The notes under the pieces: generated by a model | What the model was told of the DNA's origin: nothing | What the model saw: only the letters and a program-made list of their open reading frames with translations | The model's database searches: none | Assembly (NCBI GenBank): GCA_016935175.1 | Contig: JAFGRK010000032.1 | Span: 1,719-65,718, forward strand | From: Candidatus Woesearchaeota archaeon | GTDB taxonomy: Archaea; Nanobdellota; Nanobdellia; Woesearchaeales; SM23-78 | Direction: 5' to 3' | Length of the DNA: 64,000 bases | In this document: piece after piece, positions 1 through 64,000 of the stretch | Position numbering within the stretch: position 1 is the first letter of the stretch | Layout: the number at the start of each line of letters is the position of its first letter | Program-made: the position numbers and the translations under genes

Positions 1-1247
1 AATGGCTGGCCTGTTGTCCAGTGAGCCACTCCAGGGGCATAATCAATCTGCACCTTGTTCCCAATCGTGGTGTTGCCATAATAGCTTTCTGCTGCTGGCA
101 AAAATTCATATTCCTGGGCAAAAGATTGCAGCTTAGAGCTAAGATTATCAACTCCTTTCTGGGATTCCTTTATAGTGCCTTCAATCCAGTACACATAAGT
201 GCTTTCTTCTCCTCCCTTAGGGCGCCAAGCTGAAACAGGGACACAAGTCCTGAACCTGTCAGGGTTACCAATATTCTGGTTTCCGTTAAACAAAGCATCA
301 AATGTTTCAGCATATGCGCTGACTGGATTTGCACTGGATTGGTTGACAAATTCTTTTGAAGACAAGACCTTGACTCCTGAAATAGGATATGTTACATTAG
401 TCACTCCGGAAAGCTGGCTTTCCCTGAAAGCCCAAAAATCTCCATCAGGAGGAGGCGTGGAATTATGTATATTGTTCGCATCTACAAAATTTATCACATT
501 AGTAATATAAGCCTCTTCAAATGCTGTGCCAACATATCTCTTGCCCCATTCCTGGTAATCAAGAAGAGCAACCTTGATGCCATACTCCTTGCCATTTTCC
601 CAGTAGCCTTCGAAAAAGATAGGGTCAAGCCTCAACCCTGTCAACGGGTCTGGATTTGAGCTTGCATTCAAGAACCTAGGCTCACGACCATTATTAAAGC
701 TTCTTCCCATGCTGTCTTTCTTAGTGAACACTTCTGTATGCAAATATGTCCAGTCTACATCTGCTAATAGAATAACGTTCTCTGCTGTCAATGTATTATT
801 AGTCACGCCTATGTTCCTGTATTCCCTTGGCAGGCAGTCATTGTCAAAATAAACTTTAGGATAGAGTATGATTGTGCACGGCTCTGTTTGATTGGTTGTC
901 TCTGCAAGGTTCAGGGTTGTGCCTTCGGTTTGTACTGTTTCTAATAGTTCTAGTGTTGCTGGATCCTGGCTCAGCGGCGGATAAGTCACGCCAGTATTTT
1001 CCATGATCACCCTGAAGCCTCCTCCAGTCACAGGCACTCCGTAGTGAAGTGTCTTTCCTACCTCTACTTTTATAGAATGCTTGTACTTGGTGGGCGGTGG
1101 TGGCGGGTCTGGCCCGTTTGGCGTTGAGCATGCTGCTCCTACCAGTGCTATGTAGCCTGCTAGCGCTGCTGTGCCTAGCCATTTGGCTCCTTTCTGTAGA
1201 AAATTCTTCTTGGTCTTATTCTCTAGGTCTTCTGCCATTATTCTCAT
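1..1247 (-). CDS. Secreted or surface glycoprotein-like protein. The window holds only the N-terminal ~415 aa, and the gene continues past the window start.
   Basis: A continuous minus-strand reading frame runs from the ATG at 1247 (MRIMAEDLENKTKK...LAGYIALVGAACSTPNGPDPPPPPTKYK...) with no stop down to position 1. It has an N-terminal hydrophobic segment, a Pro-rich linker and many N-x-S/T sequons. The ORF track's 856..1182 minus ORF is a different, non-coding-looking frame. A TATA box 'tatttaaa' (minus strand, around 1270-1280) sits upstream. Confidence 0.6.
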   Translation of the reverse strand, partial: MRIMAEDLENKTKKNFLQKGAKWLGTAALAGYIALVGAACSTPNGPDPPPPPTKYKHSIKVEVGKTLHYGVPVTGGGFRVIMENTGVTYPPLSQDPATLELLETVQTEGTTLNLAETTNQTEPCTIILYPKVYFDNDCLPREYRNIGVTNNTLTAENVILLADVDWTYLHTEVFTKKDSMGRSFNNGREPRFLNASSNPDPLTGLRLDPIFFEGYWENGKEYGIKVALLDYQEWGKRYVGTAFEEAYITNVINFVDANNIHNSTPPPDGDFWAFRESQLSGVTNVTYPISGVKVLSSKEFVNQSSANPVSAYAETFDALFNGNQNIGNPDRFRTCVPVSAWRPKGGEESTYVYWIEGTIKESQKGVDNLSSKLQSFAQEYEFLPAAESYYGNTTIGNKVQIDYAPGVAHWTTGQP

Positions 1248-1338
1248 TTATTCATCCTTTCCTCTTTAAATACTTTTCGGTTTTGTAACTATTAGGTAGT
1301 GGTTATCAAGCGTAAATCTTTCGCCTCTGCAACGAAAA

Positions 1339-1347
1339 CTTTAAATA
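1339..1347 (+). promoter_or_regulatory. BRE/TATA promoter (ctttaaata) for the MNT gene; example of the window-wide consensus aaaactttaaata.
   Basis: TATA ~25 nt upstream of the ATG at 1370. Similar motifs lie at 2393-2401, 9718-9726 and 13986-13994. On the minus strand, cgaaaagtatttaaa lies upstream of the genes starting at 1247, 34369 and 40748. Confidence 0.5.
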
Positions 1348-1369
1348 CACATTATCATTATTGTTACAC

Positions 1370-1924
1370 ATGAAACAAATAAGTTACAATATCATAGAGC
1401 AGCTACTAAAAAAAGAATCTTTTCCAAGAGAAATCGCAAGAGAGCTAAAAACTAATCCAATGAGTGTAATTAGATGCTTGCATCACCTCACAAACGATAA
1501 CATAGTTTCCTTCAGGCAGGTAGGCAAGTCCAAGGTCTATTCATTGAAAAAAACGCAGGAAGCATTCGCTTATGCGTGCATAGCAGAGCACAATAAGCGC
1601 CTTAAGCTTTTTAAGAAATATCCTGCTCTTGCAGTCTTGGCAGAAGACATCCTAAGGTCCACAAGTTCAGGCCTGATAATTATTTTTGGCTCCTACGCCA
1701 AGTTCAATGCGAAAAAAGACAGTGACATCGACTTATATGTTGAAACATCTGATGGAAAAGAAAAAGAAAAGCTTGAGCAAATATATTCCGGACTCAGCGT
1801 AAAAACAGGCCTTTTTGATACAGAGAGTATATTAATGAGAGAGATTGTCAAGAACCACGTAATCCTAAGAGGAGTTGAAGCTTACTTTGGAAAAATCAAG
1901 GTTTTTGATGAAGCTAAAGCATAA
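1370..1924 (+). CDS. Minimal nucleotidyltransferase (MNT-type) with an N-terminal winged-HTH. Putative antitoxin of a HEPN/MNT pair.
   Basis: Motif GSYAK...DSDIDLYVE (G[SG]x9-13Dx[DE] NTase signature) and an N-terminal HTH (IAREL...SVIRCLHHL). The ORF-track start at 1361 is a TTG. An ATG at 1370 lies ~25 nt downstream of the TATA box 'ctttaaata' (1339-1347). Confidence 0.6.
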   Translation: MKQISYNIIEQLLKKESFPREIARELKTNPMSVIRCLHHLTNDNIVSFRQVGKSKVYSLKKTQEAFAYACIAEHNKRLKLFKKYPALAVLAEDILRSTSSGLIIIFGSYAKFNAKKDSDIDLYVETSDGKEKEKLEQIYSGLSVKTGLFDTESILMREIVKNHVILRGVEAYFGKIKVFDEAKA

Positions 1925-2369
1925 AGGAAAAATAGAGCTAGTTGAGCCTTCAGAAGACATAAAGGGGTCATACCTCATCAAGTCCCAAAGCAACATCGAA
2001 TCAGCAAAAATGCTGTTGAATGCTGAAAAATTCGAAGAGTCAATATCACTAGCCTATTATTCTATGTACAATTGCATCATGGCATTATTCTTTAAGTGCG
2101 GAATAAAATGCGAGAACCATTCCGGCTCAATAATCATCTTCAATAGGCTTTTCAAGCAAAAAGAGCTTGCAAATATAATCGAGCTTGGGAAAAAAAAGCG
2201 CATCGACACTCAATATTACACTAACTCAAATATTTCTAGCCAAGATTGCGAAAGCATAATCAGGAATGCTGACTTTTTCAACTTAGAATGTAAGAACCTC
2301 ATTAAGAGATTAAATCCAGAGAAAATCTCATCCTTAAGGGAAGAATTAGCAGAGGCATTGTCTTTTTAG
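1908..2369 (+). CDS. HEPN-domain protein, partner of the upstream MNT. No canonical Rx4-6H motif is evident.
   Basis: Overlaps the MNT gene end, which is a typical HEPN/MNT arrangement. A HEPN-like N-terminal helix pair is present (ESAKMLLNAEKFEESISLAYYSMYNCIMALFFKCG). The ORF track extends to 1875, and an internal Met at 1908 is the more likely start. Confidence 0.5.
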   Translation: MKLKHKGKIELVEPSEDIKGSYLIKSQSNIESAKMLLNAEKFEESISLAYYSMYNCIMALFFKCGIKCENHSGSIIIFNRLFKQKELANIIELGKKKRIDTQYYTNSNISSQDCESIIRNADFFNLECKNLIKRLNPEKISSLREELAEALSF

Positions 2370-2429
2370 ATAAATTTTTTTGTGCCAAAAACAAAATTTT
2401 AAATAATACAAACCATAATCAACAACATC

Positions 2430-2945
2430 ATGGACAAAAGGGGTGCGTATTTCTTTGTGATAGACGCCTTGATAGGGGGAAGCATCATCTTCATAGGCTT
2501 GATTCTCATCTTCAGCTCAAGAGTAACCAAGACCGAGTCCAACCCGACCCTTAGCCTAGTCAATGACTTTGTCACAGTCATATCCACCACTCAGATAAGG
2601 AGCTTCCAAGGAGCATACGTCCAGTCATTGCTGGATGACGGCAACATCACCGACAGGGACAACACCTTGCTAGAGCAGCTCACAGAGTTCTACTGGCTCA
2701 ACCAGAGCGGGATAAGGGACACCACTGCCATAATGGATAATTACCTGAAAGAGATCAGCAAGACAGTCATACCTGATTACAGGAGCATATCAATCTCGCT
2801 TAACAACACCAGGCTCTACCACACCCAGAGCCTGCTGCCAGAGGAAGCAGGGCTAGGAGTAGGCACTCAGAAGATATCTTTCTACAGGATCAACACCACC
2901 CATATTTACGGCCCAGTATTGTTCGAGGTGGAAGTATGGGTCTAG
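2430..2945 (+). CDS. Protein with a class III (type IV prepilin-like) signal peptide: putative minor pilin or pilus-associated protein.
   Basis: N-terminus MDKRG|AYFFVIDALIGGSIIFIGLILIF: basic residues, Gly, then a hydrophobic helix. A TATA box 'ttttaaata' (2393-2401) lies ~28 nt upstream of the ATG. Confidence 0.55.
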   Translation: MDKRGAYFFVIDALIGGSIIFIGLILIFSSRVTKTESNPTLSLVNDFVTVISTTQIRSFQGAYVQSLLDDGNITDRDNTLLEQLTEFYWLNQSGIRDTTAIMDNYLKEISKTVIPDYRSISISLNNTRLYHTQSLLPEEAGLGVGTQKISFYRINTTHIYGPVLFEVEVWV

Positions 2946-3931
2946 CCAATAACAAGAAAGGCTTGGTATTCACCATACTAGCCATAGTCATGACAGTCTT
3001 CTTCACCACCATGTTCTCCTCAAAGATAGAAACGCCTATCGACTCAAAAGCCAGCCTGATAGAGGCCAGGGTGAGCTTGCTAGACAGCTACATGAATGAT
3101 TTCTACAGCTATGCAGAAGGCGCAGGCTCAGTAACAGGCTACGCAGCGATCCAAGGAATAATACAGGACATGAGCATGACACGCTCTTACAAGCCAGGCT
3201 TTGAGCAGGAGATGGCCAACTGCACCTTGCTAGGCAACCTCACCAGCACCAAGCTCTGCCCAGGCATGGAAAACCTCACCTTGATCAAATACCTTGACAC
3301 CATGAAAAAGCTGGCAGAGGACTTCCTTAACATAAAGGCTAACTACACAGTCAACAACATCAACATAACCCAGGGCCTAGATGCCTTCTCAGTGGAGCTG
3401 CTCATCAACATCACACTAGAGATAATTGATGACTATGCCAACCTAACAGACACAAGGGTTGTGGTAAGCCCTATCATCATCACAGGCCTGCCAGACCCAT
3501 TGTTCATGCTTAACGGCACCTATAACCAGAGCATACTGCAGAACAACCTCAACAAGAAAGAAGGGGACTGGAACTACACAGACCTGCAGAACCTGTACTA
3601 CAACAACACTTACAGGAACTACAAGCAAGGCATAAGCTTCATTAGGCGCATCAAAGGGGATTTCGCAGACATGACAGACTACTACGGCCTCGAGAGCATA
3701 GTGAACTACACCAGGGTTAGCTACCACGAGAACCACAGCATGATAGACTACCTTTACTGGCGCAACATCACCTTCCCCTGCAGGTCACCAACCTCTCCCT
3801 TCCCATACCTGGTAGGAATAAATGGAGACATACTGCCGATGAACGGGGCGCAGTACTTCCAGCTGGACGATGACCACAGGCTGAGCTTTGGCATCAACCC
3901 AGGCAACACTACCAGGACATGCACACCGTGA
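2936..3931 (+). CDS. Pilin-like secreted glycoprotein candidate with a class III-like signal peptide.
   Basis: N-terminus MGLANNKKG|LVFTILAIVMTVFF, and 14 or more N-x-S/T sequons across 331 aa. It overlaps the end of the preceding pilin-like gene by 10 nt (operonic). Confidence 0.5.
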   Translation: MGLANNKKGLVFTILAIVMTVFFTTMFSSKIETPIDSKASLIEARVSLLDSYMNDFYSYAEGAGSVTGYAAIQGIIQDMSMTRSYKPGFEQEMANCTLLGNLTSTKLCPGMENLTLIKYLDTMKKLAEDFLNIKANYTVNNINITQGLDAFSVELLINITLEIIDDYANLTDTRVVVSPIIITGLPDPLFMLNGTYNQSILQNNLNKKEGDWNYTDLQNLYYNNTYRNYKQGISFIRRIKGDFADMTDYYGLESIVNYTRVSYHENHSMIDYLYWRNITFPCRSPTSPFPYLVGINGDILPMNGAQYFQLDDDHRLSFGINPGNTTRTCTP

Positions 3932-3940
3932 GACGGAAAC

Positions 3941-4098
3941 GAAAAAGTCGCGTTGGGCAACAAAAGCTGAGGCTTTTGAGGTGCCAGCGTTTCTGGCACC
4001 ACCCCGGATGGGGCGACCCCCGCCCAAGCAACCACTGTGCAAGTCCTCGCTTATGCTTCGGACGTTGCACTGGTCGCTGGTTGCCGCGACTTTTTTTT
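3941..4098 (-). repeat. Structured intergenic repeat, copy E (core in minus orientation).
   Basis: Termini gaaaaagtcgcg ... cgcgacttttttttt. Core (reverse complement) ggcgggggtcgccccatccggggtg. Confidence 0.6.
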
Positions 4099-4148
4099 AC
4101 TTAATGTTAATATTAATCGATAATTTTATATATTCTCATTAGTCATAA

Positions 4149-4670
4149 ATGCTTTTAGATAGTTTAATTCATAAACTGTCAAGGAAAAGAGGTGGGCAGC
4201 TATTGCCAGAGGAAGTAATAAGGACAGGAGTGGATGACCTGCTAGATCTTCTTAAGAAGACAGACAAGATATCAGTCCATGAAGCAGCCAAGAAGCTGAA
4301 GCTCAGCTCTGAGATGATACAGGCATGGGTAGATTTCCTGGTGGAAGAGGAGATAGTAGGAGTGGAGTACAAGTTCACCAAGCCAATAATCTACCTCAAC
4401 AAGCCACAGCAGGCCAAAGTGGATACTACAGTGAAGGAAGAGCCTGTTCAGAGCATGGAGATCTACAAGGCAGAGTTCAAGAGGAAAGCTGCTGAGAAGA
4501 ACATCCCTCAGGAAAAGATAAGCTTCTTCTGGCGCAACCACGTAAAGGAAGTATTAGTAAGGAAAAAAGACTTTTTTTACAGGGAAGCAAAGAAAAGGAA
4601 CCTTGCCAACGTGGAAAATCTTTGGAAGGCTTACGGGGAGAAGCTGCTCTCATCTCACAGCGCATCATGA
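4149..4670 (+). CDS. Hypothetical small protein with a predicted winged-helix/HTH segment.
   Basis: Complete ORF. The HTH-like stretch is ISVHEAAKKLKLSSEMIQAWVDFLVEEEIV. No recognisable catalytic motif. Confidence 0.4.
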   Translation: MLLDSLIHKLSRKRGGQLLPEEVIRTGVDDLLDLLKKTDKISVHEAAKKLKLSSEMIQAWVDFLVEEEIVGVEYKFTKPIIYLNKPQQAKVDTTVKEEPVQSMEIYKAEFKRKAAEKNIPQEKISFFWRNHVKEVLVRKKDFFYREAKKRNLANVENLWKAYGEKLLSSHSAS

Positions 4671-4688
4671 TAAAGGGGAAAATAAACA

Positions 4689-6137
4689 ATGGACTTTGAG
4701 AAATTCATCGATATTGACATCATAGAATTCCTTGACGAGCAAGCCCTAGCCCAGGCTGAGAAGTCAGCAGAGGTGAGGGAAGAGGAGTTCGACCTGTACG
4801 AGATAACCCAGGACTACACCCTGAACATAACCAAGGCCTTGAAGGAAGGCAACCTGAAAAAAGCCCAGGAGATATTTGAGGATGTCAAGTCCAAGTACAA
4901 CAAGGCTCCCGCAGACTCGCTCAACAAGAAAAGGCTTTACATCATCATGGAGGAGATATTTGAGAAGATAAAGGACTATGAGAGCCAGGAGGAAGGCAAG
5001 AAAAACCTTTTCGAGACCATAAGGGAGTACGAGGAGACAGGATTGTTCGCTACTCCAGGCCAGGCAGAGAAGAAAGCTCCTGAGACTATCGGCCTGCTCC
5101 TGAGCACCATCCACATAAAGGAGAAAGAGCTAGAGAAGATAACCACCAAGCAAACACTTAACCATTATGACTTTGCAAGGGCTATCCAGAGATACAGGCA
5201 GCTCAAGGAGCTCATCAAGAGGATTCCTGCTGAGCACGAGCAGGAAAAGGCTAAGAGCTATGAGTCAGCCCTGACATGGTATTACACTATCAAGAAGCTC
5301 AAGGAAAGGCTGGACAAGGAAGAGGAAAGCAAGATAAAGGAGGAGGCAGCCAAGGAGCAGCAGGACGAGAGGCCTATAGAGGAGAAGCTTGCAGAGGTAA
5401 GGAGGATCAAGGAAGAGATAATCCAGAGCCACATGAGGATAGTGGAGCTGGTAAGGAAGAAGGAGCTGCAGGCAAGCATAGAGGAATACAGGAAGCTAAA
5501 GGCCTTGTGCGAAGAGTTCCCATATGAGATGGAAGCAGAGAAGACAGCCCTGCTGGCAGACGCCCTTAGCATGTACGAAAGCATCAAGAGGCTTAAGCAA
5601 GAGCTGGCAAAAGAGGGCAAGGAAAAGAAAGAGGCCCATGAGCAAGAGCAAGCACAGGAAGAAAAAGAGCAGGCTGCCAAGCAGCAGATAATCAGCAAGA
5701 TAAGCAAGGTCAGGGAATGCCTGTCAAAGCAAGACTCTGAAGGCGCAGCCAGGGAGTACAATGAGATAAGGGAGATGTTCAGGGGCTACAGGGAAGGCTC
5801 GCTTGAGGAAAAGAAAGAGCTGTTTGACCAGATAATGAAAGCCCACCAGGACATAAGGAAGCTGCACGAGGAAGCCAAGAAAAAAAGCTCTCCGGGAAAT
5901 GAGAAGAAAACAGAGGGGATACAGGAGAAGCTTAACCATGTCCAGGAGCTGATAGACAGCGAGCAAGTGGATGAGGCAACGCAGCTGCTGTTAGAGGCCA
6001 AGCACCAGATAGAGATGCTCCCCCATGACGCTTTCGACGACAAATACTCTTTCACCAAGCAGGCAGAGGCAGCAGAGCACAAACTGCTCTTCCTGAAGAA
6101 CATGCACCGGATAGCAGCGCCTATAGGCGCAAGATGA
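4689..6137 (+). CDS. Highly charged alpha-helical repeat protein (K/E-rich, ~5 repeats of ~45-50 aa). Function unknown, located within the pilus locus.
   Basis: Internal repeats such as HYDFARAIQRYRQLKELIKRIPAEHEQEKAKSYESALTWYYTIKKLKERL and LQASIEEYRKLKALCEEFPYEMEAEKTALLADALSMYESIKRLKQEL. No TM segments. Confidence 0.5.
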   Translation: MDFEKFIDIDIIEFLDEQALAQAEKSAEVREEEFDLYEITQDYTLNITKALKEGNLKKAQEIFEDVKSKYNKAPADSLNKKRLYIIMEEIFEKIKDYESQEEGKKNLFETIREYEETGLFATPGQAEKKAPETIGLLLSTIHIKEKELEKITTKQTLNHYDFARAIQRYRQLKELIKRIPAEHEQEKAKSYESALTWYYTIKKLKERLDKEEESKIKEEAAKEQQDERPIEEKLAEVRRIKEEIIQSHMRIVELVRKKELQASIEEYRKLKALCEEFPYEMEAEKTALLADALSMYESIKRLKQELAKEGKEKKEAHEQEQAQEEKEQAAKQQIISKISKVRECLSKQDSEGAAREYNEIREMFRGYREGSLEEKKELFDQIMKAHQDIRKLHEEAKKKSSPGNEKKTEGIQEKLNHVQELIDSEQVDEATQLLLEAKHQIEMLPHDAFDDKYSFTKQAEAAEHKLLFLKNMHRIAAPIGAR

Positions 6138-6166
6138 CAATTAGAATTAAAAGAGGATAATCCATA

Positions 6167-7660
6167 ATGGTTGAACTAGCAAGGCTAACAAGCCCGGGAC
6201 GGGCAAGCTTCTCAAGGAAGGAGCTGATAGACAGGTACACCATCACAGTCAACAACATAGTAGTGGACATAAGCATCTATTCTGAGGAGGACAAGCCAGT
6301 CCCGGAGTACGTGGTATCAATAACCAATATCAGCGACGCCACCAAGATAATCCTTGAGAAGATAAGGCAGGAGTTCATCTCCAAGATGAACCTTGAGGAG
6401 ATAGAGAAGCTGGAGCAGAACGAACTGATCAATATCAGGCAGAGGTTCAAGGGAGAGATAAAGAAGCTAATCTTCAAGTACTTCCCCAAGGCAGATGACA
6501 CCACAGCCAACATGCTCATCAACTACCTGATAGAGGAAAACCTGGGGATGGGCAAGGTGGAAATACTGCTCCAGGACCCAGCGCTTGAGGAGATAGTCAT
6601 CAACAACCACAAGGAGCCAGTATGGATCTATCACAGAAGGCACGGCTGGCTGGTCACCAACATCAAGATAATATCAGAGGACAGGATAAGGCACTTCGCA
6701 ACCATGATAGGAAGGGATGTTGGCAAGGAGATAACCAACCTCAGCCCATTGATGGACGCCCACCTAATGACAGGAGACAGGGTCAATGCCACCTTGAACC
6801 CTATCAGCACCAAGGGGCACACAATAACCATAAGGAAGTTCTCAGCAGACCCGTGGACCATCACCAAGTTCGTCAAGGAAGGGGTCCTTAGCTATGAGGC
6901 AGCAGCCTTCATCTGGCTGGCAGTGCAGAACGAATTAAGCGTTCTCATAAGCGGAGGCACAGGAAGCGGAAAGACCAGCATGCTGAACGTCATAAGCAAC
7001 TTTTTCCCGCCAAACCAGAGGATTATCAGCATAGAGGACACCAGGGAGCTAACTCTCCCGGAAAACCTGCACTGGGTACCGTTGGAGACCAGGCTTCCCA
7101 ACCCAGAAGGCAAGGGGGGAGTCACAATGCTTGACCTGCTGGTTAACAGCCTGAGGATGAGGCCTGACAGGATACTGGTGGGAGAGATAAGGAGGAAAAA
7201 AGAGGCAGAAGTATTGCTTGAGGCCATGCACACAGGGCACTCAGTCTATGCTACCATACACGCCAACAATGCAGAAGAGGTCATCATGAGGCTCACCAAC
7301 CCGCCGATAGAGATCCCCAAGCCCATGATAGCATCACTATCGCTGATAGTCATCCAGAACAGGAACAGGAGGACAGGCAAGAGAAGGACTCTCCAGCTGG
7401 CAGAAGTGACCCCTAGCGGCGACGTCAAGGTAATCATGAAGCTCAACATGGTGAAGGACATCCTAGAGGACGCAGCCAAGTCAGATACTGTGATTGATAG
7501 GCTTAAGCTATACACAGGCATGAGTGAGGAAGACATATCAAAAGACCTCACAGAGAAAGCCAGGATACTGAGGTGGATGGTCAAGAAGAACATCTTAAAT
7601 GTCAACCAGATAGGAGTGGTGATAGCCAAGTACTACATGGGGACTCTCTACCTTGACTAA
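6167..7660 (+). CDS. Type IV pilus / archaellum-family secretion ATPase (GspE/VirB11/FlaI/PilB superfamily).
   Basis: Walker A ISGGTGSGKTS, an Asp-box/Walker B region RIISIEDTRELTL, and a His-box VGEIRRKKEAEVLLEAMHTGHSVYATIHAN. The 497-aa length is typical of FlaI/PilB-like ATPases. Confidence 0.9.
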   Translation: MVELARLTSPGRASFSRKELIDRYTITVNNIVVDISIYSEEDKPVPEYVVSITNISDATKIILEKIRQEFISKMNLEEIEKLEQNELINIRQRFKGEIKKLIFKYFPKADDTTANMLINYLIEENLGMGKVEILLQDPALEEIVINNHKEPVWIYHRRHGWLVTNIKIISEDRIRHFATMIGRDVGKEITNLSPLMDAHLMTGDRVNATLNPISTKGHTITIRKFSADPWTITKFVKEGVLSYEAAAFIWLAVQNELSVLISGGTGSGKTSMLNVISNFFPPNQRIISIEDTRELTLPENLHWVPLETRLPNPEGKGGVTMLDLLVNSLRMRPDRILVGEIRRKKEAEVLLEAMHTGHSVYATIHANNAEEVIMRLTNPPIEIPKPMIASLSLIVIQNRNRRTGKRRTLQLAEVTPSGDVKVIMKLNMVKDILEDAAKSDTVIDRLKLYTGMSEEDISKDLTEKARILRWMVKKNILNVNQIGVVIAKYYMGTLYLD

Positions 7661-7682
7661 AAAAATATTTAGGGGGGAATAA

Positions 7683-8492
7683 ATGACGCTCATAGACAAG
7701 ACAGATGCCAAGGCCACCCTGAAAAAAAAGCTCCACACAGCAGGCATCAACAAGAAGCCAGAGGAATTCCAGAAGCAGACAACTCGCGGGGCCATGATGG
7801 TAGGCTTGTGCATGGCAGCCCTTGGGTTCATGTTCGGCCAAAGGCAAGGAGGCCAAGGCCCAATCATGGCTATCCTTCTAGGGCTCACTTTCTTTGCAGT
7901 AGCCAAGTTCGTGATGAGCAAGTCAGTTGATTCTAAGATAAGCAAGAGGGCTAAGAGCATAGATAAGGATGTATTGTTCGCCGGCAGGTTCTTGCTCATA
8001 AAGCTCAACTCAGGCAAGCCCCTCATCAACTCGCTCACAGACGCCAGCCAGAGCTATGGCGTAGCCAACACTTATTTCAAGGACATAGTAAGGAACATAG
8101 ACCTGGGCACTCCTCTTGAGGATGCATTGGAAAAAGCCATGGACAACTGCCCATCAAAAAAGATGGGGAGAGTATTGTTCCAGATAAACAATGCCTTAAG
8201 GATAGGCATAGACGTGACCCAGAACCTGGAAGCAGTGCTGGAAGAGATAGCTAACGAGCAATTAGTTGAGATACAGAGATATGGGAAAAAGCTTAACAGC
8301 CTGACATTGTTCTACATGCTAGTGGCAGTGGTAGCCCCAAGCCTAGGGCTTACCATGTTCATGGTAGTCGCAGGATTAGTATCATTGGACATAGGCCCAG
8401 GAACTTTTGGAGTGTTCCTGCTATTCCTGATAATCCTTGAGCTAGTGTTCCTAAGCCTTTTCAAGAGCATAAGGCCTAACGTTAACATATAA
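7683..8492 (+). CDS. TadC/FlaJ/PilC-like polytopic membrane protein, first half (one T2SSF-like domain).
   Basis: Soluble T2SSF-like domain (FAGRFLLIKLNSGKPLINSLTDASQSYG...LEDALEKAMDNCP...QNLEAVLEEIANEQ) flanked by TM helices. Immediately downstream of the ATPase. Confidence 0.7.
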   Translation: MTLIDKTDAKATLKKKLHTAGINKKPEEFQKQTTRGAMMVGLCMAALGFMFGQRQGGQGPIMAILLGLTFFAVAKFVMSKSVDSKISKRAKSIDKDVLFAGRFLLIKLNSGKPLINSLTDASQSYGVANTYFKDIVRNIDLGTPLEDALEKAMDNCPSKKMGRVLFQINNALRIGIDVTQNLEAVLEEIANEQLVEIQRYGKKLNSLTLFYMLVAVVAPSLGLTMFMVVAGLVSLDIGPGTFGVFLLFLIILELVFLSLFKSIRPNVNI

Positions 8493-8534
8493 AAAAACTA
8501 ACAAAAAAAATTAACATAAAAAAAGCAAATAAAC

Positions 8535-9566
8535 ATGACAATCCAACTTTACCTTGAGGAATTTGGAAAAGCATTTGTGCCCAAGAAGATAAGACCAAAG
8601 CTAGGCAAATACCTGGCCAAGGCAGGAATAGACGAAGTGCCCTACAAGCTATTCGGGATAATGTTCTGGGTTGCTGCAGTAATAACTTATTTTGTGTACG
8701 TCCCCCTGCTCTACCCGCTCCTGAAGCAGCTGCACTTGTTCGTGTTCTTCATACTCACCTTCTTCTCATGGTTCCTGGTGCAAGTATTAGTTTCAGGCAT
8801 GATAGTGATGTCAACTTATTTCTACCTTAACATAACCATCTACCAGAGGACCAAGATATTAGAGGACATGCTCCCAGACTACTTGTCACTCGTATCAACC
8901 AACCTGAAAGGAGGGATGAGCTTTGAGAAATCCCTCTGGTCAGCTATCAAGCCAGAGTTCGGCATACTGTCCAATGAGATAGGATTAGTGAGCAAGAAAG
9001 TAGCCACAGGCAATGATGTGAGCGAGGCATTGCAGGAATTCGCCAACAAGTATGACTCGCCAGTCCTCACCAGGAGCATAGACCTGATAAAAGGAGAGAT
9101 CCTGAGCGGAGGCACCATTTCAGGAGTGATAGACAGCCTGGTGACCAATCTCAAGAAGACCAAGGCCTTAAGGCAGGAAATGGTAGCAGCCACCCTCACC
9201 TACATGATATTCATGGCAGTAATAGTCATAGTCATCATGCCAGCCTTGTTCGCGCTCTCAAAACAATTATTGATAATACTGCTCAAGTTCGGGGCTCAGG
9301 TAAGCTCAAGCTTCCAGGCAGCAGGGACCCAGAACGCCATGTTCAACTTCTCAGTGGCCAACATCGACCCCTTCCATTTCCAGATGTTCTCAGTAGGCGC
9401 CATAAGCATAATAGCAGTCTTCACCTCCATGATCATAAGCACCATAGAAAAAGGCGACATAAGGGGAGGGTTGAAATACATACCCTTGTTCCTGGTAGGC
9501 GCGGTAGTCATGTACTTCATCTTCAACTCCATACTAGGCTCAGTCATGAGCGGCATGCAAATATAG
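8535..9566 (+). CDS. TadC/FlaJ/PilC-like polytopic membrane protein, second half (second T2SSF-like domain). Together with 7683..8492 it forms a split FlaJ equivalent.
   Basis: T2SSF-like domain (YLSLVSTNLKGGMSFEKSLWSAIKPEFGILSNEIGLVSKKVATGNDVSEALQEFANKY) and multiple TM helices. Confidence 0.7.
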   Translation: MTIQLYLEEFGKAFVPKKIRPKLGKYLAKAGIDEVPYKLFGIMFWVAAVITYFVYVPLLYPLLKQLHLFVFFILTFFSWFLVQVLVSGMIVMSTYFYLNITIYQRTKILEDMLPDYLSLVSTNLKGGMSFEKSLWSAIKPEFGILSNEIGLVSKKVATGNDVSEALQEFANKYDSPVLTRSIDLIKGEILSGGTISGVIDSLVTNLKKTKALRQEMVAATLTYMIFMAVIVIVIMPALFALSKQLLIILLKFGAQVSSSFQAAGTQNAMFNFSVANIDPFHFQMFSVGAISIIAVFTSMIISTIEKGDIRGGLKYIPLFLVGAVVMYFIFNSILGSVMSGMQI

Positions 9567-9585
9567 GGCAGAAGCTATTGTAATC

Positions 9586-9681
9586 GCCAAAGCCAAGACC
9601 GTCGCAGCCTTGATATGCAACATTTGCGTTAGCAAATTTGCATGGCGCGGCGAGCGGTAGCGAGTAGGGCTTGGCTTTGGC
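9586..9681 (+). other. Nested hairpin element between the TadC-like gene and the first pilin gene.
   Basis: A 12-bp outer stem gccaaagccaag/cttggctttggc encloses an inner 12-bp bulged hairpin atgcaacatttgc-gtta-gcaaatttgcat. Confidence 0.4.
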
Positions 9682-9804
9682 AACTCATACAAATAGTAAG
9701 TGCATAAAAAACCAAAAACTTTAAATAAGGGAAACACAAGGGTAAGATAATAAAATAAAAAAAGACTTCCCGTCAATCAGAATTGAAGGTGAAGAGGTGA
9801 TTTA

Positions 9805-10296
9805 ATGAAAAAAGCACAAGCAGCACTTGAGTTCTTAACCACATACGGTTGGGCGTTCTTAGTGATATTGGTAATGATAGGCGCACTGGCATATTTCGGA
9901 ATCCTAAGCCCTAGCAGGTTCCTCCCAGAAAGATGCAACGTAGGGCCAGAGTTCTCGTGCGACGAGCACCAGGTCCTATCAGCTGGAACATTGAATATAA
10001 TATTCACAAACAATGTTGGCGATACAATCAACAGTGTTACAGTTACTGGTGCAAAATGGGCGCAGGAAACTCTACTTGATGGTGACGCGGATGGAGACAT
10101 TGATAATTGTGTAGATATAAGCGGAAACAGTTACAGGGCAGGAGACCCAATTACTGTAACATGCACATTCAACAACGCACTCTTCCCGCCTGAAGGCGCC
10201 AAGATGAAGTTCAACGTAGACTTAACATACATACCACAGGGCAAGACTTACACCAAGCCTTTAACAGCAGAAGTCTACACGGCACTGCAGCCTTGA
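9805..10296 (+). CDS. Archaeal type IV pilin (class III signal peptide); major pilin candidate.
   Basis: N-terminus MKKAQ|AALEFLTTYGWAFLVILVMIGALAYFG matches the archaeal pilin/archaellin-like prepilin consensus (KxxQAA.E.L..YGW). A TATA box 'ctttaaata' (9718-9726) and the SD-like 'ggtga' lie upstream. Confidence 0.8.
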   Translation: MKKAQAALEFLTTYGWAFLVILVMIGALAYFGILSPSRFLPERCNVGPEFSCDEHQVLSAGTLNIIFTNNVGDTINSVTVTGAKWAQETLLDGDADGDIDNCVDISGNSYRAGDPITVTCTFNNALFPPEGAKMKFNVDLTYIPQGKTYTKPLTAEVYTALQP

Positions 10297-10372
10297 GATT
10301 ATTTCTTTTTTTAATATTCTTTTCTTTTTCCTTTTATTTAATTTTTGCACAAGCCAAGATAGTAAGAGCACC

Positions 10373-10870
10373 ATGAAAACAAAAAAGAGGATGAGCAAAG
10401 GCCAGGCAGCCTTGGAATACATCACTACCTATGGCTGGGCTATACTCGCAGGCATACTTGCCGTAGGAGCAATGGCTTATTTCGGCTTCCTAAGCCCTAC
10501 CAAGCTTTTGCCTAATGAGTGCAGCTTTGGCAAGCAACTGGAATGCTCAGAGTTCAGGATTGTCCGCGATGGAGCTAATGCAAGGGCTGATGTGTTCTTC
10601 AGGAATAACTTTGGCAAGCCCATCAACATCTCTGCAGTTGAAGAGGATGCTGAAGGCATAAACATAGGCAGCCCTAGCGGGGACCTGCCTATAACAATAG
10701 ATTCTGGGGCAAAGCAAGAGATATACATAGACTTAATTGATGATGACAAGTACTCAAGAGGGGATAAGAGGCAGGCTAACATCATGATCAGGTTCCACAG
10801 GTCTGACATAGACGGAGCCCCGGTTCACAACTTGTCAGGCTATGTGTTCACTACAGTCATGACTCCTTGA
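10373..10870 (+). CDS. Archaeal type IV pilin paralog (class III signal peptide).
   Basis: N-terminus MKTKKRMSKGQ|AALEYITTYGWAILAGILAVGAMAYFG. Similar size and architecture to the 9805..10296 pilin. Confidence 0.8.
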   Translation: MKTKKRMSKGQAALEYITTYGWAILAGILAVGAMAYFGFLSPTKLLPNECSFGKQLECSEFRIVRDGANARADVFFRNNFGKPINISAVEEDAEGINIGSPSGDLPITIDSGAKQEIYIDLIDDDKYSRGDKRQANIMIRFHRSDIDGAPVHNLSGYVFTTVMTP

Positions 10871-10883
10871 GGATGTGAAAATG

Positions 10884-10995
10884 CAGGATAAGCCCCTACT
10901 CGGCAGTCTTAAACCCTATACTTCGTATAGGAACTAAGCCTGCCTCGCCGTGCCTTGCCTTCATTAACATTCAAGCAACGACGGTGCTTATCCTG
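10884..10995 (+). other. Structured element downstream of the second pilin gene (10-bp closing stem around ~90 nt, containing a perfect 7-bp/3-nt-loop hairpin).
   Basis: caggataagc ... gcttatcctg. The inner hairpin is cctatac-ttc-gtatagg (10915-10931). Confidence 0.35.
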
Positions 10996-11014
10996 ACGCT
11001 ACAAGCGCTAAAAA

Positions 11015-11033
11015 AACAGCAAACTTTTTAAAT
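11015..11033 (+). promoter_or_regulatory. Orphan consensus promoter (gcaaactttttaaataagc) ~150 nt upstream of psmB.
   Basis: Matches the local promoter consensus, but psmB has its own TATA-like 'aataaataagc' at about 11138-11150. A T-tract (gatgctttttt, about 11100-11112) lies ~50 nt downstream of the predicted TSS. Confidence 0.3.
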
Positions 11034-11172
11034 AAGCCAGGCTTCTCTGAGGGGAAGAGGAGTTGTTCTAACACCTGAATAAAGAAAAATAATGATTATG
11101 ATGCTTTTTTCAAAGGGAAAGGCTAAAGCAAAAAAAAAATCAACCAATAAATAAGCTAAGAGGCGATTTGTT

Positions 11173-11811
11173 ATGAAAGACGATGATGTTTTGAAGACCG
11201 GGACCACGACCATAGGCATTTTGTGCAAGGACTGCGTAGTATTGGCAGCTGACAAGAGGGCTACTGCAGGCCATTTCATTGCCAACAAGAAAGTGGACAA
11301 GGTAGTGCCTATCAATGACAGGATGGTCCTCACAACCGCAGGAGTGGTGAGCGACATACAGCTGCTTATCAAGATACTCAAGGCTGAGCTAAAGCTCAAG
11401 AGCATAAGGGTTGACAGGGAGCCCAGCGTTAAGGAAGCAGCCAACCTGATGACCAATATAATATATAATAATATTAGGAAATTCAGCGCCATACCAGGGG
11501 TCACCCATTTCTTATTGGGAGGCTCAGATGCCAATTCAGTGCATCTCTATGACTTGTTCGCTGATGGAAGCATCACTGAGATTGATGATTTTGTGGCCAG
11601 CGGCAGCGGCAGCGAGATGGCCTATGGAGTGCTAGAATCCCAGTACAAGAAAGACCTTTCAGAGGCAGAAGGGGTTGAGCTAGCGATGAAAGGTGTTAAT
11701 GCGGCCATGCAGAGGGACTCTGCAAGCGGGGAAGGCATTGACGTCTATGTAGTCAACAAGTCAGGAGTAAGAAAGGCTGCTCACAAGAAAGTGAACACCC
11801 GCGCTGAATAA
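11173..11811 (+). CDS. psmB: Proteasome subunit beta (archaeal 20S proteasome catalytic subunit, with propeptide).
   Basis: Propeptide MKDDDVLKTG followed by the catalytic-Thr N-terminus TTTIGILCKDCVVLAADKRATAG. Family-typical length of 212 aa. Confidence 0.9.
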   Translation: MKDDDVLKTGTTTIGILCKDCVVLAADKRATAGHFIANKKVDKVVPINDRMVLTTAGVVSDIQLLIKILKAELKLKSIRVDREPSVKEAANLMTNIIYNNIRKFSAIPGVTHFLLGGSDANSVHLYDLFADGSITEIDDFVASGSGSEMAYGVLESQYKKDLSEAEGVELAMKGVNAAMQRDSASGEGIDVYVVNKSGVRKAAHKKVNTRAE

Positions 11812-11960
11812 GCATTTTAGGTTCTGAAAAGCAAAACTGTTTCAAAATCTTTTTTTGAATTCAGGTACAATATCTAAAAAAGAAGGGTTAAAAGTTCAAA
11901 AAGCTAAGATAGCTTAGGATAATTCCTAATAATCTAAAAAACTAACGAGGTAAATACAAT

Positions 11961-13856
11961 ATGTCAGAAATTATAGATGAGATACTTAACCATGTGCCCA
12001 AGGACAAGATAAGCGACGCTGTGTTTGAGGGCGCGAACATAGTTCTCTACACCAAGAACAAGGACTACTTCCTGGATGACCAGGGCAAGGTCAAGGAAGT
12101 GGTCAACATGATAAAGAAGAGGATAGAGCTAAGGCCAGACCCTAGCATCTGCCTGGAGCAGGAAAAGGCTGAGAAGCTCATCAAGAATATAGTCACAGAA
12201 GAGGCAGGCATAGACCAGGTTATCTTTGACCCTCAGAGGAGCATAGTGATAATTGAGGTGCAGAAGCCTGGATTGGCCATTGGCAAGCAAGGAGAGAACC
12301 TGCAGGAGATAAAGAAACAGACCCTGTGGGTGCCTCAGATAAAGAGGACTCCTGCCATAAGGAGCCAGCTCATAGAGAATGTCAGGGCTGTACTCTACCA
12401 GAACAATGATTACAGGAGGAAGTTCCTTCACAAGACAGGCCAGAGGATTTACAATGGCTGGCTCAGGAGGGCTAAGAAAGAGGAATGGATAAGGCTGAGC
12501 ATGCTAGGAGGGGCTCGCCAGGTAGGCAGGAGCTGTTACCTGCTCCAGACTCCAGAATCAAGGGTGCTATTGGACTGCGGCATTGACGTAGCCAATGAGA
12601 ACGATGCCTACCCTTACCTTGAGGCTCCTGAGTTCTCAATAAAAGACCTGGATGCAGTAATCATAAGCCACGCTCACGTAGACCACTCAGGCCTAGTGCC
12701 TTACCTTTTCAAGTACGGCTACAAAGGGCCTGTTTATTGCACATTGCCTACCAGGGACATAATGAGCCTGCTGCACCTGGACATGATCAAGATCCAGAGG
12801 AACGAGGCCAAAGAGCCAATATACAGCACTGATGACATCAAGGAGATGGTCAAGCACACCATCTGCCTGGACTATGAGGAAGTAACAGACATAACCCCTG
12901 ATGTAAGGATAACATTATACAATGCAGGGCACATGCTAGGAAGCTGCCTTGTCCACATACACATAGGCAATGGATTGCACAACATGGTCTACACTGCAGA
13001 TGTCAAGTATGCCAAGACCAACATGCTAAGCATGGCTGACACCAACTTCCCAAGGCTTGAGACCTTGATGATAGAATCAACCTATGGGGGAAAGGACAAC
13101 ATAATGCCGCCTGCAAAGGAAGCTGATGACCAGCTGAGCGAGCACATCATAAACACCATCAAGAAGAAAGGGAAAGTGCTCATGCCAGTCCTTGGGAGCG
13201 GAAGGGCCCAGGAAATCATTGTTCTACTGGACAAGCTAATGCGCGAAGGCAAGCTTAGCGACAAGATACCAATATACATTGACGGAATGGTATGGGACAT
13301 CACAGCAATACATACAGCCTACCCTGAGTTCCTAAACAGCAATCTCCGCCAGCAGATATTCCACAAGGACAACAACCCCTTCCTAAGGGAGAACATCAAG
13401 AGGATTGGCAGCTCGCAGGAAAGGAAAGAGCTGATAGAGGATAAAGGGCCTTGCGTGATCCTGGCGACTAGCGGAATGCTAGTAGGGGGGCCAAGCGTAG
13501 AGTACTTGAAGCAGCTCGCAGAGAACCCTAAGAACCTGCTCATCTTCACCTGCTACCAAGGAGAAGGAAGCCTGGGAAGGAGGATACAGCGCGGTGAGAG
13601 AGAAATCAATTTCCAGAAGAGCAACAAGTTCGAGACTATTGGCGTCAACATGGAAGTGGAGAAGCTGGAGATAACAGGCCACAGCGACAGGAAAGAGCTC
13701 ATAGCATTTGTGAACCATTGCAATCCCAAGCCCAAGAAGATAATCGTGGTGCACGGGGAGAGCAGCAAGTGCCTGGACCTGGCAAGAAGCCTGCATAACA
13801 TCACCAAGGTAGAGACTGTCGCGCCAAGGAACCTTGATGTGCTAAGGCTGAAGTAA
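11961..13856 (+). CDS. fttA: aCPSF1 / FttA: KH-domain plus metallo-beta-lactamase plus beta-CASP ribonuclease (archaeal transcription termination factor).
   Basis: Two N-terminal KH-like regions, the HxHxDH motif IISHAHVDHSGLVPY, beta-CASP and C-terminal motifs (HGE...). The 631-aa length matches aCPSF1. Confidence 0.9.
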   Translation: MSEIIDEILNHVPKDKISDAVFEGANIVLYTKNKDYFLDDQGKVKEVVNMIKKRIELRPDPSICLEQEKAEKLIKNIVTEEAGIDQVIFDPQRSIVIIEVQKPGLAIGKQGENLQEIKKQTLWVPQIKRTPAIRSQLIENVRAVLYQNNDYRRKFLHKTGQRIYNGWLRRAKKEEWIRLSMLGGARQVGRSCYLLQTPESRVLLDCGIDVANENDAYPYLEAPEFSIKDLDAVIISHAHVDHSGLVPYLFKYGYKGPVYCTLPTRDIMSLLHLDMIKIQRNEAKEPIYSTDDIKEMVKHTICLDYEEVTDITPDVRITLYNAGHMLGSCLVHIHIGNGLHNMVYTADVKYAKTNMLSMADTNFPRLETLMIESTYGGKDNIMPPAKEADDQLSEHIINTIKKKGKVLMPVLGSGRAQEIIVLLDKLMREGKLSDKIPIYIDGMVWDITAIHTAYPEFLNSNLRQQIFHKDNNPFLRENIKRIGSSQERKELIEDKGPCVILATSGMLVGGPSVEYLKQLAENPKNLLIFTCYQGEGSLGRRIQRGEREINFQKSNKFETIGVNMEVEKLEITGHSDRKELIAFVNHCNPKPKKIIVVHGESSKCLDLARSLHNITKVETVAPRNLDVLRLK

Positions 13857-13860
13857 TTCT

Positions 13861-13978
13861 GAAAAAAAGTCGCCTCAGCCGTCAGCAAGTGCAACGATGT
13901 TTACAAAGTAAACGAGTTGCACGATGGCTGACGAGGCGGGGGATGCCCCCACGGGGTGCCGAGGGCGACTTTTCTTTT
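13861..13978 (+). repeat. Structured intergenic repeat, copy A (downstream of fttA).
   Basis: gaaaaaaagtcgcctcagccgtcagc...ggcgggggatgcccccacggggtgccgagggcgacttttc. An outer 10-bp stem plus an inner long imperfect hairpin. Confidence 0.65.
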
Positions 13979-14098
13979 CAAAAGCTTTAAATACTTTCTT
14001 AGCCAAGGAAGCATGTATGTAGATGTAGGACTACAAAAAAGGTAGTTGTGAGCATAAAAAGTTATAGGCATAAAAAAAAAGAGGTTAGCAATCATAAC

Positions 14099-15655
14099 AT
14101 GGCAACAGCTGAAGACTGGGGCAAGCTGCTAGTGCAGCACGGCTTCATAAAGGATAAATCCAGGGCTAAGTACAAGCAGAAAGATGATGGGACTTGGATT
14201 GCTGCGCAAGGGGATGCAAGCCCTTCTGACGCTGACATGGAAGAGGCAGAGGAAGCTAACATAACAGCATCAACTGCTTCAGCCTTCACCAGCTACATAA
14301 AGACAGGCTACCCTGACCCTTTCAAGAGGTACAGGCTGATTGTTGAGTCACCTAATGTCAGCATAGAGGAGAACTACTATTGGCTTCTGAACTATATGCG
14401 CTACAGCAGCGCATTTCCCCACGTAGATAAGCTTACTGACATCTTCAGCGCAAGCGAGCAGAGCGCCTTCTGGGGAGCCTCCCAGAACAGGATAGGCATA
14501 CAGCAGGACAGGGCTTCTGGCTACCTCAAGGGAATCTCTGAGATGATAAAGACAGGGCTTTTCCAGCTGGTCAGGGAGCTGAGGATTATTGACGAGAAGC
14601 TTGAGCCTAGGAAGCAATGGGGCAAGAACAAGGCAGCAGACATAGCCCTAAAAGGCGAGTACGGAGACCTGGTTGAGAACAGGGGAGGCCAGGTGCAGCC
14701 AGGAAGCATCTACCACCTATCACAGAATGTTGGGTTTACTATCCTGCCTGACTTGTTCTTCAACACCCAGGTCTATGACCTAGACGAAGTGGACAAAGTG
14801 GTTGACAACCTAAAGTTCAACACCAATGTGAAGCACGTTCTCAGGAGAAAGCTTTTTGCCTTCATCAACTGGAAGCTCAAGACAGACAAGGAGCTGGAGA
14901 GCAGGAGGACCTTCACCCTAAAGTACTTGCGCCAGCACTGGAACGTCATCAAGATGTACATGAACTGGGTCAAGCCTTATATCAGGAACATTGCAAGGCT
15001 ACAGATGAGCCCTGAGCACACAGAAAGCCCTGACCTGATAAGCGCTTTTGAGACCAGCATGGTAGAAGTGGAGATACTTGCGCATAAGGAGAGCAAGACG
15101 CGCTACCACCCTTGCATCCTAGCAACTTTCAAGTACAGGACCAGGCCTGAGCTAAGCTTCCAGAAAGACCAGTACGCCCACAGGGGACCAATTCACGTCG
15201 GCTACCTTGAGATAACCCTTAGGGGGTATGGGTGGAGCAAGGAACAGATAGAAGCTTACAAGAAGCTAAAGAAAGCAGAGGACATGATGCTCCTGGGAAT
15301 GGTTGATGAAGGAATAAAGGCAGCAATGGATGCCCTAGGCGAGGACCTAGAGAAATACTTGTGGGAAGCAGGAGAGAAAGAGTTTGAGGAGAAGAGGAAA
15401 GCCAAGGAAGCAGAAGAAAAGAAGAAAAAGAAGAAGCTGGACACCAGCCTGGCCTTAGGCGCACTAGACCCTTTCCTCTCAGTCTTCAAGGGCATGTGGG
15501 AGATGTTCAACATCTTCGTGCCTGTAAGCTCAGTGCAGCTGGGAGGGAAAAAGAAAGCCAAAGGCGACCCAAAGGATGCTGCAGCGGCTGCAGCAGTGGA
15601 GATGTTCCTCATGTACAAGAACTACAAGAAAGCCCACTCCATGCTCAGCTGGTAA
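14099..15655 (+). CDS. Hypothetical protein with a C-terminal K/E-rich charged segment and an amphipathic tail.
   Basis: Long ORF. The track start at 14048 is a GTG, and an ATG at 14099 is preceded by SD-like 'gaggt'. No recognisable motif. First gene of an apparent three-gene plus-strand operon. Confidence 0.5.
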   Translation: MATAEDWGKLLVQHGFIKDKSRAKYKQKDDGTWIAAQGDASPSDADMEEAEEANITASTASAFTSYIKTGYPDPFKRYRLIVESPNVSIEENYYWLLNYMRYSSAFPHVDKLTDIFSASEQSAFWGASQNRIGIQQDRASGYLKGISEMIKTGLFQLVRELRIIDEKLEPRKQWGKNKAADIALKGEYGDLVENRGGQVQPGSIYHLSQNVGFTILPDLFFNTQVYDLDEVDKVVDNLKFNTNVKHVLRRKLFAFINWKLKTDKELESRRTFTLKYLRQHWNVIKMYMNWVKPYIRNIARLQMSPEHTESPDLISAFETSMVEVEILAHKESKTRYHPCILATFKYRTRPELSFQKDQYAHRGPIHVGYLEITLRGYGWSKEQIEAYKKLKKAEDMMLLGMVDEGIKAAMDALGEDLEKYLWEAGEKEFEEKRKAKEAEEKKKKKKLDTSLALGALDPFLSVFKGMWEMFNIFVPVSSVQLGGKKKAKGDPKDAAAAAAVEMFLMYKNYKKAHSMLSW

Positions 15656-15701
15656 AGATTTCAGAATTTCATTAAAGAATCATTATTATTCCTGATGCAT
15701 A

Positions 15702-16337
15702 ATGGCAATCGATGAAGAGAACCTAAGCCCTGAGGAAAAGATCAAGCAGCTGCTTGGCTCAGAGAAAGAGAAGAGAGAGGAGCTAGAGGCAAAAAAAGCA
15801 GAGCTGGATAAGAAGAAAAAGGAGCTTGAGGAGCTAGAGAAGAAAAGCACCAGGGAGATCCAGGCGACAAGGAAAGCCATCCAAGAACAGATTGAGGAGA
15901 TTGCCAGCGAGGAGAAGCAGCGCTTTGAGGAATTAGAGGAGATACGCAGGAAGAGAGAGCTAGAGGCGCAGAGCCTTGAAGAGGCAATAACAGAGGAAGA
16001 GGAAAAAGGCAACATCCCTCAAGGGCCAGTGCCAAGAGGTTATGGTGATGCAATCAACCAAGTCCTTGCAGGCAACCCGACTTTTTACGACATCACCAAT
16101 TATAATGTGATGAACCAGCTGGAGCAGATAGCCAGCCAGGCTGCCAACAGGGCAATGACAGAGCAGGAAAGGGCATTTGTCGAGCTGGTCCAGTACCATG
16201 CAGAAAGGTTTGGCAGGGATGACTTTTACAAGGACAAGGATGAGTCCAACTACCTCGCAAGGGAATTGGCAAAAGTAGACCAGATAAGCAAGTCAGCAAA
16301 GGATTCAAGCCAGATGAAAAAATTATATGATGTGTAA
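15702..16337 (+). CDS. Coiled-coil protein of unknown function (E/K-rich N-terminal half).
   Basis: Heptad-like charged repeats in residues 1-110, with a more globular C-terminal half. Operonic with its neighbours. Confidence 0.5.
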   Translation: MAIDEENLSPEEKIKQLLGSEKEKREELEAKKAELDKKKKELEELEKKSTREIQATRKAIQEQIEEIASEEKQRFEELEEIRRKRELEAQSLEEAITEEEEKGNIPQGPVPRGYGDAINQVLAGNPTFYDITNYNVMNQLEQIASQAANRAMTEQERAFVELVQYHAERFGRDDFYKDKDESNYLARELAKVDQISKSAKDSSQMKKLYDV

Positions 16338-16359
16338 GAAAAGCAAAGCATAGCAAACA

Positions 16360-18372
16360 ATGATCTACGGCGACTATTACAACGCAATGGACAGGTACTA
16401 CGGCAGGATTGAGCCTACAGACATACCTATTGAACCGACCATGCCAGTTGAGACTAGCAAGCTAGGGCCAAAAGAGATAGGCACAGGAACTAATCCAATG
16501 ACCAACCAGCTAGCAGCCTTCAACGCAAGGATAAGGGAAGGAGCTGGCAAGATAGAGTTCGAGTTCTTAGGCCAGGGAAAGACTAACTCGCAAAGGCCAG
16601 GGCCAGAGGCTTCAGGAGCAAAAGAAAGGCAAGACATGAGGGACTTGGCAGAGATTAATGACGTGAGGACAAGTGTTCACGCAAGCTGGCACCAGGGAGG
16701 CCTTGCAGGGCTTGGGCAGCAAGGCTTTAATGAGCAGATAAGGCAGGAGGCTATCCGTGAAATTGAGAAAGCAATACATTTTGCAGCAGAAGCCACCAAG
16801 GGAGGCGCTGTGGTGTTTCACTCAGGAGAATGGCAGAGGCCTCTCACAGACCTAAGAGGAGATTCAAGGACAGGCTTCATAGGCTACCCTGGAGAGGCAG
16901 AGAAGACCCCTATAATGGTGGTTGACAAGCAAACAGGAGAAATAGAAGCCATTAGGAGAGACCAACTAATATTTGAGCCTAAGTTCTTCACAGCAGCAGA
17001 CTATGAGAAAGAGAGAGGAATAAAGCTTGTAGGCACTACTGACAAACGAGGCAACATAGTAGAAGCAGAAGACTGGATTGACACTGAAGGCAACGCCATA
17101 AAAAAGGAATGGGTGATGTCTGAGAAGCCTGATGAGGTAGAAAGGCTTTTTGACAGGGTACCTGTATGGAACTCTGCCAAGACTAATTTTGAAGTTGAGA
17201 AAAAGAATTTTGAAAGCTTCAAAGAAGAGGCAGATAGGCTCAGCAAGAAGCTAGGTAAAGAAATATCACCTGAAGTTCTTATATTCAAGTCCCGTCGCGC
17301 AGATGAAGTCTCACAGTCAAAAGGCTCATCTCTTTTTTATGCTAAGCACTATGAGCATTATAAAAAAATTCACGATGCTGCTGTAAAGGCTTTGGCGTTT
17401 TATGAGAAATTTGAAGGAAATATGACTGATAAGGAGAAATGGCATTTTATGATGAAAGACCAGGAGATAAGCAGCAGCCTCGGAGGATTAGTTTATCCCA
17501 CTGACCAACTTCCTACAGAATTCTTAAAGGAAAGGATAAAGGCAACTGCTGATGAGATGCGCCACATACACGAAAGCTCAGCCACTGCAGACGCAAGGGC
17601 CCAGATGGCAATGGACAGAATGAAAAGAGTGGAGACTGTTGAGAATTATGGCTTGAAGAAGACAGCAGAGACCATGAGCCATCTTGGCATGAAAGCTTAC
17701 AGGTACAGCCAGGACCATGCAAAAGAGCTGGAAGAGTCAATTTATGTTGCCCCTGAGAATTGGGATATAAAAGAGTACGGAAGCCATCCTGATGAGATGA
17801 AGAAGATAATCAAGGAGTCAAGAAAAAAAATGGTCGAGCAATTGATGGTCGAAGGCTTGCCAGAGGAAGAGGCGCAGAGAAAGGCCAAGGAGCACATCAA
17901 GGCAACCCTTGACGTAGGCCATTTCAACCTTTGGAGGAGCAGGTTTGAGCGTTTAGACGGGGAAAGCATGAAAGACAGGGACAAGAGATTTGACAAGTGG
18001 CTTATCGAGGAGACCAAGAAGCTTGCCAAGGAAGGAATTGTAGGCCACATCCACCTAAGCGACAACTTTGGCTATGATGACGAGCACCTCACGCCAGGAG
18101 AAGGGAATACCCCGATGAAGGAGTTCATCAAGAACATGGAAGAGGCAGGGCTCAAGGATTTCATAGTGGAAGCTGGAAGCTTTAATGTCGCAACCTCCAT
18201 GCCAGACACATGGGCTATGATGGGAAGCCCGATATACGGCACTACCAGGCTGCCTAGCTTCAGGGGAGTGCACCAGCAGCACTTTGGCTATCATAATCCT
18301 GCAATGTACATCGTCGGGGCTTATGCTCCCAGCAATGAGTGGCACTTATGGTCAGAGGTGCCTTTGGAATAG
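16360..18372 (+). CDS. Xylose-isomerase-like TIM-barrel (AP endonuclease family 2 / sugar phosphate isomerase-like) domain protein with a large (~330 aa) internal insertion.
   Basis: N-terminal barrel strands (VRTSVHASWHQGG, AIHFAAEATKGGAVVFHSGEW) and a C-terminal metal-binding region (GHIHLSDNFGYDDEHLTPGEGNTPMKEFIKNMEEAGLKDFIVEAGS) resemble the endonuclease IV / xylose isomerase fold. The middle 330 aa is charged and helical. Confidence 0.55.
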   Translation: MIYGDYYNAMDRYYGRIEPTDIPIEPTMPVETSKLGPKEIGTGTNPMTNQLAAFNARIREGAGKIEFEFLGQGKTNSQRPGPEASGAKERQDMRDLAEINDVRTSVHASWHQGGLAGLGQQGFNEQIRQEAIREIEKAIHFAAEATKGGAVVFHSGEWQRPLTDLRGDSRTGFIGYPGEAEKTPIMVVDKQTGEIEAIRRDQLIFEPKFFTAADYEKERGIKLVGTTDKRGNIVEAEDWIDTEGNAIKKEWVMSEKPDEVERLFDRVPVWNSAKTNFEVEKKNFESFKEEADRLSKKLGKEISPEVLIFKSRRADEVSQSKGSSLFYAKHYEHYKKIHDAAVKALAFYEKFEGNMTDKEKWHFMMKDQEISSSLGGLVYPTDQLPTEFLKERIKATADEMRHIHESSATADARAQMAMDRMKRVETVENYGLKKTAETMSHLGMKAYRYSQDHAKELEESIYVAPENWDIKEYGSHPDEMKKIIKESRKKMVEQLMVEGLPEEEAQRKAKEHIKATLDVGHFNLWRSRFERLDGESMKDRDKRFDKWLIEETKKLAKEGIVGHIHLSDNFGYDDEHLTPGEGNTPMKEFIKNMEEAGLKDFIVEAGSFNVATSMPDTWAMMGSPIYGTTRLPSFRGVHQQHFGYHNPAMYIVGAYAPSNEWHLWSEVPLE

Positions 18373-18389
18373 CCACTTATAGGCATTAG

Positions 18390-18521
18390 CCTAAAAATTG
18401 TTTGTGCCAATTTACGAGCATACTCTGTTTAAGCATTTGCTTGAGCCGGGGGGATGCCCCCTCGGGGGTGGCTCGGTATCAATTTAGCAAGCTACCATGC
18501 GAGCCCGGCACAATTTTTAGG
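18390..18521 (+). repeat. Structured intergenic repeat, copy B (divergent flanks, same core).
   Basis: Outer stem cctaaaaattgt..gcc / ggcacaatttttagg. Core ccggggggatgccccctcgggggtggctcgg. Confidence 0.55.
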
Positions 18522-18595
18522 GATGAAAACCAGCAAAAAAAGGGAAAGTTTAATAAAACTCAACACTTATTATCATTAAAAAAGAGGGTGAGGCA

Positions 18596-19408
18596 TTGGA
18601 GTTTAGTATCCATAAGAGGAAAAAGCAGGTTTCTGACAGCTATCCTAAGGAAGTAATGGACATAGCCTATGACTTCAGCAAGCGAGTCTACAAGGAGTTT
18701 GCCAAGTTCATAAAGGCTATTGTGCTTTTCGGCAGCTCTGCAAGGAAAAAGCAAGGCGGCCAGGGAGACATAGACGTCCTTATAATAGTGGATGATGTGA
18801 GCATAATCATTGACAAGGAGTTTGTCCAGGCTTACAGGATTATCATCCAGAAGATAGCTGCAGAGGTGAACCCTCAAAAGCTTCACATAACCACTCTTAA
18901 GTTCACTAGCTTCTGGGAGTATGTAAGGGCAGGGGACCCTGTGGCTGTCAACATACTAAGGGATGGCCTGCCGATAATTGACTCTGGCTTCTTTGAGCCA
19001 TTGCAAGTTTTGCTTTACCAAGGAAGAATCAGGCCTAGCCCTGAGAGCATGTGGAATTATTTCAGCAAGGCTCCTGTGACTCTTTATAATTCCAAGTGGC
19101 ATATCAAGCAGGCAGTGCTTGATCTTTACTGGGCTGTCATTGATGCTGCTCACGCAGCCTTGATGAAGCTCAACGAGGTGCCTCCTAGCCCTAGCCATGT
19201 CGCTGACATGCTGGAGATAAAGATGGTGAGGAAAGGATTGCTTGACAAGAAATACGCCCATACCATGAAACAGTTCTATCACATCTCAAGGATCATCCTG
19301 CACGGCCAGGTAACTGAGATCTCAGGCGCCCAGTTCGATGAGTACTTCAGGCATGCCAAGGAATTCGTTGATGAGATGCAGAAGTTCATTGAAGGCAGAA
19401 AAAGTTAG
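18596..19408 (+). CDS. Nucleotidyltransferase-domain protein with a C-terminal HEPN-like / substrate-binding helical domain (fused NTase-HEPN).
   Basis: NTase motif VLFGSSARKKQGGQGDIDVLIIVDD, and a C-terminal helical domain (KQAVLDLYWAVIDAAHAALMK...). The track start is a TTG, and an alternative ATG (MDIAYDF) lies at about 18656. Confidence 0.6.
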   Translation: MEFSIHKRKKQVSDSYPKEVMDIAYDFSKRVYKEFAKFIKAIVLFGSSARKKQGGQGDIDVLIIVDDVSIIIDKEFVQAYRIIIQKIAAEVNPQKLHITTLKFTSFWEYVRAGDPVAVNILRDGLPIIDSGFFEPLQVLLYQGRIRPSPESMWNYFSKAPVTLYNSKWHIKQAVLDLYWAVIDAAHAALMKLNEVPPSPSHVADMLEIKMVRKGLLDKKYAHTMKQFYHISRIILHGQVTEISGAQFDEYFRHAKEFVDEMQKFIEGRKS

Positions 19409-19453
19409 GGAGCAAAACCTCATTCTAGAAAAAAGCTTTAAGCCTATTGCTTA

Positions 19454-20215
19454 TTACCTGTTGCAGGCGACGCCATAATTATACTCGCAGGCACTTATTG
19501 ATTGGCAGCTCCTTGCGGTTATAGGAGTAGTCTTGTAGGCGAGCCAAGGAGTATAGGACTGGTAGGCGTAATTATAGTTATAGCCGCATGAATAAGCATT
19601 AATATCCCATTCATGCTCATGGCCATAGTGCTTGACATACATTGCGCAGGTGCCATTAGGCCCTGGCATGTAGCCGTAGACATGCTGGCCAAAGGTCTTC
19701 ATGCCTTCTGGGATGATGCTCTTGTCCAGCTCTGACGGGTTAGGGTTCCTGACGATATCAACCCTTCCGAGTGAAGGATAATAGACATCCACATCTGAAT
19801 AGCCCACAAAGCTGTCATAGCCTCTGAAATCATCATACTTGTACTCTATGCCCATGTCCTCGTGGAAAAGGTATTGCCTTGGGTAAGGCCCTGTCACGAC
19901 GGGCAGGTTGCCGTCGTAATACCTATCGTCGTAATAAACGTAATTGGCTCCGAGTGGATTGTAGCTTTGGTAAGGATAGTAGTTTTGAGAATAATAATCT
20001 TGGTAAGGGCTTTGCTGATAACTATTTTGCTGATAGCCCTGCTGGTAATCTTGCATGTTAAGGTTTTGGCTATTATATGAAGAGTAATGGCTTCCGAGAT
20101 AGTAGTAATCATAGTTAAAGCCATCAGTGTCATACCAGTAAGCCTGGGTTGCTGAGATCAAAGTCATGAGAATCATCAATGCAGCGCATACAATCGTAAT
20201 CATCTTTCTTATCAT
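19454..20215 (-). CDS. Secreted Tyr/Asn/Gln-rich low-complexity protein.
   Basis: Signal peptide MIRKMITIVCAALMILMTLISATQA. Extremely Y-rich sequence (YQQGYQQNSYQQSPYQDYYSQNYYPYQSYN...) with a Cys-containing C-terminal region. Confidence 0.6.
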   Translation of the reverse strand: MIRKMITIVCAALMILMTLISATQAYWYDTDGFNYDYYYLGSHYSSYNSQNLNMQDYQQGYQQNSYQQSPYQDYYSQNYYPYQSYNPLGANYVYYDDRYYDGNLPVVTGPYPRQYLFHEDMGIEYKYDDFRGYDSFVGYSDVDVYYPSLGRVDIVRNPNPSELDKSIIPEGMKTFGQHVYGYMPGPNGTCAMYVKHYGHEHEWDINAYSCGYNYNYAYQSYTPWLAYKTTPITARSCQSISACEYNYGVACNR

Positions 20216-20224
20216 GTTGCCACC

Positions 20225-21013
20225 TTAGTAGAATCCTACGACATAATAGCCGCCTGACAAGGGCTCTGAAATCCTTGCATAATAGGCAGGCTCATCTGAG
20301 TAAACATCTCTTGCATAGGCTCCGTAGCTATTGTAGCTGCCGTAGCCGTAGCCATAGTTAGAGTAGCTTGGATAACCATAGCTTCCGAATGAGCTGTAGC
20401 TAGTGTATCCATAATCGTTATATCCATATCCATAATTGTTATATCCATAGTTGCTTCCATAGCTGCTATAGTAATTGTTGTAATGGTTATTGTTGTAATA
20501 GTTGTAACTAGGATAATTGTAAGTCAAGACTCCATATGACTGGTATGCTTGAGGATGGTCAAAGTATGTCCCTCCAAGGTTGTTGTCCACGTAGCCTGTG
20601 TATCTTCCACCCTCATAGTCAGCATAGTACTTGACTGCTGATGGCTGGTACAGGCTTGAGGTGTAGCCTCTCGTGTCTGTGTAATAGGCTTCTCCTTGGA
20701 GTGGAGGGTTGTATTTTGCCTGGAGCACTTGCGGAGAGACATAGTAGTAGCTTGCTGGCCTAAAGCCAAAGCTCTTCACCAGGTTAGGCTCATAGATGTA
20801 TTGCTCATAGCCTTCGAGGTCATTTATCTTGATGTAGTCTTCCCTGTATTCCAGGTACCTGTCCCATTCTTCCTGCCTTGCCGCAGTCACATTGAATATT
20901 ATTGCGCTGGCTAGCTGGGATAGGCTCAAGGCTAGAACCGTGCATAATATTGCTAGGATTATCCTCTTATTCATTGAAATCCCCCTGATTCCCAGTATAA
21001 TGTGCTTTGCCAT
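20225..21013 (-). CDS. Secreted Tyr/Gly/Ser/Asn-rich low-complexity protein (GYGYN-type repeats).
   Basis: Signal peptide MNKRIILAILCTVLALSLSQLASA; the likely true start is an internal Met at about 20974. The C-terminal half is NYGYGYNDYGYTSYSSFGSYGYPSYSNYGYGYGSYNSYGAY. Confidence 0.6.
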   Translation of the reverse strand: MAKHIILGIRGISMNKRIILAILCTVLALSLSQLASAIIFNVTAARQEEWDRYLEYREDYIKINDLEGYEQYIYEPNLVKSFGFRPASYYYVSPQVLQAKYNPPLQGEAYYTDTRGYTSSLYQPSAVKYYADYEGGRYTGYVDNNLGGTYFDHPQAYQSYGVLTYNYPSYNYYNNNHYNNYYSSYGSNYGYNNYGYGYNDYGYTSYSSFGSYGYPSYSNYGYGYGSYNSYGAYARDVYSDEPAYYARISEPLSGGYYVVGFY

Positions 21014-21138
21014 TTAAATAGTTTTCGCTTTTTAACCACTAAATAGTAGTTATAAAACTTTAGAGTGTGCATGAATAGCACTATAATCAGGAATAATGAA
21101 AAAAAGCAAGAAAGAACAAGGAAAAAGCAAGAAAAAGA

Positions 21139-22083
21139 TTACTTGTTCACATTGAAAACATTGCTCAAGTCAATCTTGGACTCAGGCATCTTCTCGCGCT
21201 CCTTCTTGCGCTCCTCCTCAGACTTCTCCAACTGCTCTTTAGTATTGAGCTCTTTCACAGAGAAATCAGGGTCGCCCTCGCTGACTTCTTCATCATCACA
21301 AGGCTCATCAGCGCTTTCTGATTTAGCAGGCTCTTGCTCAGGCTCAGCTTGCTGCTCAGGCTCATCAGCAGGAACAGGCTCTTCAGAAGCTTCAGCCTCA
21401 GCAGGCTCCTCAAGCTCAGCTTCCTGCTGCTCAGGCTCCTCAACAAGAGCAATCTCCTCAGGCTCTGCTGCTTCCTCCACTACTGGTTCTTCTGTTGTTT
21501 GCGACTCTGCCGAAAACTCAGAAGCATCAGCTTCTGTCGGTTGAGGCTCTTCATCCGCTGGCTCTTCATTGACATCCTCAATAGGCTCAGTCTCCAAAGT
21601 CTCAGGAATAGGGACTTCAACTGGCTCCTCAAGCTCAGCTTCCTGCTGCTCAGGCTCCTCCGCAGGAGCACTCTCCTCAACAAGCTCAGCCTCGCTAACC
21701 TCTTCCTTGATCTCAACAGCATCATCCTCATCAACAGGCTCACCAGCAAGCTCAGGCTCATCAGGGATGAGCTCCTTCAAAGGCTTGTTGACATCAATCC
21801 CCTCTAAATTAATTCTCACATCACCCCTGCCCCTTGCAATGTTAGCAGTTAGCTGCTCAACCTGCTTGTGAGCAAGCTCGACCTCAGCATCCTTCTTCCG
21901 ATCACCAAGCATCTGCCTCTCCTTCTCAGAGAAGTCATCAGCAACCTTCTTGCCAGTCTCAAGCATGTCAGCAGCCATCCTCCTAGCCTCAAAATCCGAG
22001 GAGGCCAGCTTGTTCTTGCGAAGCGTAGCAGCCAGCTTCTCAATCTCACCATCACGCTTAGACTTAATGTTAAAATCCGCCAT
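21139..22083 (-). CDS. Protein with a ~100-aa N-terminal domain followed by a long acidic E/P-rich tail carrying internal repeats.
   Basis: The repeat EEPEQQEAELEEP occurs twice (DNA repeats at about 21395-21440 and 21595-21660). No TM segments. First gene of a minus-strand operon with the two Tyr-rich proteins. Confidence 0.55.
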   Translation of the reverse strand: MADFNIKSKRDGEIEKLAATLRKNKLASSDFEARRMAADMLETGKKVADDFSEKERQMLGDRKKDAEVELAHKQVEQLTANIARGRGDVRINLEGIDVNKPLKELIPDEPELAGEPVDEDDAVEIKEEVSEAELVEESAPAEEPEQQEAELEEPVEVPIPETLETEPIEDVNEEPADEEPQPTEADASEFSAESQTTEEPVVEEAAEPEEIALVEEPEQQEAELEEPAEAEASEEPVPADEPEQQAEPEQEPAKSESADEPCDDEEVSEGDPDFSVKELNTKEQLEKSEEERKKEREKMPESKIDLSNVFNVNK

Positions 22084-22181
22084 TCATACCACCCTTTATT
22101 GTTTTAAACAAGAGTTATAGCTATTATCCCGAACTAAGTATATATAAAATTTTTGGATTAAAGCCCATATGATGGAAAAAG

Positions 22182-22285
22182 TGGGGTTGCGAAGATTTGA
22201 ACTCCGATTACGTGGCCCCGAACCACGGGTGATAATTGCTCCAGCAGCCCAAAAGGGCTCACTGACCAAGTTACACTACAACCCC
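22182..22285 (-). tRNA. tRNA-Pro (anticodon CGG), with a probable ~30-nt non-canonical intron in the D-arm region.
   Basis: Minus strand: acceptor GGGGTTG/CAACCCC plus discriminator A; intact anticodon arm CGTGG-TTCGGGG-CCACG; T-arm CGGAG-TTCAAAT-CTTCG. Total length is 104 nt. The D-stem GTG(T)/(T)CAC can form only if about 30 nt (GTGAGCCCTTTTGGGCTGCTGGAGCAATTA, plus 22233-22262) are removed. A TATA-like 'ttttaaaca' lies ~25 nt upstream on the minus strand. Confidence 0.55.
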
Positions 22286-22385
22286 GATGGACTAATGAAG
22301 CTTATGAATGTTTAAAAGTGTTTTGTTTCACGATATGAAAGAAAATTACATAAAAGCAAAAAATATATGAATTCCAAAATTCATC

Positions 22386-24371
22386 GTGTATAACGTAAAA
22401 ATTTGGTGGAGTTTAATGTATTACAAATCAATAAGCTCATACTTTGCGTTATTCATAATAATAATCTTTCTTACAAGCTGCACAATTAACGATTACGATA
22501 AAAAAACTACGGCAACAGATCAATCTGGAAGCGATGATTGTTTAAAGCTTACCCGAGCTTTAGAAAGCGATTTTAAAAATAACGGAGATGGTTTTGCTTC
22601 ATTAGCAAAACTTCAAAATATTAATCGTAGCTATGTAATTTTATCTGAAACACGTAAAAATGAAACAGTAGGAGGTATAATAAGAGGAATTCACATATTT
22701 AACCAAAATATAGAAGGAGTGGACGGGAGATATGCAGAAGAAGAGACTATCACTCGTTGCCTTGTTGAATTCGATCTTGGGAAAAAATCAGCGCTTATTC
22801 TTTATGATGATGGAGATATTGATATCGATGTAAGCGAGCTCAGCCATAAATATAAAGTTGGAACTTTCTATACTTTCAATATGTTTGATCACTTCGCAGA
22901 TGATGGTCATAGTTGGAAAGGACCTTCTTTAAATGAATATGCTAAGTGCAATAATGATAAAAAGCTCAAGGAATATTTAGATGAGCGTCGTTTGCCAACC
23001 AAAAAAGATTGCACTTCAGATGCTGATTGCGGATTATATAATAATACGTATTTTGGGATTGTTACTGCTTGTCATAAAGAGGATTGGGACTGCATTGAGA
23101 AAGCAGAACAAAATAATAGAGGCTCCTATGGCCATGGTCCCGGCCCTGCTCCAAGAGAAAGCTTTTATGTCATTTGTCAAGGAGGAGAATGCATAAAAGA
23201 AATGAATTGTAGCGTATGTAACTCTGAAATTACCAGAAAGAATTGCGCTGAAGTCCAGTACGTTACTGGCGGTTCCTGGCAATGCGCACGTATTGGTAGC
23301 TGCGGCTGCAAGATTGGCTGTTCTAATGAATCTGATGGTGTTTGTCCTCATCTTCTGTGCGAGGATTATGTAGATGACACTGACAGAGAAATTCCTTATT
23401 CCATTTGCTGCTATCATAAAGAATACTTTGATGCTGACTGCTGCCAAGCAGCAGGAAAATACTGGATTAAAACTAACCAGGGATACGTTTGTTCTGACAA
23501 GGACTATAACCCTGGCTGTAATCCAGGGCAAGAATGTAGCGCAACCTCTGATGGATGCTGCCCCAATTGGTGTATTATAGGCACAGATGCAGATTGTTGC
23601 AAACAAGCAGGAAAATACTGGCTGACCAACTCCTGGGGAGGGAGCGCGTGCTACAATGCTGATTACAACCGCGGGTGCTCACCAAGTAATGATTGTGAAA
23701 CAAAAGGAGACGGATGCTGCCCAAACTGGTGCTCTGCAGGCTCAGATATAGACTGCTGCAAGCAGGAAGGTAAATATTGGCTAACAGAGCTTTCAGGGTC
23801 AGAAGGGTGCTATGACTCTCATTACAGTAAAGGATGCTCGCCAGAAAGCGAATGTGAGATTTTCGGGGATGGATGCTGCCCAAACTGGTGCTCTGCAGGC
23901 TCAGATGCAGACTGCTGCAAACAAGCAGGAAAATACTGGCTGACCACCTCATGGGGAAGTTATATTTGCTCTAATCAGTCGAACTACAACTCTAGCTGTT
24001 TGGCAAACAGTGATTGTGAAATCGTTGGGGATGGTTGTTGCCCAAGTTGGTGCGCCTTGGCCATAGATATCGATTGCTGCCAACAAGCAGGCGGAAACTG
24101 GCAAGAAGCAGAATATGGTTTCTCATGCTTTTTAAAAAACCAGGAAAACAGAACAGCCCAAACCAAAACATGCAAGTTATCCTTACCTGACGGTGAATGT
24201 CCTAGCTGGTGCCAGTATTATGAAGATGCAGACTGCTGCAATGAGGTAGGAGGTTATATTATCCCAGGAAACTATGAATTTGGCCCTGCGTGCGCAATAG
24301 ACTGCCCAAAAGTAGATTGTGACGATTCACTCAATCACGGTTTCATACACTCGGTTATCTCATCAAAATAA
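22386..24371 (+). CDS. Cysteine-rich tandem-repeat protein (6 repeats of ~52 aa, 8 Cys each) with a lipobox-like signal (FLTSC); putative surface lipoprotein.
   Basis: Repeat consensus D-x-DCC-[KQ]-Q-A-GKYWLT...C....Y..GC.....C....GDGCCPNWC.AGS. Two DNA copies are near-identical (about 23712-23790 and 23870-23950). AT-richer than its surroundings. N-terminal hydrophobic segment ending LTSC. Confidence 0.7.
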   Translation: MYNVKIWWSLMYYKSISSYFALFIIIIFLTSCTINDYDKKTTATDQSGSDDCLKLTRALESDFKNNGDGFASLAKLQNINRSYVILSETRKNETVGGIIRGIHIFNQNIEGVDGRYAEEETITRCLVEFDLGKKSALILYDDGDIDIDVSELSHKYKVGTFYTFNMFDHFADDGHSWKGPSLNEYAKCNNDKKLKEYLDERRLPTKKDCTSDADCGLYNNTYFGIVTACHKEDWDCIEKAEQNNRGSYGHGPGPAPRESFYVICQGGECIKEMNCSVCNSEITRKNCAEVQYVTGGSWQCARIGSCGCKIGCSNESDGVCPHLLCEDYVDDTDREIPYSICCYHKEYFDADCCQAAGKYWIKTNQGYVCSDKDYNPGCNPGQECSATSDGCCPNWCIIGTDADCCKQAGKYWLTNSWGGSACYNADYNRGCSPSNDCETKGDGCCPNWCSAGSDIDCCKQEGKYWLTELSGSEGCYDSHYSKGCSPESECEIFGDGCCPNWCSAGSDADCCKQAGKYWLTTSWGSYICSNQSNYNSSCLANSDCEIVGDGCCPSWCALAIDIDCCQQAGGNWQEAEYGFSCFLKNQENRTAQTKTCKLSLPDGECPSWCQYYEDADCCNEVGGYIIPGNYEFGPACAIDCPKVDCDDSLNHGFIHSVISSK

Positions 24372-24540
24372 TATTCATGGACTCTGCGGGACTTTCATCA
24401 GATTTTCAGATAGCAAAAAAAGGGGACTGAGCAAAGCTTTGCTTTGCGAATGTCTCCTAGTTTTTACCAGATTCAAAAAAAGCTTTGCTTTTGATGCTCA
24501 AAAACTTTTGTTTTTGATGTTTCCTAAAAATCTGTTTTGA

Positions 24541-24652
24541 ACCCGCGGCCCCCACATTGCGAATGTGGTGCTCTTTCCCGCAACAAGGGAAACTCAAAAA
24601 GGTTTCCTTTTTGCTGTACCAGGCTGAGCTAAGAGCCCATAAGAACACGGGT
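24541..24652 (-). other. tRNA-like locus (scrambled or multi-intron tRNA, or a tRNA pseudogene): D-arm, anticodon arm (GUU) and T-arm are recognisable, but there is no simple acceptor pairing.
   Basis: The minus strand reads GGGCTCT-TA-GCTC-AGCCTGGTA-CAGC, then a hairpin, then TTCCC-TTGTTGC-GGGAA, then CCACA-TTCGCAA-TGTGG. A candidate 7-bp acceptor ACCCGTG/CGCGGGT exists only if extra segments are excised. Confidence 0.25.
24587..24613 (+). terminator. Hairpin plus T-tract terminator candidate downstream of the Cys-rich gene.
   Basis: gggaaactcaaaaaggtttcc followed by ttttt. It overlaps an alternative hairpin tttccc-gcaacaa-gggaaa. Confidence 0.35.
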
Positions 24653-24666
24653 TATAATCAGCTCTT

Positions 24667-25173
24667 TTAAATCTTTTTATGCGCAAAGAAGATTATGTCC
24701 TTGTCCTCCTCGATTATCTCGTCAATGCCAAACAGCTCCTTGATAAGGGATTGAATCTCCTGCAGCTTAGAGCTCCTCTTGAGGATGCTGAACACAAACC
24801 TGCTCCTGCCCACCCGCTCCATCTCCTCCATGCCCTTCCTTATGTCATTGAAGTTATGGATGGCTGTGAGGCTTATCACAAAGTCAAATGTGTTGTTCTC
24901 AAATGGCAGCTCCTCGGCGCAGCCGCACATAAGCTTGTGCTTGCCCTTGTACTGCTTGACTAGCTTCTCAGAAAGGTCAATGCCAGTCACCTGGCACTTG
25001 AAAAGCTTGAGGTAAGAGCCATTGCCACAGCCAACATCAAGAAGAGTCAGGTTCTTGGACTGCTGTGTTGCCTTGCAGAGCTCTAGCTTGCCAGCAATGA
25101 TAGCTGCTTTCTTTTGCTGCTCCTCCCCGTGAAGCCTGGAGTACCCTTTTGAGATGGCGTTGTAGTAGTTCAT
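24667..25173 (-). CDS. Class I SAM-dependent methyltransferase (small, Methyltransf_11-like).
   Basis: Motif I LLDVGCGNGSY, an acidic residue after beta2 (TGIDLSE) and motif IV FDFVIS. Confidence 0.8.
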   Translation of the reverse strand: MNYYNAISKGYSRLHGEEQQKKAAIIAGKLELCKATQQSKNLTLLDVGCGNGSYLKLFKCQVTGIDLSEKLVKQYKGKHKLMCGCAEELPFENNTFDFVISLTAIHNFNDIRKGMEEMERVGRSRFVFSILKRSSKLQEIQSLIKELFGIDEIIEEDKDIIFFAHKKI

Positions 25174-25206
25174 CTTGATCCAACACCGCGATTATATGTG
25201 ATTAAT

Positions 25207-26796
25207 TTAGTGTATGAGCATTGAAAACAAGAGCCAGAAAAGTAGTGAAAGTATCAAAAAGAGCACTCCTGACACAAGGTTGAAATTGAGGCCTTTCTTG
25301 TGCTTGAAATGCCCCCATGATACTAGCAGGATAATCACCATTATCGGCGTAATTAAGTATAGGAACATGAATGACATGAATATAGGCATGTACAGCCTAG
25401 CTAAATCTAGGATGATTGATAATGGCAAAAGTATTAATGATATGATTATGAAGCACAGGGGGACAGCAAGCCAAAGCCTCTGCCTTGTTGTGAGATTAAC
25501 GCTCTGGAAAACAGCCTCTTTCTTGTCAGTGAAATTCCTTTCAACTGCCATGAGGTATGATGCAACCCAGAATCCTATTATGGTCAAGAAGTTGAACAAT
25601 CCAAATATAGTGAACTTAACCAGCTCAGGCCTTTCTCCCCTGAACACAATTGCTCCTGCTATGAGGCTTGAAAGGCAGGAGATGATTATGAATATGAGCA
25701 GCCCCCATTTGAACGTGTGATTGATCATGCTCTTATAAAAAAGTGTTTTGGCTGGCGCCTCATTCTTCATCCACAAGTCCTGCACAAAGTGCTTTGAAGC
25801 AGTGTTTATCTTGACCTTGGTATAATCCAATTCCTTGATTTGGTTAAGGTCATAGCCAGAGAAGAACTCCTTTAGCTTGGTGTCAGGCTGGTAGCTCTTT
25901 TCAGAGAAGTATCTTATTTCTGTGTCTTTCTCAATCTCATCATAAAGCTCTGGCTGAACATGGCCAAGCACATAGATTACTGCTGGGACTACACCTTCGC
26001 CATAAACCGATGTTGGCCTGAGGGGATAATATATCTTGTCAGTCGGGAAGCTTATGAAAACCCCTAAGATCCCCGGCCTCTCATAACCTAACCTATAATA
26101 TGAAGGGTAAGGCCCGTATACTCCTCGGTTAAGCTGCGTGTTGCGAAACTCAAACATATCTGAGACCCAGCTAATCACAAATGAATAATCCTTGCCGATG
26201 TACTCATCGAGCACATCCATGAATTGAGGGGGAAGGACTACATCCTTCTGTGAAAGGTAAGCTGAGAGCGCATCAGCGCTCTTGGTAGAGACAAGCTCTG
26301 TTGTCAAGCCCATCTTCTCGATGCTCTCATAGACAGTAACTTGCCCTGCTGCTGTGTCAATTAACTTTGTGCCTGCCATGAACATGGACCCGGCGCGCAT
26401 GAATACAAGCATAAAAGGAGCAGGATACATCTGAGTTGCAAGAATGCCCATGAAGACTCCATTCATAGAGTCATCTGCCTTTTCTACAACATCATAGCCA
26501 TTAAGGTAAGGGAAATCCTGCAAGATGTCAATCTTTGCTAGCTCTGGATTTGCTGGCACTGGAAAAAACCAAGCCATGCTCTCTGCAGAAGCCTCAGGAG
26601 AAGCATCCACTGTGAGTATCATCCTTTGGTAGCCATCCTTGAAATTGATTGCACAGTACTGCTGCTCCTCGCTAAGCATGCGCCACATGTCAACGTCACT
26701 AGGGCGAAAAATCATCCCCCCGTCAGCCATCACAGAGTTAGCCAATACTGCAGTAATCAGTATGAGAATAATCAATCCAAAGGTTTTCTTCATCAA
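25207..26796 (-). CDS. Membrane protein with an N-terminal signal peptide, a large extracytoplasmic domain, and a C-terminal bundle of about 5 TM helices.
   Basis: Signal peptide MMKKTFGLIILILITAVLANSVMA. Hydrophobic helices in the C-terminal 170 aa. No catalytic motif recognised. Confidence 0.6.
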   Translation of the reverse strand: MMKKTFGLIILILITAVLANSVMADGGMIFRPSDVDMWRMLSEEQQYCAINFKDGYQRMILTVDASPEASAESMAWFFPVPANPELAKIDILQDFPYLNGYDVVEKADDSMNGVFMGILATQMYPAPFMLVFMRAGSMFMAGTKLIDTAAGQVTVYESIEKMGLTTELVSTKSADALSAYLSQKDVVLPPQFMDVLDEYIGKDYSFVISWVSDMFEFRNTQLNRGVYGPYPSYYRLGYERPGILGVFISFPTDKIYYPLRPTSVYGEGVVPAVIYVLGHVQPELYDEIEKDTEIRYFSEKSYQPDTKLKEFFSGYDLNQIKELDYTKVKINTASKHFVQDLWMKNEAPAKTLFYKSMINHTFKWGLLIFIIISCLSSLIAGAIVFRGERPELVKFTIFGLFNFLTIIGFWVASYLMAVERNFTDKKEAVFQSVNLTTRQRLWLAVPLCFIIISLILLPLSIILDLARLYMPIFMSFMFLYLITPIMVIILLVSWGHFKHKKGLNFNLVSGVLFLILSLLFWLLFSMLIH

Positions 26797-26891
26797 GATA
26801 ACCCTTTAACTCTATTGTTTTTAAATATTGCGTATATTTCAACAGGCAAATGAATAATTATATTAACCATAAAAGCATCCTTTAAGGTGCG

Positions 26892-27326
26892 ATGGCTGTT
26901 AGGAAAAAAAGCAATTGGGTGGAAAGGCTGTTTGAGCTTGACAAGTTTGTTTTTGAAAAGGTAATCATTGAGCAAGAAGTGATTGATGCCATTGTCGAGC
27001 TTGCAGAGCAGACATACCCTAAGGAGTTCATAGCTTTTCTTGAGGGCAAGGTAAAGAATAAGGTGCTCAGGATTTACAGACTGAATTATCAAGAATACAT
27101 TGCCAACCCTAGCTACACAGTGTACAAGATGGACTTCCCGATAACCAGTGACATTGTAGGCACAGTTCACAGCCACCCAGGCCCAAGCAACAGGCCCAGC
27201 AAGGCAGACCTGCAGTCATTCTCAAAGAAAGGGATAGTACACCTAATAATAAGCATGCCTTACTCTAGCAGCACCATACAAGCATATGATATGAATGGCA
27301 ACATGATAGATTACGAAGTTGCTTGA
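26892..27326 (+). CDS. JAMM/MPN+ metalloprotease (archaeal JAMM1-like deubiquitinase/deSAMPylase family).
   Basis: JAMM motif E...HSHPGPSNRPSKAD (H-x-H-x7-S-x2-D). 144 aa. Confidence 0.75.
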   Translation: MAVRKKSNWVERLFELDKFVFEKVIIEQEVIDAIVELAEQTYPKEFIAFLEGKVKNKVLRIYRLNYQEYIANPSYTVYKMDFPITSDIVGTVHSHPGPSNRPSKADLQSFSKKGIVHLIISMPYSSSTIQAYDMNGNMIDYEVA

Positions 27327-28685
27327 CTATTTGGCTGTAGGGTCCATTACTCTCCCTATGAACAGGATGTTGCCTGTCTCCCTTTGCTGTATGATGAAGA
27401 TGAACGGGTGGTCTGCTCGGAATTGGTTAAATGGACCGGCTGATGTTTCTCCCATAATAATTACTGTTGCCGCAGCAGCTTCTGTGCCTTCTTCGTTCAC
27501 ATCAACAAACGCCTGGTGGAATACATCAGTGATAACAAGTTTTCTTGAGCCATCCATACCAGAGAAATCTGCATTGGTAAAGGCCGAAGGCATTCCCATC
27601 TCCTTAAACGTATCTACCATGGAATACTTGGTCTCAAACGTGAATTTAGGCATATAGACGTCAATCTGCCTCTCGCTAAGCAAGCCTCTCCATTGGCTTA
27701 GCTTATCTGCTGTGAGAATAGACTCAATTGAGCTCAAGTCATAATCAGGCTCTTTTGGCAGCAAGACTAGCATTGACAATTCTTCTCCTTTGTAAAGCAT
27801 CTCCAATATCTGGAGCTCATCAGCCTCAGCATAGCTGAACTTTGCCTCCTTATCATCCCTGACCATCATCTTCACAGTGACTGTCTTGTCAGGGCTTACT
27901 CTGAATTGGGCATCGCGAGTGTCCTTTTTCTCAAACTCCTTCACCCATGTGCCTTTGAAATAAATAGCATTTGATAATACCAAGCGGGTCAAGTAAGTTA
28001 TCGCGCCTTCAGGTATGATATCCTTTATCTTGTCTTGCGTCTGCTCCTCAACCCAGTCATTTATTATTACTCTTGATTTCTCAGTCTCCAAAACAAAATC
28101 AAGGTTAGTGGCTTTTCCTCCATAATACTTTTCTACCGTGCCTAAGTATTCTGGTAAGAAAGAATAGTCTTTATGAGTCCACAAAGAATTGGCAGTGCTT
28201 AGCTGGTAATCCTTGCTGCCAGAGTTCAAATTATTGTAGATCCTGGCAAAAGCCGACCTCCTAGTTAGATCATCTGCTGGGAAGTGGAACACTTGCTGCA
28301 TCTCCTCTGCAGTCTGTCCTCTTGCGCCTTCATACGTCATGGCAAAGGCTGTTGAGATGCTATAGGGAGAGAAGAAGAGGTTCTTGCCAGCATTCTCAGT
28401 TTCTGAATTCAGTTTTGAGTAAAGCTCAAGAGCGAACTGGTTATTAGCATTGATAACACTCTTAACCCCTTCTATCGTTGCTTCGCTATCATCAAGCACA
28501 GACAGCGGTGCCCAAGGGGGGTTTGGCCCTGTTGTAGAATGAGGTCCAAATAAAAACCAAAATAATATTCTGCGAGTAGGGGAAAACAAGAAAAATATTA
28601 TTAACAACATGATTAAGACTATTAACGATATGATTATTGTCATTAATAATCTTTTTTTATCCATAAAGGTGAAATGATATAGCAC
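27327..28685 (-). CDS. Serpin (serine protease inhibitor) with an N-terminal membrane anchor or signal.
   Basis: Reactive-centre-loop hinge EEGTEAAAATVIIMGETS. Serpin signature FRADHPFIFIIQQRETGNILFIGRVMDP. N-terminal hydrophobic segment LMTIIISLIVLIMLLIIFFLF. Confidence 0.85.
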   Translation of the reverse strand: MLYHFTFMDKKRLLMTIIISLIVLIMLLIIFFLFSPTRRILFWFLFGPHSTTGPNPPWAPLSVLDDSEATIEGVKSVINANNQFALELYSKLNSETENAGKNLFFSPYSISTAFAMTYEGARGQTAEEMQQVFHFPADDLTRRSAFARIYNNLNSGSKDYQLSTANSLWTHKDYSFLPEYLGTVEKYYGGKATNLDFVLETEKSRVIINDWVEEQTQDKIKDIIPEGAITYLTRLVLSNAIYFKGTWVKEFEKKDTRDAQFRVSPDKTVTVKMMVRDDKEAKFSYAEADELQILEMLYKGEELSMLVLLPKEPDYDLSSIESILTADKLSQWRGLLSERQIDVYMPKFTFETKYSMVDTFKEMGMPSAFTNADFSGMDGSRKLVITDVFHQAFVDVNEEGTEAAAATVIIMGETSAGPFNQFRADHPFIFIIQQRETGNILFIGRVMDPTAK

Positions 28686-28727
28686 CTATAAAAATGTTCT
28701 CATAAATTCAAGCTTGTTAGAAGCTAA

Positions 28728-29843
28728 TCAGGCAAAAGCCATCAATCGTATTTGTTTTTCTCCGCTCACCTTGATAAACGGACTAGCCCTCTTCATCACC
28801 ACTCCGCACTGCCTCAAGGTTTCAGCCTTGACTGCCTTGCTCTCCCGCATCTGGATTATCTTCTCAGCAGTCTTGAGGCCTATTCCTGGAACTCTTATTA
28901 GCTCTTCAAAGCTTGCATCAGAAACATTCAATGGCTCTGTGAAAGTATTCTCAGCTATGGCAAGCTTAGGATCCTTGTTGGGCAGCATCTCCTCATTCAT
29001 CACTTCCCTTACAAGGTGAAAGTCATACTTGTAAACCCTTAGCAGCCAGTCAGTGTTGTAAAGCCTGTTAGCCCTTGACTGGGGCTGCTTCTCGTGGTTC
29101 TCAAGAGGAGTGCCTTTCACAGGAGAAAAAGCAGAATAATAGCATCTCCTGAGGTTCATGTTGTCGTATTCCCATTTGCTCATCCTAAGGATTTCAAGGT
29201 CACTCTCTCCATTGGCGCCGACAATTATCTGGGTTGTCTGGCCTGAAGGAGGGCTTAGCTTCTTAATCCAGCTCTGGCGTTTAAGGATATCGCTTTGCAG
29301 CTCTTTCACACTTGACAATTCACTTAATCTTGCCTTGCTGGGCGCTTCAACATTGATGCTCAATCGCGATGCCAGCGCCGAGGCTTCTTTTACCAACTCA
29401 TAGCTCATGCCTGGAAGCACCTTGAAGTGGATGTAGCCTTTGAACTTATACTTATGCCTGACAAGCCTGACAGTGCGTAACATCTTTTCTGCTGCAGCAT
29501 CTGGCTCTCCAGCAATCCCGCTGCTAAGAAAAAGCCCTGTGACAATTCTTTTCTTGACAAGCACATTGAATAATCCTGATAATTCTTCAGGCTCAAAGCT
29601 AGCGATTTTCTTCTGGCAGCTACCACCAGCCCTGTTAGCGCAGTACTTGCAATCATGCTTGCAAGCATTGGTCTGGAGAGTTTTGAGAAGCGAGCAGAAA
29701 TGCCCTGCCTCAGTCTTGGTCTTGATGATGCCAGGTAGGTTGTTGAGCCCTTCAGTTATCTCAGGAGGCTTGCAGATCTCACCGCCGCAGACATCATACT
29801 TGCCAGCATCACCTAAAACTCGAGCCTTGTCAAGGGTGTTCAT
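28728..29843 (-). CDS. Radical SAM protein with a C-terminal helix-hairpin-helix motif (putative DNA modification/repair radical SAM family).
   Basis: CxxxCxxC motif (CKHDCKYCANR) and a C-terminal HhH (LIRVPGIGLKTAEKI). The track ORF extends to 29939, but that extension lies inside repeat copy D, so the likely start is the Met at 29843 (MNTLDKARVLG...). Confidence 0.75.
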   Translation of the reverse strand: MNTLDKARVLGDAGKYDVCGGEICKPPEITEGLNNLPGIIKTKTEAGHFCSLLKTLQTNACKHDCKYCANRAGGSCQKKIASFEPEELSGLFNVLVKKRIVTGLFLSSGIAGEPDAAAEKMLRTVRLVRHKYKFKGYIHFKVLPGMSYELVKEASALASRLSINVEAPSKARLSELSSVKELQSDILKRQSWIKKLSPPSGQTTQIIVGANGESDLEILRMSKWEYDNMNLRRCYYSAFSPVKGTPLENHEKQPQSRANRLYNTDWLLRVYKYDFHLVREVMNEEMLPNKDPKLAIAENTFTEPLNVSDASFEELIRVPGIGLKTAEKIIQMRESKAVKAETLRQCGVVMKRASPFIKVSGEKQIRLMAFA

Positions 29844-29920
29844 GCAAGCCAAACGGGGTTCATGGTTTAAATAGGCTACGGGTGACTGTCCAGTGTGTCT
29901 AGTGCTTATTTTATTAAGTG

Positions 29921-30079
29921 AAAAAGTTGCCATCGGCACCCCGTAGGGGCCGTCCCCCGCCTCTGCAGCCAGCGAGCCGTCCTTCGCTAAAAGATCAGGC
30001 GCGGCTCGCGGTGCAGGTGCTCAGAAGTGCTCTTCTGGCACCGCAAGAGGTTACTCTTGCAGGCTGCGGCAACTTTTTC
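29921..30079 (-). repeat. Structured intergenic repeat, copy D (in the divergent promoter region between the radical SAM gene and the K+ channel gene).
   Basis: Plus strand gaaaaagttgccatcggcaccccgtaggggccgtcccccgcc ... ggctgcggcaactttttc. The reverse complement gives gaaaaagttgccgcagcc...ggcgggggacggcccctacggggtgccgatggcaacttttt. Confidence 0.65.
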
Positions 30080-30127
30080 AACATCACCCATTAACTTTTT
30101 AAACACCGGCTACTACAAGAGAGAAAT

Positions 30128-30536
30128 CATGGATTTAAATGCAAAAGAGGAGAAGAAGAAAATCATCCAGAAGATATTCTCATTGCTCTCAATAGTTGTA
30201 TCCCTGCTAATCATAGGGACAATAGTATATTCCAGGCTTGAAGGCTGGGGCTTTGTTGACTCGCTGTATTTCTCAACCACAACTCTCACGACCATTGGCT
30301 ATGGCGACATCACTCCTAGCACAGAAATTGGCAAGCTTTTCACAGTCTTGTTTGCGCTTACAGGAGTGGCCATAATGCTTTACTCCCTCACCATCCTAGG
30401 CACCCATTACATCCATTACCTTGACACGCACAAGCCTGCTTTTGAGCACAGGATGAAGAAAGCAATAAAGACCATTAATCCCCTTAGCAAGAAAGAGGAC
30501 GGATGGTTTGTTCTTAAGGATAAGAAGAAGGAATGA
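30128..30536 (+). CDS. Minimal two-TM potassium channel (KcsA/Kcv-like pore).
   Basis: Selectivity filter TLTTIGYGD between two TM helices. The track ORF starts at 30027 inside repeat copy D, and the likely start is MDLNAKEE at 30128. Confidence 0.8.
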
Positions 30537-30593
30537 TATTCTGCATTAACATATTCCCAAATCTTTAATAACAACTTCATAATTCTATCTGCC

Positions 30594-31406
30594 ATGGCAA
30601 TGAATTTTGTTTCAGTAAGCGGAGTCTCTGAACTGGAGCAACTGGAAGGCATAGGCAGGGTTTATCATGGGGAAAAGATTGGCTTTCCCTTGGTCATAGG
30701 CTACCAAGTTTCTAGCAAGAGCATCAACCAGGGCACAAGAAACCCTAGGCAACCTTATTTTTCTGAACTGGGAATGCTCAATACCTTGACCGAGGACTAT
30801 GGGCTTCACACAGCAGTGCATTACTACACCAAGGATAATGCTGTGATAATGGCAGACCTTGAAAAAATAATTGATGCAGGCATAGAGCCTTCAGCAACCT
30901 TGCTCCAGCTCAACACGCTTCCTTGCTCCTTGGAAGAGTTAGCAAAGATAAATGAAATGGGCTTTAATGTGATTTTCAAGGTTGCAGTGTCCAACAAGCA
31001 GGCTCCTCAAGGAGGGTACGCTGTCTGGAAAGGCGAAGGCGTGCAGGATGTCACAAGCGGAGAAGCAGCGCCTTTAGTCTCCCAGGTCGCAGAAAGGCTT
31101 GGGCTCATTGACTATGCGATGTTCGACCCTAGCCATGGCACCAATCTCAGCCTGGACTTTGACGAGAACAGCATGGCGATGAAGTTCGGAAAGGCAATAG
31201 TAAATAATCCGCAGCTCATGAAGATCGGATTAGTCTATGCTGGAGGCATCAAGCCAGGCAATGTCAGCAGAATAACACGATTATTGCATGCAAGCTTCCC
31301 AAACAGGTTTAGCATTGACACTGAGAGCGGAGTGAGAGCTAATGATGAGCTTGACCTAGGGCTTGTAAAGGAGTATCTTCTAGGGTATAAGAAGGCTTTG
31401 GAGTGA
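30594..31406 (+). CDS. TIM-barrel protein resembling phosphoribosylanthranilate isomerase (TrpF-like).
   Basis: C-terminal GLVYAGGIKPGNV...SIDTESGVR resembles the TrpF motifs LAGGLxPxNV...GVDVSSGVE. No other trp genes lie nearby. Confidence 0.45.
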   Translation: MAMNFVSVSGVSELEQLEGIGRVYHGEKIGFPLVIGYQVSSKSINQGTRNPRQPYFSELGMLNTLTEDYGLHTAVHYYTKDNAVIMADLEKIIDAGIEPSATLLQLNTLPCSLEELAKINEMGFNVIFKVAVSNKQAPQGGYAVWKGEGVQDVTSGEAAPLVSQVAERLGLIDYAMFDPSHGTNLSLDFDENSMAMKFGKAIVNNPQLMKIGLVYAGGIKPGNVSRITRLLHASFPNRFSIDTESGVRANDELDLGLVKEYLLGYKKALE

Positions 31407-31490
31407 AGCCGCACCTGTGTTGTTATCTGCCCTAAAACACAAGATTTATATAACAGTTATATTATATTATAACCACTATAATCATTATAG

Positions 31491-31691
31491 GTGGTAGCTA
31501 TGAATACAACAATCGCAATCTCTTCAAGCGTAAGGGACAGGATAAAGGAATTTGGGACGAAGGGAGAAACTTATGATGAGATAATCACCAGGCTCCTGAA
31601 TTCTGCTGAGGAAAGGCAGCTGCAGGACTTGCTGATGGACACAACTGGATGCATCACTATTGATGAGGCAAGGGCAAGGCTGAAAAAATAA
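31491..31691 (+). CDS. Small putative antitoxin-like protein (RHH/Phd-like).
   Basis: 66 aa. An N-terminal beta-strand-like stretch TIAISSSVRDRIKEF. Only a 1-nt gap to the downstream toxin-like ORF. Confidence 0.35.
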   Translation: MVAMNTTIAISSSVRDRIKEFGTKGETYDEIITRLLNSAEERQLQDLLMDTTGCITIDEARARLKK

Positions 31692-31692
31692 A

Positions 31693-32034
31693 ATGGCACA
31701 GGTAGTGATTACAGAAGAGCTATTCGCAGACATAAAAAAGCAGTTTAGCCTTGCTGAAGCAAACACAATAGTTGACCTTTTAGAAACACTTGAAGAAAAC
31801 CCTAAGAAAGGCAAAGAAGTCGGATGCATAGGTAAGGTTGTGATAAAGGAGATTAAGTACAAGAAATACAGGTTCTATTTCGTCACAGACGGTTTCAAGG
31901 TTAAATTCCTCAAGGTGGAAGAGCTACAGGACTTAATAATCAAGTTCGTCAGGATGTCGCAGAAAAAAGACCAGAAGCAAACCATCGAGGAGATAAAGCA
32001 CGTCCTAAGGATGCTTGGGGAAGAAGGGTTCTGA
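31693..32034 (+). CDS. Putative RelE/ParE-like toxin of a type II TA pair.
   Basis: 113 aa with a basic C-terminal half (KEIKYKKYRFYFVTDGFKVKFLKVEEL). Tight coupling to the 66-aa upstream ORF. Confidence 0.35.
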   Translation: MAQVVITEELFADIKKQFSLAEANTIVDLLETLEENPKKGKEVGCIGKVVIKEIKYKKYRFYFVTDGFKVKFLKVEELQDLIIKFVRMSQKKDQKQTIEEIKHVLRMLGEEGF

Positions 32035-32047
32035 AAAGAAAAAAGAA

Positions 32048-32163
32048 TAGCCCTGCCAGGAAATTCGCTGGCTTTTTCTTTCCAGGTTCGAACCTGGGCC
32101 AGAGGATGTCTCCAACTTGGTGTTGCCAGAGTCCCCTATCCTTGGCCGCTAGACTACAGGGCT
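32048..32163 (-). tRNA. tRNA-Gln (anticodon CUG) with two introns: a canonical 18-nt intron at 37/38 and a ~25-nt non-canonical intron in the T-loop.
   Basis: Minus strand, 116 nt. Acceptor AGCCCTG/CAGGGCT plus A. D-arm GTCT-AGCGGCCAA-GGAT. Anticodon stem GGGGA/TCCTC with loop CTCTGG|intron CAACACCAAGTTGGAGAC|A. Removing the second intron CCTGGAAAGAAAAAGCCAGCGAATT restores the T-arm CCAGG-TTCGAAT-CCTGG. Exon total is 73 nt. A TATA box lies ~25 nt upstream (shared with rpl10e). Confidence 0.7.
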
Positions 32164-32180
32164 ATCAGAGCATAAAAAAA

Positions 32181-32196
32181 CAGCAACCTTTTTAAA
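32181..32196. promoter_or_regulatory. Shared, near-palindromic TATA box serving divergent rpl10e (+) and tRNA-Gln (-).
   Basis: acctttttaaatagtt lies 25 nt upstream of the rpl10e ATG and ~22 nt upstream of the tRNA-Gln 5' end on the other strand. Confidence 0.45.
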
Positions 32197-32220
32197 TAGT
32201 TTGTTGTTTCAGCAGCTTCT

Positions 32221-32745
32221 ATGGCAAAACTAAGAAAAGGAGTCTCATATAGGAATCTGGAGAGGCCTTACACTAGAAGGTCCAAGTACCAGAAGAAGAA
32301 CTATGTAGGCGCAAGCCCCCATAACCTTATTGTCAGGTATGACATGGGCGAGCTCAAGAGGAAATTCGAGTACAAGTTAGAAGTCAAGTCCTTGGATGAC
32401 TTGCAGATCAGGCATAATGCGCTTGAAGCTGCCAGGAAGTCCAGCAACAGGGTTTTGGAGAAGAAGACTGGCAAGGTCGGCTTCAGGATGAAGCTTAGAT
32501 TGTTCCCTCATCATATTCTTCGTGAGAATCCTTTGGCTAGCGGCGCAGGGGCTGACCGTATGAGCACAGGAATGGCCCATTCCTTTGGCAAGCCTATTGG
32601 CATTGCTGCGCAAATAAGGAAAGGACAGGTTTTGTTTGAGATCCATGTTGACAAAGCCAACATACCTGTGGCCAAGGAGGCTGCCAGGAGGATTAAGAGC
32701 AAGATTCCTTGCAGGTGCCAGCTAGTCATTACCAAGAACGAGTAA
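32221..32745 (+). CDS. rpl10e: 50S ribosomal protein L10e (uL16).
   Basis: N-terminus MAKLRKGVSYRNLERPYTRRSKYQKKNYVGASPHNLIVRYDMGE matches the archaeal L10e pattern. 174 aa. Confidence 0.9.
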   Translation: MAKLRKGVSYRNLERPYTRRSKYQKKNYVGASPHNLIVRYDMGELKRKFEYKLEVKSLDDLQIRHNALEAARKSSNRVLEKKTGKVGFRMKLRLFPHHILRENPLASGAGADRMSTGMAHSFGKPIGIAAQIRKGQVLFEIHVDKANIPVAKEAARRIKSKIPCRCQLVITKNE

Positions 32746-32747
32746 GA

Positions 32748-33695
32748 TTACTTTATTCTCTTGCCTATCTCTCTTTTCAATTCTTCAATGCTGGTTATTG
32801 CCTTATACTCATTGGCAAAGGTTGTGAATTCATTTTGCCCTAGCAAATCTGTCTTTGAGATGTAGATTATGATTGGCTTGTCAAAGCTCTTGATTTTCCC
32901 CAATAGCTTTTTCTGGTCTTCCAATGGATAGGGCTCTGTGAGGTCAAAGATGTAGATTATCAGCTCTGCCTGGTACTTGATTGCAAGGTATGCTTGCTTT
33001 TCTATGTTGTTCATCTTCTCAGGCCTTGCAAGGGTTCCTGGTGTGTCTATGAACTGCACTTTATTCTCTTTTATGTCAGCATATCCTAGGTTGAGCTGCT
33101 TAGTTGTGAAAGCATACTCATTGATTTCCGGAGTGCTGGTTGTGAGCTTGCTTAATAGAGTGGTCTTGCCTACGTTTGGGAAGCCTGCTATGCACACTGT
33201 AAACACTCCTGTCTTTAGCACTGGGAAGTTTTTCATAGTCCTCCTTGCAAACTCCAAATATTCAAGGTTAAGTGATATCTGCGCAATAACAGAGCTGACC
33301 CTTCCAAGGTAAGCTTTCTTTACCGTGTCTAGCTGGGGAAACTCATTAGTCCTTGCCATCCTTTGCTTGTGCTCCCTTGTGAGCTCTTTTATCTTGTTAG
33401 CAGCCCACTTGACATTGGACAAGGATTTTTTTAGCTTGTCATAGTCCACAGTCACTTTTAACAGCTCATGGTAGAACTCTGGGAACTCCCCAAGGATAGG
33501 GTAATTTTTGACTATCTCTCCTAGCTTGCTTGCCAGGTTCTCGCCAATAATGCCTATCCTGTCATACTCCCTTGGCCTTGCCTTCTCAAAAGCTAGCCCT
33601 CTTTTCTTCGGGCTATTATGCTTGAGAGCCCTTTTCACAGCTATGTCCAGGTAGGTCTGGGCTTTCTCTACTCTTTTTATGTCTTGGAAGCTCAT
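32748..33695 (-). CDS. NOG1-family GTPase (archaeal nucleolar GTP-binding protein 1 homolog).
   Basis: G1 GFPNVGKTTL, G3 DTPG, G4 SKTD. The N-terminal helical region is typical of NOG1. Confidence 0.8.
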   Translation of the reverse strand: MSFQDIKRVEKAQTYLDIAVKRALKHNSPKKRGLAFEKARPREYDRIGIIGENLASKLGEIVKNYPILGEFPEFYHELLKVTVDYDKLKKSLSNVKWAANKIKELTREHKQRMARTNEFPQLDTVKKAYLGRVSSVIAQISLNLEYLEFARRTMKNFPVLKTGVFTVCIAGFPNVGKTTLLSKLTTSTPEINEYAFTTKQLNLGYADIKENKVQFIDTPGTLARPEKMNNIEKQAYLAIKYQAELIIYIFDLTEPYPLEDQKKLLGKIKSFDKPIIIYISKTDLLGQNEFTTFANEYKAITSIEELKREIGKRIK

Positions 33696-33733
33696 GGCTC
33701 ACAAGAATGAGCGGGGTTATATAAATGTTTACA

Positions 33734-33842
33734 GAAAAGTTGCCGCAGCCAGCAGCAGCAAGAACGAAAATGCTTGCATTGAGTTCTTGTGCGGCTGCTT
33801 GACCGGGGGTCGGCCCCCTTGGGGTGGTCAAGGCAACTTTTC
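33734..33842 (+). repeat. Structured intergenic repeat, copy C.
   Basis: gaaaagttgccgcagccagcagc...ccgggggtcggcccccttggggtggtcaaggcaacttttc. The 5' end is nearly identical to copy D. Confidence 0.65.
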
Positions 33843-33850
33843 AATAAGAA

Positions 33851-34369
33851 TCATTCTTTAAGCAGGCTCCTGTAATCTGGGAAGTAGAGAGCATTTTTCT
33901 TGTACCACTTAAGGCTCTTTTTCCTTTTCTTAAAGTAAGCTTCGTCATCTATGAGCTGGTAAGCTGTCACAACGCCGTATCCTCGCTCAAGTGCGCTTTG
34001 CGCTGCATCCAGGACGCATAAGGTGGCATTTAATCCCATGAATAAGAGCTTGTCAGGATTCCATGATGCCAGTATCTCATCCAGCTCTGGGTTTGAAAAG
34101 GCATCTGCCTGCCTTTTTGCAATAAAATTATGCCTTGGGACTTTTTTGATAAGCTCGCGCAAAGGGTTGATTGTCTTTCCGTGGTAAACGTATTCTACTG
34201 CTGCTACTGGAATATTGTTTTGGCGGCAGTAAGAGATAACTTTGCCTTGGCTGTGCACAAGCTTTTGGGCTTCAGGCACGCTTTTCAAGAAGTCTTTTTG
34301 CATGTCTATGATTATGGCTGCTGGGTTATGGGCAATATGCCTCAATCCTCTTTTCGTATCAATAGACAT
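33851..34369 (-). CDS. Isochorismatase-family cysteine hydrolase.
   Basis: AIIIDMQKDF and LLFMGLNATLCVLDAAQSALERGY (catalytic Cys). Confidence 0.8.
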   Translation of the reverse strand: MSIDTKRGLRHIAHNPAAIIIDMQKDFLKSVPEAQKLVHSQGKVISYCRQNNIPVAAVEYVYHGKTINPLRELIKKVPRHNFIAKRQADAFSNPELDEILASWNPDKLLFMGLNATLCVLDAAQSALERGYGVVTAYQLIDDEAYFKKRKKSLKWYKKNALYFPDYRSLLKE

Positions 34370-34528
34370 TTTAACTACTATTTAGTGATTAAACATTTAA
34401 ATACTTTTCGGTTCAGAATCCAGCAAGATGCTTTACGAAGGAAAAAACTGCAAACCTTTAAAAACACCTGCCCTTTCCAAAGCCTTGACTGAGCGCGCTC
34501 AGAGAAGCGTAGGCTCGGAGGGTATACC

Positions 34529-35095
34529 ATGGAATTTAAAGTGAATATAGGAGATCCCAAAAGCAAGAGAAGCGTACAGAAAGTTGTTAGCGGCAAAGAA
34601 GCTGAGTTCTTTCTTAAGAAGACCGTGGGCGAGAAGATTTCTGGAGACGCCATAGGCTTTGCAGGCTATGAGTTCGAGATAACAGGTGGAAGCGACTACT
34701 GCGGCTTTCCCATGAGAAAGGACGTTAGAGGCACTGCAAGAAAGAAAATCCTGATAGTAGGAGGAGTAGGCCTAAGAAAGAACGCTCCTGGAAGGAAAGT
34801 GAGAAAGACAGTAGCAGGAAGCACCATCTACTCAAGGACAGCGCAGATAAACCTGAAAGTGCTCAAGCAAGGAGCAGCCCCTCTGATAGAGGAGAAGAAA
34901 GAGGAAGGAAAGGCAGAGGAAAAGAAAGCTGAAGGGGAAGCCAAGGCAGCTGAGGCAAAGGAAGCCAAGGCAGAGGCAAAGGAAGAGAAGAAAGCAGAGG
35001 AGAAAGCTGAGGCCAAGAAGGAAACCAAGGAAGAGAAGCCCGAAGTAAAAGAGCATAAGGAAGCCAAGCCTAAGAAAGAGCCTAAGAAGGAGTGA
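34529..35095 (+). CDS. rps6e: 30S ribosomal protein S6e (eS6) with a K/E/A-rich C-terminal extension.
   Basis: GYEFEITGGSDYCGFPMRKDVRGTARKKILIVGGVG. Confidence 0.9.
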   Translation: MEFKVNIGDPKSKRSVQKVVSGKEAEFFLKKTVGEKISGDAIGFAGYEFEITGGSDYCGFPMRKDVRGTARKKILIVGGVGLRKNAPGRKVRKTVAGSTIYSRTAQINLKVLKQGAAPLIEEKKEEGKAEEKKAEGEAKAAEAKEAKAEAKEEKKAEEKAEAKKETKEEKPEVKEHKEAKPKKEPKKE

Positions 35096-35176
35096 ATTGC
35101 TACTTTCTAGTGGTTAATTAAGAAAGATTTATAAATCGGGAATGAGTCCTCTATCGAGAAGATAGAGGTAGGTTTC

Positions 35177-38137
35177 GTGGAAAAAAAGAAGAACCAAAAT
35201 CTGGAGACAATTCTGAAGCAAAAAGAAGTTCCTTCTGCTGTTGAATTAGTTAAGAAAATGAGCATCGACTCAGAAACAAGCCAAGAAATGATTCGGCAAC
35301 TCCAGCATCTTGATGATGAAAGAGAGAAGAAAATAATTATCGGAAAAAAAGCATTAGAAGTGGGAGATCTCCACACAGCCCTCTTCGCATTGTCTAGCGC
35401 TGAATTCAAAGATGATAAAGTATATTCTGAACTGGGAGACCGGTTTGTTGATTACGCTGAAAAAATGTTTCATGAGGACCCCTTCATCTACGAAGGAGGG
35501 TATTTCAACGCCGAGATTGCATATAACCAAATTAAGGATGAAAATTTAAGAAAACAAAAACATAATGAAGCGGCAAAAAAAGTTCTTGCCATGAGTGAGA
35601 GATATGTATTAGGAAAATTCAGGTTTTATAAGGACGCGGCAGGGTTTTATCATTACGCCAGAGAAGATATGAAGCTTGTCGAACTCGGAGATGAAGCGTT
35701 GAATGCTGCACTTAAGACAACCGACCGCTATCTCTTCCCAAATGTAATCTTTAATGATACCATGATAATATACGGGCTCATTAACGATAAAGAGCTTTTT
35801 GAAAAGAAAGTAAGGATGACTCTTTACAGGCTGATGGAGCAAAAATATATTAATTTTGAATGGGTCGGCAAATGTCTCATAGCGTCCAGGATGGGGAAAG
35901 AAGATGAAATAGGGTGGGACAAGGACACTTTGGCCAAGATATCTGAGCTTCATTACAGCAAAAGCCCAAAAGATAACATCCTAGGCTATCTCATCCCGGA
36001 GGCCAAAGAGCTAACTGACAGCGAATTAGAAGCTCTTGCAGATGAAGTTTTTGAGCACGAAATCAAAAAACCAAATAAAGAAATCGATCTGGTATTCGGA
36101 AAGAAAGAAGAAAAAAGAGAGCTACAGCAAGCAAAATCCTTGTACCGAAAGATCAAAAGAAAGTTATCTGCCGAAAAACTGAGAAAGCTAGGAAAAAGAG
36201 CAGAGAAAAAGAAAGAATTCTCATTTGCCATGTGGGCCTATAAAGAACTTAATTCTGAAAAAGACATGGATAGGATTGTGAAAAAAGCTATTGAAGACGG
36301 ACAATTCAAAGAACTGCTGTATATCTTAGATGAAAGAGCAACTCACAATAATAAGGGTTTAGTATACGACGAAATAAGGCAAAAAGGGCTTTTGGATGGG
36401 TTTAATAAGGCCTTTGAGAAGAATAAGGTTAGTGACGCATATTTCTTAACAATGCACCTAATGCCTGAGCTTGTAAGGGATAAATTATTGCAAATAGGAG
36501 ATTCCAAGCTTGAAAAAGCAGAGAATAACGGCGATTATGATTATGTACAAGACATCTACAAAAAAGCAGAGCATACCCTAACCGCTGAAAAATTAAGAGA
36601 AATCGCTAAAAAGCTAAAATTATCTGGAGAGAAAGAATTAAGCGACAAAGTAATAGAGTGCGCTCAATATATTGAAGGTCTAGGCCCTGATAAGTTTCCT
36701 CTTATCAAAGAAATTGAGAAAAACCCGCAAAACATACTATTCTGGAATATCAGAAGTTCTATTGAGGATTCTGAGAATTACAGGACAGCTGAAGACCCAG
36801 AACGAAAAGCTGATTTCTTAAAATGGAAAAAAGAATCACTTGAAAGAATCGCGGCATTAGCAAAGGTTAATGACATTTCTAGAGTGGATCAGATTATTGA
36901 TGAGTTTGATCATTATGAAAATAGCCAAGCGCTTATAGATTTCGGGCTTAAGGCATTTGAAAAAAAACAATATGGCTTCAGTTATACGGCCTTAAAGAAG
37001 GCAAAGGATTTCAGGAACTTGCGGAAGTTAGGAAAAGTATTGCTAAAACAAAAGAATTATTCAAATGCGGATTATTTCTTAAAGGCTGCAGGAGGAGAAG
37101 GCAATGCATCACTAGTGTCCAAAGCGCTTAAAGAAGATTTGTTGACTGCAATACGACAAGATATGCCCAAAGGCTTGGATTTCCTACTGAACATACTTAG
37201 AAATGAAGAGCTGAAAAAACATTTTAATCTTGAAACAGAGCAAAAACAAGAAACTCTAGGCCATATTAGCGTGGTTTCTTCCTTGAGTCTGAAAACAGGG
37301 AAGCTTCTCGGAGATTTCAACATAGCAGTAAAAGCCGATGAATACAGGCTGACTGGGAGCCAATCACTAGATAAAGAAGTCATGGTGTACAAAAAATTAA
37401 GGACTAACGACTTATCCATGCCTAAAGTGCTTAAGCTAGACAAGGTAGATGAGTTTTATGTTGGCGTTTTTGAATATTTGCCAGGAAAATTGCTTATTGA
37501 GCAAACAATAAACTCTGATGTGGTTGAAAGAGTCGTGAAAGAAACAAAAAAGATTCAGAGAATTCTTGCAACTAGCCTAAATCCTGATGAGAAAACGATA
37601 TTCCTTGAAGAAGGATTTGGCAAAGATGACTTCTACAGCCATAAAATAGCTGCCAGGTTCAAGGAAAAGATGCGGATTGACCTGAATGAAGAGCTATTAA
37701 GGCCTTTGGATACTTATTTGCTAAGTGAAGATGTCAAGAAATCAAGAACAGTGGTCACTGACAGGAACCCTACTAACATCATATACAATCCGAAAACAGG
37801 CCAGCTGCAGATGATTGATTTCAATGCCGCAAGGGTAAGCCTGCCTCAAGAGGACTGGGCTTTCTTCATAGACGACCCAAGGCTAAAGACAAGCCTAACA
37901 AGGGATGAGATGATACAAGCCTACGCAGAAAACCCACAGGACACAACCACCTTCCACTACATAGCAACCTACAGGAACTTGATACAGACAGCCATGAGAT
38001 GGGTAGACGAACCACAAGACAAGCAAATAAGCTACCACAACCTACAAAGAGCCAAGGAATCAGCAAGAAAAATAGGGCTGACAGAGCTAGTACAAGAGAT
38101 AGAGCAAAAAATAGAGCCGATGTACAAAGGATTATAA
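35177..38137 (+). CDS. Large (986 aa) alpha-helical repeat protein with a C-terminal APH/protein-kinase-like fold domain.
   Basis: The C-terminal DRNPTNIIYNPKTGQLQMIDFNAARVSLPQEDWAFF resembles the APH/ChoK catalytic loop plus DFG-like region. The N-terminal 650 aa are helical with no TM. Confidence 0.6.
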   Translation: MEKKKNQNLETILKQKEVPSAVELVKKMSIDSETSQEMIRQLQHLDDEREKKIIIGKKALEVGDLHTALFALSSAEFKDDKVYSELGDRFVDYAEKMFHEDPFIYEGGYFNAEIAYNQIKDENLRKQKHNEAAKKVLAMSERYVLGKFRFYKDAAGFYHYAREDMKLVELGDEALNAALKTTDRYLFPNVIFNDTMIIYGLINDKELFEKKVRMTLYRLMEQKYINFEWVGKCLIASRMGKEDEIGWDKDTLAKISELHYSKSPKDNILGYLIPEAKELTDSELEALADEVFEHEIKKPNKEIDLVFGKKEEKRELQQAKSLYRKIKRKLSAEKLRKLGKRAEKKKEFSFAMWAYKELNSEKDMDRIVKKAIEDGQFKELLYILDERATHNNKGLVYDEIRQKGLLDGFNKAFEKNKVSDAYFLTMHLMPELVRDKLLQIGDSKLEKAENNGDYDYVQDIYKKAEHTLTAEKLREIAKKLKLSGEKELSDKVIECAQYIEGLGPDKFPLIKEIEKNPQNILFWNIRSSIEDSENYRTAEDPERKADFLKWKKESLERIAALAKVNDISRVDQIIDEFDHYENSQALIDFGLKAFEKKQYGFSYTALKKAKDFRNLRKLGKVLLKQKNYSNADYFLKAAGGEGNASLVSKALKEDLLTAIRQDMPKGLDFLLNILRNEELKKHFNLETEQKQETLGHISVVSSLSLKTGKLLGDFNIAVKADEYRLTGSQSLDKEVMVYKKLRTNDLSMPKVLKLDKVDEFYVGVFEYLPGKLLIEQTINSDVVERVVKETKKIQRILATSLNPDEKTIFLEEGFGKDDFYSHKIAARFKEKMRIDLNEELLRPLDTYLLSEDVKKSRTVVTDRNPTNIIYNPKTGQLQMIDFNAARVSLPQEDWAFFIDDPRLKTSLTRDEMIQAYAENPQDTTTFHYIATYRNLIQTAMRWVDEPQDKQISYHNLQRAKESARKIGLTELVQEIEQKIEPMYKGL

Positions 38138-38138
38138 G

Positions 38139-39791
38139 ATGAGCCTTGAAGACAAAATCTCAAGAAAGGAGTTGTGGCTTAATGAATTAAAGAAGCTACA
38201 GTCCTGGCTTGAGGAATTCGCTGAAAATAACAAACCAGAGAATTGGCTCAAAAGGCTGCTTGAAGACTATGACAAAAGAAATAAAGGCAAAAAATTTACT
38301 TCTTCGGATGAGCTAAGTGAACAGCTTCCGCTAAAAAAAAGGATTAGCAAGTCGTATATACGCAAACACTCCAAACAAAACTATGATGCAAACCGAAGCC
38401 ATAGCAGCTTCGATACAGAAAAGGTCGATCGCTCGGTTGGCTACAACCTATTTCAGTTTTTTCAATTAATACGAAACAAGGACCTTACGGAGCACCCTCT
38501 TGGCAGAAGAGTTAAATTTTTGAGAGGTTACAAGCTTGAAGAGGAGCATTACGTCCAGTTGTACTTTAAATTTAAAGAGCATTTTGCTTCTCGCGGGCTT
38601 ACTGAGAAAAAACTGGGTCAGTACCATAAGCATTTCTCTGTGAGAGATATTATTAACTTGTATATGGTTGAAGATTACGAGCCGAAAATAGCCAACCAAT
38701 ACGCAGAAAATTTCAACACAGCAGTTGAAGCTATGCAATTAATAAAAGATAGGTGCCCACTGGACATAGCATTAAAATACAATCCTCGATTTAACGGCAT
38801 TGAAAGGGCTAGGCTTTTTAAGACCGGGTGCTTACCTGAAGAAGCAAATGAATATTATAAGAAATTAAAAGGAGATATCTTATCAGATCTATATCTGCTG
38901 GGAGTGAATAATGAGAATTTTAACATAAAGATGCAGAAAAGGTTTCATAATCTACTGTCGGATTTTATTCCGGGCATATATCGAGATCATTCGTCAGAAA
39001 AATCAAAAGCAAAGTTCATAGCCTCAGGATTCAATGCGATGATAGTTCAAATAGACTACGGCATGGGATCTGATAAGCCTAACGAAGCACTTAAAATTAG
39101 CGAAAAAATCCTGAAAGAGAGGCGTTTGCATGAAAGGCTTCAGTTAGAAATGGGCTATAGGAAAGAAAATTTAAGGAATGTCATAAGATGTCATGGAACA
39201 TACGTACGAAATTGGGATGAGAATGAAGCATTAAGATTAGAGTATATCGAGGGGGAGACACTGGAAAGAATCCTTGTAAAGAAAGGGGCACTAGACGAAA
39301 AAACCACAATACTGCATGTCAAGGATATTCTTCATGGGTTGGAAGAACTGAGAAAAGCAGGAATTTATCACTCAGATATACACGATAAAAATATAATGGT
39401 CGACTATGTTAATAGGCGCACATTGATAATCGACCTAGGAGAGGCAACAACAGAGCCGCATGAAATAAATAAAGGCAACAGGAGATATGGAGGCAATAAC
39501 GACCTTATATCTTTAGGCCAGCTTATCTACAAGATGTACACAGGGCACAATCTCTTCCATGAGAAACCAGGAATAACAAGTGACCTTGACAAGGAAGAGA
39601 TAAGAAGGGAGAGGGAAGAAACATATGCTAGTCCCATAAAGAAGGGGAATATGCTGGCAAAAGTAAGGCAAGATCTCCCAAAAGAACTTGGGAAGATTAC
39701 AGCCACCATGCTAGATGACGACCTTTGGACCCAGCCGGATATTGGCAGAGTCAAGAAGGTTCAACAAATGCTAGAGAAGTATGCCAAATAA
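38139..39791 (+). CDS. Large protein with a C-terminal eukaryotic-like Ser/Thr protein kinase domain.
   Basis: HRD-like loop IYHSDIHDKNIMV. DFG-like IIDLGEAT. Activation/P+1 region GNRRYGGNNDLISLGQLIYKMYTG. Starts 1 nt after the stop of the preceding kinase-like gene. Confidence 0.65.
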   Translation: MSLEDKISRKELWLNELKKLQSWLEEFAENNKPENWLKRLLEDYDKRNKGKKFTSSDELSEQLPLKKRISKSYIRKHSKQNYDANRSHSSFDTEKVDRSVGYNLFQFFQLIRNKDLTEHPLGRRVKFLRGYKLEEEHYVQLYFKFKEHFASRGLTEKKLGQYHKHFSVRDIINLYMVEDYEPKIANQYAENFNTAVEAMQLIKDRCPLDIALKYNPRFNGIERARLFKTGCLPEEANEYYKKLKGDILSDLYLLGVNNENFNIKMQKRFHNLLSDFIPGIYRDHSSEKSKAKFIASGFNAMIVQIDYGMGSDKPNEALKISEKILKERRLHERLQLEMGYRKENLRNVIRCHGTYVRNWDENEALRLEYIEGETLERILVKKGALDEKTTILHVKDILHGLEELRKAGIYHSDIHDKNIMVDYVNRRTLIIDLGEATTEPHEINKGNRRYGGNNDLISLGQLIYKMYTGHNLFHEKPGITSDLDKEEIRREREETYASPIKKGNMLAKVRQDLPKELGKITATMLDDDLWTQPDIGRVKKVQQMLEKYAK

Positions 39792-39833
39792 TTATTGGTA
39801 AGCTTAAAATAAGTCCGTTAACTAATGAACTGC

Positions 39834-40748
39834 CTATCCTGATGTCAAGGTAAAGAATGGGCCTGTCATGTCCACAATTTTTCTCACAATCGTGGCAAGG
39901 TAATGAACCACCACAAAATCATCTGGAGTGATCTTGTTCCTTATGTCATACAACACTTCAAAAAGCAGCTTGTCCTTCTTTAGGTTGATGTCTTTTATCT
40001 TGCTCTTGTCCTTGCTGTAAAAGGCATGAAAGAACAATTCAAACAAGTCATTAGTTTCCTTAAAAAAAGCAAGGCACTCCTTGCTGAACTTCTTGGGCTT
40101 TGCCTCTGAGCCAAACCTGTATATGTAATCATACTTATTAGACGCCTTTTCAAGAATCTGGACAAGCATGTACCTGAATATAAGCAAGTCGTCATTTCGG
40201 TGGTACTTATTAAGGATTCGTTTGCAGAAATCAGCGTATCTCGTCACCATAAAACGAGCATAATTAACACTATTATAGTCCTTGAAATCATTGTTCCCGA
40301 CAGCCCCATATGTTTTCTGGCTGTTTTGGAGTATCAACTGAAAAATCTTCCTTACCATGTTATCATACTCAGAATCTAACCCGATAGCGACGTTTTTCAG
40401 CACACAATGCTTGGAATCAACCTCCATCATTTCCAAGCCAAGGAGAGTATCCACTATCTTTTGAATCTCAGGTGTCAGGTCCTCTTTTTCATAAATGACT
40501 TCTATCTCATCATAACCTTTCTTATAGGCATGCGATATTATGGCTCTCATGTAAGAGTGGTTGCCCCGGTCAACCTTAAGAGAGAACTTGCTTAAGGTTA
40601 GGCCTGTCTTACCTTGTAGCTCTAACACAGAGCCATTTTCATTCACCTCAACCTCATCTCCCTTCTTCAGAGCGTACTTCTGCGCCCACTTGCTCGGCAA
40701 GCTTACAGTAAGCGTGTTCTGGCCTACCAGGTTGATTTTTCGCTTCAT
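39834..40748 (-). CDS. AbrB/SpoVT-domain transcriptional regulator with a PhoU-like C-terminal helical domain.
   Basis: The N-terminal swapped-hairpin motif KINLVGQNTLTVSLPSKWAQKYALKKGDEVEV. The remainder is alpha-helical. A BRE/TATA 'cgaaaagtatttata' lies on the minus strand upstream. Confidence 0.55.
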   Translation of the reverse strand: MKRKINLVGQNTLTVSLPSKWAQKYALKKGDEVEVNENGSVLELQGKTGLTLSKFSLKVDRGNHSYMRAIISHAYKKGYDEIEVIYEKEDLTPEIQKIVDTLLGLEMMEVDSKHCVLKNVAIGLDSEYDNMVRKIFQLILQNSQKTYGAVGNNDFKDYNSVNYARFMVTRYADFCKRILNKYHRNDDLLIFRYMLVQILEKASNKYDYIYRFGSEAKPKKFSKECLAFFKETNDLFELFFHAFYSKDKSKIKDINLKKDKLLFEVLYDIRNKITPDDFVVVHYLATIVRKIVDMTGPFFTLTSG

Positions 40749-40916
40749 CTTACCCTGAATATACTTCAGCTAATATAAATACTTTTCGCTTTCATAATTA
40801 CATAATTACTAGTAATAATTATAATTGACAAAAGTATATATATTTTACCGCTAATACTATCCGTAAAGGTTTCAGGCTTTGAAGAAAGCCTTCAAGAAAC
40901 CGGGAGGACATCCAAA

Positions 40917-41369
40917 ATGCTAAAGCCAACTGATTTCAGGATTATTTCAGCTTTAAGGCAGAATGCCAGGGAAAGCCTGACTAACATCAGCAAGAAGGTC
41001 AAGATACCCATTAGCACGCTCTATGAGCGCCTAAAAAGCCATGAGAAGAGCATCATAACCAAGCATACCACCCTGCTGGACTTTGCCAAGCTAGGCTACA
41101 TGTGCAGGGCTAATATCATGCTCAGGACAGCCAGGGAGCACAGGGACAAGCTAGGAAGCTTCCTAAAGGCCCATCCAGCCATAAACAACCTGTACAAGGT
41201 CAACAATGGCTATGATTACCTGGCAGAAGGGGTGTTTTCCCATATAAAGGACATGGAAGACTTCCTGGAAGAGCTGGAAGTGAGCTTTCCCTTGGAAGAG
41301 AAGAAGACCTTTTACCTGGTAGAGGAGCTGAAAAGGGAGGATTTCATGAGCCAGGAGTTAATTATATAA
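40917..41369 (+). CDS. Lrp/AsnC-family transcriptional regulator.
   Basis: N-terminal HTH (DFRIISALRQNARESLTNISKKVKIPISTLYERLK) plus a C-terminal RAM domain. Confidence 0.85.
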   Translation: MLKPTDFRIISALRQNARESLTNISKKVKIPISTLYERLKSHEKSIITKHTTLLDFAKLGYMCRANIMLRTAREHRDKLGSFLKAHPAINNLYKVNNGYDYLAEGVFSHIKDMEDFLEELEVSFPLEEKKTFYLVEELKREDFMSQELII

Positions 41370-41613
41370 TTATAAATCGTTATATAAGGTATAAGAAAAA
41401 ATTATATATATTATCCAAACAATACATAACGTAAGAATTCCGAAGATGACACTCAAAATTTCAGATTTGGCGGAGAGAACGCGGAAAATGTTAGCGAGGG
41501 TATAAAAGAGACCTGAGCAAAGCAAAAAAGATAGGCGAGAAAAACCAAAAAGAAAATCTCGCCAAGACACCGGCAACGGGAGAGTATTACACAAATAAGA
41601 ATTAGCGAGAGCT

Positions 41614-42588
41614 ATGGAGGAGATGAAAATGGAACAAACAAAAAAGCCAGAATACCTTATAAGTAAGGGAATAGTAGAACTATTACAGAACAGGTACGGG
41701 TTGAATCTTTCTGAGAAAGCTCGCACTAATATAATGGTACTTGAAAATGAATTTGTAGACACTCTAGAGAGGGAGATTTCTGATGTCTACGATTATAAGA
41801 CTATATCTGCTAAAACAATAGAAAACACTGTTGCAGAACAACTAAAGCAAAATAATCTTAATGATCTTCCGTTGATATGCCTTGATGATGTCTACTTCAA
41901 GGGATTCAAAATCGATGGGACCATAAGTGCAACAAGGCTTCTGGAGGACATCAACGATTTCAATAAAAAGGCTATTGGCCCAAGAAAGGGGTTTCCATCT
42001 CTAGAACAGCAACTTGATCTTCTAGAACAAGACTATGCTGGAAAAGAAGTTGCGCTAATTGATGTCGGCGTCTTTGAAGGAGAAACACTTTTAAAAGAGA
42101 TATACGATAAGGAGACAAAAAAGCTCATATCTAAAGAAGGCATAATCCCTGATCTAAAGAAAAGGGGAATACGAGTTAAGGAGCTGTATGTCGGGATAAT
42201 GAATGAGCCAGTTATTGAAAAATTCCAAAGAGAAGGTGTGAAGGTTATTCCGGGAAATAGATATGATTTTAATGACGGAGATTGGCTAGAAGTAAGGGAT
42301 CTTCTTGGCCTAGATGGCAGGAAGATAAATCCTGACAGCCACAATATAATAAATGGAACTCACCTGTTTGCAAGGTATATACATGACCCAAAAACATTGA
42401 AAGACGGCGCTAGCATTGCAGATGGTGTAACCGCAGCCATAGTACTTGACTTATGTAACATGTACCAAAAAAAGATAATGAGAGAGATAAGGAAAGATGG
42501 TTATCAAATAATTGAAGGCTTTATCAATTCAGATCCCAGGCTTTATACATTGGATTTCAAGAAAAATGATAAAGAATTAGCTCAGTAA
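41614..42588 (+). CDS. Hypothetical protein (weak phosphoribosyltransferase-like stretch VALIDVGVFEGETL).
   Basis: Complete 324-aa ORF heading a plus-strand cluster of salvage-type enzymes. No confident motif. Confidence 0.45.
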   Translation: MEEMKMEQTKKPEYLISKGIVELLQNRYGLNLSEKARTNIMVLENEFVDTLEREISDVYDYKTISAKTIENTVAEQLKQNNLNDLPLICLDDVYFKGFKIDGTISATRLLEDINDFNKKAIGPRKGFPSLEQQLDLLEQDYAGKEVALIDVGVFEGETLLKEIYDKETKKLISKEGIIPDLKKRGIRVKELYVGIMNEPVIEKFQREGVKVIPGNRYDFNDGDWLEVRDLLGLDGRKINPDSHNIINGTHLFARYIHDPKTLKDGASIADGVTAAIVLDLCNMYQKKIMREIRKDGYQIIEGFINSDPRLYTLDFKKNDKELAQ

Positions 42589-42601
42589 ACGAGATGAAAA
42601 A

Positions 42602-43279
42602 ATGAAAACTATAATAATTTCAACCTTTGCAGAGGATCGTATCATTACAGACTCCGGGATGAAAAAGCGAGACGGTGGACCTGCTCTTTTCATAAAGAAT
42701 TTTTTTGATAAAGCAGGTTTAGAATATGAATTGATTTCAGGGGAAAAAGCTATCGTAGAAATTGACATGCGAAATAAAAAGGAAATCGGAAAGATAAAAC
42801 AAGTGGCCTCAATTCAATATGACCCTGACAAGGTAAAAGATTCAGGATTAGTGCTCGTTTCCACCTTGCTTAAAGAGTTCCCTTTAAAGGCGTACGGGGC
42901 TTTTCCTTGCGTGGATATACAAGGTTATGTCCGTAGCGCTACTGGATTCGGAAAAAAGAAATATTTCGATTCACCAGAGTTAGAGAAATTTGCCATTATC
43001 AAAGGAACTGAGAACGAATTAAGGTATGTGCCCATCAGCAGGATGAAAGGGAAGAATATCGTAATTAAAACAAAGGGAGCGCAAGGGTTTGACGTCATTT
43101 CGGGTGGAAAAGAAAAATATTTCACAGCAAAAAAAGTAAAATCTCCCAATACCATTGGTGCAGGAGATACATTCTTTGCTGCGTTTTGTACTCACTACTA
43201 CAAAACAAGAGATATCGATAGAAGTGCATTATATGCCAAAGAAAAAGTATGTGAATTTTTAATGCAAAAGAGTGATTAA
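42602..43279 (+). CDS. PfkB-family (ribokinase-like) small carbohydrate/nucleoside kinase.
   Basis: PfkB signature NTIGAGDTFFAAF. At 225 aa it is shorter than canonical ribokinases. Confidence 0.65.
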   Translation: MKTIIISTFAEDRIITDSGMKKRDGGPALFIKNFFDKAGLEYELISGEKAIVEIDMRNKKEIGKIKQVASIQYDPDKVKDSGLVLVSTLLKEFPLKAYGAFPCVDIQGYVRSATGFGKKKYFDSPELEKFAIIKGTENELRYVPISRMKGKNIVIKTKGAQGFDVISGGKEKYFTAKKVKSPNTIGAGDTFFAAFCTHYYKTRDIDRSALYAKEKVCEFLMQKSD

Positions 43280-43928
43280 AATGGAACTTGTAAATGAATA
43301 TACGGATATTTTCGGGAAGCTTTTGAATCAGGTTTCGCTAGTTTCAGAAGAGGAAGCAAAGAAAAAGGTAAGCAACAATAAGAAAAACCTAGAAAAACTT
43401 ATGGGGCTTGACCCTGCTGAAAATTTCAAGATATACTTTGAAATCAAAAATAAAGCCATAGGTGCAATTAAATATCAGGCAAAGCCGATTAAAATAAGAG
43501 AGAAAAGGGACGATGGACTACACCTAGTCAACGTCAATCCCTACTTAGAAATCAGCGACATATCCGTTTTGGAGGAATACAGAGGTGAAAGGCTTTCAAA
43601 GCAGATTTATAACAACATACTTGACTTGTTCAGTGCTAATGAATCTTATAAAATCACCCCCAACTTACTTATCGGAGGAATCGGCCAATTGAAGGATTTT
43701 TATAATAATTTATATAAACTTGGAGAATACTCTAAAGACAGCGAGTTCATTCCAAAAGAGGTATTTAAGGATCAATGGGGAATGATTGAAGGCGTGCGAC
43801 CTGAAACAAAAGGCACAGAGGTATACGCAACGAGACTAGGGCTTAAGGTCGTAGGTTCGAGTAAAACTCACGGTGGGCCAATTTACCTATCCGCAGATTT
43901 AGAATCTACCTTAATGAGGAGAGTATAA
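43272..43928 (+). CDS. Hypothetical protein (possible GNAT-like acetyltransferase fold).
   Basis: ISDISVLEEYRGERLSKQIYNNILD resembles the acetyl-CoA-binding motif A. An 8-nt overlap with the upstream gene. Confidence 0.4.
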   Translation: MIKMELVNEYTDIFGKLLNQVSLVSEEEAKKKVSNNKKNLEKLMGLDPAENFKIYFEIKNKAIGAIKYQAKPIKIREKRDDGLHLVNVNPYLEISDISVLEEYRGERLSKQIYNNILDLFSANESYKITPNLLIGGIGQLKDFYNNLYKLGEYSKDSEFIPKEVFKDQWGMIEGVRPETKGTEVYATRLGLKVVGSSKTHGGPIYLSADLESTLMRRV

Positions 43929-44995
43929 TGGAACCAATAGAATTGCTAAAAAGGCTTGTGGACATAAAATCGGATTGCACTGCCTCAAACAGGGAAGTCA
44001 TTGATGTAATCTCAGGGCTCTTTGCTCAATACCGTAGAGAAATAATTCCTCAGGCAAAAAGCAACACCGGAATGTATAATCTGATTATAAAAATAAAAGC
44101 GAAATGCAAAAATAAGAAAAAGTCATTTGTCTTCGTGATGCACACCGATACTGTAAAGGGAAAATGGTTCAGAAAATCAGTGGAAAGTGAAGGAAAAATA
44201 ATAGGACTGGGAAGCTGTGACATGAAAGCAGGAATCGCAGCAGTATGTACTGCAGTCCTGGAGCAAGATTATGAGCGTGACATATATCTAGTGTTCAATT
44301 CAGATGAAGAAACATCCGGATTAGGTGCAAATTTAACCAGTGCAAGGCTAAGTGTAAAAGACGCTATTGTAATTGTTCCAGAGCCCACGTCAGGAAAGAT
44401 CTGCATAGGCCAAAACAGCTGCGTAGGGTACGAAATAGCAACGAAGGGAAGGTCCTTCCATTCCAGTCTCAATAAAGATGCTGCTTTCAATATGAAAAAT
44501 AATGCAATCAGTAAAATGAGCAAGATAATATCATTCCTAAATGTGAACCAGAAGCAAAATAAGAGTATAGATAGCCAAAACATCGGATTTATTGAAGGCG
44601 GAATAACTGCAAACGTCATACCAGATTACTGTAAAATGAAATTCGAGCAAAGGTTCAAGCCTATATCAAACACAAAATTTGAAATCGCAAATTCAATAAA
44701 AGAGCTACAGCGCCTTGGGGCTGTTGATATTAAGCTAAATTTTAATGGTGAAAGCTTTATCAATAACAACAAGAAGTTGATTGATAAATTCCAGAAAATA
44801 GTTACAAAATACTACCCTGCTACAACAGGCTTATTCAAAGCATGGAGCGATGCCGTGATTTTTAGGAAGTCAGGATCGTGCTTTATTTTTGGACCTGGAA
44901 ATTATGAGCAAGCACACCAAAAGGGCGAATACGTTAAAAAAAGCGAGGTTATCATGTTTAAGAAAATATATCAAGAGTTATTAACTAAAATGTGA
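43928..44995 (+). CDS. M20-family metallopeptidase/deacylase (ArgE/DapE/CPG2-like).
   Basis: Metal ligands HTDTV, DMKAGIAA and SDEETSG. Start overlaps the preceding stop. Confidence 0.8.
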   Translation: MEPIELLKRLVDIKSDCTASNREVIDVISGLFAQYRREIIPQAKSNTGMYNLIIKIKAKCKNKKKSFVFVMHTDTVKGKWFRKSVESEGKIIGLGSCDMKAGIAAVCTAVLEQDYERDIYLVFNSDEETSGLGANLTSARLSVKDAIVIVPEPTSGKICIGQNSCVGYEIATKGRSFHSSLNKDAAFNMKNNAISKMSKIISFLNVNQKQNKSIDSQNIGFIEGGITANVIPDYCKMKFEQRFKPISNTKFEIANSIKELQRLGAVDIKLNFNGESFINNNKKLIDKFQKIVTKYYPATTGLFKAWSDAVIFRKSGSCFIFGPGNYEQAHQKGEYVKKSEVIMFKKIYQELLTKM

Positions 44996-44996
44996 G

Positions 44997-45548
44997 GTGA
45001 GGATTATGAAAAGAAAGTTACAAATCGGAGTTATGGGTTCAACATCAGACCTTAATTATTCAGGTAAAGTTGATGCTTTAGCCGGAAAAATTGGGGAGCT
45101 TATTGCTAAATCAGGCAATATAATAGTATACGGAGCTGAAAAAGACTTTGATAGCTTATCAACTTCCGCTGCCAGGGGGGCAAAAAAGTTCAACGGCTTA
45201 ACAGTAGGTGTTACTTACGGAAAAGGTAAAGATATTTACGATAAGAACAACACTGACGTTATCATCTCTTCTGGGCTTGAGCGAGGTGGTGGCAGGGAGT
45301 TTGTATTAGTGAACAGCTGCGATGCCATCATTGCCATCAGTGGCGGATCAGGAACTCTTACCGAAATAGCAATTGCTTATCAGCTTAATGTTCCAATTAT
45401 CTGTTTAAAAGGAGTTGGCGGATGGAGTGACAAACTCGCAGGAAGCTATATTGATGACAGAAAAAGAATGAAGTGTATTATTGCCAAAAATCCAAAAGAA
45501 GCTGTGGCACTAGCTATTGCTTCTGCCAAAGCTAAAACAAAGAGTTGA
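44997..45548 (+). CDS. LOG-family / TIGR00725 Rossmann-fold protein.
   Basis: GGSGTLTEIAIA resembles the LOG PGGxGTxEE motif. 183 aa. Confidence 0.75.
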   Translation: MRIMKRKLQIGVMGSTSDLNYSGKVDALAGKIGELIAKSGNIIVYGAEKDFDSLSTSAARGAKKFNGLTVGVTYGKGKDIYDKNNTDVIISSGLERGGGREFVLVNSCDAIIAISGGSGTLTEIAIAYQLNVPIICLKGVGGWSDKLAGSYIDDRKRMKCIIAKNPKEAVALAIASAKAKTKS

Positions 45549-45619
45549 AAATCTTTCGGTTTTTCCGAATAAATTACTAAAAAAATAGCGTGAGCTATAT
45601 TAAACGGTCGATATAATAG

Positions 45620-47191
45620 GTGATTAAAATGAATGTAAACAATCAAAAAAACAAGACAACCAAGGAAAAGCATATCGGCATCACAGGTAATGATCTTTCC
45701 TTAGACGACTTCATTCTTGTCGCAAGGCATAAGTACAAGGTTTTCTTAACAAAAGAGGCTAAAAAAAGAATTCTGAAATGCAGAAAAGTCGTTGATAATC
45801 TTGTGGAGGATGAAAAAGTTGTCTATGGTTTAACAACCGGCTTTGGCTCATTAGCCAATATATCGATATCAGCAGATAAAGCCGAAGAGCTCCAGGAAAA
45901 TCTTTTAAGAAGCCATGCTTGCGGTGTTGGAAGACCTTTTAGCGAGGAAATAGTCCGTGGTATCATGCTCTTGAGAGTGAATACTTTTGCCAAAGGGTTC
46001 TCAGGAATAAGATTATCCGCTGTAGAAACTATCATTGAAATGCTTAACAAAGGAATATATCCCTTTGTACCTGAACAAGGCTCTGTTGGTTCAAGCGGAG
46101 ACTTATGCCCGCTATCACACCTTTTCCTTGTAATGATAGGAGAAGGAGAGGTATTTTTAGAAAGAAAAAGAGTCTGTGGGGCAGAAGCCATGAAAAAATT
46201 AGGAATAAAACCTATAAAATTGACTTCAAAAGAAGGCCTAGCTCTTAACAATGGAACGCCAGTAATGACTGCTATCGCAGCAATAGCTGTGTATGACAGC
46301 TTTAATCTTATCCAACACTCAATAATTTCCTCAGCAATCACAATGGAAGCCCTAAAAGCAAATAGCAGCGCTTTAAAGGAAGAAATACATTTAGCAAGAC
46401 CTCATCAAGGCCAAATTAGAACAGCGCAAATATTGAGGAAAATATTGAGAAACAGCCAACTAATAGACTCTAACAAGAAAAAGGTACAGGATGCCTATAG
46501 CATAAGGGCAACGCCAGTAGTTATTGGAGCCAGCCTTGACACATTAAATTATGTGAAGCAAGTAGTGGATACAGAGATGAACTCCGCAACTGACAATCCA
46601 TTGATTTTTGGAGAAAATGCCTATTCAGGAGCAAACTTCCATGGCCAACCCATTGCTCTAGTAATGGATTTCCTAGGCATAGCTATGAGCGAGATAGCTG
46701 ATTTGTCAGAAAGAAGAATATCAAGATTGCTAGATTCATCCCTTAATGAAGGCCTGCCTCCATTTTTGATAAACAAACCAGGATTAAACAGCGGGCTGAT
46801 GATACCTCAATACACAGCAGCATCATTAGTCTCTGAGAACAAGGTGCTGGCTCATCCTGCATCTGTAGACTCAATACCTACTTGCGCAAATCAAGAGGAC
46901 CATGTAAGCATGGGAACCATAGCTGCCAGGAAGGTACTCAAGATAATATTCAATGTTCAAAACGTTATCGCAATTGAGATGCTTACAGCAGCCCAGGCCT
47001 TAGAGATGCGGATTGAATACGAGAAGCTTCTGCCAGGTCCTGTGGTTACAGAGGTTTTAAAAACAATAAGAACATTCGTAGATTACTTAGAGCAAGATCG
47101 AGTGCTTTACAAAGACATTAATAAGCTGAGCAAGGCAATATTAGAAAGAAAATTAATAAAGGAATTAAGTTATAATAGTGAAATAGCTTAA
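45620..47191 (+). CDS. Aromatic amino acid ammonia-lyase family (histidine ammonia-lyase-like) with a Ser-Ser-Gly in place of the usual Ala-Ser-Gly MIO triad.
   Basis: GSVGSSGDLCPLSHL, LNNGTPVM, YSIRATPVV, NPLIF, GANFHGQP. 523 aa. Confidence 0.85.
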   Translation: MIKMNVNNQKNKTTKEKHIGITGNDLSLDDFILVARHKYKVFLTKEAKKRILKCRKVVDNLVEDEKVVYGLTTGFGSLANISISADKAEELQENLLRSHACGVGRPFSEEIVRGIMLLRVNTFAKGFSGIRLSAVETIIEMLNKGIYPFVPEQGSVGSSGDLCPLSHLFLVMIGEGEVFLERKRVCGAEAMKKLGIKPIKLTSKEGLALNNGTPVMTAIAAIAVYDSFNLIQHSIISSAITMEALKANSSALKEEIHLARPHQGQIRTAQILRKILRNSQLIDSNKKKVQDAYSIRATPVVIGASLDTLNYVKQVVDTEMNSATDNPLIFGENAYSGANFHGQPIALVMDFLGIAMSEIADLSERRISRLLDSSLNEGLPPFLINKPGLNSGLMIPQYTAASLVSENKVLAHPASVDSIPTCANQEDHVSMGTIAARKVLKIIFNVQNVIAIEMLTAAQALEMRIEYEKLLPGPVVTEVLKTIRTFVDYLEQDRVLYKDINKLSKAILERKLIKELSYNSEIA

Positions 47192-47230
47192 GGTTAGAGA
47201 AAAACTAAATGAAAGAAAAAGAGAATCCCA

Positions 47231-48148
47231 ATGACAGGACGAAAAAAGAAATTTGAGGATGTCATCATCGACACTGACCCTGGCCATGATGATGCAATGG
47301 CCTTGATGCTAGCGCTCAAATCCCAGATTTTCAAGGTGCATGCAATAACTACAGTTGCTGGTAACTCAGGAATTGAGAATACCACTCGCAACGTCCGGTT
47401 CATCTTAAAGCTCCTGGAAAGAGAAGACATCCCTGTCTATTCCGGGGCAAAAAAGCCTTTGAAGCGAGAGCTTGTGACTGCAGTTGTGCATGGGAAGAGC
47501 GGGCTTGAAGGAATAGACCCAAAAAACCCTGCAAAGCTTACTAATAATGCTGTCAGCAAGATAATCAGCATTGTGAAGGAGAATCCTGGCAAAATAACCC
47601 TTATCACCTTGGGCCCGCTCACTAACATAGCCAAGGCCATAAAGCAGAACCCTAGAGTGATGAGAAAGCTAAAAGCAATAGTCATGATGGGAGGAGCCAT
47701 TAGAGTGGCTGGAAACATGAGCAGAGTAGCAGAGTTCAACATCTTTGTTGACCCAGAAGCAGCAGACATAGTAATGGGGTTTCCTGTGAAAAAAGCAATT
47801 ATACCATTGGATGCCTGCAATCATGTAGTGATGCAACCTTCAGATTTTGCCAAGATAACCAACCAGTCATTAGCAATTCCAATAAAGAAGATGATAAAAC
47901 CCTACATAGCAAACACTCTCAAAGTAGAAGGGATTAACGGCGCATTGATGTACGACCCATTAACTGTTTATTATCTAATCAATCCAAAGGCTTCCAAAAC
48001 TAAAGAGATGAATGTGGTGGTGAAGACAAAAGGAGAGCTGGCAGGCATGACTGCAGCCAGTAAGAAAGAGCCAGCTAATGTTACTGTTGTTGAAAGAACC
48101 TCAGCCAAGCAATTCAAAGAAGATTTTATTAATATATTGTCATTATGA
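47231..48148 (+). CDS. Inosine-uridine-preferring nucleoside hydrolase family.
   Basis: IIDTDPGHDDAMAL (the DxDxxxDD calcium/ribose-binding motif). Confidence 0.85.
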   Translation: MTGRKKKFEDVIIDTDPGHDDAMALMLALKSQIFKVHAITTVAGNSGIENTTRNVRFILKLLEREDIPVYSGAKKPLKRELVTAVVHGKSGLEGIDPKNPAKLTNNAVSKIISIVKENPGKITLITLGPLTNIAKAIKQNPRVMRKLKAIVMMGGAIRVAGNMSRVAEFNIFVDPEAADIVMGFPVKKAIIPLDACNHVVMQPSDFAKITNQSLAIPIKKMIKPYIANTLKVEGINGALMYDPLTVYYLINPKASKTKEMNVVVKTKGELAGMTAASKKEPANVTVVERTSAKQFKEDFINILSL

Positions 48149-48672
48149 GTGAACCTTCAATGATCGAGCTCGAAAAGACTTTTCTCGCAAGAGAACTGCC
48201 AAAAGGACTGAAGAAATGCAAATCAAAGGAAGTAATAGATATATACTTCCCTAAAGAAGCCAAGCATCCTACTATCCGCATAAGGAAGAACGGGGACAAG
48301 TACGAGATTACTAAAAAGGAAAGGCTTGACCCTAATGATGCTTCTGTGCAAAAAGAGCATACAATCCCTCTTTCCAAGGAGGAATTCTTAGCATTGAGCA
48401 AGCTGGATGGCAAAAGGCTCAGCAAAGTAAGGTATTATTATGATTATAATGGAAGAACAGCTGAGATTGATGTCTTCAAAGAAGGCCTAAAAGGGCTAGT
48501 GGTCATTGATTTTGAGTTTGAAACAGATGAAGACAAGGATAATTTCAAGATGCCTGGTTTCTGCCTTGCAGACGTCACACAGGAAGAGTTCATAGCTGGA
48601 GGGATGCTCTGCGGGAAAAAATACAAGGATATTGAGGCTAAGTTGAAAAAGTATGGCTATAAAAAGCTTTAA
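48145..48672 (+). CDS. CYTH-domain protein (class IV adenylyl cyclase / triphosphate tunnel metalloenzyme family).
   Basis: N-terminal ExExK motif (IELEKTF). 175 aa with alternating charged beta-strand pattern. Confidence 0.75.
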   Translation: MSEPSMIELEKTFLARELPKGLKKCKSKEVIDIYFPKEAKHPTIRIRKNGDKYEITKKERLDPNDASVQKEHTIPLSKEEFLALSKLDGKRLSKVRYYYDYNGRTAEIDVFKEGLKGLVVIDFEFETDEDKDNFKMPGFCLADVTQEEFIAGGMLCGKKYKDIEAKLKKYGYKKL

Positions 48673-48729
48673 AATCCTCTCTGAAAAAAGAAACATTTAA
48701 ATTAACCTATTCTGTTATTAAGCTTAGGG

Positions 48730-50442
48730 GTGTATAATTTGGATTACAAGGTAGAAATTGCCAAGCTTTTAGCCAAGGAGGCCAAGCTTAAGGAGTCAGA
48801 TATAGAGCCTCTTATAGAAATCCCCCCATCCCCTGAACTTGGCGACTTTGCTTTTCCTTGCTTTGTCTTGGCCAAGCAGCTCAAGAAAGCCCCTAATATA
48901 ATTGCCCAGGAACTGGCTGCCAAAATCAAGCCCAAGGCCCCTATTTCATCTGTCAAAGCTGTTGGGCCTTATCTTAACTTCTTTGTTGACAAGATCAAAT
49001 TATCCTCAGACGTAGTCAAGGACATCCTTAACTGCGGCGCTTGCTATGGCAGCTGGCCTTTGAACCATAAGAAAGTCATGGTTGAGTATCCTGCTCCAAA
49101 CACTAACAAGCCTTTGCATCTTGGCCATGTCAGGAACATGCTATTAGGCAATTCTATCTGCAACATCTTAGCATTTGCTGGCTACCAAGCTATTCCTGTT
49201 GACCTGGTCAATGACAGGGGCGTTCATATCTGCAAGTCTATGCTTGCTTACCAGAAATGGGGCAAGAACAAGAAACCTGACAAGAAATCAGACCACTTTG
49301 TAGGAGACTTTTACGTCATGTACAGCCAGAAGGAAAAAGAAAACCCTGAGCTGGAAAAAGAAACCCAGGAGATGCTCAGGAAATGGGAGGCTGGTGACAA
49401 GGAAGTAGTTGCCCTGTGGAAAAAAATGAGGGATTGGTCTCTTGACGGCTTCAAGGAGACTTATGCAAAATTCGATGTTTACCATAAAAAAGTGTATTAT
49501 GAGTCTGAGATTTATCAGCATGGCAAGGAAATAATCCTTGATGGCTTGAAAAAAGGCATTTTCCAAAAAGATGAGAAAGGAGCTGTCATATCAGACTTAG
49601 AAAAGGATGGGCTTGGAAAAAAAGTCCTCTTAAGAGAGGATGGCACTGGCATCTACATCACTCAGGACTTATACCTTGCCAAGGTCAAGTTTGATGAGTT
49701 CAAGATGGACCGCTCAGTCTATATTGTGGCAAATGAGCAGAAATACCATTTCCAAGTTCTCTTCAAGCTCTTAGACATGTTAGGCTTTCCTTTTGCCAAG
49801 AACTGCTACCACTTAGCCTATGGCATGGTCTACCTTCCCGAGGGAAGGATGAAGAGCAGGGAAGGAACAGTGGTTGATGCTGATGATCTGCTTGTTGAGA
49901 TGGAAAAAGAAGCAGAGCAAGAGATTAAGAAGAGGCATAAGGAGCTAAAAAAGCAGGAAGTTGATAAGAGAAAAGAAATCATTAGCAAGGGAGCCTTGAA
50001 GTTCTTCATCCTCAAGTATGACCCTATGAAAGACTTCACCTATGACCCTAAGGAAAGCATCAGCTTTGAAGGAGAGACAGGTCCTTATGTGCAGTATGCC
50101 CATGCAAGGATATGCTCAATATTCAAGAATTTGAAAATAAAGAAGTTTGAGCCAGAAAAGATAAAACCTGCATTTGACCACAAATTAGAATTAAGGCTGA
50201 TTACATTGCTTGCTGATTTCCCAAGGATTGTGAGCGAGTCTGCTGAGCAGTACAAGCCAAGCCTTGTTGCAAGGTATGCACTTGAGCTGGCCCAGGCTTT
50301 TAATGAGTTCTACCATGAATGCCCAGTATTAAAGGCAGATAAGAAAGTCATGGAGTCAAGGCTTGTGCTGATTTTCTGCGTCAAGCAGGTGTTAAAGAAC
50401 GCACTTGATCTTCTAGGCATACAGGCTCCTGAAGAGATGTAA
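48730..50442 (+). CDS. argS: Arginine--tRNA ligase.
   Basis: HIGH motif NKPLHLGHVRN and a C-terminal DALR-like anticodon-binding region. The track start at 48730 is a GTG. Confidence 0.9.
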   Translation: MYNLDYKVEIAKLLAKEAKLKESDIEPLIEIPPSPELGDFAFPCFVLAKQLKKAPNIIAQELAAKIKPKAPISSVKAVGPYLNFFVDKIKLSSDVVKDILNCGACYGSWPLNHKKVMVEYPAPNTNKPLHLGHVRNMLLGNSICNILAFAGYQAIPVDLVNDRGVHICKSMLAYQKWGKNKKPDKKSDHFVGDFYVMYSQKEKENPELEKETQEMLRKWEAGDKEVVALWKKMRDWSLDGFKETYAKFDVYHKKVYYESEIYQHGKEIILDGLKKGIFQKDEKGAVISDLEKDGLGKKVLLREDGTGIYITQDLYLAKVKFDEFKMDRSVYIVANEQKYHFQVLFKLLDMLGFPFAKNCYHLAYGMVYLPEGRMKSREGTVVDADDLLVEMEKEAEQEIKKRHKELKKQEVDKRKEIISKGALKFFILKYDPMKDFTYDPKESISFEGETGPYVQYAHARICSIFKNLKIKKFEPEKIKPAFDHKLELRLITLLADFPRIVSESAEQYKPSLVARYALELAQAFNEFYHECPVLKADKKVMESRLVLIFCVKQVLKNALDLLGIQAPEEM

Positions 50443-50515
50443 GTAATTTTTCTAAATAACTCAGTGCGACCTTTTCTTTAGCAAAGAAAAGCTCGCCAAA
50501 AGAAATATTGGAGTG

Positions 50516-52276
50516 TTAATGGCCTTGGATAGGGTTTTGTTGCATTGCAAGCTTTTTCAATGATTTCTCATAGTCGCCTTTCTTATAGATCCGCTGCCAT
50601 TTTCTCACAATATCTGCTGCATAGGTCCTGATGACAAGGTTTTTCATCCTTTTCTTGGTCTCGTCCCAAGCATCCACTAGCGACTTATAGAAAACATTCT
50701 TTTCAGGGATATATTTTTCCTTGGCTTTCACTATCTTTTGCCATTGCTCTTTTTTCTTTTCATTAGCATTGTGGACAAAGCTTTTCGCATAATAGATGCT
50801 GAAGTTGATTGGGAATCCTATTGAGAAGTCATAAGCCCAGTTCATCCAGTTGCCATAGTTAAGGTTTCTCTTGAGGAAGCTTCCTAGGTATCTTTGCTTC
50901 ATCAAGGCTAGCGGCAAATTCTGAAGCTCAAAAGCATCCACTCCTGGCTCTGGCTTGTAGCAAAGGAATAATCCATCGTACTTGTCCCAGCCTATGACTG
51001 ATTGCGGCGGAATCCTATCTTCTGCTTCTAGCTTTGTCCTTAATTCTGAGCCTGGCAAGGGCACTGCATTGAATATCTGCACAGTATCAATCCTTGCCTG
51101 CTTGAAGAACTTGGCATAAGCATTTGCTTTTTGCTTTAAGCTAAGGCCTGACTTGTATTCTGAGTCATTGAACGTCGGATAGCCAAAGATGAACATGCCG
51201 TGTAAGTGAAAGCTTCTTGACAGCTTCCTTGACCTTTGAACAAGCTTCTCAACTGTAACTCCTTTTCTCATGGCTTTTAATTCCTCGTTTATAGGGCTTT
51301 CATAGCCAATAGCCATGCCTGAAACTCCCCCGTATTTCATAGCCTCAATCAATTCATCATTCTCTGCTATCTCAGTCCTGACCTGAACCATCAAGTCAAT
51401 TTTCTTCTTGGAATTAGTTCTGTAGTCTCCTAGCATCTTGCACAGCTCTATGGCCTCAGGGATGTTCTGGGCAAAGTTATCATCAACAATAAAGAATGAC
51501 TTGTAGCCTTGCTCAATAAAGCCTTTTATCTGGCTAAAGGCTTTTTCAACAGAGGCTGCCTTGAATGCTCCGTATTGCTTGTTCACCACGCAGAACTCGC
51601 ACTTGAAATTACAGCCCCTTCCCCTGCTTATGGGTATTGAGCTCCAGTCTTTCCCCATAAATCTTACCAATCCTAAGTCAGGGTCTGCTAGCTCATCAAG
51701 GTTCTTTATGGGCTCTCGCTTGCCTGTAAACACATACTGGTCTTTTGCATCAAGAAAGCTTATTCCTACTATGTGCTCAAGCTTTTTCTTGTAATCCTTA
51801 ACAACTTTGCCGTCAGATATTATTGCTTGGAAAAGCTCTTTTGCAATCTCTTCTCCCTCACCATGCACTACTACATCAATGCCAGAGGCTAGTGCTTCTC
51901 TTGGCAACGCATCTACATGGCTTCCGCCGGCAATAGTTGGTATTCCTAGTGCCTGGTATTGCTTGGCAGTAGAGTACATCCTTGGAACTGCATTGCTCAT
52001 GCCACCATAGAACATGGCTAGCTTCACAGGATGATTCTTCTGCAGAACCTTGTGGTCTGGCAAGCCTTTTGAATCCACTGGGCCGCCATAGTTGTTCTCA
52101 TCAATAGCATAAGCCTCAACACCCAAATCACGCTTCAATTGGGCAAGCACAGACAGTATGCCTACTGGGGGCATCCTGACCTTGGCATAGATGTTCTGCT
52201 TAGAATGGGGTGGAAACTGCGGAATTATCCCGATTACCACCGGATTATCTCCTGAAGAAAGATCGCCACCTCTCAC
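50516..52276 (-). CDS. B12-binding-domain radical SAM protein (class B radical SAM).
   Basis: N-terminal B12-binding-like Rossmann region, then SRGRGCNFKCEFC (CxxxCxxC), then a ~200-aa C-terminal extension. Confidence 0.8.
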   Translation of the reverse strand: MRGGDLSSGDNPVVIGIIPQFPPHSKQNIYAKVRMPPVGILSVLAQLKRDLGVEAYAIDENNYGGPVDSKGLPDHKVLQKNHPVKLAMFYGGMSNAVPRMYSTAKQYQALGIPTIAGGSHVDALPREALASGIDVVVHGEGEEIAKELFQAIISDGKVVKDYKKKLEHIVGISFLDAKDQYVFTGKREPIKNLDELADPDLGLVRFMGKDWSSIPISRGRGCNFKCEFCVVNKQYGAFKAASVEKAFSQIKGFIEQGYKSFFIVDDNFAQNIPEAIELCKMLGDYRTNSKKKIDLMVQVRTEIAENDELIEAMKYGGVSGMAIGYESPINEELKAMRKGVTVEKLVQRSRKLSRSFHLHGMFIFGYPTFNDSEYKSGLSLKQKANAYAKFFKQARIDTVQIFNAVPLPGSELRTKLEAEDRIPPQSVIGWDKYDGLFLCYKPEPGVDAFELQNLPLALMKQRYLGSFLKRNLNYGNWMNWAYDFSIGFPINFSIYYAKSFVHNANEKKKEQWQKIVKAKEKYIPEKNVFYKSLVDAWDETKKRMKNLVIRTYAADIVRKWQRIYKKGDYEKSLKKLAMQQNPIQGH

Positions 52277-52382
52277 TTTAGCTTATGGAAATAAGGGATT
52301 ATTTATAAAGCTCTTTATTATAATCAGAAAAGAAAGCCAGTAAACAAATCTTTATTAAGCAGCTGAATATTCTTAAAAAAAT

Positions 52383-53045
52383 ATGGATGTCTTAAAACAC
52401 AAGCACAAGATTCCAGAAAAAGTCTATGCAGAGCTAGAGAAGCGAGGCTTTACCAAGCTTAGGCCAGCGCAGGCAAAAAGTATCGATGCAGGGCTTTTTG
52501 AGGACAAAAACTTGCTCGTTTGCACTCCAACAGCAAGTGGCAAGACCCTTGTTGCTGAGCTAGCTTTCCTCAATGCCATACTTCATGATAAGGGAAAAGC
52601 AGTCTATGTTGTCCCTTTGCGAGCCTTGGCCAGCGAGAAGTACAAGACTTTCAAGAAAGACTATCCGAGCATAAAGATTGCTATCAGTTCTGGTGACATT
52701 GACAGCGCAGACTCATTCCTAGAGCAGTATGACTTGATAATCACAACAAGCGAAAAGTTTGATAGCTTAATCAGGCACAAGGCTCATTGGCTCAAGCAAG
52801 TCAAGACAGTCATAATTGATGAAGTGCACTTGCTCAATGACCCTGGCAGAGGCCCTACTCTTGAAGTATTGATTACCATCCTTCGCTCAATCCTTAAGAA
52901 CCTTCAGCTCATTGCCCTTAGCGCGACCATCGGCAACCCAAAAGAGCTTGCAGAATGGCTCAAAGCAGAGCTAATTATCGACGAATGGAGGCCTGTAAGG
53001 CTCGATAAGGGCGTGTATCTCGACGGGAAAATTGACTTTGAATAG
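52383..53045 (+). pseudogene. Hel308/Ski2-like DNA helicase: only the N-terminal RecA1 domain is present (truncated gene or gene fragment).
   Basis: Walker A CTPTASGKT, DEVH box, LSAT motif. The ORF stops right after RecA1 (…ELIIDEWRPVRLDKGVYLDGKIDFE*). No RecA2, WH or ratchet domains follow in any frame. Confidence 0.5.
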
Positions 53046-53179
53046 CCTTGGCCAGCTCAAATTCTAAATAAATAGAGTTTTCTCGCCTATTATTTTTCGT
53101 TTTGACAAAAAAAAATCCCATAAGGTTTTATATTAATATTCTACTTCATAGTGGTTATAATTAGAAAAAGGTGAACTAT

Positions 53180-54418
53180 ATGCAAGAAGTACCAAAACCA
53201 GCAGAGCCAGAGAACTTTGCATTATACAGGCCAAAATTAATCCAGTACATCGCAAGAGCCCAGCCCGACGCATTTGACGAGATCCAAAGGATGCTTATGT
53301 CAATAGAGAACCAGCACCCAGTAGGGCTCGAAGGGGAGCCAGGGACAGGAAAAAACCAGCTCATAGACTTCTTAGCCTCAGCAAGAGGAAAAAGCGTTGG
53401 GAGGGTCAGGTGCACAGAGGAGCTGACACTTGAGAGCCTCCTTGGAAAGGAAAGGATACGCTCAGAAAGGGCAGAGCATGGCGTAATTATGAACTCAATA
53501 TATGAGGAAGGCATAATACCACTGACCTATGCAGCAGGGGCTGACCTAGTGCTTGACGAGTTCAACCAGCTGCTCCCGACAGTGCAGAAAGGAATGAACT
53601 CAATGTTCGAGGACAAAAAGACCATTTGTGTAGATGGCAAGCACAGGGAAAAGAAAGGCGACGGCGCTACCTACGTGACTTTCAACCCCAAGACAGGCGT
53701 CACAGGGCAAGACCTGGAGAAAGCAGTAAAGGACAGGCTTAAGATAATACCATTGCCTGAAATACCGCTTGAGCTACAGGCAAGGATTACCCTTATAAAA
53801 ACAGGCATCATCAAGCCAGAGGAAATAATTGATGAAGCAATGGAGCAAAGGGCCATCATAACCTACGAGGAGAACGGAAGGCAAAAATACCAGTTCCTAG
53901 AAAAGCAAGGGAAAGTATATGTTGAGTACAGGACAGGCAGGGAAGCCAAGAAAGGCGAGCTAAGGGAATACCTATTCTACACAGGGAAAGAATCAAGCCT
54001 AAGGCTTACTGGTGCAAAGAATGAAGCTTACAAGGTAGCCCAGAGCCTAGTGGCACTGGCAGATGACGTCAATAAGTTCAAGAATCACGGCACAAGCGTG
54101 TTCGATGATGACTTCAACCAAGCCCTTGGCCTAGACCAGGTAAGCAAGATAGGCATTGAGTCAGGAGGGCTAAGGATAATAGCCAAGGTCATGGAAGACT
54201 ATGCGTTGATGACAGAAAGAGGGCAGATGCTAGATGACATCCTGCCAACCCTTGCAAGGACTTACCTTGACAACATATGCACCTTGGAGATGAGGCATAT
54301 GCCCATAGGCAAGAAAGACAACAAGGACATATCTATCTACGAGGTTCTGGAGACCATGGCAGCCAAAAGAGGGTTCTTCCCAATAAAAAGGCACAAGTAC
54401 GCATCAATAGCAGACTAG
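53180..54418 (+). CDS. MoxR-like AAA+ ATPase (CbbQ/NorQ/GvpN-like) with a deviant Walker A (GEPGTGKN).
   Basis: Walker A VGLEGEPGTGKNQLIDF, Walker B ADLVLDEFNQL. The track start at 53171 is a GTG, and an ATG at 53180 is preceded by SD-like 'aaaaaggtga'. Confidence 0.7.
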   Translation: MQEVPKPAEPENFALYRPKLIQYIARAQPDAFDEIQRMLMSIENQHPVGLEGEPGTGKNQLIDFLASARGKSVGRVRCTEELTLESLLGKERIRSERAEHGVIMNSIYEEGIIPLTYAAGADLVLDEFNQLLPTVQKGMNSMFEDKKTICVDGKHREKKGDGATYVTFNPKTGVTGQDLEKAVKDRLKIIPLPEIPLELQARITLIKTGIIKPEEIIDEAMEQRAIITYEENGRQKYQFLEKQGKVYVEYRTGREAKKGELREYLFYTGKESSLRLTGAKNEAYKVAQSLVALADDVNKFKNHGTSVFDDDFNQALGLDQVSKIGIESGGLRIIAKVMEDYALMTERGQMLDDILPTLARTYLDNICTLEMRHMPIGKKDNKDISIYEVLETMAAKRGFFPIKRHKYASIAD

Positions 54419-54432
54419 ATGGCGGTGTAAAG

Positions 54433-56127
54433 ATGAAATACAAAATAGGCTATAAAGTTCGAGTCAGGAAAGACATCGAAAAACCCACGTATGGTTGGGG
54501 AGATGTAAAGCACGGAGATATAGGTGTCATCAAAAGAGTTGATTCAGATGGAGACCTCCTGATTGACTTCCCAAATCAGAGCGAGTGGTCTGGCAAAGCA
54601 AGTGAGATGGAGCTAGCCATAGCTAGTCAACTAAAGAAAGGCTCGCTCGTGCTTATCACAGAGCCAGTGCTAAGGAGCTACATCAAGACAAAAGAGGACC
54701 TGAAAGAAGGCACTAAAGTGCTTGTCAAAGGCGGGAAAAAGACTTGCGACGGAGAAAAGTATAAAGGAGGCCTTGGTGAGATTGTATCGCTCAACAGCTG
54801 CGGCTCTGAGGATGAGTTCCCATATAAGGTAAGAGTGGGAGAAAAGTCAGGGGTATGCATAGGAAAAGATGCTCTCACGCCTGTTAAGCCTGTCTATTGG
54901 TTTGATGGAAAAGCCAGCGGGACCATTAAAAAGAAAGATAAGGATGAATGCTATGTCAAGATAAAAAAATGCCCTTCAAACCAAGAGGTAGAGGGAAAAG
55001 TGATAAAGGTCCCTGTTGGATCACTTGATGATATGGTGAAAAAAATGCACCCGCTAAGCTTCTCAGAGGCAAAGCCCATCCTGGTGTGGGAAAAGTTTGT
55101 CATGCAAAGCAGGACAGGGGTAAAGCTTGTGGACAGCGGCGGAAAAGGGTGCTATACTGATGGAGAGAAAATATACCTGCCAGAGTCAGTTGCAATGCTA
55201 GAGCACCTTGAGGATGTTGAAAGCACCATATTCAACAACCCCAACCTCACATTGTATGCCGGGCTAATGCTTCACGAGCTAGCGCACATACGCTACGGCT
55301 CATTCAAGCTGAAGATGGAAAAAGTGCTTGAGCCTATAAAGCACAAGGAAGCTTTCAAGAGCATAATGAACATACTGGAAGACAACAGGGTAGAAAGCCA
55401 CTTGCAGAGGGAGTTCAGGGGCCAGGACTACGAGAGAATCCTTGACGAGACAAGGACCTTGCTCATAGAGAAGTCCAAGCTTCCTAAAAACCCGCTTGCA
55501 AAGCTATTGCTAAGCTATCACTTAAGGCTTACAAGCCACAAGTACAGGGGCATCAAGTTTTTGGACAAGGAGAAGCGCGAAGCCCTTGACAAAGAGATAG
55601 CTGGCTTTTTGGCAACAGAGGATCCTATCACAAAGAAGCTGTACAAAGAGATTGAAGATGAAATATTTGAAATAAGCAAGGACATAAAAAAGCCCAGGAA
55701 AACTGTGCTAAGCTCATTGAAGATAGCAAAAAAAGTTTATGAAAAGCTAGAGACCTTGCTAGAAGCAGACTTAACATTGGAGCCGCCTGAGAGGGGAGAT
55801 GGAGGCACCTTCACAGGAGGCACTGACCCAACCTCAGACCACTTTGGGGACGGAGGCATAGAGGTCACTCCTGAAAACATCGACTCACCTGACCTAGAGG
55901 ATATGGTAGGTGACCCAGCGCCTGGCCAGGATGGAGATGATTCTGGTGAAGGGGCAGAAGGAAGCGATGGCGCAGATGGAGGAACAGGAGGAGAAGGAGA
56001 TGATGGTGAGCAAGGCTGGCTTATTGAGGCAGTGAAAGGCGGGCTTATAAGGAGAGGCTACAACCCTACAAGGGCAGGCGAGCTTGCCGATGAAGTAGAT
56101 AAGTTCATAGGAGGCAAGGCAAAATGA
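54433..56127 (+). CDS. Protein with two N-terminal MIB/HERC2-like beta-barrel repeats, an HExxH putative metallopeptidase-like domain (DUF2201_N-like), and a C-terminal Gly/Asp-rich linker.
   Basis: IGYKVRVRKDIEKPTYGWGDVKHGDIGVIKRVDSDGDLLIDFP (MIB/HERC2-like), repeated once. MLHELAHIRYGS with a downstream Glu. GDGGTFTGGTDPTSDHFGDGG linker. The likely start is the ATG at 54433, 15 nt after the AAA+ gene's stop. Confidence 0.6.
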   Translation: MKYKIGYKVRVRKDIEKPTYGWGDVKHGDIGVIKRVDSDGDLLIDFPNQSEWSGKASEMELAIASQLKKGSLVLITEPVLRSYIKTKEDLKEGTKVLVKGGKKTCDGEKYKGGLGEIVSLNSCGSEDEFPYKVRVGEKSGVCIGKDALTPVKPVYWFDGKASGTIKKKDKDECYVKIKKCPSNQEVEGKVIKVPVGSLDDMVKKMHPLSFSEAKPILVWEKFVMQSRTGVKLVDSGGKGCYTDGEKIYLPESVAMLEHLEDVESTIFNNPNLTLYAGLMLHELAHIRYGSFKLKMEKVLEPIKHKEAFKSIMNILEDNRVESHLQREFRGQDYERILDETRTLLIEKSKLPKNPLAKLLLSYHLRLTSHKYRGIKFLDKEKREALDKEIAGFLATEDPITKKLYKEIEDEIFEISKDIKKPRKTVLSSLKIAKKVYEKLETLLEADLTLEPPERGDGGTFTGGTDPTSDHFGDGGIEVTPENIDSPDLEDMVGDPAPGQDGDDSGEGAEGSDGADGGTGGEGDDGEQGWLIEAVKGGLIRRGYNPTRAGELADEVDKFIGGKAK

Positions 56128-57434
56128 AAACCGCAATCGTTGGGATAATAAATAAGCTTAAAGGACACTTGACATCAAAATACACCCGCAAGGAAGCTGA
56201 GGACGTTGAAGATGTCCTTGAAGGACTGTATGGCACTGGAGGAACAGGAGTAGAAGGCTTAGATGCTCCACCAGAAGGGCCGCAAGGTGATTTCCCATTT
56301 AGAGAAGGCGAAGATGGAGAGGAAGGAACCCGAGGGGATGGTCCTATAGGAGGCATAGAAAGAGTGCTTCTTCCTCCAAGGGGAGGAAAGAGCAGAAAAG
56401 GACAAAAAGGCAGCAAGCCATTGCCAGAGGATTTTGGCAAGCCACCCAAGTACATAAAGGACGGGAAAGACCTTATCAGGGCTATCAGCGAAGCTGAGAA
56501 GAGGCTCAGGGAAAAGGAAAAGCGTGAAGAGAGCGACTTCAGGCCAGTTCCTGAGTGGAACAGGGAAAAGAGGGGTTACGAGCATAACAAGGTAGGATAC
56601 GTGGTAGAAGCATACTCTGAAAGGAAGGATGAAGGGGGGCTTAAGACTTACAAGGAAAAATTCAGCAGGCTCAGCGACCTGGTAAAAGAGGAGCTTAAGA
56701 AGCTAAAGCCAACTGCAAGGCGCAGGGTGACTAGGCAGACAGAAGGCTCGCTTGACATGGAAGTTGTAATCAGGGAGCTAAAAAAAGGAATGAGCGGCAA
56801 GGACATCTCTGATAAGCTTTACGAGAGGACCAAAAAAGAAAGAAGGGATTATGCTGTAGGCATACTCATAGACAGGAGCGGTTCCACATCGGATGGAGTT
56901 GGAAAAGGCTTTGACAGGCTTGATGTGGAAAAGTATTCAGCCATGCTCTTGGCAGACGCACTGGATGAGCTAAATGATAATTTTGCAGTGTACTCTTTCA
57001 GCACCGATGGCAGCGGAACCAAGACATCCCTTGAAAAGCTCAAGGAGTTTGACGATGAATGGGATGAACCAGCCAAACAGTATGTTGCCAGCATAACGCC
57101 AGGGCACCAGAACCACGACGGAACAGCAATAAGGGGCATGACTGAGATGCTTGCCAAGAGGACAGAAAAAAAGAAAGTGCTTGTGCACATATCTGACGGG
57201 ACTCCCTGGGTTGACGGCGGCTATTACCGACGTGAATATGCAAACGAAGACACCTTGAAGGCTATTGAGGAAGCAGAGAAGGCAGGCATCAGGGTTATTT
57301 ACCTGTCAATTGACCCAAGCAACCTTGAATTTTTCAGGCAGGCTGCAGAAAAATGCACCTTTGCAGAGAAGTTCAATGATGTTTTTGAGCTTCCTAAAAA
57401 GATAACTGACTTGTACCTGGCCATGAGAAAGTAA
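56124..57434 (+). CDS. von Willebrand factor A (vWA) domain protein with an N-terminal Gly-rich region; partner of the MoxR-like ATPase.
   Basis: MIDAS motif ILIDRSGSTSD (DxSxS) plus downstream T and D residues (HISDGTP). An ATGA start/stop overlap with the upstream gene indicates translational coupling. Confidence 0.7.
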   Translation: MKTAIVGIINKLKGHLTSKYTRKEAEDVEDVLEGLYGTGGTGVEGLDAPPEGPQGDFPFREGEDGEEGTRGDGPIGGIERVLLPPRGGKSRKGQKGSKPLPEDFGKPPKYIKDGKDLIRAISEAEKRLREKEKREESDFRPVPEWNREKRGYEHNKVGYVVEAYSERKDEGGLKTYKEKFSRLSDLVKEELKKLKPTARRRVTRQTEGSLDMEVVIRELKKGMSGKDISDKLYERTKKERRDYAVGILIDRSGSTSDGVGKGFDRLDVEKYSAMLLADALDELNDNFAVYSFSTDGSGTKTSLEKLKEFDDEWDEPAKQYVASITPGHQNHDGTAIRGMTEMLAKRTEKKKVLVHISDGTPWVDGGYYRREYANEDTLKAIEEAEKAGIRVIYLSIDPSNLEFFRQAAEKCTFAEKFNDVFELPKKITDLYLAMRK

Positions 57435-57535
57435 TTGAGAAGCAGCCATGCCAAGGAAAAGCTAGGTAATAATAGGCGGCAAAATGCCTGGAATTCCATA
57501 AAGTTTATAAACTATTTTTACTTTCCCTTTTCTTT

Positions 57536-57913
57536 ATGTATTCACCAACAGATAACAACAAAAAGGCTGATTTTTCTATGCAAGGGCAGCTAAGGCAATA
57601 TTGCCCTAATTGCTTCTACTTCAAGCCCGGAGCAATGGCTGAAGTCCATGAGAAAAGCGGTTACACGCGAGTCCTAGGCAATGCCAGATATGATTGCGGC
57701 AAGGGAAACCCTTCGGTCAAAAGGCTTCAAGCTTGCTGCTATTTTGAGCCCTGGAACAAGAGAGCTTTTAAGAAATATGAGGAGCTTTCTGAGCTGATAG
57801 ATGCCCAGGAGCATGAAAGCGCCTATAAGAATAAGCTCTTGGAACAAAAAAATGAGATTGCCGATTACCTAAAGGTTATCAACATAGACCTGTTCTTGAA
57901 GCTGAGTTCATAA
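57536..57913 (+). CDS. Small Cys-containing (zinc-ribbon-like) hypothetical protein.
   Basis: CPNCFYF...CGKG...CCYFEPW. A TATA-like 'gtttataaac' lies ~28 nt upstream. Confidence 0.4.
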   Translation: MYSPTDNNKKADFSMQGQLRQYCPNCFYFKPGAMAEVHEKSGYTRVLGNARYDCGKGNPSVKRLQACCYFEPWNKRAFKKYEELSELIDAQEHESAYKNKLLEQKNEIADYLKVINIDLFLKLSS

Positions 57914-58154
57914 AAATTACAAGTTCCTGCCTGAAAGCGAGTTTGTCGCAAAATTCGCTCTGCTCATTAAGCCGCCTTCTCGCAGCGCTGATTTTAAGAA
58001 GATACATTTCCAAGAAAATCAGTTCCTTGCTGTTAGCCATCCCGGCTTGGCCCTGCACTGCTCGACTTATGGCGGCTTTAATGCGACAAACTTTCTGAAA
58101 GCACAAACTATAAAAACACTCTTATTAACCAATTCTACGGGGTGAGTTCATTCA

Positions 58155-59564
58155 ATGAGCAGCTATGAAGATGTGGTCTCAAGCAGGTATTCTTATGAAG
58201 AGATGAAAGGAGTATTCTCTGACCAGAGCATCTTCAGGACTTGGAGGCTTTGCTGGGTAGCACTTGCAGAGGCAGAGCACGAGCTCGGCTTGAAGCAGAT
58301 AACCAAGGAAATGATTGCTGAGATGAAGAAGCACATTGACAACATTGACTTTGCAGCTGCAAAAGAAAAAGAAAAAGAGACTCAGCACGATGTGATGGCT
58401 CATATTTATGCCTATGGCCTTGCCTGCCCTAAAGCCAAGGGAATAATCCACTTAGGAGCCACTTCCCAGTGCATCAAGTGCAACACAGACCTTATTCTGC
58501 AGCACCAAGCCATTAAGGTGATAAGGCAAGACCTCATCATCCTACTCAGCGCACTATACCACCTAATACAGAGGACAAAGCACATTCCAACGCTTTCATA
58601 CACTCACTACCAGCCAGCCCAGCCCACCACTATCGGCAGGCGCTTCTGCACTTATGCGCAGGACTACTTGGCTGACTTGAAAGAGCTTGGCTCTATATTT
58701 GAGGATTATGCTCTGCGAGGGGTAAAGGGAGCTACTGGCACCCAAGCATCCTACCTTGAGCTTTTGGGTGATGCAAAAAAAGTGAAGAAGCTTGACTTCT
58801 TGTTTGCAAAAAAGCTTGGGTTCAAGAAAGTGTTCCCTATCACCACGCAAACTTATTCCCGCAAGTTCGACATAAGGATTGCAAGCCTGCTTGCATCAAT
58901 CTGCGCGACCACCAAGAAATTCGCAACAGACATAAGGCTGCTCTCCAACATAGGAATAATAGAGGAGCCTTTTGGCAATGATCAGGTGGGAAGCAGCTCA
59001 ATGCCTTACAAGCGCAACCCAATGAAATCAGAGCAACTATGCGCTCTTTGCCGCAAAGTCATCAACAACCTTAATGACTTCTATGATGTTTATTCAGAGC
59101 AATGGCTTGAGAGGACCCTTGATGATTCTGCCATAAGAAGGATTGATATTCCCCAGAACTTCATGCTGGCTGACTATGTGCTGAGAAAAACAGCTGGAAT
59201 ATGCCAAGGCTTGGCAGTGTTTGAGAAGCATTCAGAAAAGCTGCTCATGCAAGAGCTGCCTTTCCTCATAACAGAGAGCATTCTAGTGGAAGCTGTAAAA
59301 AAAGGGGCTAGCCGCCAGGAGATGCATGAGATAATAAAGAAGCATGCCTTTGAGGTTGCAAAGGAGATAAAGGAGCAGGGAAAAGAGAATAGCCTGATCC
59401 AAAGGCTAGAGGCTGACCACAGGATTCCGCTGGGCACAGATGACTTCAACAGGATCATGGCATCAAAGTCATTAATTGGCTTGTCAGTTGAGCAGGCTGA
59501 TGATTTCTGCAAGAAAGAGCTTGAGCCTGCCATAAAGGCTGGTAAGGCTAAACTAAGCAAGTGA
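58155..59564 (+). CDS. purB: Adenylosuccinate lyase.
   Basis: Fumarate-lyase signature GSSSMPYKRNPMKSE. 469 aa. Confidence 0.9.
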   Translation: MSSYEDVVSSRYSYEEMKGVFSDQSIFRTWRLCWVALAEAEHELGLKQITKEMIAEMKKHIDNIDFAAAKEKEKETQHDVMAHIYAYGLACPKAKGIIHLGATSQCIKCNTDLILQHQAIKVIRQDLIILLSALYHLIQRTKHIPTLSYTHYQPAQPTTIGRRFCTYAQDYLADLKELGSIFEDYALRGVKGATGTQASYLELLGDAKKVKKLDFLFAKKLGFKKVFPITTQTYSRKFDIRIASLLASICATTKKFATDIRLLSNIGIIEEPFGNDQVGSSSMPYKRNPMKSEQLCALCRKVINNLNDFYDVYSEQWLERTLDDSAIRRIDIPQNFMLADYVLRKTAGICQGLAVFEKHSEKLLMQELPFLITESILVEAVKKGASRQEMHEIIKKHAFEVAKEIKEQGKENSLIQRLEADHRIPLGTDDFNRIMASKSLIGLSVEQADDFCKKELEPAIKAGKAKLSK

Positions 59565-59573
59565 GGCATTAGC

Positions 59574-60992
59574 GTGGAAAAAACAATTGCAAGGGCAAAA
59601 TCAACAGTGTTGATAGGGTTGCAGTATGGGGATGAAGGCAAAGCCCGAGTCATGGACACCATGCTTAAGGATTACCAGATAGTTGCAAGGTTCAATGGAG
59701 GCGCAAATGCAGGCCACACATTGCAAGTAGGCAGCATCAACATCGCCCTGCACCAGGTTCCGTCAGGGATTTTCTACAAGGACATGATGCTCTACATAGG
59801 CAGCGGGTGCGTAGTCAACCCAAAAAAGCTTCTTGATGAGATAAAAGAGATAAAATCCAACAAGGTGAAAGTTGACAATCGGCTTTTCATCTCAGGCTAT
59901 GTCACACTTATCCAGCCCCATCACCTGTTGTTTGACGAGATCTATGGCAAGGAGATCGGCAGCACCAAGAATGGCATTGGGCCTGCCTATGCTGACAGGG
60001 CAATGAGGGCAAAGCGCAGCGAAATAAAGAATATCAGGTTTGGTGATTATGTTTATAACCATAAGAAGTTCAAGAGCATAGTAAGGGATAATCTTGCCCA
60101 CATGGAGGAGAAGCATGGCTTGTCAGAAGTTGACATTGACAAGCAAGTTGATGAATTTGATAAGTGCGTGATGCAGATAAAGAAATACCTTTGCAATGAC
60201 CCTCTCATGATAGAGAGCCTGGTTGAGAAAGGCAAGAGCATCTTCTTTGAGGGAGCGCAGTCAGTGATGCTAGATGTGGTCACAGGAGCAACTCCGTATG
60301 TGACTTCTAGCAGGACCATTGCTGCAGCTGCCTACACTGGAGGAGACCTGTCCAACAAGTACCATTACAAGACTCTTGGAGTGGCAAAAGCAATAATGTC
60401 CAGGGTTGGAAATGGCCCTTTTATCTCTGAATTTGGAGGGGGGAAGTCAGAGCTCTACTGTGCAGAAGGAGGAGGGCTTGACCATGTCAAGGAAAAAGAA
60501 TATGGTGATGCAAAGCCAGAAGAACTGCTTGCCTCAAAGGATTTGTTTGACATAGGCAAGGGCCTGAGGATGCTTACTGGCGAGTACGGAGCAACTACCA
60601 AGAGGCCAAGGAGGATTGGCATACTTGACCTGGTGATGCTAAGGCAGAACTGCAAGCTTAATGGTGTGGACGAGCTCTACATCAACAAGTTTGACTGCTT
60701 GGCTGAATTTAACAAGACAAGGCTGCCAGGAATACCGATTGTGGTTGGCTACAAGCTTAATGGCAGGAAAATAAATTACATGCCTGTTTCTGTTGACGAG
60801 GCAAGAAAAGTAAAGCCCATAATCAAGTACTTCCCGCACATAAAAGAGGATATTTCTATGTTCAAGGAGTATGGCAACCTGCCTGCAGAAGTCAAAGGAT
60901 TGGTGGAATTCATTGAGAAATTTGTCGAGACCAAGGTTTGCGGCATAGGGGTTGGGCCTGAAAGGGAGCAATTCATCCTTTTGCCTGCTTAA
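59574..60992 (+). CDS. purA: Adenylosuccinate synthetase.
   Basis: QYGDEGKARVMD, GGANAGHTL, GIGPAY. GTG start in the track. Confidence 0.9.
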   Translation: MEKTIARAKSTVLIGLQYGDEGKARVMDTMLKDYQIVARFNGGANAGHTLQVGSINIALHQVPSGIFYKDMMLYIGSGCVVNPKKLLDEIKEIKSNKVKVDNRLFISGYVTLIQPHHLLFDEIYGKEIGSTKNGIGPAYADRAMRAKRSEIKNIRFGDYVYNHKKFKSIVRDNLAHMEEKHGLSEVDIDKQVDEFDKCVMQIKKYLCNDPLMIESLVEKGKSIFFEGAQSVMLDVVTGATPYVTSSRTIAAAAYTGGDLSNKYHYKTLGVAKAIMSRVGNGPFISEFGGGKSELYCAEGGGLDHVKEKEYGDAKPEELLASKDLFDIGKGLRMLTGEYGATTKRPRRIGILDLVMLRQNCKLNGVDELYINKFDCLAEFNKTRLPGIPIVVGYKLNGRKINYMPVSVDEARKVKPIIKYFPHIKEDISMFKEYGNLPAEVKGLVEFIEKFVETKVCGIGVGPEREQFILLPA

Positions 60993-62022
60993 GATTCTTT
61001 TGGGTTTTTTCAGCTTCCCTAGCTATCTTAAGAAGCTCGTCTACCACTCCTTCTGGAAAGGTTGTGCTCTTGTATTTCTCAAATATTATCAGGGTATCAT
61101 ATGATACTATTAGTTCTGCCATCTCATCCCTGACTTTCATTAGGATTTTCCTATATGCCTCGTTGCTTTCTGAGTGGATGTGCAGCTCAAAGTCCCATTT
61201 GCCCATGCACCTGGTCATATAGGTTATATTTGGGATGCTCCTGATTATCTCGATGAATTTTTTTTGCTGGGTTTCAGGAGGCCTGTTCATGTCTATCAGC
61301 AGCTGGTACCAATTATAGCCTAGTGTCTTGAAGCTTATCCTTGCCTTGAATTCCACGATTATCTTCCTTGCCACGAGATTCCTTATCCTGTACCTCACTA
61401 CGTCTGGTGAAGTCTTGAGATTGGATGCGATCTCCACTAGGCTTGCCCTGGCGTTCTGCTCAAGATGCTGTATTATCCTTATGTCGAGTGAATCAAGCTT
61501 GGTGTCAGCAGGCTCAGTTGCGAATTCGTTCCTGATTGGCTTGGCTGCGAATTGCTCTTTCTTTCCTATAAGGTCTATATAGAAAGGCTGAATGCTAAAG
61601 ATGATGTTGGTTTCATAGCTCTCGAGGTTGTTGCCTATGAAAGCCATTATTTCCTCTATCCTGTTGTTGAAGTCTAAGATATTCTTTGCTGACATCGCAA
61701 ATGCCAGGTCCCATTTTCCTTCACATACCACCACCCAGCGGGTGAATGGGTGGCTTACTAGGTGGCTGATTATCTCTTTCTCCCTTGCCTCGCTTATATT
61801 TCTCAGCCTGAGATACACTCCAAAGGTAGAATAGCCTAGTTTTGTTAGGTCAACAGTCAGGGTGAAGTTTTTCAGTATGCCCTTTTCAAGCAGGTTCCTT
61901 ATCCTGTAGTCAACTACTTGCTTTGAAAGCCCTACTTTTGAGGCTATGCCTGAAAGAGAATCCCTGCCATCTTCGTCTAGTGCTGTGAGGATTCTTTTGT
62001 CTTTCAAGTCTATTTTGTGCAT
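60973..62022 (-). CDS. Tandem-duplicated Lrp/AsnC-family transcriptional regulator (two HTH + RAM modules).
   Basis: Two copies of an HTH_AsnC-like segment (DKRILTALDEDGRDSLSGIASKVGLSKQVVDYRIRNL and DIRIIQHLEQNARASLVEIASNLKTSPDVVRYRIRNL), each followed by a RAM-like domain. Confidence 0.8.
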   Translation of the reverse strand: MHKIDLKDKRILTALDEDGRDSLSGIASKVGLSKQVVDYRIRNLLEKGILKNFTLTVDLTKLGYSTFGVYLRLRNISEAREKEIISHLVSHPFTRWVVVCEGKWDLAFAMSAKNILDFNNRIEEIMAFIGNNLESYETNIIFSIQPFYIDLIGKKEQFAAKPIRNEFATEPADTKLDSLDIRIIQHLEQNARASLVEIASNLKTSPDVVRYRIRNLVARKIIVEFKARISFKTLGYNWYQLLIDMNRPPETQQKKFIEIIRSIPNITYMTRCMGKWDFELHIHSESNEAYRKILMKVRDEMAELIVSYDTLIIFEKYKSTTFPEGVVDELLKIAREAEKTQKNLKQAKG

Positions 62023-62248
62023 CTTATTTGTTTATTAATGACTTATTTATTTAAATATTTTGTTTTTGTCAAAAAAATCATGGCAAACATATATAATAAG
62101 AAATCACTATCTAGTAGTTACCATGGAAAAGGATTATGATAAGATGTTACCAGAGGCAGAATGGGCCGAAAGCCTTCAAACCATCTACAAGAAGCAACCC
62201 CCAAAAGGCCAAGGCCTTGATGCCATGGTAGCATGAAAAAGCGAGGCG

Positions 62249-62929
62249 ATGAAAATGACTACCTTCAAGCAGAAGATGAAGAAGATTATTTCAGGAATAG
62301 TTCTGGTAGGAGCGCTTTACACAGCCAAGCCAATGCTTGCCCAGGAAAAGAAAGAAGAGCCAAAGGCTCAACCAGGAGCAGTTCTAATATTATCACCTAC
62401 TTACTCAGCTACAGAGAAATCAGGAGCATTCAGGATTGCAGGAGGTGGAGCAATCAAAGGGATAGGAATTGGAGGATTCCTTGACCTATATGGGACTCCA
62501 GAAGCCCCTGTAGACATGCAAAGCCACTATGGAAAAGTCACAGTAGGAAAAGGTCTTGAGAAGATAGTGAAAGGAAGCGGCGTGGCAATTGAGCTAACCA
62601 CCAGCAGCTTTGGGAAGGACGAGATAAGGGCAGGAGTTTACAAGGCAGGCACGCTGCTTGGGTTCAGCTACAAAGGCCAATTTTATCCGATAGCTCCTAA
62701 AGGCAAAGGGCCAAGTGTCGGACTGTTCATTGATAAGCAACTAGGGAAAAAAGCAGCTGCATCAGCATTCATCACATCAGACCTAGGAGACAAGAGCTAC
62801 TATGGCGAAGCACAGGTAGGTTATGAAATAATCAAGCAGCTCAGCCTGATAATCCAAGAGAGATACGGCGGAAAGTTCGGAGAGCCTTTCAAGCCAGCAA
62901 CACATGTTGGTTTCGAGATAAAAATGTGA
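62249..62929 (+). CDS. Secreted beta-strand-rich protein of unknown function (signal peptide; Gly-rich; C-terminal aromatic).
   Basis: Signal peptide KKIISGIVLVGALYTAKPMLAQE. Alternating hydrophobic pattern. Ends ...HVGFEIKM. Confidence 0.5.
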   Translation: MKMTTFKQKMKKIISGIVLVGALYTAKPMLAQEKKEEPKAQPGAVLILSPTYSATEKSGAFRIAGGGAIKGIGIGGFLDLYGTPEAPVDMQSHYGKVTVGKGLEKIVKGSGVAIELTTSSFGKDEIRAGVYKAGTLLGFSYKGQFYPIAPKGKGPSVGLFIDKQLGKKAAASAFITSDLGDKSYYGEAQVGYEIIKQLSLIIQERYGGKFGEPFKPATHVGFEIKM

Positions 62930-63315
62930 ATGATTACAAAAAAAAGAAGGTGATGAAGATGGAACATCTTGAGGCAATAATCCAGTCAGAAGATGCAGAG
63001 CACTATGATGAGAAGTATATAGTCGTGCAAGTCAAGGAAGAGGATAAGGTAAGGCATGTGCTTGTCTCGTTCCCGATGGATTACCACAGCGAGATTGCCA
63101 GGGCCTACCAGAGGAAATTAGATGAGAAGGCAAAGGCAGTGGCAGTCAGGGGAGGAGGGATAATCACAGTCGACAAGAAGGAAAAGAAAGTCCGCACCTA
63201 TGGCATGAGTGGAAGCTATGGCGGGCCAGACATCTCCCTAGTTGGTAAGATACTTGCCAAGGCATTCCCTGACTTTTCAATTGATGCCAAAGTTACTGCA
63301 TATGTCAGAGGATAA
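62926..63315 (+). CDS. Hypothetical protein.
   Basis: Complete ORF overlapping the previous stop. No motif recognised. Alternative Met starts at about 62953 and 62959. Confidence 0.35.
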   Translation: MNDYKKKKVMKMEHLEAIIQSEDAEHYDEKYIVVQVKEEDKVRHVLVSFPMDYHSEIARAYQRKLDEKAKAVAVRGGGIITVDKKEKKVRTYGMSGSYGGPDISLVGKILAKAFPDFSIDAKVTAYVRG

Positions 63316-63356
63316 TCCTGTATCAGGATTGTGGAATAATAAAGGAGGGTAAAAAA

Positions 63357-63908
63357 ATGGACCTAGAGCAAAAGTTAAAGCAAATCGAGGTAAAAAAGAT
63401 TCTTGTAGTGGATGATACAGCTGCCAACATAGAGGCAGCTAAGCAGTATTTCAAGGAAGTTGAAAAACTAGGACTGAAGGTTGAGTATGCTTCCGGGGCT
63501 AAAGAGGCTAAGGAAAAGATCCAGGCTGCTTATGGAGCCAAGGATAAGTACTCTATTGTAATCACCGACCTTACGATGGAAGAGCCTAAGAGCGGATTGG
63601 AAGTGGCAAGGGAAGCTTTCAAGCATCTGGCTTTTGGGTTCATAGCCACAGGGCATAATTATGATAGGTCTGAGCATGACCATCATGGCCCCAGCACAAG
63701 GCTGATGCCTGTTGAGCAGCATATTGCTGGCAAGAAAGAGAAGCCAGAGGTCTGGCAGCAAGTTTTTGAGAAGGCTATTGATTACTTAGCAGAGGGAGAC
63801 GGGAAGTTGATCTTTGCAGCCATGAGAAGGCATGATAAGTATGTTGGCGCTCCTTCAGATGAAGTGGCTAAGACAACTATGATGGTGTTGATGGACAGGC
63901 AGATATAG
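63357..63908 (+). CDS. Response-regulator receiver (CheY-like REC) domain protein.
   Basis: KILVVDD acidic pocket and ITDLTME (phospho-acceptor Asp). 183 aa with a C-terminal extension. Confidence 0.7.
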   Translation: MDLEQKLKQIEVKKILVVDDTAANIEAAKQYFKEVEKLGLKVEYASGAKEAKEKIQAAYGAKDKYSIVITDLTMEEPKSGLEVAREAFKHLAFGFIATGHNYDRSEHDHHGPSTRLMPVEQHIAGKKEKPEVWQQVFEKAIDYLAEGDGKLIFAAMRRHDKYVGAPSDEVAKTTMMVLMDRQI

Positions 63909-64000
63909 GCCATACTAAAATCCTTAGAATAAGGTATTTATAAAAAAAGACCAAAATAAATTATTTTTGTAATATTCTTTACTAAATTTATATCTACACT

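Follow-up and report, generated by a model that had tools for sequence, protein, structure and literature searches.

What are the structured repeats that recur between the genes of a gene-dense archaeal contig, and how did they come to lie where they do? The window that we analysed is a 64,000-nt stretch from Candidatus Woesearchaeota (DPANN; contig JAFGRK010000032.1, positions 1,719-65,718, forward strand). In this window, a preliminary description had reported five intergenic elements with a shared GC core, and had offered a MITE-like mobile element, a REP-like bidirectional terminator or insulator, or a family of small structured RNAs as candidate explanations. The genomes of DPANN archaea are very small and densely packed with genes, and few mobile elements are thought to reside in them. 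Our analysis supports the description: the five elements, of 110-160 nt, are an undescribed family of structured intergenic repeats. Further copies, covariation and an Rfam comparison had been named in advance as checks that might overturn the description, and all three came out in its favour. Among the candidate explanations, it favours a MITE/REP-like mobile or dispersed element.

Five copies in the window

Direct reading of the letters confirmed the coordinates and strands of the five elements (Table 1), with three copies on the plus strand (B, C and E) and two on the minus strand (A and D). The core pattern GGGGGN{2,4}GCCCCN{1,4}GGGGTG matched the window exactly five times in a pattern scan, with 0 matches expected by chance, and was not found in any of 100 dinucleotide-preserving shuffles of the window. 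The terminal motif AAAAGTYGC occurs nine times (1.6 expected), and eight of these occurrences are the paired ends of copies A, B, D and E, in agreement with the complementary termini (AAAAGTYGCC/GGCRACTTTT) reported for four copies. The termini of copy C differ, yet remain complementary (CCTAAAAATTGTTTGTGCC...GGCACAATTTTTAGG). Every one of the five copies folds into the proposed closing stem with nested hairpins, at −46 to −85 kcal/mol on either strand.

A search of the whole window, filters off, with a covariance model of 14 canonical copies (R1) returned the five copies only; the next-best match scored 10.7 bits (E = 0.8). Scores were highest for copies E (101.8 bits) and B (97.6 bits), followed by the enlarged copies D (46.7-69.4 bits) and A (47.9 bits, E = 1e-11), the latter with two additional hairpins between the core and the 3′ end. 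Copy C (24.1 bits, E = 1e-4) represents a subfamily of its own, which has been retained at the orthologous site of a relative. Near-identical counterparts (CAAAAGCTGCGGCTTTTG) of the small hairpin nested in copy A lie at two loci, L024 (3935-3952, within another copy's core) and L027 (2143-2160).

Table 1. Copies of the repeat, their cores and a nested hairpin, in window coordinates.
Feature	Position	Strand	Description
Copy A	3941..4098	-	Enlarged; closing stem AAAAAAAAGTCGCG/CGCGACTTTTT, P2 hairpin, core; read and folded
Core of copy A	4000..4021	-	GGGGGTCGCCCCATCCGGGGTG; pattern match
Small nested hairpin module in copy A	3961..3978	+	CAAAAGCTGAGGCTTTTG
Copy B	13861..13978	+	Canonical, about 110 nt; P1 closing stem, P2 long hairpin, P3, core
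Core of copy B	13938..13958	+	GGGGGATGCCCCCACGGGGTG; pattern match
Copy C	18390..18521	+	Divergent subfamily; termini CCTAAAAATTGTTTGTGCC/GGCACAATTTTTAGG, same core
Core of copy C	18448..18470	+	GGGGGGATGCCCCCTCGGGGGTG; pattern match
Copy D	29921..30079	-	Enlarged; extra hairpins on the 5′ side of P2
Core of copy D	29937..29958	-	GGGGGACGGCCCCTACGGGGTG; pattern match
Copy E	33734..33842	+	Canonical member; read and folded
Core of copy E	33805..33826	+	GGGGGTCGGCCCCCTTGGGGTG; pattern match

The gene contexts named earlier were borne out for fttA, an AP_endonuc_2 TIM-barrel gene and an isochorismatase gene. Copy B lies 4 nt past the fttA stop codon in sense orientation, and copy E lies 8 nt past the stop codon of the isochorismatase gene (minus strand) and upstream of the promoter of the NOG1 GTPase gene, antisense to both. 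Copy D indeed sits in a divergent promoter region, between a radical-SAM gene and an ion-channel gene. Copy A, which is antisense to its plus-strand neighbours, lies 9 nt past the stop codon of a 331-aa gene; its placement beside this gene stands, but the label 'pilin-like' is unconfirmed because the protein has no Pfam match.

The wider family and its fold

If the repeats form a family, further copies should exist beyond the window, and this was the case. Pattern scans and the covariance model together gave about 54 distinct copies, spread over the window, MAG JAFGDD01 (at least 21 copies), SM23-78, CAYUKJ01 and JGI contigs. By the same searches, the family is confined to a narrow Woesearchaeal clade, with no copies in viral contigs. 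Six bacterial matches of the genome scan, which had neither the 5′ G-run nor a model match, and the 18 of 45 metagenome stretches without a model match at E ≤ 1e-5 served as chance controls. The flanking genes are unrelated from copy to copy, and elements at non-homologous loci of different genomes are up to 88-90% identical; copy E, for example, shares 88% identity with one from an unrelated locus in MAG JAFGDD01. Within one genome, no pair of copies exceeds 90% identity (median pairwise identity 67.5%), which gives no hint of very recent bursts.

The unit is 98-170 nt long (median 114 nt) and GC-rich (54% vs. about 44% for the genome). The 11-bp closing stem, (R)AAAAGTYGCC...GGCRACTTTT(Y), rests on an A-run and a T-run; within it lie a long hairpin whose sequence varies, a short stem that also varies, and the conserved G5-C5-G4 core, which can form two alternative, mutually exclusive GC hairpins. 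The modelled fold is that of a three-way junction in which a conserved CGGGGU stays unpaired. Covariation backs this common fold: among 27 copies, compensatory double changes occur at 13 of the 27 modelled pairs, and the 90 cells with Watson-Crick double changes were not equalled in any of 500 shuffles. The 11 pairs of the closing-stem ends are 97% paired, and 94% of all pair cells are paired despite the median identity of 67.5%.

A covarying three-way junction with a conserved unpaired segment, together with a size and terminal stem typical of stable RNAs, would suit free-standing small RNA genes with their own promoters, and about a quarter of the copies do have a TATA-like octamer 11-30 nt upstream. 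These octamers are explained by the promoters of neighbouring genes, however; no promoter was found at a fixed distance from the copies (flank information ≤0.4 bit per position), and many copies begin 0-10 nt past a stop codon, which leaves no room for one. Nor does the fold behave as that of an RNA read from one strand. G:U makes up about 1% of pair cells, and G:T cells (7) and A:C cells (6) are equally rare and favour neither strand; the reverse strand folds equally well, with like energies. Rfam also had no known RNA family that matched, neither at gathering thresholds (0 matches in the window) nor in permissive E-value mode (E = 10), in which the best score for copies B and E was 15.5 bits (E = 0.6-0.7), far below every gathering score. 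Finally, the element is missing at the same sites in close relatives. With no fixed-distance promoter, no G:U excess and no strand bias, the small-RNA reading is disfavoured, and we regard it as highly improbable.

Placement, empty sites and a possible route of spread

All copies are intergenic, while 88% of the DNA is coding, and both orientations are used. The 45 classifiable copies fall in 26 tandem, 12 divergent (27%) and 7 convergent spacers, as compared with 212 tandem, 60 divergent and 64 convergent spacers in the background. The contexts match the background proportions, and the placement is as expected of an insertion that selection limits, not of a dedicated signal. In tandem spacers, copies adjoin the stop codon and leave 40-70 nt for the promoter of the next gene. 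The density in the window is about one copy per 13 kb.

This distribution bears on whether the repeats are host cis-elements, that is, elaborated bidirectional intrinsic terminators or 3′-UTR stabilisers or insulators that were multiplied by duplication or gene conversion between terminators and not by transposition. In such a scheme, the hairpin and U-tract would stop RNA polymerase from either side. The closing stem does end in a T-run whichever strand is read: the A- and T-runs are symmetric (means 5.4 and 5.0), and the T-runs span 4-8 nt, with at least 4 T in all copies, at least 5 in 33-34 of 50 and at least 5 at both ends in 29 of 50. Fifteen of the 26 tandem-spacer copies begin no more than 18 nt from the upstream stop codon with no T-run in between, seven copies lie in convergent spacers, and small CAAAAR-stem-YTTTTG hairpins of the same A5/T5 design are the common post-gene structure in all related genomes. 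The high pairing at such low identity, and compensatory change that keeps the structure at orthologous sites, point the same way. Yet the 12 copies in divergent promoter spacers, including copy D and a site upstream of a tRNA gene (L042/L045), have no need of a terminator, gene 3′ ends are not enriched for copies relative to all spacers, and one third of the T-runs are just 4 nt. The invariant core and the GTYGCC/GGCRAC ends would be superfluous for termination, and the element is missing from sites A and E in close relatives. The placement is at odds with simple independent terminators, as had been argued for the five copies, and we consider host cis-elements a possible but doubtful explanation.

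The same independence of orientation and context might be expected of architectural or protein-binding sites in DNA, like BIMEs that bind IHF and gyrase, or of cruciform or nucleoid-protein sites, with the core as the site and the palindrome as a cruciform scaffold. The core is invariant and asymmetric and can be read as three alternating GGGG half-sites, the mismatches have no strand bias, and the spacing in the window is fairly regular (five copies in 30 kb, then none in the other 30 kb). Binding would not require 90 nt of covarying hairpins, though, close relatives with the same gene order lack the family, and no candidate binding protein was identified. We therefore think such a role improbable as the explanation of the family.

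Empty sites in relatives had been suggested as something to look for. L029-L033 (four relative lineages) have no element at site A, and none stands at site E in L034, the closest relative (88% identity in NOG1); at the junction of copy D, L034 has a 414-aa gene instead. The model found no match in three of the syntenic fttA loci (L027, L029 and L030) or the NOG1 loci L034 and L035 with filters off, nor in L028 and L031-L033 with default filters. Site C, in contrast, holds an orthologous element with the same termini in L033; the element is absent from L030 and L031, and in L030 a small A5/T5 terminator-type hairpin sits in its place. Site C (window and L033) and the L042/L045 site are both kept across species with compensatory differences, which fits in-place selection on structure that a purely parasitic element would not need. 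By parsimony, filled and empty sites would reflect gain, although the empty sites could in principle represent loss.

Empty sites in relatives, contexts in proportion to availability and the use of both orientations are the grounds on which we favour the MITE/REP-like reading. The symmetry of the repeats at the level of DNA, in their double changes, mismatches, A- and T-runs and folding energies, speaks for it as well. Judging from sequence comparison, the family probably spread to new intergenic sites, in either orientation, without target-site duplication. Such duplications were sought, but in the flanks of 53 copies no direct repeat recurred consistently; now and then the stem was extended by palindromic sequence, and no target consensus emerged; the family is therefore not a textbook MITE. 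Small hairpins are nested within copies, one bordered by duplicated GCCC, and in L008 one copy (1555-1677, plus strand) abuts another (1674-1780, minus strand) tail to tail, modular behaviour that is typical of mobile palindromes.

We propose that a recombinase or transposase acting in trans would recognise the conserved termini and core, most likely in the form of folded single-stranded DNA or of a cruciform; the obvious candidate is an HUH/Y1 (RAYT-like) enzyme. On both strands, the closing stem sets a T-run behind a strong hairpin. An inserted copy may for this reason mimic the ordinary small A5/T5 terminator hairpins of the lineage; it would then be tolerated, and some sites would keep it, as a terminator that works in both directions or as a 3′-end structure. 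A mobilising enzyme was not found in the 729 kb examined (a fraction of the genomes concerned), and in these 729 kb no pair of family termini 0.3-4 kb apart enclosed an ORF, as an autonomous element would. A phmmer search of six-frame ORFs from the window and loci, with a single distant E. coli RayT query and partial genomes, gave a best E of 1.1. In 256 Nanobdellota proteomes, K07491 (REP-associated tyrosine transposase) is reported to be the sole transposase KO with strict hits (2026 preprint). Altogether, we give about an even chance to a dispersed, non-autonomous REP/MITE-like mobile palindrome that is recognised in its folded DNA form and that the host tolerates, or has co-opted, as a terminator-like hairpin for both directions.

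DPANN genomes, too, would then be shaped by 'selfish hairpins' of the REP/MITE type or by terminator modules that were recruited. The family can serve directly as a marker of one Woesearchaeal clade and could aid in detecting mis-binned contigs. Its covariation-backed RNA/DNA fold can be used to study hairpin-dependent termination in archaea, and the invariant core is a bait for the protein that recognises it, possibly one of the RAYT-like transposases reported in Nanobdellota.

Comparison with known systems

Archaeal oligo-T intrinsic and FttA (aCPSF1)-dependent termination share with the family the 4-8 nt T-runs, which lie at the element's distal end on either strand and directly past many stop codons. 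No archaeal termination signal is known to depend on a conserved GC core or on a structured module some 100 nt in length, and one copy in four does not follow a gene. Integron attC sites also have conserved complementary ends around a variable, always palindromic centre, and unpaired bases make their fold asymmetric. The ends of the family (GGCRAC/GTYGCC) do not match the attC consensus (RYYYAAC/GTTRRRY), the copies lie beside fttA, NOG1 and further syntenic housekeeping genes rather than cassettes, and no integrase was seen, so that we rejected attC as an identity for the repeats. ERIC/IRU elements are enterobacterial imperfect palindromes of about 127 nt that lie in transcribed intergenic regions in either orientation, with variable internal insertions and presence/absence differences between related species; they have no known sequence relationship to the family, a different host domain and much more uniform copies.

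Among MITE-type palindromic repeats, Correia/NEMIS of Neisseria and BOX, RUP and the rho-independent terminator-like SPRITE of S. pneumoniae are likewise small (100-170 nt), ORF-less, multicopy and intergenic, with terminal inverted repeats, both orientations, stable stem-loops and nested and clustered elements, and SPRITE shares the resemblance to terminators (PMC10969869). Like MITEs, the family has terminal inverted repeats, is small, non-coding, multicopy and dispersed intergenically, and shows filled and empty sites. Unlike these bacterial repeats, it lacks flanking target-site duplications (53 copies), is GC-rich relative to its genome and not AT-rich, and has an invariant internal GC core and a DPANN archaeal host; its copies are strongly diverged in sequence with structure kept by compensatory change, and no parent IS was found in 729 kb.

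REP/BIME/REPIN elements, which are mobilised by RAYT (Y1 HUH) transposases, are extragenic GC-rich palindromes in which structure is conserved above sequence. They too have no target-site duplication, use both orientations and occur as abutting inverted pairs (as the family does in L008). It is presumably their folded single-stranded DNA that is recognised, and host functions have been layered on (termination, mRNA stabilisation, protein binding); K07491-type transposases are reported in Nanobdellota (2026 preprint). Whereas a REP consists of one imperfect hairpin, 20-40 nt long and with GTAG at its 5′ end, and a REPIN of two inverted REPs, the Woesearchaeal unit is a multi-branched three-way junction, about 114 nt long, that ends in A/T-runs and carries just one 22-nt GC core, without GTAG. 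One unlikely reading is that the family is the first archaeal (DPANN) counterpart of a REP/REPIN-RAYT or attC-type system, a structure-specific repeat that would spread as folded single-stranded DNA. A Y1/HUH-type enzyme would read the G5-C5-G4 switch hairpin and the GTYGCC/GGCRAC foot, and the host, with its streamlined genome of about 1 Mb, would have recruited copies as terminators for both directions.

Copies in the window and anatomy of the unit

All five intergenic elements of the preliminary description (copies A to E; table below) were present on direct reading of the window, and their core, searched as GGGGGN{2,4}GCCCCN{1,4}GGGGTG, was confined to these sites (0 of 100 shuffles matched). 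The complementary termini claimed for four copies were borne out by the motif AAAAGTYGC, found nine times in the window against 1.6 expected, with eight of the nine forming the paired ends of A, B, D and E. Every copy has the proposed closing stem and nested hairpins, with folding energies of −46 to −85 kcal/mol that are about equal on the two strands. A covariance model of the family (R1), built from 14 canonical copies and applied to the entire window with its filters off, returned the five copies only; the next-best match scored 10.7 bits. Reclassification as a known RNA family, a prospect raised earlier, did not follow: Rfam gave no match at gathering thresholds in the whole window and nothing meaningful in E-value mode for copies B and E even at E = 10, and a tRNA scan of the window found nothing related to the elements. 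The described gene contexts of B, C, D and E also hold, with fttA before B, the AP_endonuc_2 TIM-barrel gene before C, the isochorismatase gene before E, and the radical-SAM and ion-channel genes on the two sides of the divergent spacer that houses D. The NOG1 gene lies after copy E.

Canonical units are 114 nt long at the median, with 54% G+C against about 44% for the genome. Alignments of the copies yielded four helices: P1, in which (R)AAAAGTYGCC pairs with GGCRACTTTT(Y); P2, a long hairpin with a recognisable base (GCMRCC/GGYKGC) and a body that varies by subfamily; P3, a stem of 3-7 bp that is free in sequence; and, enclosed by P3, the invariant core C-GGGGG-NNG-CCCCC-N2-3-CGGGGU-G. The core C-run has two possible partners, the 5' and the 3' G-run. 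In three copies from JAFGDD01, a metagenome-assembled genome (MAG) that carries the family, the variant GCGCCC...GGGCTG is compensatory for pairing with the 3' G-run and breaks pairing with the 5' G-run; the three may derive from one single event. Larger copies (A and D in the window; L010, L014, L022, L024 and L026 among loci from other genomes) keep the same scaffold with additional small hairpins, often the module CAAAAG-N-CTTTTG, and in L024 an insert of this type lies within the core, with GCCC duplicated on its flanks. The terminal A-runs and T-runs are symmetric (mean 5.4 vs. 5.0), both reaching at least 5 nt in 29 of 50 copies. Readings of the core as attC, retron, tRNA-derived SINE, K-turn or T-arm were dropped on direct reading of the sequence.

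Positions of family copies and other features in the window and in loci from other genomes
Feature	Sequence	Positions	Core (pattern match)	Strand
Copy A	window	3941-4098	4000-4021	-
Copy B	window	13861-13978	13938-13958	+
Copy C	window	18390-18521	18448-18470	+
Copy D	window	29921-30079	29937-29958	-
Copy E	window	33734-33842	33805-33826	+
Abutting pair, first copy	L008	1555-1677		+
Abutting pair, second copy	L008	1674-1780		-
Site B as compared	window	13857-14047		
Site D as compared	window	29870-30130		
Composite at site A	L027	2075-2290		
GC-rich palindromic block	L033	20440-20560		
Small post-gene hairpin	L027	9931-9953		
Small post-gene hairpin	L028	6332-6354		
Small post-gene hairpin	L032	9947-9969		
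Small post-gene hairpin	L030	18118-18138		
Second palindromic element	window	9586-9681		
Matches to second element	L009	7517-7596, 4811-4844		
Match to second element	L019	1198-1238		
Hairpin-rich spacer	window	24400-24660		
tRNA-like 5' part	window	within 24400-24660		-
Small A5/T5 hairpin CAAAAAGGTTTCCTTTTTG	window	24595-24613		
Spacer segment matching L014	window	24461-24543		
Match to spacer segment	L014	3819-3951		
Intron-dependent tRNA prediction	window	22181-22285		-
Intron-dependent tRNA prediction	window	32003-32107		+
Gene with CAYUKJ01 homologue	window	14048-15655		

Covariation and strand symmetry

For covariation counts, 27 copies were aligned to the model, a fit that itself favours structure. 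Standard pairs made up 94% of pair cells, and both-sided changes occurred at 13 of the 27 pairs (90 cells), values reached in none of 500 column shuffles; when the 3' partners were shifted by 1-3 columns, the count fell to 2-3 pairs. An independent MAFFT/RNAalifold run, the check suggested in the preliminary description, found nine compensatory pairs among 14 copies. Because the copies are only 67.5% identical in pairwise comparison (median), this pairing must be maintained and not merely inherited.

The cells comprise 678 Watson-Crick, 7 G:T and 6 A:C combinations, and the changes run nearly all from one Watson-Crick pair to another. In a strand-specific RNA, G:U would be expected to be tolerated and A:C not. 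The symmetry between G:T and A:C thus points to a constraint shared by the two strands, acting either on the DNA or on transcripts from each of them. A strand-specific RNA signature was ruled out, G:U being no commoner than A:C and the folding energies showing no strand asymmetry. These results, together with the absence of a promoter at a fixed distance from the copies (flank information content at most 0.4 bit per position), weigh against a free-standing small RNA gene, the least probable of the readings considered here. A putative DNA architectural or binding site is likewise very unlikely.

Distribution, placement and neighbouring hairpins

The family extends beyond the window to about 54 distinct copies in all, and all of them belong to one Woesearchaeal clade. 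A genome scan for the core 3' half joined to the 3' terminus, with one genome per species, matched the Zodletone MAG JAFGDD01 at 17 places, the MAG CAYUKJ01 at two and the related genome SM23-78 at one; R1 brings JAFGDD01 to at least 21 copies. Six further matches in assorted bacteria lack the 5' G-run and a model match, and so gauge the chance rate. In JGI metagenomes the same pattern found 45 stretches, 27 of which R1 confirmed at E ≤ 2e-15, ten of these on one 654-kb contig. Viral contigs gave no match to the pattern, so nothing points to an origin on a virus or plasmid. At L008, two family members abut tail to tail with a T/A run in common (GGCAACTTTTCAAAAAATCGCC), the second belonging to the core-variant subfamily GCGCCC...GGGCTG; the arrangement resembles a BIME-type pair.

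Two database labels, “uncultured Methanosarcinales” (CAYUKJ01; L010, L017) and “Euryarchaeota archaeon SM23-78” (LSSJ01; L002, L035), look inconsistent with the Woesearchaeal affinity of the contigs. The CAYUKJ01 contigs, which carry the family element and one of which encodes a 54% identical homologue of a window gene, may be mis-binned. The window FttA and NOG1 GTPase each match, at 100% identity, NCBI proteins of a “Candidatus Woesearchaeota archaeon” encoded on a 66,376-bp contig. Below these, FttA has a graded series of relatives (95, 91, 90, 88, 87% identity and so on), with the SM23-78 protein at 87%.

None of the 51 copies examined falls within an ORF of at least 80 aa, in DNA that is 88% coding. 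The genes flanking the window copies are ordinary housekeeping genes. Of 45 classifiable copies, 26 occupy tandem spacers (9 sense and 17 antisense to the genes), 12 divergent and 7 convergent ones, compared with 212, 60 and 64 among all spacers of the same sequences. Spacer types are thus used in proportion to their availability; gene 3' ends are not preferred, and no orientation bias reaches significance. Tandem-spacer copies adjoin the stop codon (at 0-18 nt for 15 of 26) and leave 40-70 nt to the next start codon, as expected if the promoter of the next gene has to stay intact; the empty spacers of relatives measure only about 25 nt from stop codon to TATA box.

In all related Woesearchaeal genomes, with or without the large family, genes are followed by small hairpins built as CAAAA(A/G)-stem-loop-stem-(C/T)TTTTG, and these hairpins are kept at orthologous positions, one of which lies between the proteasome gene and fttA. 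The CAAAA(A/G)...(C/T)TTTTG hairpin looks like the lineage's generic, putative bidirectional terminator. Since the closing stem of the family repeats this design, terminator mimicry or co-option of family copies is plausible. The same likeness favours a primarily host terminator or insulator module, a reading that we consider unlikely: a dedicated terminator leaves unexplained the invariant core, the divergent-spacer copies and the proportional use of contexts.

Other elements lie nearby. Directly after a T2SSF-like gene that ends at 9566, the window holds a second, different intergenic palindromic element, in which a 15-bp closing stem (GCCAAAGCCAAGACC/GGGCTTGGCTTTGGC) encloses internal hairpins without the G5-C5-G4 core or A/T-run ends; its JAFGDD01 matches are 85-95% identical. 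One window spacer is crowded with small A5/T5 hairpins, and a segment of it matches JAFGDD01 at 92-95%. Its minus strand holds a tRNA-like 5' part (GGGCTCTTAGCTCAGCCTGGTA...CCACATTCGCAATGTGG...GCGGGTTCAAA), apparently interrupted by insertions, which may be a putative multi-intron or split tRNA; ARAGORN gave no match to it with introns on or off, nor did Rfam in E-value mode on 24350-24700. A default tRNA scan found no tRNA in the window. With introns allowed, and only then, ARAGORN predicted a tRNA-Pro(TGG) with a 27-nt intron; lowering the threshold added a tRNA-Gln(CTG) candidate whose intron would be 15 nt long. The two predictions lie elsewhere in the window (table).

Sites in relatives and likeness to known systems

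We compared the fttA region with syntenic loci from five relatives and the NOG1 region with those from two. R1 found no copy in these loci (for L027, L029, L030, L034 and L035 also with filters off), and the sites were then read directly in the sequence. Empty sites, a proposed check on the family, were found for A and E. Site A is a plain AT-rich spacer with a conserved TATA box in L029-L033; in the closest relative, L027, the place is taken by a different composite, made up of four or more small hairpins, that R1 does not match and that includes CAAAAGCTGCGGCTTTTG, nearly identical to a module nested in copy A. No element occupies site E in L034 (NOG1 88% identical). At site B, L027 and L030 carry a Na+/H+ exchanger and other genes after fttA that the window lacks, and at site D, L034 has its ion-channel and radical-SAM genes separated by a 414-aa gene that is missing from the window. 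Copies B and D sit exactly at these gene-lacking junctions, and the neighbouring promoters are conserved across them.

At site C, L033 (FttA 87% identical) carries an orthologue of the element that shares its unusual termini and has two nested hairpins interrupting the core; in L030 and L031 the place holds a small hairpin alone (CAAAAATTC-AGA-GAATTTTTG). Downstream of the C-type element, in the same spacer, L033 also contains a GC-rich palindromic block (…TTCTGCGCGCCCGAGGGCGCGACCCCGCGCAACG…); neither the window nor L030 has it. L042 and L045 form a second orthologous pair, located beside a tRNA gene in a divergent spacer; the two copies show compensatory differences in P1 and P2 between flanks that are 88-95% identical. 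A JAFGDD01 copy with unrelated neighbouring genes (L005) matches copy E at 88% identity, and orthology was rejected both for L005 and for the B-like L060 because their flanking genes are not homologous to those of the window. Together, the empty sites and the orthologous pairs reveal both gain/loss polymorphism and long-term retention.

Target-site duplications, which the preliminary description had proposed to look for, did not appear: no direct repeat and no target consensus flanks the family copies. Insertion into pre-existing A5/T5 terminator hairpins, proposed for the palindromic flanks, was set aside as a general account, since the palindrome does not generally extend past the first flanking pair and no such hairpin is present where sites A and E are empty. 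Site C, with a hairpin in L030 and an element in the window and L033, favours such insertion, which we regard as a possibility.

We give about an even chance to a mobile REP/MITE-like palindromic element that is recognised as folded DNA, with a secondary terminator-like use. The family consists of dispersed intergenic palindromic repeats, a kind already known, and is itself absent from Rfam 15 and the searchable literature; nothing corresponding was found in either, and searches on its termini and on DPANN or Woesearchaeota repeats returned no description of it and no report from these groups. Among archaea, MITEs have been described in Sulfolobus, haloarchaea and a few further groups (PMC10969869). 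Prokaryotic MITEs are small, multicopy and intergenic, with terminal inverted repeats and stable stem-loops (PMC10969869), all of which the family shares; it differs in lacking target-site duplications and in not being AT-rich. Neither a parent IS or autonomous element with the same terminal inverted repeats nor a RayT homologue was seen in the 729 kb searched. According to a 2026 preprint, K07491 (REP-associated tyrosine transposase) is the sole transposase KO to have strict matches in 256 Nanobdellota proteomes, which makes a Y1/HUH enzyme a natural candidate partner of the family. A REP proper is defined as a single 20-40 nt hairpin with a 5' GTAG, a definition that the family falls outside. 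Like REP/REPIN sequences, however, its copies are GC-rich palindromes kept as structures, without duplications, in both orientations and, at L008, in an abutting inverted pair; by analogy, the family works more like REP/REPIN than like MITEs.

Follow-up and report, generated by a model that had tools for sequence, protein, structure and literature searches.

What does a cysteine-rich gene that lies between two tRNA sequences encode, and did it reach this position by integration? This question is raised by an intact open reading frame (22386..24371, + strand) in the 64-kb stretch of DNA analyzed here, which we refer to as the window. The initial annotation described the gene as the cargo of an AT-rich islet inserted at a tRNA, with a product resembling a surface lipoprotein that carries a novel tandem repeat. 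Cysteine accounts for ~9.6% of this repeat protein. The translated product is 100% identical to a GenBank protein from Candidatus Woesearchaeota, and the sequence therefore originates from a DPANN archaeon. Taken as a whole, we lean slightly toward the explanation that the gene specifies a vertically inherited Woesearchaeota surface lipoprotein, whose distal knotted array would serve in binding or adhesion, and that it is flanked by resident, intron-bearing tRNA genes.

Start codon, predicted lipid anchor, and N-terminal domain

Counted from the GTG codon at 22386, the protein comprises 661 amino acids, and a start at ATG 22416 yields a protein of 651 amino acids. The ATG is the likelier true start, because a Shine-Dalgarno-like GGTGGAG (22405-22411) is located 5 nt upstream and because the alignment with the homolog P0002 begins at the lipobox of that protein. 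This putative ribosome-binding sequence resides within a divergent, AT-rich spacer (26% GC) that links the tRNA-Pro gene to the coding sequence (22286..22415). The start codon given for this gene in GenBank cuts off the signal peptide.

The predicted signal peptide and lipobox (MYYKSISSYFALFIIIIFL-TSC; 22416..22481, + strand) consist of a positively charged n-region, a hydrophobic h-region, and an L-T-S-C sequence that fits the pattern [LVI][ASTVI][GAS]C. The candidate lipidated cysteine is residue 22 counted from the ATG, or residue 32 in the 661-residue numbering. The FLTSC sequence noted in the initial annotation is indeed present, and a lipobox is retained in four of four family members (FLTSC in the window protein and in P0002, LFSSC in P0032, and LSGC in P0063). 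No second N-terminus of the lipobox type was found within the 64-kb window. These features match those of archaeal lipobox lipoproteins that depend on the AliA/AliB pathway of Haloferax volcanii, and a high prevalence of both lipobox proteins and AliA has been predicted for DPANN (PMC12462473). Unlike the Tat-route lipoproteins common in haloarchaea, the window protein carries no twin-arginine motif, and so its export would proceed by Sec rather than by Tat. The repeat protein is probably a lipid-anchored surface protein. Among the annotated genes of the window (~40 of 56), no homolog of AliA, VKOR, or DsbA was observed.

The predicted anchor is followed by an orphan domain of ~280 amino acids (22479..23327, + strand), which is composed of an alpha/beta part and then a cysteine-rich part. 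A search of 5.8 billion clusters and 1.84 billion representatives revealed only three relatives of this domain, all of which have a lipobox, and a profile search recovered only these already-known members. Two of the relatives (P0032 and P0063) carry the domain without the repeats. No match was found in Pfam, NCBIfam, or PDB. The AF2 model, built from 4 sequences, is unusable (pLDDT 49.5), and the Foldseek matches to a model of this quality are meaningless.

Intron-bearing tRNA genes and the origin of the locus

The tRNA-Pro gene reported at 22182..22285 is present on the minus strand. We assign it as tRNA-Pro(CGG) with a noncanonical intron of ~30 nt in the D-loop region. When the exons (22285-22263 and 22232-22182, with junctions uncertain by 1-2 nt) are spliced in silico, ARAGORN recognizes a clean cloverleaf, but the gene is missed by default ARAGORN and by Rfam; Rfam gave no real RNA match in the region at either gathering or permissive thresholds. 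The corresponding tRNA-Pro at L001, a related locus, has identical exons save for one compensatory T-stem pair, and its intron hairpin is different. This pattern favors the CGG assignment over a TGG alternative with an intron at the canonical position (ARAGORN -i). We rejected the alternative because its D stem would consist entirely of wobble pairs and its variable loop would have 8 nt, and because L001 differs in the supposed anticodon hairpin but keeps the CGG arm unchanged.

On the other side of the gene, the supposed scrambled tRNA-like remnant (24541-24652) turned out to be the 5′ two-thirds of an intact tRNA-Ala(CGC) gene (24378..24638, minus strand). Its three exons (24638-24617, 24573-24536, and 24391-24378) are separated by two noncanonical introns, one of 43 nt in the D-loop and one of 144 nt in the T-loop (59/60). 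Splicing in silico generates a perfect cloverleaf with a G3:U70 pair, as judged by ARAGORN. In minimum free energy folds of both tRNA precursors, the acceptor, anticodon, and T stems are kept and the introns are extruded as helices. The 3′ exon of tRNA-Ala (CCCGCAGAGTCCA) is identical in L001, where it directly follows the stop codon of the ortholog, and the remainder of the gene lies beyond the end of that contig. The presence of introns in the tRNAs differs between the window and L001. Thus, both flanking tRNAs are ordinary resident genes with noncanonical introns, and not integration scars. Disrupted tRNA genes with multiple introns are known from DPANN and TACK archaea (PMC5829648, PMC4090602), and the two examined here are the same in kind: introns occupy the D-loop and T-loop position 59/60, several can occur in one gene, and standard predictors miss them. 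The 144-nt T-loop intron is long. Default predictors overlook intron-laden tRNA genes of this type in DPANN genomes, and the genes can be misread as scars of integration.

The proposal that the repeat-protein gene arrived as cargo of a small AT-rich islet, integrated at a tRNA and leaving a remnant at its far border, draws on real resemblances to tRNA-targeted genomic islands, including tRNA sequences on both sides and a somewhat low GC3. The described AT-richness holds relative to the immediate neighbors, in that the gene has a GC3 of 0.35 (z -1.7) compared to 0.50 and 0.70 for the adjacent genes. However, its overall GC content is 0.414 (z -0.8), and 12 of the 56 window genes have a GC3 below 0.42. 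Most of the GC3 reduction falls in the N-terminal third of the gene (0.28). The ortholog in L001 has a GC3 equal to that of its neighbors, which speaks against foreign composition. In addition, the two tRNA genes are complete and have different identities, no duplicated tRNA fragment occurs in the window, and the att-like direct repeats that had been suggested as a check are absent from the borders, where shared words do not exceed 9 nt, a length within the shuffle range. No integrase is present either, as the interval between the tRNAs holds only one real open reading frame, that of the repeat protein itself.

L001 has the same succession of tRNA-Pro, repeat-protein gene, and tRNA-Ala, together with five collinear upstream genes, and the encoded proteins are 45-82% identical (45% for the ortholog of the repeat protein). 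Judged from this collinear synteny, the gene is an old, vertically inherited chromosomal resident rather than a recently integrated island, and we regard arrival by integration at a tRNA as extremely unlikely.

Repeat array and its module

Six D-x-D-C-C anchors occur in the window protein at residues 349, 401, 454, 507, 561, and 614, in agreement with the six tandem repeats of ~52 residues described initially. Their spacing is 52-54 residues, corresponding to a DNA period of 159-162 nt, and the ortholog in the relative has 7 such anchors. The array (all + strand) begins with a degenerate unit (23319..23516; DGVCPHLLC, an insertion, and DADCCQAAGKYW). This is followed by four canonical eight-cysteine units (23517-23675, 23676-23834, 23835-23996, and 23997-24170), which are supported by matches to homologs and by AF2 modeling of units 2-3, and then by a degenerate terminal unit with a C-terminal cap and the stop codon (24171..24371). 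The canonical pattern is C-x5-C-x6-CCPxWC-x7-DCC-x3-GKYW-x(n)-C, and units 1-4 carry eight cysteines each, as had been noted. Two DNA segments previously called near-identical are indeed alike (84% identity over ~80 nt, with one exact run of 36 nt), but whole units are pairwise only 45-69% identical in DNA and TRF reports no tandem array for the region. Given this level of divergence between units, the expansion is old, and the suggestion of recent expansion or slippage does not hold.

A phmmer search with a 124-residue segment of the window protein produced 109 domain matches in 65 other proteins, with a best E value of 1e-36. A strict DNA-pattern search for the module revealed 5 DPANN loci, and an uninformative profile search gathered only 146 candidates. 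The carriers span archaea and bacteria, including Woesearchaeota, Pacearchaeota, Nanoarchaeota, and Aenigmatarchaeota as well as Parcubacteria-type bacteria. For example, the carrier P0023 is encoded on a bacterial contig, adjoining genes for a Mur ligase, a Peptidase_S11 protein, and MraY. The module ranges from 35 to 53 residues, and its partner domains are all extracellular (Peptidase_S8, FG-GAP, CARDB, fn3, Dockerin_1, PG_binding_1, and a prepilin N-terminus). In 34 of the 65 carriers, no more than 45 residues separate the module from the C-terminus. A hydrophobic signal or anchor is found at the N-terminus of most of these 34 proteins, and the C-terminus is hydrophobic in none of them. 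The smallest carriers consist of one transmembrane helix and one module.

The AlphaFold check proposed for the repeat, when run on units 2-3, returned a confident model (pLDDT 91.2) in which each unit forms a short helix and a beta-hairpin. The window protein matches no family in Pfam or NCBIfam at E≤10. When 47 module instances were compared to Pfam, only scattered single matches to unrelated families were obtained (best E 0.009), none of them recurring. The module likewise has no match in PDB sequences, PDB folds, or BFVD, with Foldseek used for structure, which upholds the initial view that the repeat falls outside known cysteine-rich families. Moreover, a literature search did not find its motif strings in any relevant context. 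The module constitutes an extracellular domain in its own right, not described before and outside all described families.

The distribution of cysteines is informative with regard to their pairing. Among 166 motif instances, the extra cysteine of the CCP doublet occurs together with an upstream cysteine in 66 of 67 cases, and the GKCW cysteine is always accompanied by a partner cysteine. Every module instance has an even number of cysteines (6, 8, or 10), a pattern that favors disulfides. Copies lacking the accessory cysteines have hydrophobic or polar residues at those sites rather than His or Asp. No conserved His and no CxxCH or ferredoxin-type spacing was observed across the module instances. 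An acidic G-S-D-x-D motif is invariant, as are three Asp residues (DG...D-x-D). This covariation and these invariant residues suggest that four disulfides probably hold the module together and that Ca2+ at the three invariant Asp may stabilize it further. CPR bacteria are enriched in an MdbA-like oxidoreductase and VKOR for extracellular disulfides (bioRxiv 10.1101/335083).

Possible roles of the array and likeness to known systems

We propose that the repeat protein would be exported by Sec and then cleaved at the lipobox, and that lipidation of the new N-terminal cysteine would tether it to the membrane. The orphan domain would then sit next to the anchor, and the six-copy array would form the membrane-distal, C-terminal half. 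Each module of ~53 residues is predicted to pack an irregular loop, a short helix, and a beta-hairpin into a compact unit, held by its four putative disulfides and possibly by Ca2+. DPANN archaea and CPR bacteria append this module to many kinds of secreted protein. In the window protein, the array would most likely serve in binding or adhesion as a rigid, protease-resistant rod whose conserved aromatic residues face a ligand on another cell or on the envelope. An adhesin or host-interaction role, as suggested initially, is plausible given this architecture.

One alternative is that the array is merely an inert stalk, spacer, or envelope scaffold and that the orphan N-terminal domain carries the function. 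Disulfide-knotted tandem modules often serve as rigid spacers, and the N-terminal domain is the family-defining part that persists without repeats in two relatives. However, the array does not separate the lipid anchor from the N-terminal domain but lies beyond both, and in 34 of 65 carriers the module is located at the extreme C-terminus of an N-terminally anchored or secreted protein, which is the wrong position for a stalk. We therefore consider an inert array unlikely. A metal-binding or redox surface protein, in which the eight cysteines of each unit coordinate Zn or Fe-S without forming disulfides, would be in keeping with the high cysteine content including CC doublets, with a host presumed in the initial annotation to be anaerobic, and with a recent survey in which other archaeal eight-cysteine “dark” domains were interpreted as metal-binding (PMC13607799). 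Such coordination is distinctly unlikely, as all carriers are secreted, accessory cysteines come and go only in pairs, without substitution by His or Asp, and neither a conserved His nor a CxxCH or ferredoxin-type spacing occurs.

The local motif CC[TS]Q.G.C, which resembles CCSQWGWC of hevein, prompted us to consider whether the module is a divergent hevein/CBM18-like cysteine knot that recognizes polymers of GlcNAc, for instance chitin or peptidoglycan. Conserved aromatic residues and the co-occurrence with PG_binding_1 in Parcubacteria proteins would fit such a role. Homology is contradicted by an hhalign probability of 0.3% over 6 aligned columns (with a hevein sequence entered by hand), by the lack of Pfam Chitin_bind_1 matches among all 47 module instances, and by a Foldseek search that gave no hevein or WGA match, making this assignment very unlikely. 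We return to the binding or adhesion array as the favored reading.

Attachment to host cells is the presumed way of life of DPANN archaea and CPR bacteria, and to our knowledge the molecules that they use for it are almost entirely undescribed. The module is confidently foldable, undescribed, found in both archaea and bacteria, and located at the outer ends of surface proteins, and it thus offers binding studies a tangible candidate that can be cloned and provides a useful marker for annotating DPANN and CPR surface proteomes. We speculate further, and only tentatively because we think it doubtful, that the CPxxC...GSDxDCC unit (~35-53 residues) is a new disulfide-knotted, possibly Ca2+-stabilized fold specific to ultrasmall DPANN and CPR episymbionts. 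Lipoproteins, pilin-like proteins, and proteases would carry such a fold at their distal tips, where it would determine attachment to hosts or glycans, and the window protein would be a rare six-unit expansion.

Compared to hevein/CBM18, EGF, TNFR, and knottin domains, the module is similarly small, carries 6-10 cysteines with a CC doublet, occurs in tandem in secreted proteins, and has only a short helix and a beta-hairpin as secondary structure. In contrast, it shows no sequence, profile, or Foldseek similarity to them, and it has its own cysteine spacing (C-x5-C-x6-CCPxWC-x7-DCC-x(13-16)-C) together with the invariant G-S-D-x-D. LDL-receptor class A and thrombospondin type 3 repeats contain acidic Ca2+ cages in cysteine-rich repeats. 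The three invariant Asp in what is predicted to be an irregular, disulfide-clamped loop may resemble these cages, but Pfam gives no match to Ldl_recept_a or TSP_3. With the archaeal “dark” domains of the recent survey (PMC13607799), the module shares small size, archaeal occurrence, eight conserved cysteines, and the absence of a Pfam or ECOD assignment, and it is set apart from those domains, as they are described, by its extracellular location and by cysteines that vary in pairs.

Start codon, product and repeat array

The interval at 22290-24660, which the initial annotation described as an AT-rich islet, contains a single real gene, an ORF at 22386..24371 (+) whose product is 661 aa when counted from the first GTG. 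The ATG at 22416 is more likely to be the true start, giving 651 aa, and this start is supported by a GGTGGAG located 5 nt upstream and by homolog alignments. Read from this ATG, the protein starts MYYKSISSYFALFIIIIFL-TSC, a textbook signal peptide closing in a lipobox. The sole full-length homolog, P0002, has the same kind of N-terminal start. The protein is 100% identical to GenBank JXB28_05925 ("hypothetical protein," Candidatus Woesearchaeota archaeon), which lacks the signal peptide and lipobox because its annotation begins only at an internal GTG, 22719 (550 aa). Other genes in the window, encoding a proteasome subunit, FttA/aCPSF1, ribosomal L10e, S6e, and NOG1, confirm an archaeal chromosome.

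Residues ~32-314 form an orphan domain whose only relatives are P0002, P0032, and P0063. All three carry a lipobox, and two are missing the repeat array. AlphaFold2 with a shallow alignment yielded no usable model of this domain (pLDDT 49.5).

The six D-x-D-C-C anchors of the array are at aa 349, 401, 454, 507, 561, and 614 (period 159-162 nt; P0002 has seven anchors versus six here). In its natural register the unit reads C-x5-C-x6-CCPxWC-x7-DCC-x3-GKYW-x(n)-C, and four canonical 8-Cys units are flanked on either side by one degenerate unit. The ORF, the conserved lipobox, and the six anchors bear out the earlier description of a Cys-rich tandem-repeat protein with a lipobox-like signal. Two DNA repeats had been called near-identical and taken as a sign of recent expansion or slippage. 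This pair does share one exact 36-nt run, but it is 84% identical across ~80 nt, and whole units are only 45-69% identical. Tandem Repeats Finder also reported no array, and the expansion is therefore old.

Vertical inheritance between two intron-bearing tRNA genes

The Cys-rich gene was inherited vertically. A relative's 10-kb contig, L001, encodes P0002 (45% identical to the window protein), with the same intron-bearing tRNA-Pro before it and the tRNA-Ala 3′ exon directly after. Five upstream genes are collinear at 48-82% identity (AP_endonuc_2, nucleotidyltransferase, and three hypotheticals), and the only difference in the locus is two extra L001 genes beyond tRNA-Pro. The longest repeat common to both borders of the interval is 9 nt, a length expected by chance; no tRNA fragment is duplicated in the window, and the interval holds no integrase. 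With both tRNAs intact and synteny preserved, the proposal of an islet integrated at a tRNA is not supported. The reported AT-richness is visible in GC3 (0.35, z -1.7; lowest, at 0.28, in the N-terminal third), but overall GC is 0.414 (z -0.8), GC3 is below 0.42 in 12 of the 56 window genes, among them a 12-kb block whose products are ordinary cytoplasmic enzymes, and the L001 ortholog has the GC3 of its neighbors.

No tRNA was found anywhere in the 64-kb window by default ARAGORN or by Rfam at the gathering threshold. The tRNA-Pro noted initially is nevertheless present as tRNA-Pro(CGG) at 22285..22182 (-), forming a clean cloverleaf once a ~30-nt D-loop insertion is removed. A TGG parse with a canonical intron (ARAGORN -i) was rejected; it works only with a D stem made entirely of wobble pairs and a variable loop of 8 nt, and L001 keeps the CGG arm invariant while the supposed TGG hairpin varies. 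What had been read as a scrambled tRNA remnant is exons 1 and 2 of an intact tRNA-Ala(CGC) at 24378-24638 (-), with two non-canonical introns, one of 43 nt in the D-loop and a long one of 144 nt in the T-loop (59/60). Six bases past the stop codon of the Cys-rich gene comes the tRNA-Ala 3′ exon, TCCCGCAGAGTCCA (24391-24378). Removal of both introns leaves a perfect cloverleaf that includes G3:U70, the identity pair for alanine, and even the 261-nt precursor, folded by MFE without constraints, already pairs its acceptor, anticodon, and T stems. The T-loop intron terminates in CTGA-N4-CTGATGA (D-box-like and C-box-like words), with no Rfam match. The L001 tRNA-Pro ortholog (5713-5866, -) has an additional 31-nt T-loop intron at 59/60 that is absent from the window copy at 22182-22285 (-), and therefore intron content differs among fairly close relatives; its T stem carries a compensatory A:T to G:C change. 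DPANN genomes are documented to carry disrupted tRNA genes that predictors overlook (PMC5829648).

Several features of the surroundings are also recorded here. The extra L001 genes, Flavin_Reduct and EamA (L001 4722-5665), lie between the acidic-protein gene and the tRNA-Pro 3′ end; this indel adjoins a tRNA 3′ end, but in L001 and across the tRNA from the Cys-rich gene. Two unusual neighbors at 20225-22083 (-), both without Pfam match, encode a Tyr/Asn/Gly-rich signal-peptide protein of 262 aa and a highly acidic protein of 314 aa with Glu/Pro repeats; L001 conserves both, at 49% and 55% identity respectively. Window GC3 spreads widely, from about 0.32-0.41 in the block at 35177-47191 (exceptions 39834-40748 and 40917-41369, 0.54-0.66) to 0.6-0.7 at the high end; the block encodes an APH-like 986-aa protein, a 550-aa protein kinase, PfkB, an M20 peptidase, a SLOG protein, and an aromatic amino-acid lyase. 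Another gene of this DPANN archaeon, 3 kb downstream at 27327-28685 (-), specifies a full-length serpin (452 aa; Pfam Serpin E 1.9e-121). A type IV pilus/archaellum-type machinery cluster at 2430-10870 (+) contains a T2SSE ATPase (6167-7660) and a pair of T2SSF membrane proteins (7683-9566). Four high-GC3 genes lacking any Pfam match come before them, and two ORFs of ~165 aa, possibly pilins, come after.

A rare extracellular module of DPANN and CPR

The repeat unit is a real, recurrent, and undescribed module. A 124-aa segment gave 109 phmmer domain matches in 65 other proteins (E down to 7e-36). With the whole protein as query, an exhaustive phmmer search across 1.84 billion representatives returned just 54 proteins at E<=1e-3, and so the family is rare. 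Neither Pfam nor NCBIfam matched the whole protein, 47 module instances gave only scattered one-instance Pfam matches to unrelated families (best E 0.009), and PDB sequence and profile searches found nothing significant. AlphaFold2 modeled two units with a mean pLDDT of 91.2 (47-sequence alignment), each predicted to consist of an irregular loop of ~24 residues, a short helix spanning DCCKQ, and a KYWL/GCY beta-hairpin. Foldseek found no neighbor for this model in PDB (best E 2.2, TM <0.2) or BFVD, in agreement with the initial remark that the pattern was not recognizable as a known Cys-rich fold. Beyond cysteine, one Pro, two Gly, and the three Asp of DG...D-x-D are conserved (that of DG in >=90%, the other two without exception), suggesting an acidic loop that, speculatively, may bind Ca2+.

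Named archaeal carriers are Woesearchaeota, Pacearchaeota, Nanoarchaeota/Nanoarchaeia, and Aenigmatarchaeota. The module is present as well in Parcubacteria, in a family of "peptidoglycan-binding" proteins, one of which (P0023) is encoded on a bacterial contig adjoining Mur ligase, D-Ala-D-Ala carboxypeptidase, and MraY. Partner domains are extracellular without exception: Peptidase_S8 with FG-GAP and PEGA, Kelch/PD40, CARDB, Big_7, Kre9_KNH, fn3, Dockerin_1, PG_binding_1, and a prepilin-type N-terminus. In 34 of the 65 proteins the module lies <=45 residues from the C-terminus. Most carriers start with a hydrophobic signal or anchor, and no carrier ends in a hydrophobic C-terminus. Because the smallest carriers consist of one TM helix and one ~35-aa module, the unit is an autonomous, usually membrane-distal domain. 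This is a rare, probably disulfide-rich extracellular module common to DPANN and CPR and previously undescribed, and in the window protein it has expanded into a six-unit array on a probable lipoprotein.

Proposed display function and rival readings

The protein combines a secreted-type N-terminus bearing a conserved lipobox with a C-terminal array whose module folds confidently and has paired Cys. We infer that it would be exported by Sec, then cleaved and lipidated at the lipobox; lipoproteins, as well as the lipidation protein AliA, are predicted to be abundant in DPANN (PMC12462473). Oxidative folding would form about four disulfides per unit. The extracellular disulfide-forming machinery, MdbA-like oxidoreductase and VKOR, is enriched in CPR bacteria (10.1101/335083), and no such gene was seen among the annotated window genes (~40 of 56). 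The array would most likely act as a rigid, membrane-distal rod displaying its conserved Trp and Tyr to bind a host-cell or envelope glycan or protein. The most direct hints of a displayed binding unit are P0005, which joins the module to a prepilin-type N-terminus (GFGLIELVVV), and P0064-P0066, proteins of 83-135 aa with a single copy behind one TM helix.

Rather than binding, the array might serve as a purely structural spacer. Kinship with hevein, suggested by a CC[ST]Q.G.C motif, was rejected by hhalign (0.3%); a very divergent hevein-like CBM is an unlikely alternative. A minority reading would make the module a metal-binding domain, as other archaeal 8-Cys "dark" domains are taken to be in a recent survey (PMC13607799). 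Across 166 motif instances from 65 proteins, however, the basic unit has six Cys; in 66 of 67 cases the second Cys of the CCP doublet comes with an additional Cys upstream, and the Cys of GKCW has a downstream partner in every case. Accessory Cys therefore come in pairs, giving 6, 8, or 10 per unit and never an odd number, and where absent they are replaced by ordinary residues, not His or Asp. This pattern suggests that the module, in contrast to the metal sites assigned to those dark domains, probably uses its cysteines for disulfides.

Follow-up and report, generated by a model that had tools for sequence, protein, structure and literature searches.

The window, i.e., the whole 64-kb stretch of DNA analysed, belongs to a Woesearchaeota (DPANN) archaeon and carries three consecutive genes on its plus strand. 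Gene 1 (53180..54418; 412 aa, with an alternative GTG start at 53171) encodes a MoxR-class AAA+ ATPase; gene 2 (54433-56127) encodes a protein with an SH3_15 domain, further beta-rich segments, a CobT_N-type domain with an HExxH motif, a linker and a tail; gene 3 (56124..57434; 436 aa) encodes a vWA protein, corresponding to half of a NorD/CobT_C-type adaptor. An earlier note on this DNA described the genes as tightly coupled, and the ATGA overlap it reported for genes 2 and 3 is present at 56124-56127, the stop codon of gene 2 being the TGA of ATGA; the gap between genes 1 and 2, given there as 15 nt, measures 14 nt. The AT-rich intergenic region before the operon (53046..53179, + strand) contains a TATA-like ttttatatta and a GGTGA 5 nt ahead of the gene 1 ATG (53180), and is read from these motifs as a putative archaeal promoter with a ribosome-binding site.

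Regarding gene 1, both its MoxR-type nature and its unusual Walker A, as previously proposed, hold: the protein matches Pfam AAA_5 above threshold (E 1.8e-10) and, among PDB sequences, Midasin (6.5e-17), CbbQ (2e-6) and NorQ (1e-3), and its Walker A reads GEPGTGKN (residues 52-59, 53333-53356). Its Walker B motif, LDEFN, spans 53552-53566, with TFNP as sensor-1 and VKDR as Arg motif; all these motifs are invariant in six relatives, at identities down to 33%. The Asn of GKN is invariant in the gene 1 clade, while the sister systems have GKT. With Asn replacing Ser/Thr, Mg-ATP binding could be impaired; the protein is predicted to form a hexamer and may hydrolyse ATP. Finally, gene 1 has a helical C-terminal extension of about 200 aa.

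The N-terminal part of gene 2 starts with a Mind-bomb/HERC2-type SH3-like domain (SH3_15; 54439..54615, + strand, residues 3-61; Pfam E 9e-8 over residues 3-59), and a profile built from three homologs matches HERC2 chain 9l8y_A with E 3.9e-19; the Pfam search with E up to 0.1 gave no match of gene 2 to MIB_HERC2 (PF06701). Two more beta-rich segments follow (54634..55041, + strand, approximately residues 68-203), with invariant Cys residues and with strands in the AF2 model (pLDDT about 60-85); by hhalign they show little similarity to the first barrel (E 0.05-0.09), and they may be degenerate SH3-like barrels. Therefore, of the two MIB/HERC2-like repeats first reported, one is confirmed by the SH3_15 and HERC2 matches and the second is not significant by hhalign. 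The remark that such repeats are unusual for archaea needs qualification, because SH3_15 is found also in phage proteins and metagenome contigs and is not exclusive to eukaryotes.

As for the HExxH domain (55042..55803, + strand, residues 204-457), it displays the motifs YTDGxxIYLP, HELAH (residues 281-285, 55273-55287) and NILEDNRVE (55369-55395), the last providing the downstream acidic third ligand; the HExxH...ED-R-E metal site is intact. The H, E, H and D residues are invariant in alignments of 26 and of 39 relatives, and HExxH is kept in 86 of 96 more distant representative relatives; the profile search of 1.84 billion representatives found 98 relatives. Four relatives pass the gathering threshold of Pfam CobT (PF06213), nearly over its full length, and the same four also match CobT_C; aligned with the N-domains of these CobT-positive proteins, the family reaches a probability of 99.7% in hhalign (E 2.9e-25). 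The AF2 model (pLDDT 88.7) orders one helix, a small sheet and eight helices, the same layout reported for the crystal structure of CobT_N, called M48C-like by its authors, and the best BFVD matches of the model are phage vWA proteins, one of which is named CobT. On the basis of these profiles and of the model, the domain is assigned to the CobT_N type with a zincin/M48-like fold, in agreement with the putative zincin domain of the earlier note. DUF2201_N, suggested there as a check, had no match to gene 2 in Pfam, the domain belonging instead to the CobT_N family. The profile search of the PDB found no sequence, and no sequence match was detectable between the N-domain of gene 2 and that of NorD. 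The conserved HExxH site may bind zinc and may hydrolyse peptide bonds.

The rest of gene 2 (55804..56127, + strand) encodes a disordered linker rich in Gly, Asp and Glu (residues 458-527) and a two-helix C-terminal tail (residues 528-564). Of the 70 linker residues, 19 are G and 14 are D, consistent with the Gly/Asp-rich character first noticed, and its AF2 pLDDT is below 50, with values of 70-77 for the tail helices. The tail has the motif RGYNPTRAGELA, and in a scan of 112 proteins only the stand-alone Woesearchaeota HExxH proteins matched it; the gene 2 type occurs in only three lineages among 5.8 billion proteins.

The protein encoded by gene 3 comprises an N-terminal helix (residues 1-36), a Gly/Pro/Glu-rich linker (residues 37-140) and a NorD-like region (residues 141-407, 56544-57344), and it ends about 30 residues past the vWA domain. 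The MIDAS motif is intact, as had been claimed, with DRSGS at residues 250-254 (56871-56885), T334 and D358, and it is kept in relatives. Gene 3 matches CobT_C (E 3.5e-7) and VWA_2 (E 2.9e-5) in Pfam, and the phage families phrog_5298 (3.6e-13) and phrog_1576 (4.6e-9); its best solved-structure match in the PDB search is NorD chain 9qhd_G (E 1.3e-25 over 267 residues, 141-407 against 355-617). Together with the Midasin, CbbQ and NorQ matches of gene 1, the NorD match bears out the suggested kinship with the NorQD and CbbQO activase/chaperone systems, to which CobST can be added.

Genes 2 and 3 are best understood together. At least 69 of the 96 representative relatives have the same types of HExxH domain and vWA fused in one protein, the vWA always being C-terminal, and the median distance separating the two matches is about 280 residues; similarly, phrog_1576 (729 positions) matches the HExxH region of gene 2 at positions 67-134 and the vWA of gene 3 at positions 515-691. 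Since the two types occur fused through a long linker, genes 2 and 3 represent the two parts of a single CobT/NorD-type adaptor, so that the "ternary" organisation proposed before becomes a binary MoxR-adaptor pair in which the adaptor is split. In the window, the N-domain and the vWA are separate ORFs and not one polypeptide, and each half keeps a low-complexity segment with Gly and acidic residues; in L002, a related Woesearchaeota locus, three small genes lie between the HExxH gene and the vWA gene. One observation goes against a split adaptor: the NorQD mechanism requires tension over a covalent linker, which is broken here. The terminal helices of the two halves are similar, with weak statistics (the observed score was reached by 21 to 201 of 1000 shuffles), and this similarity hints that the two products may re-associate through these helices.

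The gene-neighbourhood survey found that the HExxH, vWA and AAA_5 genes adjoin each other in five independent Woesearchaeota contexts, with varying gene orders. The vWA gene is part of the AAA+ operon in the window and in loci L002, L006, L009, L010, L091 and L093; at locus L005 there is no vWA gene after gene 2, and the contig begins at the AAA+ gene, so that an upstream copy is possible. No neighbour conserved at all the module loci was found, and no target gene nearby. All considered, we regard it as likely that this locus is an operon combining a CobS/NorQ/CbbQ-type MoxR AAA+ motor with a CobT/NorD-type adaptor that is split within its disordered linker.

After the module, and preceded by its own AT-rich region, lies a small Cys-containing ORF (57536..57913, + strand), whose product has 125 aa, or 111 aa if translation begins at the ATG at 57578. 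Its C-terminal helix is conserved and its cysteines follow a C-x2-C...C...C pattern, which is kept in its single homolog among 5.8 billion proteins; this homolog is encoded in L002, at the same place after the vWA gene, with 53-58% identity. The presence of a small Cys-containing ORF was correctly recognised; its description as Zn-ribbon-like is unproven, the ORF having no match in the family-profile searches. It may be an accessory gene.

On the other side, outside the module, lies a stand-alone gene for a 220-aa Hel308-type RecA1 domain (52383..53045, + strand). The earlier note read it as a helicase gene stopping after its first RecA domain and followed by an AT-rich gap, and both features are there: the match covers only positions 7-218 of the 739 of the Hel308 profile, and the gap is 125 nt. 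Its further proposal that the module had inserted into or beside hel308 did not survive the comparison with relatives: the ORF ends no more than a few codons away from residue 220 in all 80 related species loci compared (57-90% identity), with the module present or absent. The closest relatives, L011-L013, are without the module, and in L013 purA directly follows the short ORF on its 3' side. Insertion into hel308 is thereby ruled out, and the short ORF is a conserved stand-alone gene, older than the module at this site; the 220-aa Hel308 fragment of Woesearchaeota should not be annotated as a pseudogene.

The solved NorQD and CobST complexes (PMC13036017; bioRxiv 10.64898/2026.07.21.739949) offer a mechanistic template. 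By analogy, the gene 1 ATPase would form a hexamer, with the vWA domain sitting atop the AAA+ ring, its finger or shaft entering the pore, and its MIDAS gripping an acidic residue of the target; the CobT_N-like domain would bind the helical C-terminal subdomain of the ATPase. ATP hydrolysis would then turn the vWA part against the N-domain, or pull it, and the bound target would be remodelled. The SH3-like domains would probably recruit the target, and the conserved zincin site would cleave it or hold a metal. Pushing the cleavage option further, the system could be a non-chambered ATP-dependent protease, in which the AAA+ ring twists a vWA-held substrate against a separate, SH3-targeted zincin subunit, and these adaptors would descend from active M48-like peptidases; we judge this version unlikely. 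If it were true, the adaptor halves would be joined only by short terminal helices, ATP-driven rotation would engage or free the protease, and the target could be a symbiont-host interface, surface or proteome-maintenance protein of the DPANN archaeon.

Like CobST or NorQD, the same proteins could instead serve as an insertase for a metal cofactor or as a chelatase helper, with the HExxH site handing over a metal without any proteolysis and the target metalloenzyme encoded elsewhere. The closest characterised relatives, namely CobST, NorQD and CoxDE, all work in metal insertion, and the links to CobT_C and to the CobT family point the same way, as does a His-rich protein of about 260 aa that adjoins two related modules. 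In the 64-kb window, however, there are no NOR genes and no gene of CobN/ChlH size, the largest ORF (986 aa) having an APH kinase-like domain; and the gene for a B12-binding radical SAM protein at 50516-52276, two genes upstream of the module, which could be taken in favour of this function, is present too in L011 and L012, both devoid of the module. Metal insertion is considered unlikely.

The module could also be an accessory conflict/defence system or a virus remnant, in which a MoxR-vWA sensor and a peptidase effector act on infection. Its distribution is very patchy, with gene 2 restricted to the three lineages mentioned above, and it lies at a synteny breakpoint, at a site where the closest relatives do not have it; relatives are common in tailed viruses, and the L091 module adjoins an IS element, a PycTM gene and nucleotidyltransferases. 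In the window, moreover, the three genes are flanked by a 17-nt inverted repeat. Against this, the neighbours in the window are housekeeping genes (argS, purB, purA) and no integrase, the IMG/VR viral contigs yielded no relative and the phage records no close homolog, and the synteny shared by the window and L002 suggests vertical descent; the inverted repeat does not occur in L002. The vWA-MoxR-peptidase conflict system evoked in the earlier note found no backing either: PADLOC gave no meaningful match, and VMAP, iSTAND, FtsH or C-terminal effector domains were not found with Pfam, NCBIfam and PADLOC. We consider a defence role or a viral origin very unlikely.

The ternary vWA-MoxR conflict systems (Kaur et al. 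2020, PMC7159879) resemble the locus in adding to a MoxR-vWA dyad an extra protein, which at times carries peptidase domains, and in being patchily distributed. They are defined by VMAP-C/M, iSTAND or FtsH third components and occur mainly in multicellular bacteria (PMC7159879); a system of this Kaur/Aravind type is not supported here, as the N-half of an adaptor, encoded separately, stands in the place of the third component and the vWA protein has no effector array.

NorQ/NorD inserts FeB into nitric oxide reductase, and CbbQ/CbbO is a Rubisco activase. Gene 1 matches both NorQ and CbbQ, and NorD has the same plan of N-domain, unresolved linker and vWA with finger, its N-domain binding the ATPase at a small helical subdomain. 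The differences are that the adaptor of the window is in two genes, that no NOR or Rubisco genes are nearby, and that NorQ has about 270 aa against the 412 aa of the extended gene 1 product.

CobS/CobT and the cobST of tailed viruses combine the same MoxR AAA+ with an adjacent adaptor made of an M48C/zincin-fold N-domain, a long acidic disordered linker and a vWA with MIDAS; relatives of the HExxH domain pass the Pfam CobT threshold and gene 3 matches CobT_C. Compared directly with the CobS and CobT models of Pfam, the window proteins score weakly or not at all. Unlike these systems, the module has N-terminal SH3_15-type domains and a GKN Walker A, and no CobN-sized or CobN-like gene exists in the 64-kb window. 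DPANN archaea, to which the host belongs, are generally not known to synthesise cobalamin. A further difference is the HExxH site, intact here, while the CobST preprint mentions neither zinc nor HExxH in CobT_N. For the archaeal virus HHTV-2, a cobT split so that the vWA has an ORF to itself has been reported.

The same domain set is described for group 2.2 jumbo phages, whose MoxR is accompanied by a vWA cochaperone with an N-terminal metallopeptidase domain, proposed to couple chaperone action and proteolytic processing (Iyer et al. 2021, PMC7824862); the likeness relies on the published description, and phage vWA proteins are linked to those of the window by the phrog_1576 and BFVD matches. 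The jumbo-phage system is viral and fused, whereas the module of the window, on a Woesearchaeota chromosome, has its peptidase part and its vWA part in two different proteins, with SH3_15 added. Given that fused metallopeptidase-vWA proteins with MoxR and the split viral cobT were already published, what is new is this variant and not the kind.

In conclusion, the locus bears on the disagreement about viral and non-canonical "CobT" proteins, regarded as chelatase subunits whose "peptidase" annotation is a mistake (Liu et al. 2021) or as metallopeptidase-vWA cochaperones (Iyer et al. 2021): a cellular case from a reduced DPANN genome, without CobN in 64 kb, with an HExxH conserved over roughly 100 representative relatives and with added protein-binding SH3-like domains, favours a remodelling or processing role over tetrapyrrole chelation. 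Moreover, the split within the linker puts to a natural test the recent NorQD proposal, in which the linker is stretched; should the split system be functional, an unbroken covalent linker is dispensable.

Genes 2 and 3 of the module are the N- and C-terminal halves of one CobT/NorD-type adaptor, and the break between them sits within a long disordered linker. The window is from a metagenome-assembled genome of Candidatus Woesearchaeota (DPANN archaea). In the ORF listing, all on the + strand, the module comprises the AAA+ ATPase gene 1 (53171/53180-54418, 412 aa counted from 53180), the middle gene 2 (54433-56127, 564 aa), whose product is identical to the NCBI hypothetical protein JXB28_06080, and the vWA gene 3 (56124-57434, 436 aa). 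The tight coupling described in the earlier note holds for the ATGA overlap of genes 2 and 3, but the gap reported as 15 nt measures 14 nt, from the ATPase stop to the gene 2 start. The genes around the module are housekeeping: on its 5' side are argS, a B12-binding radical SAM gene and the short helicase gene helN (52383-53045, +, 220 aa), and on its 3' side purB, purA and a double-HTH AsnC-type regulator; scanning of the whole window detected no tRNA genes or Rfam families. The radical SAM gene (50516-52276, -) lies between argS and helN, two genes 5' of the CobST-like module; it also occurs in the related loci L011 and L012, though these lack the module, so its nearness is probably coincidental. 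Elsewhere, positions 35000-48000 have a G+C content of 36-40% against 43-50% in the remaining window; encoded there are two proteins, one of 986 aa with an APH phosphotransferase domain and one of 550 aa with a protein-kinase domain, and after them comes a histidine ammonia-lyase (45620-47191).

Regarding gene 3, it matches Pfam CobT_C, its residues 141-407 align with 355-617 of NorD chain 9qhd_G, a solved structure (E 1.3e-25), and the proposed vWA domain with an intact MIDAS was borne out, with DRSGS, T334 and D358 all in place. The first clue to the identity of the HExxH protein was a single phage profile of 729 positions, phrog_1576, that spans both genes: its positions 67-134 match the HExxH region of gene 2, and its C-terminal end (515-691) the vWA of gene 3. 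A profile of the HExxH domain found 98 relatives among 1.84 billion representative proteins, 35 of them below 1e-10, with the conserved signature Y-x-G-x(3)-HExxHI-x(2)-GSF ... N-I-x-ED-x-R-[IV]-E; of 96 representative relatives at greater distance, 86 keep HExxH, and the residues H, E, H and D show no variation in either of two alignments, of 26 and 39 relatives. According to a profile of the window-type vWA family, at least 69 of the 96 bear such a domain, always C-terminal of the HExxH domain, including a bacterial family of ∼1200 aa; several additional relatives have Pfam vWA domains. Four relatives score above Pfam's gathering cut-off for PF06213, the N-terminal family of CobT (best E 6.8e-15), with matches near end-to-end and CobT_C matched in the same proteins, and profile-profile comparison of the window family with these CobT-positive N-domains gave 99.7% probability (E 2.9e-25), with the HExxH and ED-R-IE motifs lined up. 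As a separate observation, a sizeable family of ∼1100-1300-aa proteins (representatives P0014, P0019-P0029 and similar) has the CobT_N-type HExxH domain in a central position, at about residues 560-780, preceded by ∼550 residues without a Pfam match and followed by a C-terminal NorD/CobT_C-type vWA; the single source-named member is from a Leptospiraceae bacterium.

As for the fold, the AlphaFold2 model of full gene 2, built from 3 sequences, had a pLDDT of 51.6 and its HExxH domain was unusable; modelled alone with 26 sequences, the domain reached pLDDT 88.7 and pTM 0.87, with one helix, a small beta-sheet and eight helices. This is the layout of the CobT_N crystal structure, which its authors liken to a peptidase M48C domain (bioRxiv 10.64898/2026.07.21.739949). 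Foldseek against predicted viral structures returned phage vWA proteins, including one with the name CobT, at E 2e-4 and probability 1.0, and a haloarchaeal tailed-virus vWA protein; against the PDB, the model had no match at E below 1. A profile search of PDB sequences gave designed helical bundles only, which were dismissed as noise.

The two proteins meet in low-complexity sequence: the last part of gene 2 is a G/D/E-rich stretch of 70 residues, then two short helices, and gene 3 starts with a helix and ∼100 G/P/E-rich residues, its NorD-like region beginning at residue 141. An assembly artefact does not account for the stand-alone halves, which recur in other genomes: in L002 three small genes lie between them, L093 has them in the order HExxH-vWA-AAA, and L091 also has stand-alone halves. 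No vWA domain is present in any of the five closest non-identical relatives of the HExxH domain; a source name is given for three, in each case Woesearchaeota. A scan of 112 proteins matched the C-terminal helix motif [KR]-G-Y-[SND]-x(3)-A-x-E-[IL]-A in stand-alone Woesearchaeota HExxH proteins alone, and a helix like it, K-x-Y-[ST]-x(3)-A-x-D-[VI], stands at the N-terminus of the vWA half; we infer that the terminal helices may re-join the two halves. The likeness of the two helices is a suggestive pattern with weak statistics, since 21 to 201 of 1000 shuffles reach the observed score. A 256-aa downstream gene in L005 was ruled out as a divergent vWA (20% identity, no MIDAS).

Three of these related loci have further features. 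The sister split system of L091 (7001-13178) encodes an SH3_15-HExxH protein of 686 aa, then a 447-aa gene 3 homolog with a DRSGS MIDAS; a DDE transposase is inserted ahead of its AAA_5 gene, and the module is flanked by a PycTM-domain gene (the Pycsar effector-type TM domain) and nucleotidyltransferase genes. L005 (3018-3788) and L093 (1764-2546), otherwise divergent loci, share a module-adjacent ∼260-aa protein, 67% identical, that belongs to no family and bears the His-rich motif HQHxHPLYQ; it has no homolog in the window, and could be a substrate or partner.

The N-terminal part of gene 2 was expected to hold two MIB/HERC2-like repeats; one significant Mind-bomb/HERC2-type SH3-like domain was found (Pfam SH3_15, E 9e-8; HERC2 chain 9l8y_A, 3.9e-19 by profile search), whereas the second repeat did not stand, two further beta-rich segments having only weak likeness to the first (E 0.05-0.09). 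The MIB_HERC2 profile (PF06701), checked on gene 2, and that of DUF2201_N gave no match at E up to 0.1. Beyond this part come the HExxH domain, conserved in relatives, and the Gly/Asp-rich linker, both present as proposed, and a short helical tail.

For gene 1, Pfam identifies an AAA_5 ATPase (E 1.8e-10), and the MoxR-type assignment with an unusual Walker A is correct, the motif reading GEPGTGKN. Alignment with its only five detectable homologs, at identities down to 33%, shows the Walker A Asn, the Walker B DEFN, the sensor-1 T-x-NP and the arginine motif KDR to be invariant; the GKN deviation is thus a fixed feature of the clade and not decay. The sister-system ATPases of L091 and L093 have an ordinary GKT Walker A. 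By sequence, the closest solved structures are Midasin (6.5e-17), CbbQ (2e-6) and NorQ (1e-3), and a ∼200-residue C-terminal extension follows the AAA_5 core. The best match, the AAA domain of eukaryotic Midasin/Rea1, is thus far ahead of the bacterial CbbQ and NorQ; with the Mind-bomb/HERC2-type SH3 domain of gene 2, the nearest annotated relatives of the module are eukaryotic. Three of the five homologs stand in plain AAA-vWA pairs (L006, L009 and L010), each with a divergent double-HTH regulator ahead. The ATPases of these pairs (L006 8001-9461, L009 1705-3012, L010 6040-7485) end in a long acidic tail closing with D-[IL]-P-F, which looks like a conserved C-terminal docking motif and is not present in gene 1.

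Two other readings of the locus had been raised, namely that the module was inserted into hel308 and that it is a conflict system. The former drew on the short helicase gene, whose C-terminal half is missing: motif V and VI patterns have no match anywhere in the window. A scan with the 220-aa ORF, one genome per species, gave 80 loci at 57-90% identity, in Woesearchaeota/Nanoarchaeota MAGs and usually adjoining argS, all with the same short ORF; its stop lies 0-3 codons from that of the window in 72, 4-12 codons in six, and 23 and 66 codons in two. None has the C-terminal half beside helN, motif V/VI being matched in separate full-length helicases only, and therefore the short gene is an old, conserved stand-alone RecA1-domain gene. 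Since the closest relatives, L011, L012 and L013 (87-90%), have the same short ORF without the module, helN was not truncated by it; the sequence 3' of helN is different in each of the three, with an ITPase-like gene, a pair of large ORFs or, in L013, purA at once, and the module occupies this variable spot. A 17-nt inverted repeat (53078-53094 and 57468-57484, 15/17 complementary) is intergenic and brackets genes 1-3 exactly, its 12-mer core having 3 occurrences in the window where 0.27 would be expected. The only flanking repeat found, it was rejected as an insertion scar because L002 does not have it. As for the short Hel308-type gene itself, it may be one part of a split helicase whose partner lies far away, or it may encode a RecA1-only protein that has taken on a new role. 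On the conflict reading, the hallmarks of vWA-MoxR ternary systems are effector arrays and a VMAP, iSTAND or FtsH component (PMC7159879); searches with Pfam, NCBIfam and PADLOC found none of these in the module, PADLOC returning noise only.

Proteins of the gene 2 type are very rare: 5.8 billion proteins yielded just two other lineages; alignment scans gave no match in IMG/VR, two SH3-domain matches in metagenomes and one in phage records. The window and L002 share the order helN, module, Cys ORF and purA, with the regulator and an Ocnus/Janus gene rearranged. The small Cys ORF (57536-57913, +, 125 aa) has a single homolog, at the same position in L002, and may belong to the module; it does lie 3' of it as described, but the Zn-ribbon likeness did not hold, with no family match and a C-x2-C ... 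C ... C spacing that is not that of a classical zinc ribbon. The double-HTH AsnC/HTH_24-type regulator (about 310-350 aa; window 60973-62022, -) is near or divergent from MoxR-vWA genes in five loci, and the Ocnus/Janus gene (phosphohistidine-phosphatase family; window 62962-63312, +) is close to it in L002 and L093 as well as in the window; the loci with one or both genes, besides the window, are L002, L006, L009, L010 and L093. This proximity could be a functional link or mere local synteny.

In conclusion, the module is well characterised for homology and architecture, and is a variant of the known MoxR-adaptor pairs, of which fused and viral-split forms are already published. Jumbo phages encode MoxR with vWA cochaperones that have an N-terminal metallopeptidase domain (PMC7824862); among tailed viruses cobST pairs are widespread, their cobT often bears a peptidase annotation, and in the archaeal virus HHTV-2 cobT is split over two ORFs (PMC8651126). 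New here are the occurrence in a cellular DPANN genome, N-terminal domains of SH3_15 type, a split that is conserved and comes with a helix motif at the terminus, and a clade of ATPases whose Walker A ends in GKN.

In the solved NorQD complexes, NorD places its C-terminus on the post-sensor-1 loop and binds the small helical subdomain of NorQ through its N-domain, and ATP drives the vWA to turn with respect to the N-domain, so that the linker is stretched; CobST and CobSTN follow the same logic, the extended small subdomain of CobS binding CobT_N and the CobT_C shaft standing in the ring (PMC13036017; bioRxiv 10.64898/2026.07.21.739949). On the basis of these structures and of the C-terminal extension of gene 1, which would be the expected docking platform, the same motor-adaptor arrangement is proposed for the module: the target would be recruited by the SH3-like domains, held at the MIDAS site through one of its acidic residues, and acted on by the conserved zincin site. 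Compared with the published NorQD mechanism there is one real difference: in the window module, the linker is broken.
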